Positions 1 through 64,000 of a stretch of DNA of 64,000 nucleotides are shown piece by piece. Within the stretch, counting starts at the first letter, position 1. Each line of letters begins with the position of its first letter. Source of the DNA: Chiloscyllium plagiosum. Lineage: Eukaryota. The DNA is taken from the NCBI RefSeq assembly GCF_004010195.1, contig NC_057757.1:8276759-8340758 (forward strand), in the 5' to 3' direction. The notes beneath the pieces were generated by a model, which had not been told where the DNA came from, did no database searches, and saw nothing but the letters and a program-made list of their open reading frames with translations. The position numbers and the translations under genes were made by a program.

Positions 1-642
1 TGAACTGAGGTCCCTCAGCCTGGAAAGACTCATGTGGAGAAATGGTGTGCTCCCTCTGCCATGTGGAAATGATTTATCTTTGAGCAATTGAATAGAATGT
101 TTCCCTACAATTGTATCCAGATACTCCCGAATGAACTGTTTCGTGAGGAGACAGAAACACACATATAGAGAGACATGTAGAGACATACATGCAGACAGAA
201 ACACATACAGATAAACATGGAGACACACTGACAACACAGAGATACACAAACACATACATGGACATATACAGGTACTCATACACATCCTAACACATCTAGG
301 CACACAGATATTGCTTAGGACAGCAAAAGTGAAGACTCTAATAGAGCTCCTTGTTCTGAAAACTTAAGAAATTACTAGACTTTTCGGAATGTGAGAGTTT
401 ACTGGAAATTCGTGCATAATTTTAGCTGGAGAGCTGCATCTTTAACAAATTTGTGAAGGAAGCACGCATAAATAGTCTGGGTAGGAAAACCCTAGGCTGC
501 CTTTGAAATAATGAAAGCAATTTGAGTCAATGAACCAGAGTTGGCTATCCCTGAATTTTGCAGATTTTCCAAAATGGCAGCTCATGCTGGTGACTTGGGA
601 CTATGTGCTATCTTGTTATAGGATGATGAATCAGGAACAGAG
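1..642 (+). repeat. Segmental duplicate (direct) of 19283-19938, the 3' flank of gene A
   Basis: Colinear from tgaactgaggtccctcagc to ggaacagag, including the CA-rich tract; high identity by eye. Confidence 0.93.
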
Positions 643-1142
643 NNNNNNNNNNNNNNNNNNNNNNNNNNNNNNNNNNNNNNNNNNNNNNNNNNNNNNNNNN
701 NNNNNNNNNNNNNNNNNNNNNNNNNNNNNNNNNNNNNNNNNNNNNNNNNNNNNNNNNNNNNNNNNNNNNNNNNNNNNNNNNNNNNNNNNNNNNNNNNNNN
801 NNNNNNNNNNNNNNNNNNNNNNNNNNNNNNNNNNNNNNNNNNNNNNNNNNNNNNNNNNNNNNNNNNNNNNNNNNNNNNNNNNNNNNNNNNNNNNNNNNNN
901 NNNNNNNNNNNNNNNNNNNNNNNNNNNNNNNNNNNNNNNNNNNNNNNNNNNNNNNNNNNNNNNNNNNNNNNNNNNNNNNNNNNNNNNNNNNNNNNNNNNN
1001 NNNNNNNNNNNNNNNNNNNNNNNNNNNNNNNNNNNNNNNNNNNNNNNNNNNNNNNNNNNNNNNNNNNNNNNNNNNNNNNNNNNNNNNNNNNNNNNNNNNN
1101 NNNNNNNNNNNNNNNNNNNNNNNNNNNNNNNNNNNNNNNNNN
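643..1142. other. Assembly gap (500 N)
   Basis: Run of N. Confidence 1.
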
Positions 1143-1639
1143 AGACAGAGGGGTGAAAGTGATGAAGAAAACTGTGTCAAGTCCCAAAGCACATTCTTCC
1201 GAAGCACGGCCGCCCCCATACTCTAAACGTTGTCTCTGCTTTATCTCTAGCTCGGCAGATGCTGCCAGACCTGAGTCACAATGAAAAGCTACTCTTGGGG
1301 TGAGTCCTCATTCAGGATTCTCATCCAGTTCAGTGGCGGACAGGGTACAATATGGTAAAGTGTGTGAGTTTATGAACTGGGATTAGAAGGAGAGAGGTGC
1401 AGACTGTTTTCTGAATGAGGAAACGTTTCAGAAATCTGAAGCAGAAAGGGGCTTGTTAGCCCATGTTCAGGATTCTTTTCAGGTTAAAATGCAACTTCAG
1501 TTGGCAGTTAGGAAGGTAAATGGAACGTTATGTTTGTTTGAGAAAGTTAGTATACCAGAGCAGAAATATACTGCTCAGGCTGTATAAAGAATTTGGAATA
1601 CTGTGAGTAGTTTTGGGTCCCATATAGAAGGACAGATTG

Positions 1640-2371
1640 TTTTAATTTCAAAAATATACTTTATTCATGAAAAAGTATACATGCATCCATAGTTACTAAA
1701 GAATGTTGGTTCTACACAATAGCATATAAAGAAAATAAAGCAAATATTGGAGTTGTACACAATGCAATAAACAAACCTAAGGCATCTGTTACTTGTGTAA
1801 AATGATATTTATATATATTTGAACTACCAAAAGGTTCTGATAACAGAACAAACACACATTTAACTTTGACAGAAAGACCTTAGATAGTGGTTTTTCCCCA
1901 CTGTGTCTTGGCAGCAGCTGTCCCATGCTTCAGTGCATCCCTCAGCACATATGCCTGTCTGAAATGTCCCAGTCTGCAGATATTGGTCAGGATCAATGCC
2001 TTCCTCTGGAAAACCAATGTGTTTTAGGAAAACTAGAGAGTGTTGTTCACCGAGTTGATGGACATCCAGGCGCAGTCAATGTTTGTCTTGGTGGGCATCT
2101 ATGGGAACAGACTGAAGAAAACAGCGTCCTGCCTCACGGAACTGCTCGGGATTAAACTCAATAAAAAACTCTTTCTCTCGACTTTCTTTGCAAAGGCACA
2201 TTCCAGCAGAAGATGTGCGGTAGTCTCCTTTTCCCCCAACCACTATCATCAAACACTACAGCCACTTCGAGGGCAGCTTCTGTTGGTGGACACAGTCCCA
2301 CTATTCAGGAAGTAACTCATAGGTAATGTCCTTCTCATCACCAGCCAAGCGATGTCTTGGTGCTTGGTGAA
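1640..2371 (-). mobile_element. Tx1/L1-clade LINE 3' fragment
   Basis: The minus strand encodes the ORF2 C-terminus (HQDIAWLV..., CCHC zinc-finger region, ...AKTQWGKTT) followed by a 3' UTR with AATAAA. Confidence 0.75.
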
Positions 2372-3670
2372 GCACGTGCAGAATCTTGGAAGGAGATCAA
2401 GCCAACATGAGGCAGAAGCTGGGCGTTTAGGTGGACTACTCCTTCTGCATGGTAGGTAAGAAGATGGCCATCAGGTGCAATTTCTCATATGCGGTGTAAG
2501 TCCGCACCATTCCCAGAACCTAGGCTGTGGCAGTCACTCCAGCCATCTTCCACTTCATCTGGAGGTCTAACATGCGCCACATCCGCAGGGAGACCAAGTA
2601 GAAAGTTCTGGATAATGAGAGGGTTAATGAATGTACCCAAGCAGCCCACATCCTAATGGCCATCTTTGTGTGTGGCTGCATCAAGCTGCGGGTAGACTCT
2701 TTGCACACAAACACCAAGTGTCTCTATGTGCTGAGATTCAGCCTGTTCTTGGTGTTCCTTCGACCTGCTGCGCTTTTCCAGCAACACATTTTCAGCTCTG
2801 TCCTTGGTGTTGCCAAGAATGGGGCTTACCTCGTTGCCATGAAACACTCCAAGTCGTGGAAAATTCCATATCACCTGTTCTTCATGGAGAAATTTGGAAA
2901 GAACAGAAGTCCCTCAAGGAGTGATCTGCACATAGCATCCTTGAGACTCTGCAGGAAAAGGAGACTGTCAAAGCCATTTGGCACAATATCTCACACCAGA
3001 ACTTTCCAACAATCTGCAGGTGAGAAAGGCATTAACTGTGAGATCCTTTTTGTATTTCCAGACTGTGTGCACCACCGCATGCTACCCTCAAAGTGGCTGT
3101 GGGGGTGCTAGAGACTGTCACACATCTCCTTCTGGAAATATGCTTTAAAGGAAGTCTGGAGAAAAAATGCACTGGTTTTTGTCGAGGTTTGTCCTGAATT
3201 GCTCCATCACACAGAACTCTGTGCTCTCTGGTGTGTTCCCCGGAAAGCAGAGACAAACATTGACCGTGTCTGGATGACCATCAATTTGTTAGAAGATACT
3301 CCTTGGTCTGCCTGAAATTCATTGGTCTTCCACAACAAGGTATTGACCCTTACCAACTGTTGCAGACTGGCATGATCCAAGGTCCAGGACTATGTGCTGA
3401 GGGACACAGTAAAGCTTAGGGCAGCTACCTCAAAGGGGCAGTGGGGAAAGAACACTGTCTGAGATCTTCCTCCTGAGGGTAAATGGGACTGTTCAGTTAT
3501 TGGATCCTTCCAGTGCCTCCTCTATATGTGAACATAATCTTGTAAGAAATGCATTTGGTTTGATTGGTGGATAGAGTCAAACTCCAATCTTTGTTTTCTT
3601 CAATGTGCTACCGCACATTGAGTGACTATGTATGGATACAAAGATATTTAATGAAGAAAGGATATTATTT
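2372..3670 (+). mobile_element. Tx1/L1-clade LINE 3' fragment
   Basis: Degenerate ORF2 (AIFHFIWRS, LMAIFVCGCIKL...NTKCLYVLRF, ETVTHLLLE, VQDYVLRD...QWGKNTV) plus a 3' UTR. Confidence 0.78.
2757..2797 (+). mobile_element. 41-bp Penelope-type terminal fragment with 14-bp TSD (1 mismatch)
   Basis: gacctgctgcgcttttccagcaacacattttcagc flanked by ctgttcttggtgtt (2743-2756) and ctgtccttggtgtt (2798-2811). Confidence 0.7.
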
Positions 3671-3935
3671 GGGATGACACGGTGGCTCAGTGGCTAGCAC
3701 TGCTGCCTCACAGTGTGAAGGAAACAGGTTTGATTCCCACCCTGAGCGACTGTCTGTGTAGAGTTTGCACATTTTCCACCTGTCTACAGTGTTTCCTCTG
3801 GGTGCTTTTCCCATAACCTAAAGATGTGGAGGTAAGGTGAATTCACCATGCCACATTGCCCATAGTGCTAAGTGCACTAGTCAGCGGTAAATGTTGGGCA
3901 ATGGGTCTGGGTAGGGTACTCTTCGGAGGTTCTAA
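3671..3935 (+). mobile_element. HE1-like tRNA-derived SINE
   Basis: cacggtggctcagtggctagcactgctgcctcacag head, degenerate B box and the conserved gagtttgcacatt core. Confidence 0.85.
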
Positions 3936-4029
3936 TCTATATCTTTGTTTTGAAATACGAAAAGCATTGAGCTGAAGGAGGTGGTGAACAAGTCGTGTCA
4001 ACAGCAGGCTCGGAATGATCTTTCTGAGT

Positions 4030-4800
4030 AAAGTTCCTATCACCGGATCCAGTGAGATAGGCTCACTGTCAGGATTTCAAACCCTCACTTTCCAATTGTA
4101 AATATTGTCTAACTTATACAGTGTGATTGCGAAGTATCACTTTCAATCTGATATAAACAAAATATTCGTTAAACAACTGTAAATAATATAACTGCTCAGT
4201 TAACCTGATTGACTTCCTTGAGGTTTGATATGGGAATTGAAATTGGATTTTGTTGTCATGTATATCCACGTATATGAATGCACATGCACAGTGAAAAGTG
4301 AAAACTAAGATTTCTCAAAATTATAGGTTCACATCAATTGGTTTGGCCATAACCCAGTCAGAATCTGTCCACTCTCGTGGAGAATGGGGAAACCGCTATC
4401 AAGTAACTGAAAGACCTTTGCTGTCCGATTCTTGAAATTGTTGCTCTTCCTGGTGATTCATGGTTCAGCCCCAGTGTATTGGAAGAGAGCAGGTGGAAGC
4501 CCTGCAATCAAAAAGGGAGAGAGAAAGCAGAAAGAATAGCCCAGTCAGTTTAACATGACACCGGGAATCTGTTGGACGTTATTATTCAAGAAGATGTAGG
4601 AGGATATATTGATCAGTTCAAGTTAATCTGGCAGAGTCAAAATCGTTTCGTGATTCTACTGAATTTCTTTGAGGATGGAACATGTGTCATTGATAAAGGG
4701 GACTGTACTGAGCTTGTGTTTTTTAAATAAGGTGAGAAGGCAAAGGTTATGGCGGGATGGAAAGTTTCAAGGTGTAGGGGGAATTATTTAGCGGGAGAAC
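4030..4800 (+). repeat. Cluster-flank module (non-TE part plus ancient CR1 RT relic), copy 1 of 3
   Basis: Aligns with 13620-14440 and 60230-60930 (ctttccaattgtaaatattgtc...ggagaatggggaaac...ggtgattcatggttcag). Confidence 0.8.
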
Positions 4801-4869
4801 GGTAGTTTACTGAATTGGGGAAGAAATTGGAAGGAATATTTAACAGTCATAACTCTTCTGAGGCTTTAT

Positions 4870-5590
4870 GTTAGTTGTCCAATTTCCATTTCTTTTTACT
4901 CTTTGGCCCTTGCTGCCTTCTCTTCACCGTGGATGTGCAATCCCTTTGCACATCTGACTCTCATCAGGATTTTCTGAACGCTCTCTGATTCTTCCTCAAA
5001 CAGAGACCTGAACAGTTCCCAACCACTACCATCCATTTTTTCCAGTATGGTCTCATTTGTAACATTTTTTTGTTAATTTGTCTCACTTTCGCCAAGTCCA
5101 ATATGTGGTTCTGGCTACTTGTACGAGTCCCTGTTGTATCTATGTCATTTTGGGGTAATACAGAATGTTCTTTGGTCCAGTAACAGATAGGGATCCACCT
5201 CCAACACTTCTTCCAATATACTGGTGATGCAATTGATGCTATTAATGGTTATGCAAAAATTAGAAGAGAGATCAATTTGCTTCTAATTTCTAAACCTCTC
5301 TCACATAGCCCTCTGATCCATTTCTGACATCCTTTCCTTGATCTCTGTTTCCATTTCTGACCAAGGTTGTACACCAATATCCATCGACTCCCACAGTTAT
5401 CTTGAATACTCTTCCTCACATCCTGCTTACTGCAAGGAATCCATTCCATTCTCCCTGTTACTGCATCTTCATCTGTGCTGATGATGACATCTTTCACACC
5501 CCCTCCCCGTGTATCCAACATCACCTCCTTTGTCCTCAACTGAGGATTCCCCTCCTCCACTCTGGTAAATATGGCCACAACTCATATACT
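4870..5590 (+). mobile_element. Old Penelope-like element RT fragment
   Basis: Degenerate LFTVDVQSLCTS...FFLKQRPEQFPTTT, and later HPAYCKESIPFS. Confidence 0.65.
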
Positions 5591-6003
5591 CAATGAATCA
5601 ACAAAAGAGTTCAGTTGAGAACTTTAAAAAAAGGGGCAGTCACAGTTTATCTGACCAAATCCTTTGAGGAAAATAAAAGTGCAGGATGTAAGGTATTTCT
5701 GAATGTTAAAACATTTGAGCAGGAGTGGCTGGGGATTTCATCTCTCAAATATTGAGTGGGAAATGAACAGAGTGAATGGCTCTGAGAACACCAAATTCTT
5801 GAATCATATTTAACCAAGTGCATCAGCACAAAGATACAGATAGCAAGTCCAGGTGTAATCTTTTGAAATGAAGCCAAGACTTTGGATGAATTGCCAGAGA
5901 TGGAGTATTTTTGAGCCAGTGAAATTAGTACAGTCAACATTAGCACAAATATGGAACAAGACAAAGACAACAAGGGTAGAGCTTTGATGTCTGCTGCAGA
6001 CAA

Positions 6004-8050
6004 GTAGAGTCATAGGGATGTACAGCCCGGAAACAAACCATTCGGAGCAACTCATCCATGGAGACCACATATCCCAACCTAATCTAGTCCCACTTGCCAG
6101 CACCTGGCGCGTATCCCTCCAAATCCCTCCTCCAGCCTCCACCACTTCCTCTGGTAGCTCATTCCAAACACACACCACTCTCTGTGTTATAAAGTTGCCC
6201 CTTAAATCTCATTTATATCTTTCCACTCTCACCCTAAACCTAATCCCTCGAGTTCTGGACTCCCCCAACTCGGGAAAATACCATGTCTATTTACCCTATA
6301 CATGCCCTTCATGATTTTGTAAACGTCTATAAGGTCACCCCTTAGCCCCTGACGCTCCAGGGAAACAGCCCCAGCCTTTTCAGCCTCTGCCTATAGCTCA
6401 AATCCTTTAACCCAGGCAGCATTCTTGCAAATCATTTCTGAAGCCTTTCAAGTTTCACAAGATCGTTCCAATAGGGAAGAGATCAGAATTATACACAATA
6501 TTCCAAAACTGGCCTAACAAATGTCCTTATCAGCCACAATATATCCTCGCAATTCCTATACACAATCCTCTGGCCAATAAAGGAAAGCGTACCAAAGGCC
6601 TTCTTCACTATACTATCGACCTGCGAGTCTACTTTCAAGGATCTATGAAGCTGCACTTCAAGGACTCATTGTTCAGCATCACTCCCTAGAACCTTACCAT
6701 TAAATGTATAAGTCCTCCTAATATTTTCTTTCCCACAATACAGCACTCACAGTTATCAATATTAAACTCCATCTGCCACTCCTCAGCCATTGGCCCATCT
6801 GATCAAAATCATGTTGTAACCTGTGGTCAAATTCTTCGCTGTCCACTACACCTCCAATTTTAGTGTCATCTGCAAACTTACTATCTATACCTCCTATGTT
6901 CACATACAAATCATTTATATAAATGATGAAAAATAGTGGACCCAGCACCGATCCTTGTGGCATTGCACTGGTCACAGGCCTCCAGTCTGAAAAGCAACCC
7001 TCCACCTCCACCTTCGAGCCAGTTCTGTATTCAAATGGCTACTTCTCCCTGCATTCCATGAGAGCTCAAACGCTAACCAGTGTCCCATTGTTGAACGTCT
7101 TACTGAAGTCCATATAGATCATGTCCACTGCTCATCAATCCTTTTTGTTACTTCATCAACAAACTCAATCAAGACATGACTTCCCATGCACAAAGCCATG
7201 TTGACTATCCCTAATCAATCCCTGCCTTTCCAAATGCATGTAAATCCTGTCCCTCCAGATTCCCTCCAACAACTTGTCCACCACCAATGTCAGGCTCATC
7301 GGTCTACAGCTTCCTGGCTTGTCCTTACCACATTTCTTAAATAGTAGTACCACGTTAGCCAACCTCTAGTCTTCTGGCACTTCACCTGTGACTACTGATG
7401 ATACAAATATCTCAGCAAGGGGCCTAGCGATCACTTCTATATCTTCCCACGGAACTCTAGGATACATCTGAGCCGGCCGTGGGGATTTATCCACCGTTAT
7501 GCGTTTCAAACCAGTTCTTCCACCTCTGTATTATGGACATTTTTCAAGATGTTACCATCTATTTTCCTACATTCTAAATCTTCCTTGTCCTTCTTCACAG
7601 TAAACACAGATGCAAAACACTCAACTGGTATCTTCTCTGTCTCCTGAAACTCCACACAAAGTCCACCTGGCTGATCTTTTGAGGGGTCTATTCTCTCCCT
7701 AGTTACCCTTTTGTCCTTAATGTATTTGTAAATGCCCTTTGGATTCTCCTTAACCCTATTTGCCAAAGCTATCTCATGTCCCCTTTTTGCTCTCCTGATT
7801 TCCCCCTTAAGTATACTCCTGAATGTTTATACCCTTCTAAGAACTCACTCAATCTATCCTGCCTACACCTGACATATGCTTTCTTATTTTTCTTAACCAA
7901 ACCCTCAATTTCTCTAGTCATCCAGCATTCCCTACACCTAACAGCTTTTCCTTTCACCAGAACTGGAAAGTACTGTCTCTGGACTCTCGTAATTTCATTG
8001 GTGAAGGCTTCCCATCCCTGTACCTGCAAATATCTGCCCTTAAATCAGCT
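6004..8050 (-). mobile_element. CR1 LINE, 5'-truncated
   Basis: RT motifs MPQGSVLGPLFFIIYINDL, KFADDTKIGG and DSQHGF; 3' tail (ctatgactcta). Confidence 0.93.
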
Positions 8051-8059
8051 TTTGAAAGT

Positions 8060-8694
8060 TAGAGTCATAGAGATGTCCAGCATGGAAACTGACTCTTCGG
8101 TCCAACCCGTCTATGGCAACGAGATATCCCAACCCAATATAGTCCCACCTGCCAGCACATGGTCCACAACTCTCCAAACCTTTCCTATTCATATACCCAT
8201 CTGAATGCCTATTAAATGTTGCAATTCTACCAGCCTCCACCAGTTCTCCTGGCAGCTCATTCCATACACGTACCGCCCTCTGCGTGAAAAAGTTGCCCCT
8301 TAGATCTCTTTTATATGTTTCCCCTCTCACCCTAAACCTATGTCCTCTAGTTCTGGACTCCCCCATCCCGGGGAAAGACTTTGCCTATTTATCCTATACA
8401 CGCCCCTCATAATTTTGTTAACCTCTATAAGATCACCCCTCAGCCTCTGATGCTCCAGGGAAAACAGCCCCAGCCTGTTCAGCGTCTCCCTATAGCTCAA
8501 ATTCTCCAAACCTGGCAACATCCTTGTAAATCTTGTCTGAAATCTTTTCAAGTTTCACAACATCCTTCCGATAGGAAGGAGACCAGAATTGCACATAATA
8601 TTCCAACAGTGGTCTAACCAATGTCCTGTACAGCCTCAACATGACCTCCCAATGCCTGTACTCAATGCTCTGACTAATAAAGGAGAGCATACCA
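8060..8694 (-). mobile_element. CR1 LINE 3' fragment
   Basis: LYRTLVRPLLEY...SRTRGHRFRVRG and the same 3' tail. Confidence 0.92.
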
Positions 8695-9599
8695 CAGTTA
8701 TATTTCCATATCCAGAGCCCCATTCTTGTCCCCAGGCATGGAGGGTGAGAGGGAACAGCAAAACAAAGATTCTTCTCATGATAAAAAAATCCTGAAGTTA
8801 TCGCCCAATAGATCATCCAAATGGATGAAATATAAATTAAAAACAAAACTCAGAAAGGCCAAGGTAGCATAGAGAAAATATTTGCGGATTAGTTCGATAA
8901 ATAAGAAAGATATTTACCAATAGATTAATACCAAAGGTATATCCATGACAATTATAAGATGTTAAAGCAGTACAAGATGAATGATGTAAGCCAATGCACA
9001 TTCTCGCACTATTGTTCATACACAAACCTTGAAATCCAATGCATTACTTATTATTTAGTAACTTCAATCGCTTTGAATCATGTAATTGAGTTTGCGATTT
9101 ATTCCATGTTGATGAATATAAACTTGTTGTGGTAAAGATCTATTGAAAGATTCACCTGAAGAAGCATCTCATGAATTTACATTGAAGGGGAAATTTTCTG
9201 GTGTCCAAAGAACTGCATCAAGGGAAGATAGAGTGGATCATCGAGACGGTGGTGGAGAACCATGTCCCATTGTTTCTATGACTATTAATATGAGGCATTC
9301 TTGAAATAACACCGCAGACAGCAGCTCATGTTTCTTCAACAATAACATCAAAGAGAGAAACAGGGAAATGATATCTGGATATGGCTTCATTCATGATGAG
9401 TGCTTATGCCTGAAACATCGAATCATCTGCTCCGCGGATGCTACCTGACCTGCTGTACTTTGCTAGTGCCATACCTTTTTGACTCTGACTCTTCAGCATC
9501 TGCAGTCCTCACTTTCTCCTGATGGCCTCATTTCAGACAGTGATGTCATTGAAACCAATTAAATGGCCCAATACCAAAAATTTCCTAACATAACACGCT

Positions 9600-10490
9600 A
9601 GGCAGGGGATAGAACACAGGACATAGAACAGTACTGCACATTGCAGGCCCTTGATGTCGTGCCTGCCCTTTATCCCACTCTAAGACCAGATCAGCCTGCA
9701 TACCCTTCATTGCAGTATTTTCCATGTGCCTTTCCAAGAGTCGCTTAAATGTCCATAATGTATCTGAGTCTACGACCACTGCTGGCAGTGCATTCTATGC
9801 ACCCACCTCTCTCTGTATAAAGAACCTACCTCTGGCATCTCCCGAACCCTTCCTCCAATTCCCTTAAATTTAAGCCCACTTGTGATAGAATTTCTGCCAT
9901 GGGAAAACGTCTCTGGCTATCTATTCTGTCTATGCCTCTCAATATCTTGTACACCTCTATCAAGTCACCTCTCATCAATCTTGGCTAGAATGAGAAAAGT
10001 CCTATCTCCTCAACTTTTCTTCATAAGATATGCCCTCCTGTCCAGGCAGGATCCTGGGAAATCTCCTCTGCACCCTCTCTAAAGCTTCCACATCTTTCCT
10101 ATAATGAGGCGAACAGAACTGAACACAATACTTCAAGTGTGGTCTAATCAGGGCTCTGTAGAGCTACAGCATAACCTCATGACTCTTAAACGCAATTTCC
10201 TTGCTAATGAGACCCAACACAATATACACCTTCTTAACAACCCTATCAACTTGGTTGTCATCTTTGAGGGATCTATGGACATGGATCCCAAGATCCCTCT
10301 GTTTCTCCACAATGCCAAGAATCCTGCCTTTTCCCTTGTATTCTGCATTCAAATTCAAATTTCCAAAATGAATCACTTCACACTTTTCCAGGTTGAACTC
10401 CATCTGCCACTTATCAGACCAGTTCTGCAATGTGTCAATGTCCCGTTGCAACCTCCAACACTGTTCACACTGTCCACAATTCCATCAACC
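9600..10490 (-). mobile_element. CR1 LINE 3' fragment (different subfamily)
   Basis: QRDIDTLQNWSDKWQMEFNLEKCEVIHFG. Confidence 0.9.
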
Positions 10491-10739
10491 TGAATGGCCT
10501 GTTTCTACATTATAGAGGTTCTGTACGAAAGCGGTGTTGAAACAGAAGAGCCCAACAGAAATTTCTGGAGAAACTCAGCAGGTTTGGCAATATTTATGCA
10601 GAGAAAATAGAGTTAACATTTCGAATCCGGTGACCATTCATCTGAAATAGTTTGTTCGGGTTCTTCAAAATCAAGCGCAATGGTCTGTTTTTGTCGGAAA
10701 TGGGAGGTGAGGCAAGAGAGAAAGGGGAGAGGCGCTTTT

Positions 10740-11190
10740 GGTTAGGGAAAACACCATGACAATAGTTTGAGAAGATATTCCTGAGGTATCATACACTGAA
10801 GCTGTATGGGTGAAACTGAGAAAAAGAAGGATATGATCACTTTGATGGGATCATAATGTAGATCCTGCATTAGTTAGCAGTTTATTGAGAAGCAAATATG
10901 AAGGGACTTTACTGATAGCTGTAAGAAACAGGATTGCAATTGAAGGGGATTTCAATTTTCCAAACACAGACTGGGACTGGATGAGGGGAACTTGTTAAAT
11001 GCATTCAAGAATACTGTTTCAATCAATATGTAAATTGCCCTGCGAGAGGAGGGACAAAACTCAACCTCCTCTTGAGAAATAAGGGAGGGCAGGTGACTGT
11101 GGCAGTCGAGGGAAAACACTTGGGGTAATTCTATTAGTTTTAAAACAGTTCTGGAAAATGATAGGTTGGTCCACAACTTAAAGTTTTGTA
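10740..11190 (+). mobile_element. CR1 endonuclease-domain fragment
   Basis: EAVWVKLR, GDFNFPNTDWD, REGTKLNLLL-like segments. Confidence 0.75.
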
Positions 11191-11819
11191 GTTGTCTTTG
11201 CGCTTCATTCATTCTCTGTATATTACGTCCTTATCAGTGTGATTTGTAAAATTTATTTCCCAGTCTTTGATATTGTAACCGGAGTGGGATTTAATCTACA
11301 ATCGGGCTAATGTTTGCACGTCTGATGGAAGGGGTCAAAATAAAGCAAAGACAATTTAAACAAGACAGCCGGTTCAAAACAAGATACATATGGAGGAGCT
11401 CTCACTAGAAATGATGCCATGTAAAACCCAAGTGTTGAGCCATTGGCTGTGCAGTAAACTGTAATCTGCTCCTGTTTAAGCAAATAGGTAGCTGTGAACC
11501 ACAGTTCACTTCTCTGGTGGGAGTTGAAGGCAATGACCTCATCTCAAGTGAGGCATAATTAAACGGAATATTATTAGTCTATTGTGTTGCCAAGACTTGA
11601 AAATCCATACTTACCTGGTCAATAAGAAGAAATAGATATCTGTCTGACGTGGATTTGTGTATAAAAATATGATTGCAACCACCAAAAGGCAGACTCCACG
11701 CAAAGGTGATGGTTCACCCTTTAAGTTCCAGTCCCTTACATTGCAAATAATAAGGGCGCAGTGTGTAACAAGAATACTATTGTCTGACCAAATGTTTCAT
11801 CAACAATAGCATCATCAAT

Positions 11820-12455
11820 TCATTGAGCTTACAGCATATAAACAGAAACTTTGGTCCAACCCGTTCATGCTGCCAGATACTCTAAATTAATCTAGCCCCA
11901 TTTGCCTTTGATTGGCCCATTTCCCTCCTATTCATATACCCATCCAGATGCCTTTTAAATATTGTAATTGTACCCGCCTCCACAGCAAACTCTGGCAGCT
12001 CATTCCATGCATGTACCACCTTCTGTGTGAAAAACAATGTCATTATGTCCCTTCTAAAACTTTTCTTTCTCACCTTAAATCTATGTAATCTAGTTTTGGA
12101 TGGCGCTATCCTGAAAAAAAAACACACAGACCTTGGCAATGAACCCTATCTATGTCACTCATCACCTTTCAAACTTCGAAGAGGTCACCCCTCAGCCTCT
12201 GACACTCCAGTGAAAACAGCCACAGCCTTTTCAGCCTCTCCTTCGAGCTCAAACCCTCCAACCCAAATACTTATACTTCTTTTCTGCACCCTTTCAAGTT
12301 TAACAACATCCTTCCTATAGCAGGTAGACCAGAATTGAACGTGGCATTCCAAATGTGACCGAACCGTTGTCCGAGACAGCTGAAACATAACCACACAACT
12401 GCGATACTCAATGCACTATCACGTACAGGCAAGCTTACCAAACACCTTCTTCAGT
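11820..12455 (-). mobile_element. CR1 LINE 3' fragment
   Basis: HLECHVQFWSTCYRKDVVKLERVQKR; FFTQKVVHAWNELP. Confidence 0.88.
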
Positions 12456-12459
12456 CATC

Positions 12460-14440
12460 CTGCTGTAGTCCGGGTGGACCACAGAGGCACTCCCTTATTA
12501 GTGAGACACAACCATTGTGAGTTTAACCTGAGGGTGACCGTGCCACAGGAGAAGGACAAGGTTGAGATGGTGGGACCTTCCTGATTATCTCAGACAGTGT
12601 GTGAACTGAACCTGTGCTGTTGCCATCACTCAACATCACAAATCAGCCATTCAGCCAACACTGCTGAAGGAGTTCCGTTAGTACAGTTGGCTGGAAGGAT
12701 GGTGTGAGATGTAGAGAGGTGAGGTGATCCTTAGGTTAAACTCAACATTAGCTTTCTTTGTCCATGAGGGAAAAGCCCTCTGGAACGAGGGGAATTCCTT
12801 CCATGTCCCTTTGTCAAAATCTTGGAAAATCGCTCGCCCCTGCTCTCCTTCACACTACCGGCCAATTGTTTGATCAGCATTAGGAGTGCAGTGGTACAAG
12901 AAAGTAGCTGCCACAACATTATCAAGGAAAATAAATTGTGGCTCAGCCATTGAAGGCCAAGTCAATTTAATTAATTAACGCATCTGAACAAAGCATTTTG
13001 ACAGCGAGATTATCCCTGCCACAGTGTGTGGGGGTGTGTGTTGAACGGGAATGGTCGTTTCCACTGCTGCAAGGGAATTCAGCAGATTGTTGAATGGTCA
13101 CTTGCACCACATTTTAACTATGATGACATTCATTGAGCACAGAACAGTGCTGGCTCAATTTTCTTTGAGAGGTTTTTGAACTGGAAAGTATTTTCCGACT
13201 GCACTAGCAAGGGTCCATGTAGCAGGTTCTAAAATCACTGCTGATGAAAGTTGGAAAAACTTTGTGTAATCCTGAAAAATAGTCTGATATTTGGTCAGTC
13301 CTTGTCTCAGATTTACTTGTAAGCATCGTGATCCAAAACTGTTCCGTGTTTATCTTTGAGAGGAATAAATTAGTCCCCTTGCCAACAGCGCTGGAAATTG
13401 GTTACCATCATCGCAACGAGGGTGTGTTGTGTAACCAGAATTGAAGCTGTAATTGTATGAGAGCATTGTTATCTCTGGTGTTGTTGTTACATAACACAAG
13501 TATCAGGACAACACAGTGATTTCTAGAGTAAGCAGTTTCACATTCAAACCGACAAGGAGTGATGACTGTTAGTATAAGGGCATGATATCACGAGCATACT
13601 CAAGATATTGTCTGAGAGAAGAGTTTCTGCCCCCTGTCATTTGGGGACAGACTTACTGTCAATACTTCAATACCTCATTTTCCAGTTGTAAATGTTGTCT
13701 TACTGAATTATCCAATGTTGCCAACTAATGTTTTCAATGAAATATACACAAAATAAACCATACTTGACAGAATTTGTAAAATGACTGTAAATAATGTAAA
13801 TGTTTAGTCAACCTAATTGATTCCATAGACGTTTGCTTTAAGACTTACAAATAGAATTAGGTTTTATATACATATGTCCTCAAGTGTAAGAATACATGAG
13901 GACAGTATAAAGGAGTACCATTCTCTGCCGCATTGTGGTATCAAAACCAAGATGTCTGCAATACTATAGATTCAATTCTATTGCTTTGGCCATACACCAG
14001 TCAGAATGTTTCAGTTCCGAAAGAACGCATCTGCTCTAATGGAGAATGGGAAGCCACTATCAAGCGAGTGAAAGAGCTTTCCTATCCGATTCCTGAAACT
14101 GTTCCTCATTCTGGTAATTCATGGTTCAGTCCCAGTGTATTGGAAGACAGCCCTGCATCCAAAAAAGGAGTATGAAATCTGGAAGCATTAACCAGTTAAT
14201 TTAACATGTCACAGGGAATCTGTTGGAATGTAATAATCAATTAGATACAGCAGTACACATCGATCAGTTGAAGTTAATCGGGCAGAATCAACACTGATTT
14301 GTGATTCTATTGAATTTTTTGAGGATGTAACATGCGTCATTGACAAAGTGAATGTAGAGAGCATAGCTTTTCTTTAAATGAAGTGACACATCATTTAAAG
14401 GTCAAGACAGGAAGTAAAAAGGTTCAAGGTGTGAGGGAAA
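12460..14440 (+). repeat. Cluster-flank module upstream of gene A, copy 2 of 3
   Basis: Colinear with 59190-60930, including a SINE-like piece and the ctagagtaagcagtttcacattcaaa block. Confidence 0.8.
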
Positions 14441-15733
14441 TGTTCCCTGCTCAGTCGAACTTCAGAAAACATTGGTTCACATCTCATTGTATTTCATCTG
14501 CAGGAGGCTGAGAGATGATAATGTACAATGTGTAAAGTGCATTTTCATTTGCAAAGCTGAGACAAATGATTCTGAAGCTGTCAGCCAGCCATTTGCTTAT
14601 GGTATCCATTTCATGGTATCCATTTCATGCCTTTCCCTGTTTATACTGACATTATAAACAGGGAAAGGCAAGAATGATTGGGGGTTTGGGAGTCCAAGTC
14701 AATGAATCATTGAGTCACTCAGTACCATATCCATTCTGACCTTTTTACCCTAGAAATCTCCATTTACCCTGTCTCCCCTCACAGCACATGTTATCAGTGT
14801 TCCATGCTAACAACAGTGGGCCACATATAAAATTCAAAGTAAAGCTTACCCTAAACTGTCTTCACCTAAACCTCCCAGAGCTGGTGAAGAATGGAGTTCG
14901 ATACAGAGCAAAGCTGCTTTTACATTTTCTGCATGGAACACTCCCAGAACAGTGACAGCACAAGAGCTCTCTTGATGATGTCATAGTCAAATATTTCAAA
15001 GAAAAGCATAATCCGATAAGAGATGCAGTGTTAAGCTCAGTCTAACCTGTCTCAGTCACACGCCCCCCACCCCCCCCCCAAACACAGATACACGCATCCA
15101 CAGTATTACATCTAGATGGACATTGACAATAAGAGTGAGGTCAATGACGTCTTCATTTTTGGAAGTCCATCTTGTTCACCAAGTTCCTTTCCCTCAGGAA
15201 AGGCAGTATGCTCTCCTCACTTGATGCTTCACGTGACTCCTGTAAAATTGGTGGTTAGTGAATATGTGCTAACCTCAGCAGCAATGCGCACAGTGTGTGC
15301 AAAGAATCATATTTCAATCAGTGAGTGAAATGCTCTTGTTTAAAGAGGTCAGTTCCTAACCTCTCGTACAGAAGGACAGCTCAGAGACATAATTTCACAC
15401 TTGAAATAAACCATCTCGATGCATCATTGTTTGAAATAATTTGTGATCTCCGAATGGGGGTTATTGCTGATAGATTCCAGAATATGCTTTTGTTATTTAT
15501 TTATGATGTGCTGAGCAGAAATGCTTCACCATATTTGGATTAAAAACATTGTTGTAATTAGTTATTCATTGTTAGAAATGCGAAAAAAAGCAACAAAACT
15601 GAACAATGCTGCAATCTCGATCTCCCCAAGGAGCTTCCACACAGTATAAGTCAACTCTCTGGGAATGCATCAGCTCCGAGCTTCTAAGAAACCTGTCAGT
15701 TGCCTGAAGGGACAGATCACCTCGCATGGAAAA

Positions 15734-15800
15734 ATGCACCGACCAATTGATCAAGTGAAGCAAGTGTTCTACACCATCCTTGCTTTTGTTGGGCTTCCGG
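15734..15800 (+). CDS. GPR139-like: Coding exon 1 of intact GPR139-like class A GPCR (gene A): MHRPIDQVKQVFYTILAFVGLP + G (phase 1)
   Basis: ATG at 15734 (aaaATGc), 22 codons + 1 nt, then donor gtaacg at 15801. The G joins GT at 17182 to give ...VGLPGNLLAI, completing TM1 with its conserved Asn. Resembles GPR139 TM1 (VYYSLLLCLGLPANIL). Confidence 0.88.
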
Positions 15801-17181
15801 GTAACGCATTATGACAATTGATCCTGTTTTAATCTGCTGTTGATCTGCTCACTGGTTTCAACTTTTGAATAATAATGTCTCCAGCTCTCTGACTGATCAG
15901 TCTTATCCACACACTCGAACAGTGAAAGCAATTCACTGAACAGATTTCTCGGAACAATTCTCCACTGACGGAGACTACCAACGTTTAAACGCTCTGCATT
16001 TTCTGATCTTAGCGTTCTGTCATCTGTTCCGGTTTCATATGGTTTGAAGATATGCGGAGAGATCATGCAAGTTACTTCTGAGGAAGTGCGACTGGACCAG
16101 AAACATTAACTCTGCTTTCTCTCTCAAAGATGCTGCTAGTATTGCTGAACATTTTCTGTTTTCGTTATACAAATGAAGCCTGCTAACTTGAGAAATTTGA
16201 AGTTTAAGGGATGATCTGAGCGAAGTCCTATAATAAAAGGAAAAGACAGGAAAAGGTTAACCACTTCCATCGGTTGGAGATTTTAGGATGAGGGAGAAGA
16301 CTCTGGGAATGATATCCTGAGTACTCTGAAGAGATTTTAGGAAGCACTTCAACAGACAAAGGGTGGGAGAGGTTTGAAACTCTATTCCACAAATGGCAGT
16401 CGATACTTGATCAGTTTAAAGGAGATAGTACTATTTTTGGTAATCAAAGGAGTAGAAAGACATGTGCCCGATTTTGATTTGTAAAGTTTCATCTAATTAC
16501 CACCCCTTTTGGAAATTCTCTCCTCCTCATCACATCTGTTCAGGAGACTGAAATTTTGACAGATTGCCCTCCTGATCTCTCCACGTTAAGATGTTTGTCA
16601 TGTACAGATATATCGATTTACAGTGTAAATATCACAACAATCCTAACATTCTCAGATTGTCACTGAGGGAGCCCTGCATGCACTGCGATACTGCACTTGT
16701 GTAAGGCACTTGGAGTAGTCCTGTTTGACATCTTTTGCAGGCTCTGATGACCTGTTTCCTGGTCCTCCTGTGGCTTCAGTCAGGATGTGGTCCAATGCTA
16801 AATGGGGGAGTTTATTTTATCCACAGGCCCATGACTGAGTTGGGAGTGAGGTCTCTAACGGAGTTCTGTACCTGCCAGAGTTGGATCTGAGAATCTATTA
16901 CACTAATTCAGATAGTTTCCTTGGAAACAAACTAAATCACATACTTCTTTCTGCCCTACTTAGGAGGTGCTGTGTGCTCAGTCCCTGTCCAAACTCCATA
17001 ATATCTGGAGTGACTGGGCTGGAGGGTTATCTGAGATGGGTGTGAAAGTATTAAAATTCAAACTCATTCAACCCCAACCATTTCCACTCACACAGTAAAA
17101 CCATATTGTTGCACTCTGGAACAGGCAGAAGGAATTTCTGATCAGTAATTCATTGTTTCATTTTATATTTGTCTTCCACAG

Positions 17182-18194
17182 GTAATTTGTTGGCGATTGG
17201 TATACTTTCACAGGGAAAGTGCGGGGTATCCCCTTGCACTAGCCGCTACCTGGTGGTTATGGCAGCTGCCGATCTGATGGTCATTATTACTGATGTTATA
17301 GCGAGGATATTTCGCTATTATTATTACCCGCAGTCTTTCCTGAACATCACTCCTGTGTGCAGTTTTATTACCGTCCTGATACGTGCTGCCACGGACTGCT
17401 CTGTCTGGTTCACTGTCACTTTCTCCTTTGACCGATTCGTGACCATTTGTTGTCTTAAGTTGAGAACAAAATATTGTACTGAGAAAACTGCGACTATGGC
17501 TCTGGCAACAACCTGCACCCTGTTCTGTCTGAAAAACATCCCCTTCTATTTTCAATTTGATCATGTTAGAATAATCAACAATGTTCCATTCTACTGTAAA
17601 ACAAAGTTAACCTATTTTACTGAGACTTGGTGGGTGATATTAGATTGGCTTGATACAGTTTTAACCCCATTACTGCCATTCGCTTTAATTCTGTTGCTCA
17701 ATACTCTGACAGTCAGACACATTATAGTGACCAGTCGAGTCCGGAAGAGGCTGAAGGGTGAGAGCAAAGGAGACAATCAGAGAGACGCAGAGATGGAGAG
17801 CAGAAGAAGGTCTGTAATTTTGCTCTTCACCATCTCTGGGAGCTTCATTCTCCTGTGGCTGATATTTGTTATAGATTTCTTATATTATGTCATTCGAGGA
17901 ATCAATCCTGGCGATTACTCGCCTTTTCTATATCACTTCAGTGCAGTTGGTTACATGCTGCGGAACCTAAGCTGTTGCACAAACACATTTATTTATGCAG
18001 CAACATTGTCCCGGTTCAGAGCAAAGATCAGTATCACAGTAAAATACCTGGTTACACGAATTCCTTGCATTGTGAATAAAGAAAACTCCTCTGTGAAGCC
18101 CTTAGGGCGGGGGAGTCGTAATGCTTCCAGACCATTATTCACTCGTGGGATGTGGATGTCACTGACTGGGTCAGTGTTTAATACCCATCTCTAG
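17182..18194 (+). CDS. GPR139-like: Coding exon 2 of intact GPR139-like 7TM GPCR (gene A); spliced product 359 aa
   Basis: Polypyrimidine tract and cacag acceptor ending at 17181; open frame to TAG at 18192-18194. Seven hydrophobic segments with TM2 AAADL, TM3 SVWFTVTFSFDRF (DRY variant), TM5 TPLLPF, TM6 FILLWL and TM7 NTFIY (NPxxY variant). Called a paralog, not the GPR139 orthologue. Confidence 0.92.
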
Positions 18195-18650
18195 TTGACT
18201 CTTGAGAAGGTGGGGGTGAGCTGCTTTCTTGGAGTACTGTAGTCTATGTGCTAGAGGTAGATCTACAATATTGTTTGGGAGAGAATTCCAAGATTTTGAA
18301 CCAGAGACTCTGAAGAAACGCTGAGATTTTCCAAGTCAGGATAGTGAGTGACTTGGAAGAGAAGTTCGTGTTCCCATGTAAATGCTGCCCTTGTCCTTGT
18401 AGATGAACATGGATGTGGGTTTGGAAGGTGCTGTCTGAAGACATTTGGTGAATTTCTGCAGTGTATCTTGTAGATGGCACTCACTGCTGCTACTGCACGT
18501 CAGTTGGAGGGAGTGGATGTTTGTGAATCTGTTGCCAATCAAGTGGACTGTTTTCTCCTGGATTGTGTAAAGCTTTTTGACTGTTGTTGGTGCTGCTCTC
18601 ACCAAGTGGAGAGTATTCCATCACAGCCCTGACAGAGTCCTTCTCCCAGT
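18133..18650 (-). mobile_element. CR1/L2-group LINE 3' fragment overlapping the last codons of gene A
   Basis: Homologous to 47435-47975, about 27490-27870 and (inverted) 58930-59180; minus-strand peptide AAPTTVKKLYTIQEKTVHLI. Confidence 0.8.
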
Positions 18651-18969
18651 GTTGGAGTGAATTGATCTGGGAATCTGCAGATTCCCCAATGTAGCACAAT
18701 CTAACGGAGTTAATCTGGGGAAATGGATTTTCCTGCTTTGTAATTCCTATCTGTTTTGAACCCTTTGTAAGTCTGCATCAAAATCAAATCCTTCAGAGGA
18801 TTCTGATCGAATTCAATAGAGTAGATCGTCAGAAAATCTTTGAATCTTAAATACATTGTATCACTGCTCAGCAACAATTTAACAGCATAGTAATGTCACA
18901 AATAGCCACTAGGAGCTGTTCTGATGTGAGAAATTGTGGCAGAGTGTTATGTGGCATTATCAGAAACCA

Positions 18970-19040
18970 TGCACCAAACATTTATTTATGCAGCCATATG
19001 ATCTAGGTCAGAGCGAAGTTTAATAAAGCAGTAAATTCCT
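18970..19040 (+). pseudogene. Decayed fragment of GPCR TM7/helix-8 coding sequence
   Basis: tgcaccaaacatttatttatgcagccatatgatctaggtcagagcgaagtttaataaagcagtaaattcct aligns with 17976-18049 (tgcacaaacacatttatttatgcagcaacattgtcccggttcagagcaaagatcagtatcacagtaaaatacct). Confidence 0.65.
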
Positions 19041-19282
19041 ACTGACAGAAACTACGTGAAAACAAAGCTCTCTGGTGTCAGAAGTAATACAATGACACCC
19101 TCTGCTGGCCTCCACATGCGATAATGGAGGGTGAGAAATCTGAGTGATTCAATGAGAAGAGGGAGTGAAGGAGGGCAGCAGCTCACAGCATCATCCAAAC
19201 TAACAGCACAATCAACACAGACACATAAACACACATAGAGATACACAAGCACACACAAGGTTGGCGTGGACAGCGTTGCGAT

Positions 19283-19938
19283 TGAACTGAGGTCCCTCAG
19301 CGTGTAACGACTCATGTGGACAAATAGTGTGCTCCCTCTGCCATGTGGAAATGCTTTGTCTTTGAGCAATTGAATAGAAGTTTTCCCTACAATTATATCC
19401 AGATATTCCCGAATGAACTATTTCGTGAGGAGACAGAAACACACATATAGAGAGACATGTAGATACATACATGCAGATAGAAACATACAGATAAACATGG
19501 AGACACACTGACAACACAGACACACAAACACATACATGCAGTCACAAACACATACATGGACATAGACAGATACCCATACACATCCTAACACATCCAGGCA
19601 GATGTTGCTTAGGACAGCAAAAGTGAAGAATCTAATAGAGTTCCTTGTTCTGAAAACTTCACAAGAAATGATTAGACTTTTCGGAATGTGAGTTTACTGG
19701 AAATTCGTGCATAGTTTTAGCTGGAGAGCTGCATCTTTAATAAATTTGTGAAGGAAGCAAGCATAAATAGTCTGGGTAGGAAAACCCTCGGCTGCCTTTG
19801 AAATAATGAAAGCAATTTGAGTAAATGAACCAGAGTTGGTTATCCCTGAGTTTTGCAGATGTTCCCAAAATGGCAGCTCATGCTGGTGACTTGGGACTAT
19901 GTGCTGTCTTGTTATAGGATGATGAAGCAGGAACAGAG
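19283..19938 (+). repeat. Segmental duplicate (direct) of 1-642
   Basis: Colinear alignment with 1-642; the ORF track also gives near-identical spurious peptides (FPKWQLMLVTWDYVLSCYRMM). Confidence 0.93.
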
Positions 19939-20019
19939 TAATCCGCAGTGTACTTCTCTTAGAAACAAAAATGCAAGGTACTGCATTTTTGGAAATCAAA
20001 TCTTTGCAGGACTTAGACA

Positions 20020-20290
20020 CTTAACGGTAAGGTACTTGGGAGTGTTGCTGAACAGAGACCTTGGAGTACAGTTTCAGCACTCCTTGAAAGTGGCGCCACA
20101 GGAAGTGGCTGAGGCTAGGACAATTGCATCATTTAAAAGGCATCTGGATGGGTATATGAATAGGAAGGGTTCAGAGGGATATGGGCCGGGTGCTGGCAGA
20201 TGCAACTAGATGGGGTGGGATAACTAGTCGGCATGGACGTATTGGACCAAAGGGTCTGTTTCTTTGCTGTACATCTCTATGAGTCTCTGA
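20020..20290 (+). mobile_element. CR1 3' fragment
   Basis: FKRHLDGYMNRKG and the ctctatgagtct tail. Confidence 0.85.
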
Positions 20291-21189
20291 TGTAGTGTCC
20301 AAAAGTCTAAATGATGGAATAAGTAAAAGTTTTAAGGAATGCTAAGATTGTAAAACATCATCAGAGGGAAAAGGAAAAATGGATTGCAGTCAGGTGAAGG
20401 AGCAGGGCTCCTGAAACTTCTGATTTCAAATAAACCTGTTGAACTATATCTTGGTCTTGTGTGTGTGAGAAACAAAAGCTCACTCACTTTAATAATTTCA
20501 GTCCGAGATCGAATATCTGAAACAGAGTCGTTTATTTGTACACTTGCAAGTGGGTGCCATGTCTAATTGCCAGGTAAAGCAATGACAAATGCACAGTAAA
20601 CACCAACAAACTCTCGCAATTTACACAGTTTTTTCCCATATGTTTTCCTTATTCCATTGTTTGTTCCCTGCTTCGCTTACATCACTCATTTCCTTAAGAC
20701 TGATCCCACAACTTCTGTTTATCCGGCCTTGTCAGCGACAAATGTCTATCTCTGCCTCCTATAAGGTTGATTGATGTCATCCCATCCTTTGCTTACCATT
20801 ATTTGCTCCCTCCATCCGCGCTGCCCCTCACAGCATCTTATCACTAAGCCCTTTTAATTGTGGTTTGTTCCTGTGTCTCTGTACAAGTGGGGAAACAGAT
20901 GTTTTTTCCGGTTTGCCCATACATCCACCATTGTTCTATAATCACGTCTCATGCTAACATACCATTTTCTTTAACGGATTATATGTTTCCTCATTTTTGC
21001 TAAGTCAGTTCTCGTCCGAAACAATCCCAAACTAATGTGAATTCATTTACTCTGTATTAGAACTTATAATTGCAGAAATAACACTAATTCACCTATATCC
21101 CACATGTGTTTTCTAACTTTGTCCACCCCAGTCCAAAACTGGCAACCCCACATCACAACAAGCCAAAGAAATCACTTACACGCATAAGA

Positions 21190-22385
21190 CTCTAATTAAT
21201 GCATTTGAGGTACTGGGAGGATGTAATAACTGAGTAGACCCTTATTTACATTCAGTAGAAAGACCTCAATCAGTGGTCTTTCCCCACTGTTTCTTGGCGG
21301 CTGCTGTTCCAAGCTTTAGTGCATCCCTCAGCACGTAATCTTGTACCTTGGAATGTGCCAATCTGCAACACTTGGTCAGGGTCGATGCCTTGTTCTTGAA
21401 GAGCAATATGGTTCGGGCAGAACAGGGAGTGTCTTTCACAGAGTTGATGGTCCTCCAGGCACAGTCGATGTTTGTTTTGGTGTGTGACCTGGAGAACAGA
21501 CCATAGAACAGAGTCCTGAATCACGGAGCTGCTCGGGACAAACCTAGGCAAAAACCACGGCATCTTTCTCCAGACTTCCCTCTGGAAAGGCACATTCCAG
21601 CTGGAAATGTGTGACAGTCTCTCTCTCACGAACACATCCCCTCACAGCCGCTTAAAGGGCATCAGTTCAACTCCAATGTTTATTTTGTTTTATTTTATTC
21701 AATTGCACAGAACCTACCTGCTTTCGTAACTATAGATGTATACACTGTAAATAAATATTTTTGAAATCCTTCCTTAGGTACGCGACCAAACCTGCTCACA
21801 ATATTCCAAATACCTGGCTTTGACAAAGGGACAGTTCAACTCGAATTTTCAGCTCTTCTCTCTCCTTACAGATGCTGCAAGAGATGCTGAGATTTTCCAA
21901 CATTTTCTCTTTTGGTTCCAAATACCTGATACAGCCTGAACAGTACATAGCTGCTCTGGTATTCTAACCTTCCCAAATAAACACTAACATTACATTTACC
22001 TTCCTAAGTGACAAGAGAAGCTGCATTTTAACCTGAAGAGAATCCTGAACAAGGGCCAACAAGTCCCTCTGTGCTTCCGATTGCCGAAGCCTTTCTCCAT
22101 TTAGAAAACAGTCTGTGCCCCTCTCCTTCTAATCCCAGTACATAACCTCACACACTTTACCACATTGTATACTCCACCCGCCAACTGAACCTGAAGAGAA
22201 AGCTGAGCGAGGACTCACCTCGCTGAGTAACCTTTACTTGTGTTTCAGGTCTGGCAGCATCTGCCCAGAGAGAGATAAAGCAGAGACAACGTTTGGAGTC
22301 CGGGGGCGGCCGTCCTTCGGGGAGAGAGCGCTTTGGGACTTGATGCTCCAACACACAGTTTCTACATCACTTTCCCCTCTCTGTC
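21190..22385 (-). repeat. Inverted, diverged segmental paralog of 1143-3520 (Penelope bit, old CR1, Tx1 pieces) with an internal deletion
   Basis: The reverse complement reproduces the same mosaic and junctions as 1143-1770 and then about 3085-3520. Confidence 0.8.
21817..21915 (+). mobile_element. Penelope-type terminal fragment with 13-bp TSD
   Basis: ttccaaatacctg at 21804-21816 and 21916-21928; the insert is absent from the paralog near 1590. Confidence 0.7.
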
Positions 22386-22529
22386 TGTGAGGATTTCTCA
22401 TTCTGATCCATATTATTGTGTTTGGTGACACCCGGAGGTGGCACCTTTTCTGTTTGTATTCTCTCCTGAAAAGCTTATTTCTCTTTAAACGGTAGTTTTT
22501 CCCTGAAGCAGCTGCTAACGGTCACTTGG

Positions 22530-22860
22530 GGCACGAGGCGGCCGTTAACCGCCATTTCCCGTGCGCGGGGCCTGAGGGGGCGGGGCTTGGAGCTAAAATG
22601 GCGGCGGCCGTTAACCGCCATCTCCCGCGCGCGGGGCCTGAGGGGGCGGGGCCTGGAACTAAAATGGCGACGGCTGTTCACCGCTATCTCCCGCGCGCGG
22701 GGCCTGAGGGGGCGGGGCCTGCAGGTAAAATGGCGGCGGCCGTTAACCGCTATCTCCCGCGCGCGGGGCCTGGAGCTAAAACACTGGCGGGCGGTCCCAC
22801 CCAGAAAGGGGCAGAGTCGGAGGGAGAGCGGACTGTGTCAGCGAAGTGCCGTTCCTGAAG
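22530..22860. promoter_or_regulatory. CpG island / putative promoter built from about four 66-bp repeats, each with a GC box and YY1-type AAAATGGCG
   Basis: Only CpG-dense stretch in the window. AAAATGGCG at 22595, 22661 and 22727 (66-bp spacing); GGGGCGGGGC in each full unit. Confidence 0.65.
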
Positions 22861-22949
22861 GTAATGATGGTGGTTATTGTGGGGTGGAGGGATAGCAGAG
22901 AGATTCCATTTGGGGCAAATCCTTTCCCCAACCCCGGACCCTACTAAGA

Positions 22950-24575
22950 TTATTATTCTTGTCCAACACTGAGGGAATAATTATTATTTCCCCGCCCACA
23001 AAGTCCAACACAAAGGGAATAATTATCATTTCTCCCTCCCTCACACAGTCCAACACAAGGGGAATAATTAATATTTCTCCCTCAATAACACTTAATATTT
23101 CTCCCTCCAACACAAAGGCAAGAGTCATTATCTCTCCCTTCCCCCACAGTCTAACGTAAGAGGAATAATTATTATTTCTCCCTCCCTCACAGTCCAACAC
23201 AAGGGGAATAATTATTATTTCACCCTCACACTGTCCCACACTCGGGGGTTAATTATTATTTCTCCATCCCCCACACAGTCCAACATACGGGGAATCATTA
23301 TTATTTCTCCCTCCCTCGCACTGTCCAACACAAGGGGAATAATTATTATTTCACTCTCTCCCACTATGTCCAAAACAAGGGGAATAATTATTCTTTCACC
23401 TACCCTCACTCTATCCAACACGAGGGGAATAATTATTATTTCTCCCTCCCCCACATTGTCCAACATAAGGGGAATAATTATTATTTCTCCTTCCCTCACG
23501 CTGTTCAACACAAGGGAAAGAATTAATATTTTTCCCTCAATAACACTTATTATTTCTCCCTCCAACTCAAAGGCAAGAGTTATTATCTCTCCCTCCCCCC
23601 ACAGTCCAACGTAAGAGGAATAATTATTATTTCTCCCTCCCTCACACTGTCCAACACAAGGGGAATAATTATAATTTCAACTACACTCACTCTATCCAGC
23701 ACGAGGGGATTAATTATTATTTCTGCTTCCCTCACACTGTCCAACACAAGGGCAATATTTATTATTTCCCCCTCCCTCACACTGTCCAACACAAAGGGAA
23801 TAATTATTATCTCTCCCTCCCTCACACTGTCCAACACAAGGGAAATAATTATTATTTCTGCCTCCCTCACACTGTTCAACACAAGGGGAATTACTATTAT
23901 TTCTCCCTCCCTCACACTGTCCAACCGAAGGGGAATAATTATTATTTCACCCTCACAATGTCCAACACAAAGGGAATAATTATTATTTCTTCCCAACACT
24001 GTCCAACACGAAGGCAATTATTATTTCTGGCTCCCTCACATTGTCCAACACATGGAGGATAATAATTGTTTCTGCCTCCCTCACACTGTCCAAGATAAGG
24101 GGAATAATTATTATTTTTTCCCAACTTGTCCAACACAAGGGCAAGAATTATTATTTCTCCCTCCAACAAACTGTCCAACACAAGGGGAATAATTATTATT
24201 TCTCCCTCCCTCTCACAGTTCAACACAAAGGGAATGATTGTTATTTCTCCCTCCCTCACACTGTCGAACACAAGGGGAATAATTATTATTTCTCCCTCCC
24301 TCACACTGTCTAAAACAAGGGGAATAATTATTATTTGTCCCTCCCTCACACTGTCTAACACAAGGGGAATAATTATTATTTTTCCCTCGCTCACTGTCCA
24401 ACACAAGGGGAATAATTATTATTTCTCCCTTGCTCACTGTCCAACACAAGGAGAATAATTATTATTTCTTCCCCATACTGTCCAACACAAGGGGAATAAT
24501 TATTATCTCTCCCTCCATCACACTGTCCAACACAAGGGGAATAATTTTTATCTCTCCCTCCCTCACACTGTCCAA
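22950..24575. repeat. 45-bp minisatellite (ctgtccaacacaaggggaataattattatttctccctccctcaca)
   Basis: Tens of tandem degenerate units; explains the 15-aa periodic ORFs. Confidence 0.95.
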
Positions 24576-24779
24576 GCGGAATAAATATTGTCAGTTGTCT
24601 TCATCTCTTTGATCTCGAACTTCTCTTTTCCGGAGGTTAGTGACCACTACTGGTCGCGAGTGGAAACTACAGCCGACCAGCAGAAATTCTCAGAGTCTAT
24701 CAGGGTTAATGGTGCGAAGGGGTTGGTCATGGAGTCAAAGAGATGGACTGTCAGGGAAAATGATGTGGAGGTGCAGGTA

Positions 24780-24960
24780 TTGGACTGAGGTGGACAAAGT
24801 TTAAAATCGCCCAACAACTACCTTATAATCTAACATGTCCATTTGGAAGTACTAGATTTAATTTCTATGTCCTGCGATCGTGTCGCATTACCTATCTGAT
24901 GAAGGAGCAGTGGTCTGAAAGCTTGTACTTCCAAATAAACCTGTTGGACTACAACCTGTG
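24780..24960 (+). mobile_element. Short Penelope-type terminal fragment
   Basis: tgatgaaggagcagtggtctgaaagcttgtacttccaaataaacctgttggact; a similar piece lies at about 20390-20460. Confidence 0.55.
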
Positions 24961-25977
24961 ATTTTTTTTTAATAGGGTTGATAAAGCTACTCTTGAGCAA
25001 ACAAATTCTGCGAGTACACTGAGCGCTCACTTTGGAAAACATTAAGATAGAAATTAAAATAACTGTTTGGACATAATGAAGAATATTGTCTGGATATTTG
25101 TGAGCTTGTTCAGTTACATCTCAATCAAAATTGAGCATATATTTGCAAAACGTAAGAGGATTAGTCTGAAAGGGTTGAAATATAGAAAGTGTTTATTTCA
25201 TGATTGTTTTGAGGCTCGAGTTTATATTATCCTTGAAGAGATTTGACACGTCCATCCTCCTTCCACATCACAACAAAAGCTAATGGAACGGTTCACTGTT
25301 TCATCTGTAATTATTTCAGGTTCCCAACGGGAGCTGTATGTTACCTTTTCAGGCAACAAAAAACATCCCTGCAATCCAATCAAACTGCAATTTATATATG
25401 AGGTGTGAAGCAGCAGAGGGGAAAGTTTCACTGAGTATTGCCACCTAGTTTCACGGTGCAATTCACAATGATCATCGCCATGAAGACCGAGCAGCAATCT
25501 GATGGATCTATTTTATCACAGAACGAAACACGCATATAATCAACAATGAATCTCATTCATTCACCTTGGGGGTACGTCAAGTGAAAATTGCTTTAAACTA
25601 CAACAGTACAGTAGCTAGAAATTGAACCCTTGTCAATTGCTTAGAAGTTGCTCACCGCTATCCCACCACTACCCTGCCAGGCATAACCTTGCTTTTCCCA
25701 AAATCCCTTAATGTTCATGACCATTAAATGGGGCTGAAATAAAAACAGAAAACGGTTAAGTTCTGAAGAATCATCATTGGACACGGAAACATTCCTCTGC
25801 TTTCTCTCCACATATGCTTTCTGACTTGCAGAGTTTCAACAACAGTTACTGTGCTGTCTTTCAGATCTCCAGTATGTGCAGTTCCTTTGTTTTAAATAGA
25901 CCTGTGGTGGACGCATCGAAGGGGATATTGGATCAGGTGACAGTCCACCTCATGTACAGAGGCAGATATGAAGAGCA

Positions 25978-26262
25978 TAGAATCGGCGAATGCCTACAAT
26001 GTTGAAATAGGCCATTCGGCCCATCAAATCTATTCTGATTCTGTGATGAGCATCCTTCCGAGACACTCACCCCTACCCAATCACTAGAAACTTGCATTTG
26101 CCACTGCTAATCTATCTAACCAACACATCTCTGGGCACAATTGGCAATTTAGCGTGGCCAATCCACCTAACATAAACATCTTTGGACTGTGGGAGCACTC
26201 AGAGGAAATCCACTAGGACGAGGAGAATGTGCAAACTCAACACAGACACTCTGAAATCAGGC
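25978..26262 (-). mobile_element. Degenerate HE1-like SINE
   Basis: ggcaatttagcgtggccaatccacctaac...tttggactgtgggag...gagaatgtgcaaactc. Confidence 0.75.
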
Positions 26263-27079
26263 AGGGATCTGGGTAACTGCAGATGTTTAGAGACGGATTC
26301 CACATGTTTAGACCAGAGTGTGAATGATGGGGCTAACTGCCTAATTCCAGTGCTGTAAAAACTCGACAACACTATGATTCACTGCGTGCAACATTCATTG
26401 CAGTTTGTATTTTGTCTTCATTCGTCACATTATTGATCTTATTCTGAAAGAAATGCATGGAGAGCATTCGTGCATTCAGTCAGATCTGTGTATTGATGCG
26501 TTGAGGAGCATCACACACAGGAATGATACCTGAGGGCGTATTCCCGGACCCTTACAGATTCAACTGCAACTTGCCATTTCCTCATTAATTTAATTTGGTT
26601 CAAGATGTAATATGTCTAATATCACAATACATTGACACCCTTCTTAGCATGTTATGAATTTGGATGGAGCGGTCCCTAATTTCTCAGAATACCAAGAAGT
26701 CACACTGGAGACCATACCCTCTCACAGAAAGAGGACCAGGTAGAGGACATTCCCTCTGGAATTAACGGAGGCTGGGCTGACAAAACTGACAAGGTCAGCA
26801 GCATCTAAAGAGAGAAGGGAAGGTGTGCTGGAGTGTGGGGGGGGGGAGATTAGCCCGTGTGTTCTGGGGTTGGAGGATTCCAATAGAACAGAATGAAGTT
26901 AGGAAACTAATTTCTGAGCAATTGGAATGGGGTAGTGCTGAACAAAGAATGAGATGGTTTATAATAGGGTGGCAGCTCCAGATGTTTAATAACAAACGGT
27001 TTCGTGGAACCAAATTAACAGGGGTTGGAAATTGGCTCAGTAAAATTCTAAATTCAGGAAATTTGAGCAAGAGTAGACT

Positions 27080-27870
27080 GCACGGTTTGTTTAAACTGTT
27101 CTGTCTGTTCTGGCAGTCAATCCAAACAGAGCTGATTTTAGATTTCAAATTCAGTTTCCTGTCCACTCTCTATATCCCATGATTCCCTGAGACACCAGCC
27201 AACTGTCTATTCTAGTCTGAACTGTATTCAGTCATGAAGTATTCACAGTCCTCAGGGATAAACAATATTAAAAATTCAGAAGCTTTAGAGTGAAGTGCTG
27301 TCTCCTGATCTTCATAAATAATCTGCCTCTTATTCTGAAACAGTGTCCTCATTGTTTCAGATGCCCAGGCTTCGGGGAATAATTTCTGAGCATGTACCTT
27401 TTCAAGCCCCTGCCTCTTCAGAATTTGATACATTTCAATGAAATTGCCTTTCAACTTTCTCAAATATAGACCCAATTTATTTCAATACTCAGCATTGGAG
27501 CATCCCAGGCACTAAAATAGTGAACGTTATCTTTAATGATTCATTAATTGTTTTGGGCCATCGGTGGCCAAGACACGAACTTTCTCTGGTGAGGAGAGGA
27601 TGAGTTGTCAATGCACTTGTGATACTGCTATGTTTTTCCAAGGTAGGGTCGAAAGTGGCTTGATATGGAATTATCAACTAGTGGTATTCCCTTGTTTCTG
27701 CTGTGCTGTCCTGGTGATCATGCCATAGGTCTGGGAGCTGCTCTGTAAAGAACCTTAGTGAATTTCTGCAGTACATCTTCGCTATGGTATGCACTGCTGC
27801 TACTGAGTGTTGGAGGTGGAGATAGGGAATGTATGTAGTTATGATGCTGAGAAAGTTGCACTGCAAGTTC
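27080..27870 (-). mobile_element. Old CR1 fragment followed by a CR1/L2-group fragment
   Basis: LKGNFIEMYQILK; SVAAVHTIAKMYCRNS. Confidence 0.65.
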
Positions 27871-28549
27871 ATTCTACTTAGACTTGGAGAGTAGAACTGT
27901 TCTGTTATACAAGTATGTTAATTGTACTAATATCTATGAGCTTTTAAATGAATTCAGCTCTTCCCTGACAATAGATTGAGGGACATCATGTGACTATTCC
28001 ACATTATTATTGACATTTCATCTCAAAACGCTGTGAAGCAGATGATTGACAAAGATTGTGCTATGGATGGTTAAACTCAGGGCAGTGTCATTAACTGCAC
28101 ACAATCTCTGGATGTGCATTCCTGTGGATGTGTGTTTGTATATTCATATGTGTTTCTGCATCTTTGTCTATCTGTATCTAACTGTGTGAACGGGTATGTA
28201 TGTGTGTGTGTCTCAGCATGCGCATTAGTGTGTGTCTCTATATTGGTGTGTCTTTCTGTGTCTGTATCTCTGCGCAATGGTTTCTCTGTTGCATTGGAGG
28301 TTGTACCGATTAAATGTGGTTAAGCTCCCTTTATCTGTGTTCTGTCTATTCTTCCATTTAAATTGATACCATGTGGTTTGTCACGTAGGTGTGTCCTCTG
28401 CCTGCAATGGGACACAGTTTGCCCTTGAGGGAAGTTCAAATGAATGAAATAAATCTGATGAATCACAGTCTCTGTCTTCGTCTGTGTCTGTCTGTCCTTC
28501 TTGTGTTGAATGGCACCTGCATGAATACTCCAATTATTGATGACCTGAA

Positions 28550-28925
28550 TTAATTCTCCCATTTAATTGTTCCCTGATACACGTCTTCAACGTATGGGTG
28601 GCCTGCTAATTTTTCTTTTTCATTTCCTGATGTGCTGAACCGAATCTGCAATTTACAGATGCTTCAACATTTCTCCTTTTTACTGATTCCCTGTCCTTAT
28701 TCTCCCCATTTCAATTCTCTAATATATTGGCTTTCCACAAATTTCCTAATGTCATGACACTGTATGCCAAATCTCCCATCTACTAATGCCCACTAATTCT
28801 CCCATTTACTGATGCCTTCGCCCAATTCTACCATTTAGCTGTGCCGTACTCTAATTCTGCCATTTGAAAGCCATCTCCCGCTTTCTCATTTAGTCCCACT
28901 GTGCACCAGTTCTTCCATTTAGTAT
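28550..28925 (+). repeat. Degenerate ~30-bp minisatellite (aattctcccattta core)
   Basis: Recurrent aattctcccatttact/ag units. Confidence 0.65.
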
Positions 28926-28930
28926 TTTTT

Positions 28931-29238
28931 TTAGATTAGATTACATTACAGTATGGAAACAGGCCCTTCGGCCCAACAAGTCTACACCGACCCGCCGAAG
29001 CGCAACCCACCCATACCCCTACATTTACCCCTTACCTAACACTACGGGCAATTTAGCATGGCCAATTCACCTAACCTGCACATCTTTGGACCGTGGGAGG
29101 AAACCGGAGCACCCGGAGGAAACCCACGCAGACACGGGGAGAACGTGCAAACTCCACACAGTCAGTCGCCTGAGGCGGGAATTGAACCCGGGTCTCCGGC
29201 ACTGTGAGGAAACAGTGCTAACCACTGTGCCACCGTGC
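28931..29238 (-). mobile_element. Young HE1-like SINE
   Basis: Complete head (A box, GGTTCAATTCC B box), core and (tctaa)n tail; nearly identical to 34926-35226. Confidence 0.93.
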
Positions 29239-29449
29239 ATAAATACTGATCCTTTGACAGTGAGGCACTCCTTCAGTTCTGATCCTGTTCTAGTGCGGCA
29301 ATACCTAAGTACTCACCCCGAAATCATGTGGAACTCCCAAAGTTCTAAACATCTTATAATAAAGCACTGACTCCATAATGACCCTCTTGTAATAATGCAT
29401 TCCCCACAGCTCTGAACATCTGATAGTGCTTTCATATCTCAGATTATGA

Positions 29450-29990
29450 GAGAACTGGTGCAGTGTATTATTAAATGGGAGAATTGGGGCAGGACAATAC
29501 TGAGTGGGAGAATGAGAGGAGGGCATTTCTAAATGGGACAATAGGGCTAGAGCCTCAACGAATAAGAGAATTGGTGTAGGGCAACACTGAGTGGGGAATT
29601 TGTTCAGGACATCAGTAAATGGGGCAACTCTGAATTTGCGAATTGGTGCAGGCTATCAGTAAATGTGAGTGTTGCTGCAGGGTGCTAAAAAGAGCATGTG
29701 TAAATGGCAGACCATGGGTAGGGAATCAGCAACTAGGATAAATGTTGCAAAGAAGCAGGAAAGTGGAGATGCACACAGGGTACCATGAAATGAAAACATT
29801 TGACCAGGGCACCATTATGTGGAGGATGTGTGTCAGGGAACAACTGAATAGAAGAGTTGGAGCAATTCACTACTAAAGAGCGGATTTGTGCAGGATCGGT
29901 TATTTGGGGGAACGTGATGCAGGGAACACCAAAATTTGAGAGTTCTGTCAGCGGACCACTAAATGGGAGAATTGCTGCAGGGAAATGCAT
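29450..29990 (-). repeat. Same ~30-bp minisatellite in inverted orientation (taaatgggagaatt core)
   Basis: Reverse complement of the 28550-28925 unit. Confidence 0.65.
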
Positions 29991-30830
29991 GATTGTTAGA
30001 CAGTCAATATTGAGGCAATGCCTCATTGTAATAGAGTCAGAATTGAGAGACTTCAACATGATTAGAGGGTCAGTACTGAGACATCATAGCTCTATCAATA
30101 CTGAGATATTGAAACAGCATATCCGAAAGGTGGGAGTGCTTTATTGTCAGAGCATTGATCGTGAGGCAGTGCCTCCTAATGCAAAGTATGAATTGAGGGT
30201 GTGCTGCAGTATAAGTGTATCAGTTCTGAGTCACTCTATCAGAAGGTCAGGCGTGAGGGAGTGCCTCATTGTCAAAGCGTCCACTCTGAGGCAGTGCCTT
30301 TTTGTCAGAGGGTCCATTCTGAGGTGATCCTTGTTTACATGGGGATCAGTATTGAGTCTGGGCCACACATTTTGAGGCTCAGTACTGATAATGGAGCACT
30401 GTGAGACAGAGCCAATACTGAGGAAGCCCTCAGAATTGACTCTCCGACAATGCTGCAATACCTCAGTATTGATCCTTTGATCGTGCAGCAGTCGATCATT
30501 TCTGAGCCTATTAGTGGGAGGCACTGACTCAGAACAGATTCTCTGACAATGAGGCGCACTGTTAGAAATGAACCTCTGACAATAAGGCCTTCCCTCAGTG
30601 TTGAGACTCTGATCATGAATCAGTAGCCAATAGCCAGAGTGTCGGCCAGAGGCAGTGCCTAGTATTCAGAGAGTCAGTCCTGAGGGAGGGCCTCGTTGTG
30701 AGAAGGTCAGTCCTGATGGAGTGCTTCACTTAAGGGAGTCGGAGTTGAGTGCGTGCCTCACAATTAGATGGTCAGTGCTCGGTATTGTAGCTCGATCCGA
30801 GGGTCAGTACTGAAGGCTGTCCCATTGCAA
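29990..30830. repeat. Degenerate ~33-bp minisatellite (gagtgcctcattgtcagagggtcagtactgag) with an inverted internal block at about 30420-30610
   Basis: 11-aa periodic ORFs occur on both strands; the orientation switches twice. Confidence 0.75.
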
Positions 30831-31599
30831 CTGAAATCCTAAGAATTAAAACTCAATGTGCTTTAAGGGTAATGTGATGAATTCTGTAAAAATATTGTGG
30901 AAAAATATATTGATACCAATGGTTTTTTTAAAAACTGCTCACAGGCAAATTACATTATTGGTTCCTGTTGAAATGCTACGAGGAGTTAAATAGTGACTTT
31001 GTGCTAGTTTCCATGGAATACAAAATCGCTCTTAAATGTTCGGAATCCAAGGGAAAAATGTGAATGATGAACTGAGAAAGATGTGTTGTGGAAACAAAGC
31101 AGTACTGGTGAAATTAATCTTATTCTATGTTGACAAATCGCCAGGACACATGTTCAGAGCAACGAACAAAGCGAGCATGGTGATACTGGATGGTGTTGGT
31201 GGCCAATATGTAAACTTGGGGACAGTGTCTGCAATTTGAAAGGATGCCAGTGTAGACCCTACTGTTTAATAAGGGACAGAAGGAGAAAGTAGGAAATGGT
31301 GAATTTAAGATACAATATCAATAGTTGGAAATTAATGATCTATTATAAAAGATGTTGGAAACTAGACACTGAGAAAATAACTGGGCATGGTTAATACAAA
31401 TAGATGAATGGGAAATTATTTTTTAACAACCTGCCAGTTTTCTTTGTGTGTGGATTATCCAAACAAAGTAGCAAAGGTGTAATTTCTGCTTGCAGTGCAT
31501 GCAAATTTTCGAAGGTTTTTGATAAATTCCAATGTAGGAGGCAACTAAATAACATTTAAAACACATGAAGTGTGTCGAAATAAATTGACTTCCAGTAGA

Positions 31600-32495
31600 G
31601 TAATAGAGATACACAGGATGAAAACACATCTTTCAGTCCAACTCATCCATGCTGACCAGATGTCCGAGATAAACCTAATCCAATTTGCTAGTACATGGCC
31701 AATATTCCTCTAAACTCTTCCTATTCATATACCCATCCGGATGTCTTTTAAATTCTGTAATTGTACCAGCCTCCAACACTTCCTCTGGCAACTCATTCCA
31801 TACATGCACCACCCTCTGTATGGTAAAGTTGCCCCTCAGGTACATTTTAAGTTATTCCCCTCTAACCTTAAACCTATGCCCTCGAGTTTTGAACTGTCCC
31901 ACACTAGGAATAAGACCATGTCTATTTACCCTATTGATGCCACCCCATGGTTTCATAAATTTCTACAATGTCACCCCTCAGCCTCCAACAGCCCAGGGAA
32001 AATAGCCTATCTAGCCTCTCCCTATAGCTCAAATGCTCCAAACCTGGCAACATCCTTGCGAATCTATTCTGACCACTTTCAAATTTCACAACATCCTTCC
32101 TCTAGCAGAGAGGGCAGAATTGAATGCAGTATTCCAAGTGGCCTAATCAATACCCTGTAGCGTCACAACATTACCTCCCAATTCATATACTTAATGCGCT
32201 GATCAATAAAGAAAAGCATACCAAATGCATTCTTCACTATACTATCTACCTGCGACTCAGCTTCAAGGAGCTATGAACCTGCACTCCAAGGTAACGTTTT
32301 GTTCAGCATCACTTGTCAGGACCTTACCATTAAGGGTATAAGTCCCGCTCTGATTTGCATTTCCAAATGCAGCACCTTGCATTTATCTAAATTGAACTCC
32401 ATCTACCATTGCTCAGCTCATTCGCCCATCTGATCAATATCCCATTGTACTCTGAGGTAATCTTCTTTGCTGCCCACTACACCTCAATTTTGGTG
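31600..32495 (-). mobile_element. CR1 LINE 3' fragment
   Basis: Same family as 6004-8050. Confidence 0.9.
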
Positions 32496-32852
32496 GTTGA
32501 GGACTTATTCATCGGAAAAGCCAGAGATTAACCCTTAAAATGTATGAACAAGAACAAGAGGAGGCCACAATCCTGCTGCACCATTCAATAAGGTCATGGC
32601 TGATCTGATTTTAAACTCAACTCTATATTCCCGCAAGTCCTGATCATCCTTCAACGTTGTCATCATCAGCAGTCCACTTTTGCCTTACAAAACACCTAAA
32701 AATTCTCTAAACACTGTCTTTTGAGGAAGGGAATTCTAAAGGGTCAAAACCTTCTGATAGAAAACATGTCACCTCATCTCTGTTTTAAATGGGCACCATT
32801 TTGTTTTTAATAGATAACTACTTTAAACATTAAACTATGCATCTTTTAGATG

Positions 32853-33352
32853 NNNNNNNNNNNNNNNNNNNNNNNNNNNNNNNNNNNNNNNNNNNNNNNN
32901 NNNNNNNNNNNNNNNNNNNNNNNNNNNNNNNNNNNNNNNNNNNNNNNNNNNNNNNNNNNNNNNNNNNNNNNNNNNNNNNNNNNNNNNNNNNNNNNNNNNN
33001 NNNNNNNNNNNNNNNNNNNNNNNNNNNNNNNNNNNNNNNNNNNNNNNNNNNNNNNNNNNNNNNNNNNNNNNNNNNNNNNNNNNNNNNNNNNNNNNNNNNN
33101 NNNNNNNNNNNNNNNNNNNNNNNNNNNNNNNNNNNNNNNNNNNNNNNNNNNNNNNNNNNNNNNNNNNNNNNNNNNNNNNNNNNNNNNNNNNNNNNNNNNN
33201 NNNNNNNNNNNNNNNNNNNNNNNNNNNNNNNNNNNNNNNNNNNNNNNNNNNNNNNNNNNNNNNNNNNNNNNNNNNNNNNNNNNNNNNNNNNNNNNNNNNN
33301 NNNNNNNNNNNNNNNNNNNNNNNNNNNNNNNNNNNNNNNNNNNNNNNNNNNN
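32853..33352. other. Assembly gap (500 N), abutting the 28-bp minisatellite
   Basis: Run of N. Confidence 1.
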
Positions 33353-36300
33353 GCACGTGCAATGACATACAGAGGGATCTGGGTGTGTAATGATATAAAG
33401 GGGAACCTGGGTGTACAACGATATGCAGAGGGATCTGAGTGTGCAATGATATACTGATGGATCTGGGTGTGCAAAGATTTCCAGAGGGATTTGGGTGTGC
33501 AATCATATACAGAGGGATCAGGGTGTACAATAAGATACAGAGGGATTTGGGTATGCAACCATATACAGAGGGATCTGGGTATGAAATGATATACAGAGGG
33601 ATCTGGGTGTACAATGATATGCAGAGGTATCTGGGGCTACAATGATATACAAAGGGATCTGGGTGTACAATGATATACAGAGGGAGCAGGTTGTGAAATG
33701 ATATACAGAGTGATAGCAATGTACAATGATATACAGAGGGATCTGGGTGCGCAATGATATACAGAGGGATCTGGGTGTAAAATGATATGCAGAGGGATAT
33801 GGGTGAGCAATGATATACAGAGGGATCTGGGTGTACAATGATATATAGAGGGATATGGGTGTACAATGATATGCAGAGGGATATGATTGGGCAATGATAT
33901 ACAGAGGGATCTGGGCGTGCAATGATATGCAGTGGGATCTGTGTGTATAATGATACACAGAGGTATCTGGGTGTATAATGACATACAGATGGATCTGGGT
34001 GCACAATGACATGCAGTCTGATCTGGGTGTACAATGATATGCAGAGTGATCTGGGTGTGCAATGATATACAGACGGATGTGGGTGTACAATGACATACAG
34101 AGGGATCTGCGTGCACAATGATATACAGAGGGATCTGGGTGTAAAATGATATACAGTGGGATGTGGATCTGCAATGATATACAGAGAGATGCGGGTGTAC
34201 AATGATTTGAGAGGGATCTGGGTGTACAATGAATTACAGGGGGATCTGGGTGTAGAACGATTTTCAGAGGGGTCTGGGTGCACAATGATAAACAGAGAGA
34301 TCTGGATGTACAATGATATACAGAGGGATATGGGTGTACAATGATATCCAGAGGGATCTGGGCGTGCAATGATATGCAGAGGGATCTGGGTGTGCTATGA
34401 TATACAGAGGGATCTGGGTGTGCAATGATATGCAGAGGGATCTGGTGTGCAATGATATACATAGGGATCTGGGTTGCAATGATATACACAGGGATCTGGG
34501 TGTACAATGATATACAGAGGGATCTGTGAGCACAATATTATACAATGGGATCTAGGTGTACAATGATATACAGAAGGAACTGGGTGAACAATGATATACA
34601 GAGGGACCTGAGTGTGCAAATATATACAGAGGGATCTGGGTGTGCAATAATATACAGAGGGACCTGAGTGTGCAAATATATACAGAGGGATCTGGGTGTG
34701 CAATGATATACAGAGGGATCTGGCAGTACAATGAAATACAGCGGGATCTGTGTGTGAAATGATATACAGAGGGATCTGGATGTGCAATGATATACAGAGG
34801 GATCTGGCTGTGCAATGATATACGCAGTGATCTGAGTGTAACATCAAATGCCGAGGGATCTTGGTGTACAATTATATACAGAGGGATCCGGGTTACAATG
34901 ATATACAGAGGGATCTGGGTGGACACTTAGATTACATTACAGTGTGGAAACAGGCTCTTCGGCCCAACAAGTCCACACCGACCCGCCACCCACCCATACC
35001 CCAACATTTACCCCTTACCTAACACTACGGGCAATTTAGCATGGCCAATTCATCTGACCTGCAGGTCTTTGGACTGTGGGAGGAAACCGGAGCACCCGGA
35101 GGAAACCCACGCAGACACGGGGAGAATGTGCAAACTCCACACAGTCAGTCGCCTGAGGCGGGGATTGAACACGGGTCTCTCGCGCTGTGAGGCAGCAGTG
35201 CTAACCATTGTGCCACCGTGCCGCCCACAATGATATGCAGAGGGATCTGGGCGTACAATGATATACAGAGGGACCTGGTTGTGCAATGATATACAGAGGG
35301 ACCTGGGTGTACAATGATATACAGAGGGATCTGGGTGTGCAATGATATACATAGCGATCTGTGTGTACAATCAGATGCAGAGGGATATGGATGTACAATG
35401 ATATACAGAGGGATCTGGGTGGGCAATGATATACCGAGAGATCTGGGTGTATAATGATTTGCAGAGGGATCTGGGTGTGCAATGATATACAGAGGGATCT
35501 GGGCGTACAATGATTTGCAGAGGGGTCTGGGTGTGCAATGATATGCAGAGGGATCTGAGTGTACGATGGTATACATATAGATCTGGGTGTGCAATGATAT
35601 GTAGAGAGACCTGGGTGCACAATGATATACAGGTGGACCTGGTCGTGCAATGATATACACAGGGATCTGGGTGCACAATAATATACTGAGGGATCTGGGT
35701 GTACAATGATATACAGAGGGATCTGGGTGTACAATGTTATACAGCGGGATCTGGATGTACAACGAAATACAGAGGGATCTGTGTGCACAATGATATACAG
35801 AGGGATCTGCGTGTACAATGATATGCAGAGGGATCTGGATGGACAGTGATATACAGAAGGAACTGGGTGGACAATGACATACAGAGGGATCTGGGTCTAC
35901 AACGAAATTCAGAGGGATGTGGGTTACAATGATATACAGAGGGATCTGGGTGTACAATGATATGCAGAGGGATCTGGACGTACAATGATATACAGAGGGA
36001 TCTGGACGTACAATGATATACAGAGGGATCTGGTTGTGCAATGATGTACAGAGGGATCTGGGTGTACAATCATATCCAGAGAGATCTTGGTGTACAATGA
36101 TATATAGAGGGATCAGGGTGTACAATGATATGCAGAGGGATCTGGGTGTACAACAAAATACAGAGGGATCTGGGTTACAATGATATACAGAGGGATCTGG
36201 GTGTACAATGATATACAGAGGGATCTGGGTGGACAATGATATGCAGAAAGCTCTGGTTGTGCAATGATGTCCAGAGGAATCTGGGTGTACAATGATTTGC

Positions 36301-36620
36301 AGAGGGATCTGGGTGTGCAATGATATACAGAGGGATCTGGGTGTGCAATGATATACAGAGGGATCTGGGTGTACAACGAAATACAGAGGGATCTGGGTTA
36401 CAATGATATACAGAGGGATATGGGTGTGCAATGATTTGCAGAGGGATCTGGGTGTGCAATGATATACAGAGGGATCTGGGTGTGCAATGATATACAGAGG
36501 GATCTGGGTGTACAACGAAATACAGAGGGATCTGGGTTACAATGATATACAGAGGGATCTGAGTGTACAATGATATACAGAGGTATCTGGGTGGACAATG
36601 ATATACAGAAGGAACTGGGT
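33353..36620. repeat. 28-bp minisatellite (tgtacaatgatatacagagggatctggg), interrupted by a SINE
   Basis: About 100 tandem units; three units give the 28-aa ORF period YTQIPLYIIVHPDPSVYHCTPRSLCISL. Confidence 0.97.
34926..35226 (-). mobile_element. Young HE1-like SINE inserted in the 28-bp minisatellite
   Basis: Full head gggcggcacggtggcacaatggttagcactgctgcctcacagc, B box and tail; it splits one repeat unit. Confidence 0.95.
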
Positions 36621-37424
36621 GAGAAATCAGGGGAAGTCAGGGGTTGGTTGAGAAGGAGGTGCTAGATCGCATTAAAGAATTTACTTGCTTGAGTAAGATT
36701 TACTCATGTATGCCAGGAAGAGTAGGCAAAGAAATTAAGATTATAAGAAATACACAGGTGCAAGTCAACTGACTAGAGAAACATAAGGACGAGTTTTGCC
36801 AGAAATAGTTGATAATATGTGTAGTTCATGGGGAGAAGAACAGTGTTCCATTCCATAAAGTGAGGTTGGAGAGTTCAGTGAAAATTCATGAAGTGGTGGT
36901 AGGAGTTATTCTCAGTTTCAGAAATACAGTTTATCTTTGGTACTGACATAGCTGGGTCACAGGTGACAGTGATGCCTACTGTGGTTGAAGGGCCAGTGGA
37001 ATATCAGGCAACTGGGGTGTTACAGGAAGTATATCCTGGGATTTTTTCTGACTGTGTTGTAGCAAGATCACAAAGCCCCAGGGAAACAGGAGGATGATCA
37101 TTGCACCTAGCTGAGGGAGGGGAAAGTGAGATTGTAGCCCTGCGATTGAGGTTACATTGTCACCCAGCCAGGGGGTGTTTGTGTCCGTGTTTGTTTCTGT
37201 TTCCCAGGGCTGGGATTTCTAAATCAGAACACAACACAATAGGAAGGAGCTGTTTGTAAGGATTGGGTCTTTAAAATTATACCCCTGAATGGAATTGTGT
37301 TAATTAGTAAGAACCTTCTTATGTCGGACATCTGACAATTGGGACACCTTACATCACAGTCTGTGTACTGCACCAGCTGGAAGATTACAGGATGAAATTT
37401 AATTCATGAAATGTTCATCTTATG

Positions 37425-38331
37425 TCAAAATTTAAAAATCTTCATGATGAAATTTACGGAAAATTTAATGCCATTCTTTAACTCATTTCTGAACTTACCC
37501 TGGGCACCTGCATAAATAAATCGGCTTATACAGGAACTCAGCATCTGGAACATATATCCACTTTATTCCAGGTTGAAATTGGATTCAATGCAATTGGAAC
37601 CTGAGAAATAACTCACATTCACAATTCAGACATAGAGAAATGTTAACACATACAACAGCCATCACAGAATGAAACTGCCTGAGATACAGAAGAGCAGGAT
37701 GATGACTTTCTCTGGTTCTTTACCTCCATGTAATTCTGATTTTCTGCCTGATAACCGATATGGAGTCTTTTACAAGTTTAAATGACCTTTAGAATTTGTC
37801 TGACAGTCACAGCATTGAGCAGTAAGATCAAAACGAATGGGAGACAACGGGTTGAAATGTGATTAATCCAATCAAATGCAGCCCATGCAGCTGAGGTATA
37901 AAATATAGACTTAATTTTGCAATACCATAGTGTGTGACCAACTGTATACAAAGTTCATATATGAAACATCAGAATGTATTTTTGACACAGCTCATGCCAC
38001 AAACTGCCCCTGTAACCACAGCTGCTCTTTCTCTGTGCAATATCTTGGCTTCAATTTTCAGTAAAAAAACGACTATAAACCAATCAATAGTGAACACAGC
38101 AGTTGCCCAGACAGAACAATCCCTGCTTTCGCCATTAGGACAAAATTGACATCGCAGACTGAATGACTCACAGGATGCTGAATGGGAAATAAATTCCATC
38201 AATACATTTCAATATTACAGCTGTAATAATGACCATCAGGTCTGTCACCGCCATCGATACGAGGTAGTAGGTGATACATTGGGAGAGACTGCACATTCCT
38301 CTGGATAGGATCACGATCACTGTCAAGTTAG
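37425..38331 (-). pseudogene. GPR139-like GPCR pseudogene B, exon 2
   Basis: Acceptor ttgaag, then (A)NLTVIVILSRGMCSLSQCITYYLVSMAVTDLMVII, with a stop at 38168-38170 and frameshifts. Later blocks: DCSVWATAVFTIDWF and TM7/H8 FQMLSSCISRFIYAGAQGKFRNELKNGIKF...* ending at 37425. Confidence 0.9.
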
Positions 38332-38498
38332 CTTCAATGTGAAAAAGAGACACAATCCAGAGGATGAAGACAGAGAGACAGTGTGAGCAGAAGCAGAAGA
38401 CTTGACTCCCCAAATAACGTTTTACTGAAACCAATTCCCTCATTAATAAACAGTATTTCTTTTGTCTAAAACAATCAACTAGACAAACATAGGATACA

Positions 38499-38754
38499 CC
38501 TCTGGGACACCCGGACCAACCAACCCAACCACTCCATGGCTCAACACTTCGACTCCCCCTCCCACTCCACCAAGGACATGCAGGTCCTTGGACTCCTCCA
38601 TCGCCAGACCATAGCAACACGACGGTTGGCCCAAGACCCTCCTCCCTACCTTTTATCTTAGCCTGCTGGACACACTTTCCTCATTCCTGAAGAAATTCTC
38701 CTGTTCCTTGGATGCTGCCTGACCTGCTGCGCTTTTCCAGCAACACATTTTCAG
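38499..38754 (+). mobile_element. Penelope-type insertion (GIY-YIG C-terminal piece joined to terminal region) with perfect 15-bp TSD
   Basis: caaacataggataca at 38484-38498 and 38755-38769; the insert reads HLWDTRTNQPNHSMAQHFDSPSHSTKDMQVLGLLH. Confidence 0.85.
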
Positions 38755-39593
38755 CAAACATAGGATACAGTATGGATATAAAAATGTAAAATAATATATT
38801 ATTTATTTTAAACATGAAGATTATGGACAAGAAAGTAAAGACATTGCAGGATTTAGGTTAGAATATTACATTAAATTAGAAGCTAAAATGCAATAATCAC
38901 CATTTAAAAACTAAGATTGAGTGCAGGACCAGTTCGGTGCATTGTCTCAGTATGACCTCAGCAATGATCAGAGCAGCCATCAGTCAAAATAATTTTGAAG
39001 ATCAAGCTGACAATGAACCATGAGTGGATTTAGAGACTGAGAATATAAATCCAACATTTTGTGAATGGAGAGAGAAATAAAAACTTAGGAATAAAGAGAC
39101 CAGACACATTACATTTCACCACATTCATACACCTTTATAAAAACAATTTGGCTGTAGTCAGTTGTTACATTCAGCTGAGAAATGTTAATCCCCTGAATAT
39201 TGTGACTTCATATGAAACATGTTATGTTAGGGCGAGCTGGAAATAATAATAATAATGTTGAGATCCAACTACCTCTTGATTGAAGCAAAGCAATAATAAA
39301 TACAGTCATTCAATTCAACATCTTTTCAATCTAATCCAGCAACTAAACATGTCTCAAAAGGCAGAAGGTTTAGAAAGGCTCTGAGGACATTTTTTCATTC
39401 ACCCACAGGGTGCGGAAGTCTGGAATGTACTGCCTGGGAGTGTAGTCAAGTTGGGATACCTCACAAAATTTAAAAAAAATGGATGTGGATGAGTACTTGA
39501 GAAGTCATAACTTTCAAGGCTATGGGGTTGAAAGTGGGACTAGTGCAGATCTAGAGTAAGCTTTGTTAGTGTAGCCTCAATGGGTCTCTTCTT

Positions 39594-39910
39594 GGGCAGA
39601 ACGGTGGCTCAGTAGTTAACACTGCTGCCTCACAGTGCCAGGGAACTGGGTTCGATTCCTGCCTCAGGTGACTAACTGTGTGGAGTTTGCACGTTCTCCC
39701 CATGTCTGCGTGTGTTTCTTCCGGGTGCTCTGGTTTCCTCCCACAATCCAAAGATGTGCAGGCCAGGTGAATTGGCTATGCTAAATTGCCTGTAGTGTTT
39801 AGGGCATTAGTCAGGCTAAATATAGGTTCTGGGGAGGTTGCTGTTTGGAGGGTCAGTGTGGACTTGTTGGGCCGAAGGGCCTGTTCCCATACTGCAGAGA
39901 ATCTAATCTT
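39594..39910 (+). mobile_element. HE1-like SINE
   Basis: Full head with GGTTCGATTCC B box, core and tail. Confidence 0.92.
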
Positions 39911-39932
39911 CTCTATTATATGATTCTATGGT

Positions 39933-40260
39933 TTTAGATTAGATTGTGCACAGTATGGAAACAGGCCCTTCGGCCCAACATGTCCACACTGACCCTCCGA
40001 AGAGTAACCCAACCAGACTCATTCCCCTACCCTATATTTACCCCTGACTAATGCACCTAGCACTATGGACAATTTAGCATGGCCAATTTTCCTAACCTGC
40101 ACCTCTTTGGATTGTGGGAGTATACCAGAGCACCCGGAAGGAACCCACACAGTCACGAGGAGAATGTGCAAACTTCACACAGACAGTCACCTGAGGTGGG
40201 AATTGAACCCGAGTCTCTGGGGCTGTGAGGCAGCAGTGCTAACCACTGAGCTACCCTACC
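39933..40260 (-). mobile_element. HE1-like SINE, tail-to-tail with the preceding copy
   Basis: Reverse complement of the SINE consensus. Confidence 0.92.
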
Positions 40261-40606
40261 ATCTGTTACCCTCCTGCAATCCAGATAATGAAGTTGCAAA
40301 CCAAGAGCTGCAACTGACTGCATTTTAGCTTACATTTCAGAGTGAAACATTGCATGGGAACACCTCCTAACTCTATTCCATGTCAGTGTCAACATGTTTC
40401 TCTTCATAATTATTTCGAATCAACCTGTTGAGATAGATTCTGAGATACCTACTGAGGAACTGCGACTTGAACTCCTGACCCCGCAGCTGGGACACTGTAT
40501 AGTACCATCCTTTGTTATAACGACTACAGTGGCAGACCAGTCCACAACCGTCGTGGAGAATTCTTTCTTGGTCCTTTACCTCAGTCCTTTATGTTAGGGA
40601 GAAACG

Positions 40607-40678
40607 GGGTTCTACCGCAATTTCAATCAAAATGACTGGATTCAGAGTCCAGAGTGCTCACCATTCTATCACGGAACG
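40607..40678 (-). pseudogene. tRNA-Gln(CTG) pseudogene
   Basis: The minus strand reads CGTTCCGTGATAGAATGGTGAGCACTCTGGACTCTGAATCCAGTCATTTTGATTGAAATTGCGGTAGAACCC, which aligns without gaps (72 nt) to vertebrate tRNA-Gln-CTG as recalled. The anticodon arm is intact; the T-arm/B box is destroyed. Confidence 0.8.
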
Positions 40679-40959
40679 TATTGCTTCCAGCTTAGCAAGA
40701 TTGCAAACAGAGATCTTTAAGTGTAAAGTGAACTTCATACACTTCACTACACAACAGAAACGCCAGCGCAATGATAAAATAAAAAGTAGTATTGTAGCGA
40801 AAAAGACACATTAATATGTTCAAAGCAAATATCTTTCCTGGAAAGACATCATAACATTGAAAGGGAACACAAAACAGATGAGTGATCACAGCAATTTTGT
40901 TTTGAAGCAGCTATAATCAAAATTACTTTCAAAGCATATGACAAATTCCAGTACAGCAC

Positions 40960-41029
40960 CTGGTACCCCAATAGCTGCAAGGATGGGATACTAAATTGCA
41001 AACAGCAGACCTTTTGGTACACCATGCAT
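40960..41029 (-). pseudogene. GPR139-like GPCR pseudogene B, exon 1 (MHGVPKGLLFAI*YPILAAIGVP + G)
   Basis: ATG at 41029-41027, in-frame TAG at 40993-40991, phase-1 end and weak donor gtgctg. Splices to exon 2 as IGVPANLTV. Confidence 0.82.
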
Positions 41030-41519
41030 TTCAATAAATGTCATTACTCCATAATAGTGCATAATAGTGGGTGAGACTATGGTATCTGATGTGACAATCC
41101 GAACAGCAATTAGGTGTTTTGAATTTTGAAATTAGTTGTGAACTTGCAACACCAAAAAAGAAGCTGATTTGAAATGTCTTTGGTTTGATGTCATGTGCAC
41201 CAAAGGTGAACTGTGAAAGCCCCCCTGTCTGATCCCAATCACATACCCTCAGATTTAAAAAAATCTTTAGAAACAACAGAATGGAGTCATTACTTACAGC
41301 AAACACAGAGAATGCTGTAGAAACTCAACAGGTCTGGCAGCATCTGCAGGGAGAGTTAGTGTTGAATCTGGTATAAATTTTTTTCAGAATGGAATTCTGT
41401 GTCAAAACAGATTTGATGAGTTACTGCAATTGGGTGGTGCACATTGCTGTTATTCTGCATGGAGATCCATTTAGACATAGGAGAGACAGAGAATAATTAG
41501 TTTAAAAGTGAATTACTAT

Positions 41520-42020
41520 TGGGAAAGACTGAAGGACTGTAATGTCAAGATTATGTGAATTCCAGAGATAAGGTGAGACTGACTAGCTGTAATATCCAGG
41601 CCACATTTGCTTGGACATGGCTTCAAGGAGCCCCAGCTCCAGGGGAAATCAGGGGGAAACTCTCTGCTGGTTACAATCACACCTGGTACATAGGAAGATG
41701 GTTGTGGTTTTTGGAGGTCAGTCATCTCAACTCCAGGATATCCCTGCAGGAGTTCCCCAGGGAAGTGCCCGAGGTCCAACCATCTTCGCTTCCTTCATCA
41801 ATGACTTTCCTTCCATCATAAAGTAAGAAGTCAACGATTGTACAATATTCAGCAGCATTCACATCTCCTCAGATACTGAAGCAGACCATGTTCAAAATGC
41901 AACAAGATCTGGACAATATCCAGGCTTGGGCTGACAAGTGGAAAGTAACTTCATTCCACACAAATGACATGTAATGGCCATTGCCAAGAAGAGACAATCT
42001 AACTATTGCCCATTAACATT
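41520..42020 (+). mobile_element. CR1/L2-group LINE RT fragment
   Basis: VVVFGGQSSQLQDIPAGVPQGSARGPTIFASFINDFP. Confidence 0.8.
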
Positions 42021-43089
42021 CATAGAAAACTGAAACTGACATCTTACTCTTAACCTGTCATGGCTGTCCAGTCAACTTTCTCAGTTTAGCTGAGGTATTG
42101 TGCAAACTTAAAGATTGGAGTCTAGAATGAATCTTGTTAAACACGGGTTCTGCAACTACTGATGCGACTGCGCTGGTATTGATTTCCTTGAGAAATGAGT
42201 GACCGTTTAACCATACATTAATGCTTACGTGAAAAACAAAGTGAAAAGGGAGGGTAGGGATTCAAATCAAAACTGCACTGGAGGGGGAACTAAAGCACTG
42301 CACCCCCACAGTATTCAACTCCCCACTAATGACAGCGAGAGCATTGGTGGAGACCGTGTGTTCCATCTCCAAGGACACGGGCTCGAACATAGCCACAGAA
42401 GAGTATGAGGCAGTAGGCTGAAACAATGTCCTCCATGGCCCACTGCCTAGACCTATTTATTAGCTAGCCTCACCAGGCCCTGGTGTAGACCCAAGAAGAA
42501 TCACCAATTCCCTGTAGGATTCTATGATTCTTCATGGGTCTGCTCATGAGGAGGTCCTCTGATGTATCCAAAGATCAGGAGCGTGGGACTGAAGTGCAAC
42601 TAAAAGCAGAGCAGAAGGTCCTTCTGATTACTGAAAAGGTAGCACTAATGACCAATATACACCTGGTCCACAGATTCCAAAGTGCCACAAGACAAGTAAT
42701 TGGCTAAGAGTCTGTGAATCACTGCATCCTCCAATTGGTGCTCGACATCAGGTCCAAAGTTGGATGGCAGTAGTTGCGAGCCAGATGTCTGTCACTGCCC
42801 TGCATGCCATATCCTGCAGAGACATCCAGCCCAGGGCCTCCACCACCCAGCACCTACCCAACCCTGGTCACCTCCACCGCCATGGCCCTTTCTCCACCAG
42901 CCACTCAAACCTGTTATTATGGAGGTGCGGATTCCTGAACAATGGTTCTCTGATGTTGGGTATTTCTGACAGTGGGTAGCCCCAAGGTGACTCGACCATG
43001 TCCTATACAGTGATCAGGTCCTGGAAAAAGACAGGCAGAGTCCTGAGGGTGATCTGCAAACCCTCACGGTCAATGAACAGAGCTGCATG

Positions 43090-45670
43090 TCGTAATTGGA
43101 ATTTTTATCCTTAAATTTTCTTGAAAACTTTAATAGGTTCAAATCGGTATATACAATTGTCTCAGAAACATTACTCACAATATAAATATTGAAATGTTGC
43201 AATGCCAACACCAAACTCAAAGTTTCCTTTTCAATTGAAGAAATATTTCTACTGCTTATTATTCAATTTTCTGGAAAAATAGCCAATATTCTCGACATCT
43301 TTCGATAAGAGTACAAGCATTGATGTGCCCATATCACTCACATCAATAGCCACCTTGAAAGACTTTGTGTAATAAGATGTGGATAACACTGGAGCAGTGG
43401 TTTACACAGCTTTCAGACTGGTAAATGCCTTCTGACAGTCCGCTATCCACTGTAATTTCCCACACTTCTTCAATAAAGTAAGTCGGTGGAGCAGCCACAC
43501 TGCTAAAATTCAGTATGAATTTCAACTAAAACCCATTCAATCCCAAGAATCACAGCAATGCCATCTTCCTCGAAGGTATGGGAAACTCCCTAATCACCTT
43601 TCTTTTCAAATACCATCGAGCCACCTGACCATGTCCAATAACATGGCCCATGAATATGACTTGGGCTTTTCAAACTCACTCTTAGACAGGTTTATCACCA
43701 AGTCTGCTTCCCGAAGGTCATCGAACAACTCCGATAGATGCTGCAAATGTTCCTTCCATATGTGTCTGATCATATGTGGTAATCACAAGATCACAGATGT
43801 ATACCACAAAATGTGGTAATCCGGAAATGGCTTGATTGATTAGTCCTGAAATGTGGCTAGCACATTCTTCATACCGAACAGCATGACGTTAAACTGGTAC
43901 AGTACATTCAATGTCACAAGAACCAAAATTGCCTTTGGTTTTTCAGAGAAAGTTACCTGTCAGTATCCTCTGAGTAAGTCCAACTTCGAAATCTAAGTTA
44001 CTTATCCCACCTTCTCAATTAGTCTTCCAAATGCGGAGTAGAATATGAATCAGAATTTATAACTGAATTGACTTTGCGGTAGTCCATACATAATCATTGG
44101 GTATCATTAAATTTTGTTACCAATACGATAGTAAGTTCCAATTGTGGCAATTTACTTTGATTATACTGTCTTTCAGCAAGTGTACAATCTCTTGTTGCTG
44201 ACTTTAGAGGTTTAAATCTATAAAGATGTTGCTTAATTGGAACAGATGTTCTAAATGCTACATCAAGTGCAATTGGATAAGTACTTCTCAACTTATTTCC
44301 GAATATCTCGCCGTGTGATTGTAATAACTCTTCCAAGTTTCGATTTTCCTCTGGAAAGTAGCTCAATCATATATCTTAATTTTGGAGAATGTCCGCATTG
44401 TCCAATTTAATTTGTGCAATGTCCAACTTAGACTCCTCCAAAATCGGTTCCTCACTCTGCACTGTAACCAACAGTACATTCTCCATTTTCTTTCCGATCC
44501 AAATACCCTTTGAGCATCTTCACATGGTACCCTATGGGATTTCTTTCTGTTTGGCATTCTTACTAAATAATTCATTTCACTCAATTTCCTTTTTAATATC
44601 GTAAGTTTCACTAAACCTTGCTTATATAGGTTGACCTATCACTGGAAGTACCTTTAACACTTTATCTCCAGTAGCAAAATTGCAAATTTTTGATTTGTTG
44701 ACAAAGTACTGTTTGATCACATGCTCTGCTACTTTTAAATGATGCCTAGCCAACTCACCCATCTATTTTAACAAACTCATCCACTATATTTAATCACTCA
44801 CCCACTCTACTTAGACTTTCGTTAAAATTTGACATACAATCCAAATATGTGGTCACTGAACTCTGACTCAACAATTTCTATTTAATTAATTTCAGTGATC
44901 CTCTCATCTTATGCCCCAAAACTAATACAAATGAACTTAATTTGATGGTTTCATTTGTGCATCCCATTTGCAAAAGTACAAATGGAATTCCTTTATCCCG
45001 ATGCTCTAGATAGTCTCGACTTTGATCACTCAACAAGGTCTTTAAAGTTTGATGCTACCATTCTAAACCTCCCTCCAACTCTGGATTTGAATTATATTAT
45101 TCCTAAGCTATCAACAAAGTCCTGTAATAATTTTGCTGAAAATTTGACACTCCATTTCATTGTATTTCTAAGTGCAGTCCATATCGAATAAAAGATTTGA
45201 ACTGTTCTATAATTCTTCTAGCCACGATCCTACACAATGGAACAGCTTCTGGAAATCTAGTGGTTGCATCCATTATGGCTAACCAATATTGATTCCCATT
45301 TTTTTGTTTTCAGTATGGGTACTCCACAATCAATAAAGTGCCTTGTAAAAGGTTCCTCAAGTGCAGCAATAGGTATTAAAGGTTCTGGTGTGATCACTGC
45401 CTGAGTGTTTCCAATTACCTGACACAGATGACATGTCCTGCAAACTTCAACCACAAGAAACAATAAAAATGTTTTTGTATATTGCCTCCAGTTTTCTTTC
45501 CTCCCAAAATGACTTCCATGTGTGAAGTCATCTGCTACCCACATCTACTTTCTATAACCCAACAGTAATACAACTTGATGACCTTCTGCACGTTTCCCAT
45601 CCACCTGATTATGTGATGGTCTCCATTTCCTTTAAAAAGGCCTCATTTATAAGATGGTAACATTCTGGGT
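43090..45670 (-). mobile_element. Degenerate Ty3/Gypsy pol, Gmr1-type order IN-RT-RNaseH
   Basis: Minus strand in order: integrase (HFG...CRTCHLCQVIG...LIPIAALEEPFTRHFIDCG), then RT (PIKQHLYR, YQFNVMLFGMKN), then RNase H (SLVLALQHFNIYI...TIVYTD). Confidence 0.85.
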
Positions 45671-46454
45671 TACACTCGGACTCTGTATTCTATATTCTAT
45701 TCCCTAGCTAATGAAGCCGAGCATTTCTTTTACCTTCTAAACCATCCTGTCCACCTGTGGTAAAAGCTTCAGGAATTGATGGACTAATACACCAAGCTCC
45801 CCTTGTCCCCTATAACCTACCATTTACTTGGTCCCTCCAGCCTCTTCCGCCATTCAGTCAGAACATGATTGATCCGCCATTCAATCAGAACATGATTGAT
45901 CCGACATTTCACACGGCCACTTTCCTGCCTTTTCCCTATAAGCCCTGATTCCTCAACTGATCAAGGATCTATCTCTGATGAAGATGAAGATGAACTCCAA
46001 ACGTCAGCCTGCCCTCTGTCCATGGATGCTGCCTGACCCTCTGTGAGTTCCAGCATTTTTTGTTTTCAGTACAGATCCAAGCATCTGCAGTAATTAGCTC
46101 CCACAAGGCTCTATCTCTCTCAGTCTTAAATATACACAAGGACTCTACTCCCTCAGCTCTCCCTGTGGGTGTGCCATCCTATTCATCTCCCATAAAACAA
46201 ACCTTAATTTCTCATTTACTACCTCAGAGAGGTGTGTACTATCAACACTTGCAATTTTGGGACATAATCATCCCTTGCCTTAATACAATTATCCAATTTG
46301 CATAAGATTTTTGGTTACTTTTTTTTATCTCAGCTGCCAATCCATCATCATTATCTTTTCTTTGGCACTAATTGACCTTATGTTCAATTTCTGTTTGAAT
46401 TTTTCATACTGCTCATTGTTCTAAATTCTACTGTCAATTCACCATAAGAGGTGT

Positions 46455-47280
46455 ACTTCATAAGTTTTCAGATGACACCAAAATTGGAGGTGTAGTGGCA
46501 GCAAAGAAGGTTACCTCAGATTACAATGAGATCTGGATCAGCTGGGCCAATGGGTTGAGGTGTGGCAGATGGAGTTTAATTTGGATAAATGCGAGGTGCT
46601 GTATTTTGGGAAAGCAAATCTTAGTAGGACTTATACACTTAATGGTAAGTTCCTAGGGAGTGTTGCTGAACAAAGAGACTTTGGACTGCACGTTCATAGC
46701 TCCTTGAAAGTAGAGTCATTGGTAGATATGATAATGAAGAAGCCGTTTGATATGCTTTCTTTTATTGGTCAGAGTATTGAGTACAGGGGTTGGGAGGTCA
46801 TGTTGCGGCTGTATAGAACATGGGTTAGGCCGCTTTTGGAATATTGCATGCAATTCTAGTCTCCTTCCTATCAGAAGGATGTTGTGAAACTTGAAAGTGT
46901 TTAGAAACGTTTCCAAGGATGTTGGCAGGGTTGGAGGTTTTGAGCTAAAGGGAGAGGTTGAATAATCTGAAGCTGTTTTCCCTGGAACTTCGGAGGCTGA
47001 GGGGTGACCTTATAGAGTTTGTAAAATCATGAGGGGAATGGATAGGATAAATAGACAAAGTCTCTTCCTTGGGGTGGGGCAGAGGGTGGTATGTGCGTGG
47101 AACAGATTGCCAGAGGAAGTGGTGGAGGTGAGTACAATTGCAGCATTTAAAAGGCATTTGGATGGGTATATGAACAAAAAAGGGTGGTGGCTGGTGGAAC
47201 TAGATTGAGTTGGGATATCTGGTCAGCTTGGATGAGTTGGACTGAAGGGTCTGTTTCTGCGTTGTACATCTCTATGACTA
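46455..47280 (+). mobile_element. CR1 LINE 3' fragment
   Basis: WQMEFNLDKCEVLYFG...LYRTWVRPLLEYC; 3' tail. Confidence 0.92.
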
Positions 47281-47434
47281 AGACTACGACGGTTTACGTT
47301 TGCATTGTATGTCAGATGCCAGGAATTCTGGCTAAAACAACATGTATGGCCCATCCCTAACATTCCCAGTGAAGACGGGTTTGTGCTGATCAGATTCACT
47401 GTTGTTTCTGCATTTACCTGCATGTATTTTTGTT

Positions 47435-47975
47435 ATTCACTTGCGGGACGTGGGCATCGCTGGTCCTGTATTTATTGCCTGTGCCCTATTGCTCCTTCAT
47501 AAAGTGTGGAGGTGAGTTGCCTTCTTAAACTGCTGCAGTCTGTGTGGTGCAGGTAGACCCACAATACTGTTAGGGAGGGAGCCCCAGGATTCTGACCCAG
47601 TGACACTGAAGGAAAGGTGACATATTTCCAAGTCAGGATGGTGTATGAGTTTGAGGAGAACATGCAGGGGTTGGTTTTTTCATGTATCTGTTGCCCTAGT
47701 CCTTCTGAATGTTAGAGGTTGTGGGTTTAGAAAGTGTTGTCTGAGGACCTTTGTCAAATTTCTGCAGTGCATCTTGTAGATGGTACACACTGCAGCTACT
47801 GAGAATAAGTGCTGGAAGGAATGGATGTTTGTGGATGTGGTGGAAATTAAGCAGGCTGCTTTGTCCTGGATGGTATTCAGCTTCTTGAGTGTTGTTAGAG
47901 CTGCACCCATCCAGGCAATGGGGAGCATTCTGTCACAATCTTGACTTGTGCTTTGTAGATGGTGGACAGACTTTG
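47435..47975 (-). mobile_element. CR1/L2-group LINE 3' fragment
   Basis: AWMGAALTTLKKLNTIQDKAACLI...VAAVCTIYKMHCRN. Confidence 0.82.
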
Positions 47976-50900
47976 CATCGTTGTTAAATGGAACCTTACT
48001 GTAACATTACAATAGTGAATAGTGTGGGTTATGTCTTGATTTTTGTTTTATTATTGTGGTCTGTGTTTTGATTACATTTTAAAAATATAAACCATAAGTA
48101 TTAAGTTAGCTTGGAGCAGTATTTTTGTAGAGCAATAAGACTGTGCTATTTTCTGGGTCTGTAGATTGTGAAGGAGCAAAGATGGCCTTTGGTACAGTGA
48201 TGTACTCTTCCTGTCCAATGTGAGAGATTAGGGAGCATTTCCATGTTCTTGATTATTATGTCTGCAGGAAGTGCCTTTGGTTGTGAATACTATCAGATCG
48301 CATGAATTGGTTGGAGCGGCAGTTAGAGTCTCCTTGGCTATTCCCATGTCAAACCACCGTGCTATTTTGGAAAATATAGAAGGTGATGGTCTCTCAGTGG
48401 AATTTAGCACGAACAGCCAAGTTTCAGGTACCGAGAATGGCTCCACCGTAATGAGGGGTACATCGGGTTCCAAGTGATGGATTCTGACAGGGGACTGTCT
48501 AGTCAGAGGCACAAACAGATGTTACTGCAGTTGTCAGAGAACAACCAGAATAGTGTGTTGCCTCCCTGGTGCCAAGATCAAGGATATCTCAGACAGGGTG
48601 CAGAATGTTCTCAAACGGGAGAGGGACCAGCAGGAGGTCGCTGTACACATTGGAACCAATGACATAGGAAGGGAAAAGGATGAGATTCTGAAGGGAGAAC
48701 ATAGGAAGTTAGGCAAGAATTTAAAAAGGAGGTTCTCGAGGGTAGCAACATCTAGATGACTCCCGGTGCTACCAGCTTGTGAGGGGAGGAACAGGAGGGT
48801 ACACCAGATGAGTACATGGCTGAGGAGCTGGTGCAGTGGAGAAGGGTTCACATTGTTGAATCACTGGGATAGAAGTAACCTGTACAAGAGGATGGATTGC
48901 ACCTGAATTGGAAGGGGACAAATATACTGGCAGGGAGATTTGCTGGAGCTGCTTGGGAGGATTTAAACTAGTAAGTTTTGGAGGGGTGGATCCAGGGAAA
49001 TAGTGAGGAACTAGATTGATGTGAGACTGGTATAGTTGTGAAAAGAAGAGAATCAAGCAGTTAGGGCAGCCAGGAACAAAGCAGAGAACAAGGTAGGACT
49101 GATAAATTAAACTGCATTTACTTCAAAGCAAGAGGCCTAACAGGGAAGGCAGATGAAGCCAGGATATGGTTAGGAACATGGGATTCGAATATCATAGCAG
49201 TTACAGAAACATGGCCCAGGGATGGACAGGACTGGCAGCTTAATGTAAAAGCCGGGGGTGGGGGGGGGGTGGGGGGAGGAAGAGAGGAGGGGAAGTTTTT
49301 CTTAAGGGTTAGTATTAGTGCTGTACTTAGGGAGGATATTCCTGGGAATACATCCAGGGATGGTATTCGGGTGGAACTGAGAAATAAGAAAGGGATGGTC
49401 ACCTTATTGGGATTGAATTGTACACCCCCTAACAGGCAGTGGAAAATTGAGAAACAAATTGAAAGGAAATTTCAGTGATCTGTAAAAATAATAGGATGGA
49501 TATAGTAGGGTATTTTAACGTTCCAAACATAGACTGGGATTGCCATAGGGCGAAGGGTTTCGATGGAGACGAATTTATTAAGTGCGCACAAGTAAATGCT
49601 ATGTTTCAGTATGTGGACGTAACTACTAGGGAAGGTGCAAAACTTGACCTACTGTTAGGAAATAAAGCAGGGCAGGTGACTGAGGTGTCAGTGGGTAAGC
49701 ACTTTGGGGCCAGTGACCATTATTCTATTAGATTTAAGAGGGTGATGGAAAAGGATAGGCCAGATCTAAGCATTGAAGTTCTAAATTGGAGGAAGGCTAA
49801 GTTTGACAGTATTAGGCAAGAACTTTGAAAAGCTGATTGGGGGCAGATGTTTGCAGGTAAAGGGACGGCTGGAAAATGGGAAGCCTTTAGAAATGAGAAA
49901 ACGAGAGTCCAGAGACAATATATTCTTGTTAGGGTGAAAGGAAAGGCTGGGAGGTATAGGGGATTCTGGATGACTAGAGAAATTAAGGTTTTGGTTAAGA
50001 AAAAGAAGGAAACATATGTCAGGTATAGACAGGATAGATTGAGAGAATGCTTAGCAGAGTATAAGGTTGTACGAGTACACTTAAGAGGGAAATCAGCAGA
50101 GCAATAGGGGACATGTGATAACTATGGCAAATAGGGTTAAGGAGAAACCAAAATACATTAAGGACAAAAGGGTAACTAGGGAGAGAATAGGGCTCCTCAA
50201 AGTTCAGCAAGGCGGCCTTTGTGTGGAGCCGCAGGATGGTAGCGAGATATTACATGAGTATTCTGCATCAGTATTTCCTGTGGAGAAGGACTTGGAAGAA
50301 TTGGAATGTGAAGAAATAGATGGTGACAACTAGTAAAATGTCCATATTACAGAGGAGGTGGTTGTGGATGTTTTGAAATGTGTAGAAGTGGCAAAATCCT
50401 CAGGACCTGATCAGGTGTTCCCTAGAACTCTGTGGAAATCTAGGGAAGTTATTGCTGGGCCTCTTGCTGAGATATTTTTATCAACAATAGTCACAGGTGA
50501 GGTGCCAGAGACTGGAGGTTGGCTAATGTGATACCCCTATTTAAGAAAATGCTAAGGAAAAGCCAGGGAAGTATAGACAGGTGAGCCTGACATTGGTGGT
50601 GGGCAACTTGTAGGAGGAAATCCTGAAGGACAGGATTTACATGCATTTGGAAAGGCAAGGACTGATTCAGAATAGTCAGCATGGCTTTGTGCATGGAAAA
50701 TCATGTGTCACAAACTTGATTGAGTTTTTTGAAACAATAACAAAGAGGATTGATGAGGTCAGAGAGATAGACCTGATTTATATGGACTTCAGTATGGCAT
50801 TAGACAAGGTTCCTCATTGGAGACTGGTTGGCAAGGTTAGATCTCATGGAATACGGGGAAACGTAGCCACTGCCTTGAAGGCAGAGGACAGAGGGTGGTG

Positions 50901-51800
50901 GTGGAAGGTTGCTTTTCAGACAGCAGGCCTGTGACCACTGTTGTGCCCAAGGATTGATACTGAGTCCACTACTTTTCATCGTTTATATAAATGATTTGGA
51001 TGTGAACAGAGAGGTATAGTTAGTAATTTTGCAGATGGCACCAAAATTGGAGGTGTAGTGGATAGCGAAGAAGGTTACCTCAGAGTACAATGGGATCTTG
51101 ATCAGATGGGCCAATGGGCTGAGGAGTGGCAGATGGAGTTTAATTTAGATAAATGCGAGGTGCATTTTGGAAAAGCAAATCTTAGCAGGACTTATACACT
51201 TTATGGTAGGGTCCTAGGGAGTGTTACTGAACAAAGAGACCTTGGAGTGCATGTTCATAGTTTCTTGAAAGTAGAAGCGTAGGTGGACAGAATAGATATT
51301 TGGTATGCTTTTTTTTATTGGTCAGAGCATTAAGTACAGGAGTTGGGAGGTCATGTTGCAGCTGTACAGGACATTAGTTAAGCCAATTTGGAGTACTGCA
51401 TGCAATTCTGGCCTCCTTCCTATTGGAAGAATGTTGTGAAACTTGCAAGGGTTGAGAAAAGATTTACAAGGATGTTGTCGGGGTTGGAGTGTTTGAGCTA
51501 TAGGGAGAGACTGAATAGACTGAGACTGTTTTCCCTGGAAGGCATAGGTTTGGGCTGAGATGAAAAGATTTACAATGGACTTAAGGGGCAATGTTTTCAT
51601 GCAAACAGTGGTGTGTGTATAGAATGAGCTGCCAGAGGAAGTGGTGGAGGCTAGTACAATGACAACATTTAAAAGGCTTCTGGATGGGCATATGAATGGG
51701 AAGGTTTTAGAGGGATCTCAGCCAAGTGCTGGCAAATGGGACTACATTAGGTTAGAATACATGGTTAGCAAGGACGATCGGATCAAAGCGTCTGTTTCCC
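47975..51800 (+). mobile_element. Near full-length, inactivated CR1 LINE (5' UTR, ORF1 with esterase domain, ORF2 APE-RT)
   Basis: ORF1 from about 48182 with VCCLPGAKIKD...VHIGTND (SGNH-type esterase). ORF2 endonuclease (IIAVTETW, GYFNVPNIDW, SDHYSI) and RT (SQHGF, IYMDFS, WQMEFN); many stops and frameshifts. Confidence 0.92.
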
Positions 51801-52496
51801 TGATTCTAAGTAAGGGCAGGACTTTTACACCTAATTGTCGGGTCCTGAGGAATTTTGCTGAACAAAAACGCCTTGAAGTACAGGTTCATTGTTCTTTAAT
51901 AGTAGAGTCACAAGGAGACAAGGAATTGAAGAAGGCATTTGGTCTGCTTGCTTGTATTTGTCAGTGCATTGAATGGAGGAGTTAGGAGGTTATCTTGCAG
52001 CTGTGCAGGACATTGGTTAGGCCACTTTTGGAATCCTGTGTTCAGTTCTGGTCTCCCAGATACAAAAAAAAGGAACGTGAAAGGCTCAGAAAAGGCTGAG
52101 ACATAAGGTCAGATGAAAACAACCTATTTAAAGTAGTGAATTTTAAACAGGATCTTTAAAAGGAGAAGGAGCTGGGTAATTGGAACGACTTGGAGAAGGA
52201 TTCCAGACATTTAGACAGCTCAGTGGCACATGATTGTCCTCAATTGTCAGGCTTACTGTTGTTTTTCAGTTGCCTTTTCATTTGATTTAATTCTATGAAA
52301 TCTGTAATTCATTTTACCATCACACCAACTGGTAGCATTTACATCACAGCAGAATATCGAACACTTTCATAGATATTTTAACAAGCAAGTCTCACGCCAG
52401 TCCAATAAAACAAAAAAAATCAATGGATGGCCTTGGAACATTTTGAATAGACGAGTGAGAATTTAAATTCAAGTATTTGGAGGACAGTATGCTTGC

Positions 52497-53107
52497 TGTT
52501 ATGGACTAGGCCATACCCCTCAAAAGGTAGCCCACACCGTAACTTTGCTATTTGTTTTACTCGGTGTATAGTGGATATTCCCAGTGCAAATTAGCTGGTT
52601 GACTGCTCAGTTTTAAACAAAAAAGATTTATTTACAAAATTATGGAATAAAACACAAAAAACAGAAAACAGAATACCGGATAACTTATCATAGCCAAAAC
52701 CAACCTAATGATGCTGTTCTGAAAATACTTGCAACAGTCCCAATACACACATCCATGAGCAAAAACAGTGACACATGGCATCTGCAGCTTCCTGTTTCTA
52801 AGGAGAGAGAGAGAGAGAGAGAAAGAGACGCCAGTAGCCTGTTTCACACACCCCCTGCTGCAACTGAAGTGACTAAAGTTCTGAACTGAATTGAACTGCA
52901 CAGCGAGAGAGCTAGCCACTCCCCTTTGATCATGCTTGCAATGTTAGGTCATGAAAGCGTTAAGCTGGAGGTATTATCCATTAGAGGTAAACAGAAAGCC
53001 TCAATGAACTTTTCAAACTTCAGACACGATGGAAGCTAGCCAATCACCCCTTCTCTGAAAAAAACTCAAGAACATAGTAACCTTGTAACAAAACCAGTAT
53101 TGTGACA
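52497..53107 (-). mobile_element. Probable solo LTR
   Basis: About 610-bp unit bounded by TGTTAT...GTGACA (TG..CA), with minus-strand AATAAA and a GA microsatellite. No clear TSD. Confidence 0.45.
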
Positions 53108-53463
53108 CTGTGAAGGTCACTGTGGTCAGTGGCTCATCAGGGAATGGATTTTTTTAGGAAAGCAAGCCAAGGGGCAGACAAAATTAAAACAAAGAAAATG
53201 TACAGAGTTTATAATCTGGTTTCAGGCCAATATGGTGCTGGAATACAAGGGTCTCGTGGTAACAGTGGAATGAATGACTGTTTCACCAATTATGAGCTGA
53301 GGCAGGGATGGTTTTAGCTGTTGTTTTACAGATGGAAACAATAATTCTTGGTGATGATGAAGGTATATTTTTTAATTGATCCCAGGCTCCATTATGAAGC
53401 CACAAGCAGACAGGATTCATCCAGAATCAATTCCTGCTGAGCTCCATGGAGTCAGTGAGAGCC

Positions 53464-53563
53464 TTCTTCATTCCTGAAGAAGGGCTCATGCCCAAAACAT
53501 CGATTCTCTTGCTCTTTGGATGCTGCCTGACCTGCTGCGCTTTTCCAGCAACACATTTTCAGC
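53464..53563 (+). mobile_element. 100-bp Penelope-type terminal fragment with perfect 12-bp TSD
   Basis: tcagtgagagcc at 53452-53463 and 53564-53575. Confidence 0.85.
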
Positions 53564-54291
53564 TCAGTGAGAGCCACTAAACAATTACAAAACACTGACG
53601 ATATCTGGCTTATCTGCCACATCCAACCACATTCCCAAGTTCTGGATCTCATCTGCCACTGAACCCTCTGATTGGGCCTTGGATTCCCCACCAACACTGC
53701 AGCTGATTCGAGGAAAGAAATGAATAAAGAAAAGGAGTGATATCAGCATCAGGTCAGGGTGAACTGAATGGGACCAGACTAAGTATTGCTGAAAATACAT
53801 TTGTAATTAAAGGAGACGGGTTCTTTTACAATGTATTATCCAATCTTTTTATTAGGAAAATTCTTATATTTCTTTTCATTTGCCCAGATGTGTGGATCAG
53901 AGAATTCCGTGAGGGAGAGTGGACAGGAGACTGAAATTGCTTGTCCCATTCTGGCCTGCAGTGAACAATGATACTTTCCTTCAGGCCATTGTTTTTTTTT
54001 TCTATTGAGTTCACTCACTGAGAACTGATTTCTTGGGATGATTTTTTTTCTCTGAGGCATATCTTTTTGTTTTGCTTTAGTTGTTCAGATTTCTCCTATC
54101 TGTTGCTCATTGCTGACAGCACTTGGCGATACTTTGTTCCTGTCATCTCTCCTTTTGCTCCTCAGGTGGAGTGCTCCCTTGCCCATTAGAAACGGAGTGT
54201 TCCCGTGTTGCTGCTCCTCCTTCTCCTTTCAGTCCATTCCTCTCGTGGACTCCTCGTTGCATTTTCTGCTGCTTCTAATGTTGGCTCTCAG

Positions 54292-55163
54292 TTACATGGA
54301 TTTATTGATCAATTGAATTATTTTTATAAGTGGACATTTCATGGCATACATTAACTGGTGGCTGAAAAGTTTCTGCGTCACCACAAAAATCAATGCATTT
54401 GTGCAGCAACTTAAGTCTCGCAACATATATGCGAATTGTTCAAAGAGGTAATAACCAGCGGAATCCAAGGCATGACCAGCATTAAAGGAAAGTGAAATAT
54501 ACTCCAACCAGAGAAGTATGAACTTGGCAGATAGGAAGAGTAAAATCACAGAATTCTATCTCAGGATCATTCTGTATGTTTTTTTGACCTCTCAGTCCTT
54601 TATGCATCTTGATGGCTTCAAAGATATGCCTGATAATCAGCATGTTGATGAAGAGAACAAAAGTAAATGGGAGAAATGGTGTTAAAAATGTTCAAAATAT
54701 TTAAAACTTGTCCACTGAGGCCCATTATAGTATCTGGACGTGGTATGACACTGTCATGGAACACTGTTGATGATCTTTCCAGGTTTAAATTGAAAGTAGT
54801 TGGGAATGTTCTTTATAGAAAATAAAATACTGATAGTTGCTAGAACCCTCATTGCAGTTTTCTCTGTGCAATATTTCGTTTTAATCTGATGAAAACAAAT
54901 GGCGACAAATTGATCAAAAGAAAAAACAGCAGTGAACCAGACAGAACAATCAACGGCCAAGCAGCTCAGGACACAGAGAACACTACAAACAGGAGTGATG
55001 TCCAGAAAACACAGAGGATAATAATAGTATGGAAATCGCCGAAGTATGATATAAAAAACAATGAACAGTAGATCAGATGTTGTCATGGACATCACATAGC
55101 GAGTTCTGCATGTTGAAAGACCACACTTGCCCCAAACTAAGATCAGAATCACCAACAGACTGA
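54292..55163 (-). pseudogene. GPR139-like GPCR pseudogene C, exon 2
   Basis: Acceptor ctccctcacag, then SLLVILILVWGKCGLSTCRTRY...DITPVCS...DCSVWFTAVFSFDQF...TKYCTEKTA. Premature TGA at 54754-54756, frameshifts in TM5/ICL3, TM6-TM7 FILLWL...YMLRDLSCCTNALIF, stop at 54292. Confidence 0.92.
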
Positions 55164-57123
55164 CTGTGAGGGAGAAAATGAAAAACAGACTTGAAGTTAC
55201 TAATCAAACATTCTCTGAGCCTGACCCCAGACTGTAAGTAATGGCAAAAGATAATTGTTGTTTCACGGTTAAAGAATGCAGTTTAAAGAATCTGAATCAT
55301 GGCAGCAAACTTAGTAAATTTTGCACTTTTAAAAGATGCAGGGCAGAACATGTACAACAGATTGCTCACAGAAAGACAGTCATATACTCAAGGTTTTTTT
55401 GGAGGGGGTTGGCAGTGGTTGATATCACCTGATTTATAGGTTACTCAGACTGGCTGGAGTTTCCTATAACATCACAGCATCGACAAAAAAACCCATCCGG
55501 GATCAGTAAAACAATGAATGGGAGTCAACGAACACAGACACTGATTGCAAGATTCCTGTATTCAGCTTTGGAGTCTCTGCATCTCAGATTGCCTCCAGAA
55601 TTGTAGATCCATACTATGTAAATGACAGGGCGATGAATCATTCCACAGTGTCCAGGATTGGATGTCCCCCAAAATATGGATGAAAAATGATCGGGCACTA
55701 AGTCCCTCCCTCATGTACAGGACTAAGCATGCTGACAATCCGATCAATGAAAGTATTCAGCAGGGAACCCCACCACGACGCCCTCGATTTGATACCAACC
55801 ACAATCAGAGGAACTTGAACATTTGACGAGTTCCCCTGCTTGTCCAAGACTGTACAGCACAGCCTCCACCCAAATAAAATCCGAAGCAGTGCAGCATTAG
55901 GTTTTGCAACTTTCTGGTTTAGAAATTAGACAGTTTATCTGGAATGAAGCAAAGCTTTCTGCCTGGTGTTCAGGCTCACACTCCAAATTTCCTCTCTTCG
56001 GTCCTCTCCTTGTGAACGGAAAACCCCCTCCCAGATTCAGAACAATCTGGAACTAGAAACCCCATAGCTTAACTAGCATTGACAATGGTGATCACCAGAA
56101 TTGTACCACAACCTGGTATCAGAGACTGATAATAACATATCGAAGTTGATAGCCAAAAACAAAATAACAATCCCAAATGAATGCACATGGAAGGAACTTC
56201 ACATAGACTATTATTGTTCAGAGAATGGCAACAAAGGGCGATATGGGAAATGCTTGACAAACTAGTTTGATCCTCTATTGGAGAGCAATTGCCATAGCAG
56301 TCCAGATCTCAGTGTTTGTCTAATTAAACACCGCTCCACAGTACTGTGTATCTTTTTACAAAGGGCAAAACTCACATGTCTATTTGACAATCAAATAATT
56401 CAATACACATGATAACTGGAACCCTGTGCTTAACACTCCTTCCAGTTATCTGATCTCACAAACTTTATGACCCCTACACATCCACTGACTGATGAAAGTA
56501 CACAAGTTGGTCAAAGCCATCCGTGCTGACCCCTCCCTTATCACCCCATAATGACCTGCTGAACCCACCTATTGCCCACATTATATCCGTGTTCCCATTT
56601 GGAGCAAGCTGCCTGAGAAAGACCCACCAATAAAATATCTTTACGTCCAGTAATGGGAACACCAGATGTAACTAAGAGGTGGTTGTTACAAAACCCATCT
56701 GACTGAGAAAAGTTTTGGCCTATCACAGGGAAAGTTGTCTTGCTAAACACTTTCTAGGACAATTTAGGGCCAGTACTTAGCCAAACCTCATCAATACAGC
56801 TTCAGTGCAAGCATATTATAGAAAAACAGAACCCAATACAAAGGAACAGACAATGCTGCACATGACTGAGAGTCTCCTAATTGAAAAATTATTCACTTTA
56901 AACTCAGTGAGTGAGGACACTATTGTATGGCATTGATATTTGCCTTGCTAAATGGAAATAATTATCAGTCATAGGTGGAAACTGGTATGAATGAATTCAG
57001 AGATTTATACAACTTAAGTTGTGGATGGCACGGGATGTGGACTTGTTGGGCTGAAGGGCCTGTTTCCACACTGTAATCTAATTGTACAAATGTAATCTAA
57101 CCTAAAGTTGTTACGAGACTTAC

Positions 57124-57191
57124 AAAGAACATCAACAGCAGTAAGGATGGTGTCATATACTTTTATTACTCTTTCCCTTGGAAAAAAGCAT
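57124..57191 (-). pseudogene. GPR139-like GPCR pseudogene C, exon 1 (+1 frameshift in a T6 run; restored MLFPRERVIKVYDTILTAVDVL)
   Basis: aaaATGc start and perfect GTAAGT donor at 57123-57118. Removing one T gives 22 codons + 1 nt, the same length and phase as gene A exon 1, aligning VIKVYDTILTAVDVL with VKQVFYTILAFVGLP. Confidence 0.78.
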
Positions 57192-57799
57192 TTTGTTGTT
57201 CGACAAACAGTGTCTCCTTTCCATCCGATGGCAATCCGTCGGAATTGGAGAATTCTTTCGGAATTGGAGCTGACACAGTTCCAGAGACTTTAGTTTATTC
57301 CACTGGGAAACTGTGATTATACCTTCAATTCTTTATATCATTTTGAACAAACAGATTAATCATGTGATATGTTGATATTTAAGATCATGTTTGAATATTC
57401 CAAAGACTGGATTAATTTGATCCTATTCAGTCTCAAACATTAATTGCAATTTGTCTTCAAACAACAATACTTGCATTATTTCTCTGTCTTATACTTAAAT
57501 TCTTTTGATAGTCTTTTCAGTGATGACCTTCGTTTCTCTGAGGCTATCCAGTCATTCAATGTACATTATTTTGTAGAGCCTCTTCGGAGTTGTTCGACTG
57601 CACATTGTTATCCCACTGCTTTCCTTGTTCATTCAGTTTAACAACTCATTTGGGAAATTCTATCTGTGATTGAGCACTCTAGTGCAGAACCTAAAGCTGG
57701 TACTGACCACAACAGCAGCTGGAGATTAAACTAGGTAATATTTTCTCAAAACAAATGGAAAAGCAAAGAAACAAATTCAGAAACTTAATTTCAGAATTC

Positions 57800-58670
57800 T
57801 AGAATGACAGAACCATGTAAGAACACAAGAGGCCCTTTGGCCCGTCGTGCTTGTCTTGCTAAACTTACACTAAATCTACATCAGTCCCAATTCCCAGCAC
57901 TTGGACCAGAACCTTCAATCTTCAGACATTTCAATTGCTCATCCATTTTTTTTTTGTGACCTTTCCTATCTCACTACCCTCCCAGGCAGTGCATTGCAGG
58001 TCTCTACCATCCTCTAGGAGAGAAGAGTTTTCCCTCATGTGCCCTCTAAACATCCTGTCTTTCTACTTTAAACTATGCCACGTGATTATTGGCTCTTTGT
58101 CTGGAGGGAGCAACTGCATTCGATTCACCCTGTCCATGCTCCTCATAATCTTATACACCCCAAACTCTGCTCTAAAGAAAGCAGCCTGAGCTTATCACAG
58201 TTGTATTGCTGCAGCCTAAGCAACGTTCTGGTGAGTCTCCTTTGCATTCCCTCCAATGCAATCATGTCCTTCCTATGGTGCAGAGATCAGAACTGCACAC
58301 GACACTCCAAATGTGGCTTAAGCAAAGCCCCGTACTGCTCCAACAAGACCTCCCGGCTCTTGTAGTCAATACCTCGACTAGTATAGACACATGTCCTGTA
58401 TGCCTTCTCAACTACCCTATTAACTGCCTTCAGGGTTCTGTAAATAAGCAGCTCAATTTCACTTCCCCATGCTTCCTTGTGTCCGACCATGCATTGAGTA
58501 CCTGCCTTGCCTCGTGAGTTCTGCCGAATCACATCATCTCACATTTATCAGGGTTAAAGTTCATTTGACCAGTCTGTCTTGCTATCTGTAACCTGGGACT
58601 CTTTTCCTCACTGCCCCAGTCAATGTTTGTGTCCTCCACAAACCTCATTATCTCCAACAAATTCAAGAAA
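57800..58670 (-). mobile_element. Old CR1 3' fragment
   Basis: SRGIDYKSREVLLEQYGALLKPHLECRVQF. Confidence 0.8.
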
Positions 58671-59189
58671 TGGGATCCCAGCATGACAAAGTGTCATACA
58701 AAAATACAATGCTGTGGAAACATGAAATCTAAAAGGAAAGCAGAAAGTGCCAGGGAAATTCAGCAACTCGCATAGAACGTGTGGAGAGAAATACAGAGTT
58801 AACCTTTTAAGTCCAATATAACTCTCCAAAACAGAGCTGAAGAGGAGTCATGTAGGATAGAAACATTAGTTATGTTTCTCTCTTCACAGTTACACCAGGC
58901 TTACAGAATTTCTTCCAAACTTTCTGCTCGACAGCAAAGTAACCAGTTTGATTGGCACTAAACCTATAAACATTCAGTCCACCCCCACCAATGTTCAGTG
59001 GCAGCGCTGAGTATCATTGATAATATGCACTGCAGAAATTCACCAATTCTCCTTAGGCAGTATTTTCCAAATCAATGTCAACATCATCCTAAAGACAAAG
59101 GCAATAGATGCATGAGACAAACTCTACTTGCATGGTCCCTTCTCAGCCACTCACCATCCTGACTTGGATATGTATTGTTTCAGTAAGAT

Positions 59190-60930
59190 TGCCATAGTCC
59201 GAGTGAACCATTGGGCTACATTCTCATTAGCGAGACAAAACTGGGCATGAGTTTAACCTGAGGGCCAATGTGTATCGGAAGAAGGTGAAGTTGAGAAGGT
59301 GGGACCTTCTGGTGATCTCAGCCAGAGTGGGAATTGAACCTGTCCAATTTTTACAATCTTGGATAATCCCACTCTCCCCTTCCCTTCACACCACTGGCCA
59401 ATTGTTCATACACTATCAGGACTGCAATGGCACAAAAAAGCAGTAACCACTACATTCTCAACAACAATTAATAGTGGCCCAGCCAACGATGTCCAAGTCC
59501 CCTTAATTAATTAATGAAACACACCAAGATTATGGCTGCCAGAAAATTCAGGCACATTTACAAAAAAAGTGTTGAATGTGTCAACATTTGGCAGATATTT
59601 TCGGATGGATGGTGTGCATGTTTCGATGGGAAGAGGCGTGACCATTGTTGCAATGGAATTCAGTAACTTGCTGAATGCTAAGTTAAAACCATGCTTTAAC
59701 CATGATGACATGCATTGAGCAGAGTACAGCACTGGCTGAACTTTCTTTAAAAAGTTTCTGAACTGTGAATTTTTTCAGACAGCACTATCAGGTAGTGGTT
59801 ACTCCATATAGCAGATCTTAAAATCCCTGCAGTGAAGGGCAGGAATAACTTCTTATAATCCTAAATAATAGTAAAATATGTTGTCAGTCCTTATGTCTCA
59901 GACGTAAATATACCACCAGTGATCCAAGATTGGGCAGCGTTTGTGATCGAGAGGTATAAAATATAGTGCCCGTGCCAACAGTGTAGCAAATTGGTTACTA
60001 TCATTGCAACGAGAGTATGTTGTGCAATCAGGATTGAAGCTGTAATGGTATTTGAAGTGTATAGTTATCTCTGATGTAACTGTCGGATAACACATGTATC
60101 AAGAGAGCACAGTAACTTCCAGAGTAAGCAGTTTCACATTCAAATCGACAATGATTGATTACTGTTTATTAAACAACTGATCTGAAGGAGATGGGGAATG
60201 AGACCTGGGTCAAGCTCAGAATGATCTGTCTGAGAAGAGTTCGCATTACCCGTCCTGTGGGGATAGACTCACTGCCTGTGCTTTGAAACCTCACTTTCCA
60301 GTTGTAAATATTGTCTTCCTAAATTATCTAATGTCATTGTCAACTCATGTTTTCAATGCGATATACACAAAATAAATCATACCTGAGAATATTTCTTAAA
60401 TGACTGCAAATAATGTAACTGTTTAGTCAACCTAATTGACTCCCTGGATGTTAGAATTAGAACTGGAATTAGATTTTCTTATCACATGCACTCAAGTATA
60501 GGAACACCTGAGCACAGTGAAAAGTGCATAAAGTCACCATTTTCTACCACCATCTTGGTTTGGAAACCAAGAAGTTTGCAAAAGTATAGATTCAGTGCCC
60601 TTTGTTGGCCATGCACCAGTCGGAATCTGGAGAATGGGGAAACTGCTATCCAGCTAGGGGGAGTTTCCCTATCTGATTCGTGAAAATGTTGTTCTTCCTG
60701 GTGATTCATGGTTCAGGCCCCAGTGTATTGGAAGAGAGAAGGTGGAAGCCCCACACTCAAAAAGGAGACAGAAAGCAGAAAGAATAGGCCAGTTAGCTGA
60801 ACACGTCACAGGGAAATTGTTGGAGGGTATTATTTAACCAGATACACCAGGACACATTGATTAGTTCAAATTAATCTGGCAGAGTCGACATTGCTTGTGA
60901 TTCGATTGAATTTCTTTGAGGACGTAAAAT
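59190..60930 (+). repeat. Cluster-flank module, copy 3 of 3
   Basis: Colinear with 12460-14440 and 4030-4800. Confidence 0.8.
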
Positions 60931-60989
60931 GATATAACGAAAGTCCAGAGACAATATACTCCTGTTAGGTTGAAAGGTATATTCCTGTT

Positions 60990-62945
60990 CGATGCAGGGA
61001 ATGCTGGATGATGAGAGAAATTGAGGTTTTGATGAAGAGAAAGAAGGAAGCATATATCAGGTATAGACGACAGATTGAGTGATTCCTTAGAAGACTATAA
61101 AAACAGTAGTAGTATACTTAAAGGGGAACTGAGGATGGCAAAAAGGGAACATGACATAGCTTTGGCAAATAGGGTTAAGGAGATTCTAAAGGGATTCTAT
61201 AAATACATTAAGGAGAAAAAGGTACAGAGAGAATAGGGCCCCTTAAAGATCACCATATATGTGAAGCACTGCAGGAGATGGGGGAGATATTCAACAAATA
61301 TTTTACATCAGTATTTACTGTGGAGAAGGGCATGGAAGATCTGGAATGTGGGAAGGTGGCACGGTGGCTCAGTGGCTAGCACTGCCACTTGCAGCACCTG
61401 GGACCTGGGTTCGATTCCAGAATTGGACAGACTGCTTGTGTGGACTTTGAACATTCTGCTCGTGTCTGCATGGGTTTCCTCTGAGTGCTCCAAAAATCCA
61501 AAGATGTGCACGTTTGGGTAAATTGACAATGCTAAATTGACCATAGTGTTCAGACATGTGCAGGTTAGGGTACATTGGCCATGCTAAATTGCCCATAGTG
61601 TTCAGAGATGTGTAGGTTAGGTGCATTAGTCAGTGGGAAATGTAGCATAATAGGCTGGGGATGAGACTGGGTGGATTACTCTTTGAAGGGTCTGTGTGAA
61701 CTTGTTGGGCCAAACGGCCTGTTTTCACACTGTAGGGATTCTTTGAAATAGATGGGAACATTTTGAGAGAAGTCCATATTTCAGTGGAGGAGATGCTCAA
61801 TGTCTTGAAATGATAAAAATGGATATATCCCAAGAACCTGATCAGATGTGCTCTAGAACTCTTTGGGAAACTAGGGAAGCGATTGCAGAGTCCTTGCTGA
61901 GATATCTAGATCATTGACAGTCACAGGTGAGGTGCTGGAAGACTGGAAACTGCGTCTAACATGGTGCCACTGTTTAAGTAAGGTGGTAAGGAAAAGCTAG
62001 GGAACTATAGACCAGTGAGCCTGACATTGGTGGTGGGCAAGTTGTTGGAGGGAATCTTGAGGGACAGGATTTACATGTATTTGGAAAGGCAAGAACTGAC
62101 TAGGGATAGTTAGCATGTTGTTTGCATGGGAAATCATGTCTCACTAACTCAATTGAGTATTTTGAAGAAGTAACCAAGAGGATTGATGTGGACAGAGTGA
62201 TGGACGTAATCTATAAGGACTGCAGTAAGGCATTTGACAAGGTTCCTCAAGGTAGACTGATCAGTAAGGTTAGATCTCATGCAACACAGGGAGAATTGGC
62301 CATTTGGACACAGAACTGGCTCAAACGTAGAAGACAGAGGGTGGTGGTGGAGGGTTGCCTTTCAAACTGGAGGCCTGTGAACACTGGTGTGCTACAAGGA
62401 TCAATATTGGGTCCACTGCTTTTTGTCATTTATATAAATGATTTGGTTGTGAACATTAGAGATACAATTAATAAGCTTGTAGATGACACCAAAATTAGAG
62501 GTGTAGTGGACAGCAAAAAGGTTACCTCAGCTTACAACGGGATCTTGACTGGATGGGCCAACGGGCTGAGGAGTGGCAGATGGAGTTTAATTTAGATAAA
62601 TGTCAGGTGCAGCATTTTGGAAGGACAAATCAGAGCAGGACTTATACACTTAATGGTCCCGTCCTGGGGAGTGTTGATGAACAAAGTGACCTTGCAACAG
62701 AAGGAGACTTTTATTTTCGAAACATATTCTGGGACTGGATGGGAGGATTTTGTTAGGTGTGTTCAAGAAAACTTTCTCAATCAGCATGTAGATGGTCCTC
62801 TGAGAGAAGGGGCAAAACTCAACCTCCTCTTGGGAAATAAGGCAGGGCAAGTGACAGAGACATACATAAAGAAGGAATTACCATAATTCTATTTGTTTTA
62901 AAATAGGGATGGAAAAGAATATGCCTGACCTACAAGTTAAAGTTA
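60990..62945 (+). mobile_element. CR1 ORF2 fragments (RT to about 62700, then a separate endonuclease fragment) carrying a nested SINE
   Basis: HGKSCLTNSIEYFEEVT...KAFDKVP...GVLQGSILGPLLFVIYINDL; then FVRCVQENFLNQHVDGPLREGAKLNLLLGN. Confidence 0.9.
61352..61742 (+). mobile_element. HE1-like SINE nested in CR1, with an internal ~52-bp duplication
   Basis: ggcacggtggctcagtggctagc head; atgctaaattg(a/c)ccatagtgttcaga..tgtg.aggttag occurs twice. Confidence 0.88.
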
Positions 62946-63599
62946 TTTGGAGATGACTGTAGGGTTCATTCACTATCTGAATATTACAGCCTGGAAGTGT
63001 GATTAGTAGAGTTTATTTCCCGGTCTTTGGTATTGTATATGAGAATGAGGTTCTGTCTGCACTTAGGTCTCTTTTATTCTTCACATGTTTAATTGATTAT
63101 ATTCATATATGTAATGTTTAATTTGTGTTTGTAATATATCTATAATATTGTATAACTAGTTTTCTATGTGGCATGTCAATTAAACATAACCAGAACTCTT
63201 TGAGAATATCTGTTTTCATTAAGTAAGTTGCAAGCCTTCTGAACATGGAACAAACCGACTGGATGTAAAACAGAAAATGCTGCAAAAACTCAGACAGCAG
63301 CTGTGAAGAAAAAAGCAAAATGAACATTTCTGGTCAATGACATTTCATAAGGGGAAATGTCTTAGTATTTCCAGGAGTCTCTGTTTTTATTTAAGGTTCA
63401 CAATATCTGGTGTATAAGCTTTTAAAATTATAATTCTCCGTAAGTTATTATTCAATTGATTGCTGTGGGTTACTACTGAGATACTAACATAGTCCTTTTC
63501 GATGTTATAGTCGATGTGACTTGGAGACTGATTTGTACACAGACCAGCTTGGAGAGAACTGGAAATGGGTTCTTTCTCTTTTGCTCTGTTTGAGTGTTA

Positions 63600-63990
63600 G
63601 AATAAAAGTAGGTCACTGGAACGTGGGATTAGAGTGGGACTGAACACTGTCTCTGTCTGAGCCTGTGGGATTGTGAACCTCTGAGAGTGATAACGTACCG
63701 ACTGTGCGTGAGAAAGATCTACTTGCGCTGCTCCTTGTATTCCAGGTGGAAGGCGGAAGGATGAGCAGAAGGGAAAGTCTATGATGGGGTAGAGGGCAAG
63801 AGAAACTTAGATGACAGAGTGACAATCATGACCAAAATGGTGCAAGAATAAGGGTGGGAGTGAAATGGGAGAGAGAAGAAGCAAACCATAGGGTGTGAAT
63901 GACAGGATCCTCACTAACTGTCAACTGAAAGCAATTAAAACAAAAGAAAATGGTGCCAGAGAAAACAAAGAGAGCTACTCAGTCATTTCC
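63600..63990 (-). mobile_element. Old Penelope-like 3' fragment
   Basis: The minus strand resembles the end of the GIY-YIG ORF followed by a pyrimidine-rich terminal region. Confidence 0.5.
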
Positions 63991-64000
63991 CCATCATTGT

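What the first reader, a model, noticed from the sequence alone, without database searches (positions are those of the whole stretch)
15734..57191. Birth-and-death cluster of short-N-terminus GPR139-like GPCRs: a candidate uncharacterised shark receptor repertoire
Seen: within about 42 kb there is one intact gene, two complete pseudogenes and a TM7 relic. All three genes share a tiny exon 1 (22-23 codons, aaATGc start) and a phase-1 intron in TM1 just before the conserved TM1 Asn position. All three keep DCSVW, and A and C also share TKYCTEKTA and LSCCTN, yet the loops are strongly diverged. Known: mammalian GPR139 and GPR142 are each single-copy receptors activated by aromatic amino acids (L-Trp/L-Phe), and from memory GPR139 has its intron at the same TM1 position. 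Sharks are reported to have very few classical odorant receptors. Inference: tandem copies, mixed orientation, a high pseudogene fraction and an ectodomain of only about 8 residues resemble chemosensory or immune receptor families. This could be a lineage-expanded amino-acid or peptide sensing repertoire with no assigned function.
Basis: partly seen in the sequence, partly recalled or inferred. Interest (0 to 1): 0.85.

Follow-up and report, generated by a model that had tools for sequence, protein, structure and literature searches.

The report
Hidden giant shark receptor repertoire
The three receptor genes and one fragment in this window belong to a family of well over 1,700 copies in this shark genome that is not GPR139 itself, varies most where it would bind a chemical, and likely forms an undescribed set of chemical sensors, possibly for smell, in animals thought to have only a few dozen smell receptors.

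Summary
Observation confirmed: one intact two-exon class A GPCR gene, two pseudogenes and a TM7 relic. The family is far larger than the window: one 20-base motif matches 1,743 places in this genome (control 1), all 118 such loci examined are members, and 56 of 90 sampled keep an open main exon; estimate roughly 500-1,400 intact genes. It is not GPR139: true GPR139 and GPR142 lie elsewhere as single matches, the tree rejects that grouping (AU p=7e-6), and 5 of 6 GPR139 pocket residues differ. Its sister is a single-lineage orphan of amphibians and sturgeon (100/99); chimaera, skate and ray members exist. Signalling motifs are conserved, pocket positions hypervariable, with positive selection in gene A's subfamily (LRT 94). 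Promoters carry an O/E (Olf/EBF)-like site at a fixed distance before a TATA box, replicated in two hold-out sets, as in mammalian odorant-receptor promoters. Expression and ligands are untested (inconclusive). Databases label these genes 'probable GPR139'; ten literature searches found no description. Best reading: an independently evolved chemosensory, likely olfactory, repertoire.

The parts
15623..15633 (+). O/E (Olf/EBF)-like palindrome of gene A promoter, 22 nt before the TATA box
   Evidence: 1 mismatch to the published V$NOLF core (PMC3247239); same position in other subfamilies; function inferred
15645..15651 (+). TATA-like box of gene A promoter
   Evidence: transcription start not mapped
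15734..15800 (+). Gene A exon 1 (22 codons + 1 nt; short N-terminus and first half of TM1)
   Evidence: same exon in RefSeq relatives and 9 of 10 intact neighbours
17182..18194 (+). Gene A exon 2 (TM1 Asn to C-terminus), intact; ancestral stop replaced by GAA at 18081-18083, giving a 37-residue tail
   Evidence: (7tm_1 78.3 bits)
18970..19037 (+). TM7/helix-8 relic of a family gene
   Evidence: nhmmer E 1.5e-6, profile positions 787-856 of 860
37425..38331 (-). Pseudogene B exon 2
   Evidence: 85% nt identity to an intact paralogue, 6 indels, 7 stops
40960..41029 (-). Pseudogene B exon 1 (23 codons + 1 nt, in-frame stop); O/E-like and TATA sites upstream are decayed
54292..55163 (-). Pseudogene C exon 2
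   Evidence: 80% nt identity to an intact paralogue, 3 deletions, 2 stops
57124..57191 (-). Pseudogene C exon 1 (68 nt, frameshifted)
57298..57309 (-). O/E-like site of pseudogene C promoter; the spacer to the TATA box is shortened
   Evidence: compared with intact relatives L104/L107

Best explanation
These genes are members of a cartilaginous-fish family of two-exon class A GPCRs with well over 1,700 copies in this genome, descended from an orphan relative of GPR139/GPR142 rather than from GPR139, and the family likely serves as a chemosensory repertoire, most likely expressed in olfactory sensory neurons. Shown: size, clustering on many chromosomes, birth-and-death turnover, ancestry, conserved G-protein-side motifs with a hypervariable pocket, positive selection at pocket and loop sites in some subfamilies, and a positionally fixed O/E-like site plus TATA box. 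Inferred: each receptor binds a different water-borne ligand (polar small molecules or short peptides, from the peptide-receptor-like fold, the ECL2 hairpin and the conserved acidic/polar residues at 3.37 and about 5.43) in a pocket reached without an ectodomain; EBF-family factors would drive transcription; all members would signal through one shared G-protein pathway.
For: 1,743 exact motif matches vs 1 control; 30 of 30 and 90 of 90 matched loci are family members, 118 distinct; 56 of 90 have an open exon 2, 28 broken, 6 gapped; 24 loci in 464 kb around the window, 10 intact; 121 distinct intact exon-2 sequences in hand, median 47% identity. Family 95/82 is sister to amphibian+sturgeon genes 100/99; family+GPR139 rejected, AU p=7.4e-6. 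Mean entropy 2.18 bits at 34 pocket positions vs 1.03 at 77 intracellular-side positions, p=2.6e-7. Gene A subfamily (31 genes): M0 omega 0.47; M2a vs M1a LRT 94.4, omega 3.8; M8 vs M8a 82.6; 15 null simulations gave at most 4.4; 8 of 10 selected sites are extracellular or pocket-facing. O/E-like site within 2 mismatches: 10 of 11 discovery promoters, 8 of 10 and 6 of 11 hold-out promoters, each 0 of 4,000-5,000 random-window draws as good. [quoted passage not shown] Sharks have large olfactory organs but only about 10-50 known olfactory receptor genes (PMC10116579).
Against: No expression evidence: laying reads gave only about 10 low-identity reads on the most conserved part of exon 2 in one single-cell run and no exon 1-exon 2 joint; contigs of two other runs carry the intron. 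The homeodomain site that accompanies O/E in OR promoters appeared in 6 of 11 discovery promoters but 0 of 10 first hold-out promoters. EBF also acts in B cells and other neurons (recalled), so the site is not nose-specific, and no unrelated shark promoters were tested as a control. Positive selection was strong in 2, weak in 1 and absent in 2 of 5 subfamilies; one strong set is mostly loop sites open to alignment error, and gene conversion was not tested. The first 30 motif loci, from the largest chromosomes, were only 7 of 30 intact. The receptors also share chromosomes with zinc-finger arrays, so some spread may be passive.
Confidence: 0.55

Rival explanations
1. An immune sensing repertoire: the receptors would be expressed on B cells or other leukocytes and detect microbial or host peptides or metabolites, like formyl-peptide or MRGPR receptors.
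For: Positive selection at extracellular sites also fits host-pathogen pressure; EBF1 is a B-cell factor and a forkhead-like motif lies upstream in 5 of 11, 5 of 10 and 3 of 11 promoters (factor roles recalled); peptide-receptor-like fold.
Against: Innate-immune GPCR families of this size are not known to me (recalled); the forkhead-like signal is weak and was first seen by eye; no immune expression data.
Confidence: 0.18
2. A chemosensory repertoire outside the nose (taste buds, solitary chemosensory cells of skin or gill, gut, or reproductive tract and sperm).
For: All protein-level evidence fits any chemosensory site; the single-lineage amphibian/sturgeon sister suggests an aquatic role (inference).
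Against: The O/E-like site plus TATA box is the mammalian OR promoter pattern.
Confidence: 0.18
3. Mostly passive amplification: a small functional core carried along by segmental duplication at chromosome ends and on small repeat-rich chromosomes, with most open frames being young copies not yet decayed.
For: Half of gap-free loci are broken in contiguous stretches (15 of 27); clustering at chromosome ends and beside zinc-finger arrays; two sampled copies have identical exon 2.
Against: Intact copies are old and diverse (median 47% identity; 61 clusters at 80% identity among 121); omega 0.28-0.47 overall with about 60-70% of sites near 0.15; promoter elements are kept across subfamilies whose other promoter sequence no longer aligns.
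Confidence: 0.06
4. Amplified GPR139 copies sensing L-Trp/L-Phe.
For: GPR139 is the best PDB sequence match (E 7.9e-7 single, 1.6e-28 profile); same intron position; RefSeq names.
Against: True GPR139 and GPR142 exist separately; AU test rejects the grouping; only W6.48 of six pocket residues is kept.
Confidence: 0.03

Closest known systems
RefSeq/UniRef models named 'probable G-protein coupled receptor 139' (also 'neuropeptides capa receptor-like', 'vasopressin V2 receptor-like') in sharks, skates, rays and chimaera
   Same: These are the same family: 1,946 protein clusters at E<=0.001, top 120 all sharks, up to 81% identical; chimaera, skate and ray members.
   Different: The names are automatic best-hit labels and wrong as orthology; no paper found treats them as a family.
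Orphan gene of amphibians and sturgeon (e.g. XP_069092602.1, P0243; P0285-P0304)
   Same: Sister clade, 100/99; shares ICL2 and ICL3 motifs and the TM3-ECL2 cysteines.
   Different: One conserved lineage, 66-74% identical across frogs, salamanders and caecilian; Asn at 2.50 and a different pocket; no closer one-to-one shark orthologue found (best 37%, all top hits family members).
Orphan group beside GPR139/GPR142 named GPR210A/B in coelacanth, gar and fishes (PMC6504862)
   Same: Coelacanth P0240, its single shark orthologue L171 (64%) and teleost relatives are the next branches out.
   Different: Low copy number; whether my sequences are the Ensembl entries named GPR210 could not be checked; that paper has no shark data.
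GPR139 and GPR142
   Same: Class A fold, two exons with the intron at the same phase-1 site before N1.50, non-canonical N7.49xxxY motif.
   Different: Separate single matches in this genome; pocket residues E3.32, F3.33, H5.43, R6.51, N7.38 not kept; GPR139/142 lack C3.25 and the ECL2 hairpin stretch.
Vertebrate chemoreceptor repertoires (OR, TAAR, V1R, V2R; also FPR, MRGPR)
   Same: Works like them in evolution: hundreds of clustered genes, birth and death, short N-terminus, variable pocket, O/E-like site and TATA box in the promoter.
   Different: Different ancestry (Pfam gives only 7tm_1; nearest structures are GPR139 and peptide receptors); coding intron in TM1; homeodomain site not replicated; expression unshown.

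Membership tests
Class A (rhodopsin-like) GPCR | 7tm_1 profile above cut-off | tested here: met
   78.3 bits vs 30.5
Class A (rhodopsin-like) GPCR | Seven TM helices plus helix 8 | tested here: met
   AlphaFold2 model of the 80%-identical relative P0004, pLDDT 86.5; Foldseek TM about 0.7-0.8 to NTSR1, GPR139, opioid receptors
Class A (rhodopsin-like) GPCR | Activation motifs N1.50, D2.50, DR 3.49-3.50, W6.48, Y7.53 and TM3-ECL2 cysteines | tested here: met
   95, 100, 98/99, 94, 100, 99/98% of 121 intact copies
GPR139 orthologue | Groups with GPR139 in a tree | tested here: not met
   (AU p=7.4e-6); true orthologue at L089
GPR139 orthologue | L-Trp/L-Phe pocket E3.32, F3.33, H5.43, W6.48, R6.51, N7.38 (PMC7318219) | tested here: not met
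   Gene A has I, R, D, W, F, Y; only W6.48 is conserved family-wide (H at 5.43 in 26%)
GPR139 orthologue | Two exons with intron in TM1 | tested here: met
   Acceptors of shark GPR139 and GPR142 lie at the same phase-1 site; their exon 1 was not fetched
GPR139 orthologue | Habenula/CNS expression and activation by aromatic amino acids | not testable with these tools
   no tissue-labelled data or assays
OR/TAAR/V1R/V2R families | Sequence membership | tested here: not met
   Only 7tm_1 at E<=0.001; nearest solved structures are GPR139 and peptide receptors
Chemosensory receptor repertoire (functional class) | Large clustered family with birth-and-death turnover | tested here: met
Chemosensory receptor repertoire (functional class) | Diversified ligand pocket under positive selection | tested here: met
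   entropy test; strong in 2, weak in 1, absent in 2 of 5 subfamilies
Chemosensory receptor repertoire (functional class) | O/E site and TATA box in proximal promoter | tested here: met
   24 of 32 promoters within 2 mismatches at a fixed position, two hold-out sets; binding not shown
Chemosensory receptor repertoire (functional class) | Homeodomain site in proximal promoter | tested here: not met
   6 of 11 discovery, 0 of 10 first hold-out, 1 of 11 second hold-out in a narrower window
Chemosensory receptor repertoire (functional class) | Expression in sensory cells | tested here: inconclusive
   tissues of runs are not disclosed
Chemosensory receptor repertoire (functional class) | One receptor per neuron; activation by external chemicals | not testable with these tools
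   needs single-cell data and assays

The most novel reading that the evidence does not exclude
Sharks, rays and chimaeras evolved their own main olfactory receptor family, hundreds to over a thousand genes strong, from a GPR139/142-related orphan, under O/E-type promoters convergent with or shared with mammalian odorant receptors. It would be a new vertebrate olfactory receptor class and would overturn the view that sharks smell with only 10-50 receptors.
Probability: 0.5. Interest if true: 0.96.

Novelty: new variant of a known kind. Interest (0 to 1): 0.86.

Why it matters
Published work says cartilaginous fishes have few GPCRs (PMC8455134) and only about 10-50 olfactory receptor genes despite large noses (PMC10116579). 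A receptor family on the scale of a mammalian odorant repertoire, hidden under a wrong database name, contradicts the first statement already and makes the second directly testable with existing shark RNA data. If olfactory, it is another independent origin of a vertebrate smell-receptor class; if immune or reproductive, it is an unprecedented GPCR repertoire of that kind. The conserved amphibian and sturgeon sister gene offers a tractable entry (Xenopus, axolotl) to the ancestral ligand.

Tried and rejected
Relic search by tblastn and protein HMM missed it; the DNA profile found it. A direct two-motif capture-recapture count was not obtained, so the total copy number rests on small contiguous samples; a second motif alone gave 287 matches and is subfamily-biased. 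First exon-1 finder had a faulty training filter and was redone. Sequencing runs: no RNA holder listed; the lay gave no spliced joint, repeat-dominated depth, and unspliced contigs in X1 and X3, so nothing is claimed on expression. Homeodomain promoter site: rejected after hold-out. Forkhead-like motif: weak. One 200-kb stretch on C44 held no family locus. Fold search does not single out GPR139 (rank 8), so it was not used for ancestry. Supplement of PMC11979771 (tissue expression tables) could not be read and may bear on expression and novelty; supplements of the other genome papers were not opened; the white shark genome paper was not held. Codon-model fits used my own implementation, fixed trees with one scale factor and one starting point, so the two null subfamilies may be under-fitted.
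Full report
1. Observation. Six-frame translation found DCSVW at 17394 (+), 38121 (-) and 54951 (-), and TKYCTEKTA and LSCCTN in genes A and C only. Gene A splices from a 67-nt exon 1 (15734-15800) over a GT-AG phase-1 intron to exon 2 (17182-18194) and gives 359 open codons. B (41029-40960; 38331-37425) and C (57191-57124; 55163-54292) are full-length but broken: B has 6 one-base indels and 7 stops, C 3 deletions and 2 stops in exon 2 against their closest intact paralogues, and both have a damaged exon 1. The TM7 relic is at 18970-19037 (E 1.5e-6). Gene A's tail is derived: 6 of 6 paralogues checked stop after residue 322, where A reads on for 37 codons into repeat-rich DNA. Gene A passes Pfam 7tm_1 and nothing else. 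Its closest named relatives are carpet-shark proteins at 75-81% identity.

2. Size of the family. A protein search of the own genome gave 8,253 first-look candidates; the 120 scored were all at least 55% identical. One exact degenerate 20-mer for DCSVWFT matches 855+888 = 1,743 places against 1 for the reversed control. All 30 first-listed loci and all 90 loci of a synonymous sub-pattern that I fetched (90 of its 160 matches, all on chromosome-scale scaffolds; two loci shared between the sets) are family members. Of the 90, 56 have an open exon 2, 28 are broken and 6 hit assembly gaps; of the first 30, from the largest chromosomes, only 7 are clearly intact. Contiguous sequence: 24 loci in 464 kb around the window (10 intact, 12 broken, 2 gapped), and 3, 0 and 3 loci in three 200-kb stretches on C8, C44 and C37 (the C8 and C37 stretches were chosen near known hits). 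The motif catches 16 of 27 gap-free loci and 9 of 12 intact ones, and only 7 of 29 loci found with distant queries, so the total is probably about 2,900 loci or more. Exon 1 is whole for 9 of 10 intact neighbours and 14 of the 16 found among 39 sampled loci searched within 3.3 kb. Combining these fractions gives roughly 500-1,400 intact genes (my estimate); 121 distinct intact exon-2 sequences are in hand, median identity 47%. Caveat: 69 of the 160 sub-pattern matches lie on unplaced contigs. Among the 30 best hits, several unplaced, no copy exceeds 97.9% nt identity to another held copy, which argues against simple allelic duplicates, but two sampled loci share an identical exon 2. Copies lie on many chromosomes, dense at chromosome ends, along C8 and on the small chromosomes C37-C50.

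3. Ancestry. Human GPR139 is the best solved-structure match, which explains the database names. A TM3 pattern finds exactly two places, encoding recognisable GPR139 and GPR142; both have a splice acceptor at the same phase-1 site before N1.50, so the intron is ancestral to the wider group. Distant hits led to an orphan gene in amphibians and sturgeon, 66-74% identical among amphibians, whose next relatives are shark family members at 32-33%; the shark genome has no closer orthologue of it, but has one clear orthologue of a coelacanth orphan (64%). In a 34-row IQ-TREE analysis (chosen from the 85 rows), the 18 cartilaginous-fish sequences form a clade (95/82), sister to amphibian+sturgeon (100/99), inside a group with the coelacanth-type orphans (99/98), with GPR139+GPR142 outside. 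Forcing the family with GPR139 is rejected (AU p=7.4e-6). A chimaera protein (XP_007902368.1) nests inside the family in the FastTree tree, with modest support, and skate and stingray members exist, so the family dates at least to the common ancestor of living cartilaginous fishes. PMC6504862 names orphans beside GPR139/142 as GPR210A/B but has no sharks (passages); I could not match accessions.

4. Protein anatomy. A model of the 80%-identical whale-shark protein P0004 has seven helices, helix 8, an ECL2 hairpin and TM1 starting within the first few residues (pLDDT 86.5); fold matches are peptide receptors and GPR139. Across 121 intact copies, activation and G-protein-side motifs are nearly invariant while pocket positions are hypervariable: 2.18 vs 1.03 bits, p=2.6e-7 (generic numbering assigned by me from anchor residues, pocket list recalled). 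Of the six GPR139 agonist-site residues (PMC7318219, passages) only W6.48 is kept. D3.37 (93%) and D/H/N at about 5.43 (90%) are conserved polar residues deep in the pocket, which suggests a shared polar anchor (inference).

5. Selection. In gene A's subfamily (31 genes) M0 omega is 0.47; M2a beats M1a (LRT 94.4; 61% of sites at 0.15, 4% at 3.8) and M8 beats M8a (82.6); 15 null simulations gave at most 4.4. Selected sites in gene A numbering: 29, 33, 64 (2.61), 73 (ECL1), 89 (3.32), 93 (3.36), 151 and 162 (ECL2), 251 (6.51), 277 (7.36). Four other subfamilies gave M2a/M1a LRT 225, 4.7, 0 and 0, with omega 0.28-0.34. The models are my own code; loop alignment and gene conversion are caveats.

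6. Promoter. Prompted by an earlier scan note on a TATA box, I aligned 25 promoters and saw by eye a palindrome 21-23 nt before the TATA-like box. It fits the published O/E matrix core TCCCYNGRGA (PMC3247239, passages). With the test fixed beforehand (notes 90, 93): first hold-out, 10 usable of 20 fetched loci, 8 within 2 mismatches, mean 2.1 vs 4.1 for random upstream windows and 4.0 for shuffles, 0 of 5,000 each; these promoters show no local similarity to the discovery set. Second hold-out, 11 usable of 20, 6 within 2 mismatches, mean 2.9 vs 4.2, 0 of 4,000, no shuffle control; two resemble first hold-out promoters and in three my TATA pick is probably misplaced. Pseudogene B has lost both elements. 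The homeodomain site did not replicate and a forkhead-like motif is weak. [quoted passage not shown] All promoters descend from one ancestor, so this is one conserved element, not many independent matches; EBF's roles outside the nose (recalled) keep it from being decisive.

7. Expression. Not established (see Tried and rejected). The catshark olfactory top-50 list held no GPCR at all (PMC11979771, passages), which is uninformative for sparsely expressed receptors.

8. Mechanism and odds. Shown: a large, old, purifying-selected, pocket-diversified class A family with a shared core promoter. Inferred: external chemical sensing with one common signalling output. I put olfactory neurons at 0.55, other chemosensory sites 0.18, immune cells 0.18, passive spread 0.06, GPR139-like amino-acid sensing 0.03.

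9. Literature. Ten full-text searches (on the family; on promoter motifs; listings and abstract starts seen) found no paper on this expansion. Term searches inside main texts found no mention in PMC11979771, PMC10620051, PMC8455134, PMC7677710, bioRxiv 10.1101/2025.02.19.638963 or, for sharks, PMC12208981 (passages only). PMC8455134 states a paucity of GPCRs in cartilaginous fishes; PMC10116579 (abstract and passages) gives 6-13 OR, 3-5 TAAR, 2-4 V1R and 8-43 V2R genes. PMC3247230 (passages) added nothing. Subscription papers and supplements were not covered. Earlier AI notes of this scan reached the same family independently of this window; they are leads, not support.

10. Verdict. The finding is real and understated. 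The genes are catalogued under a wrong name; the repertoire, its true sister gene, its selection pattern and its O/E-like promoter appear undescribed. New variant of a known kind; interest 0.86.

Noticed in passing
window 18081-18194: Gene A lost the family stop codon and reads 37 extra codons into a high-copy repeat; its function may be altered.
   Followed up: partly
window 22537-22772, 22960-24575, 33360-36621: GC-rich 66-bp repeat, 45-bp array (36 copies) and 28-bp array (117 copies) between the genes; they give long spurious open frames.
   Followed up: no
window about 643-1142 and about 32852-33351: Two 500-base assembly gaps.
   Followed up: no
window 62110-62592 and 49065-51982: Decayed LINE fragments, reverse-transcriptase- and endonuclease-like (CR1-type by recalled motifs).
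   Followed up: no
L089 (G000 C21:58.73 Mb): True GPR139 lies about 0.5 Mb from an array of family genes near the end of C21; chance or relic linkage not tested.
   Followed up: no
L089, L090: Shark GPR139 and GPR142 lack the TM3 cysteine and ECL2 hairpin stretch that the family, its amphibian sister and the coelacanth-type orphan keep.
   Followed up: no
P0243, P0285-P0304: Conserved orphan GPCR of amphibians and sturgeon, mislabelled GPR139, with Asn at 2.50; no amniote or teleost hit.
   Followed up: partly
L241-L260 (G000 C44:5.0-5.2 Mb): Dense array of C2H2 zinc-finger open frames on a chromosome that also carries many receptor copies.
   Followed up: no
L106 and L107 (G000 C46): Two loci 35 kb apart with identical exon 2, one containing a gap: very recent duplication or assembly duplication.
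   Followed up: no
promoters in L281-L320: Forkhead-like TGTTTRY about 60-95 nt before the TATA box in 13 of 32 promoters vs 0-2 per set in control windows.
   Followed up: partly
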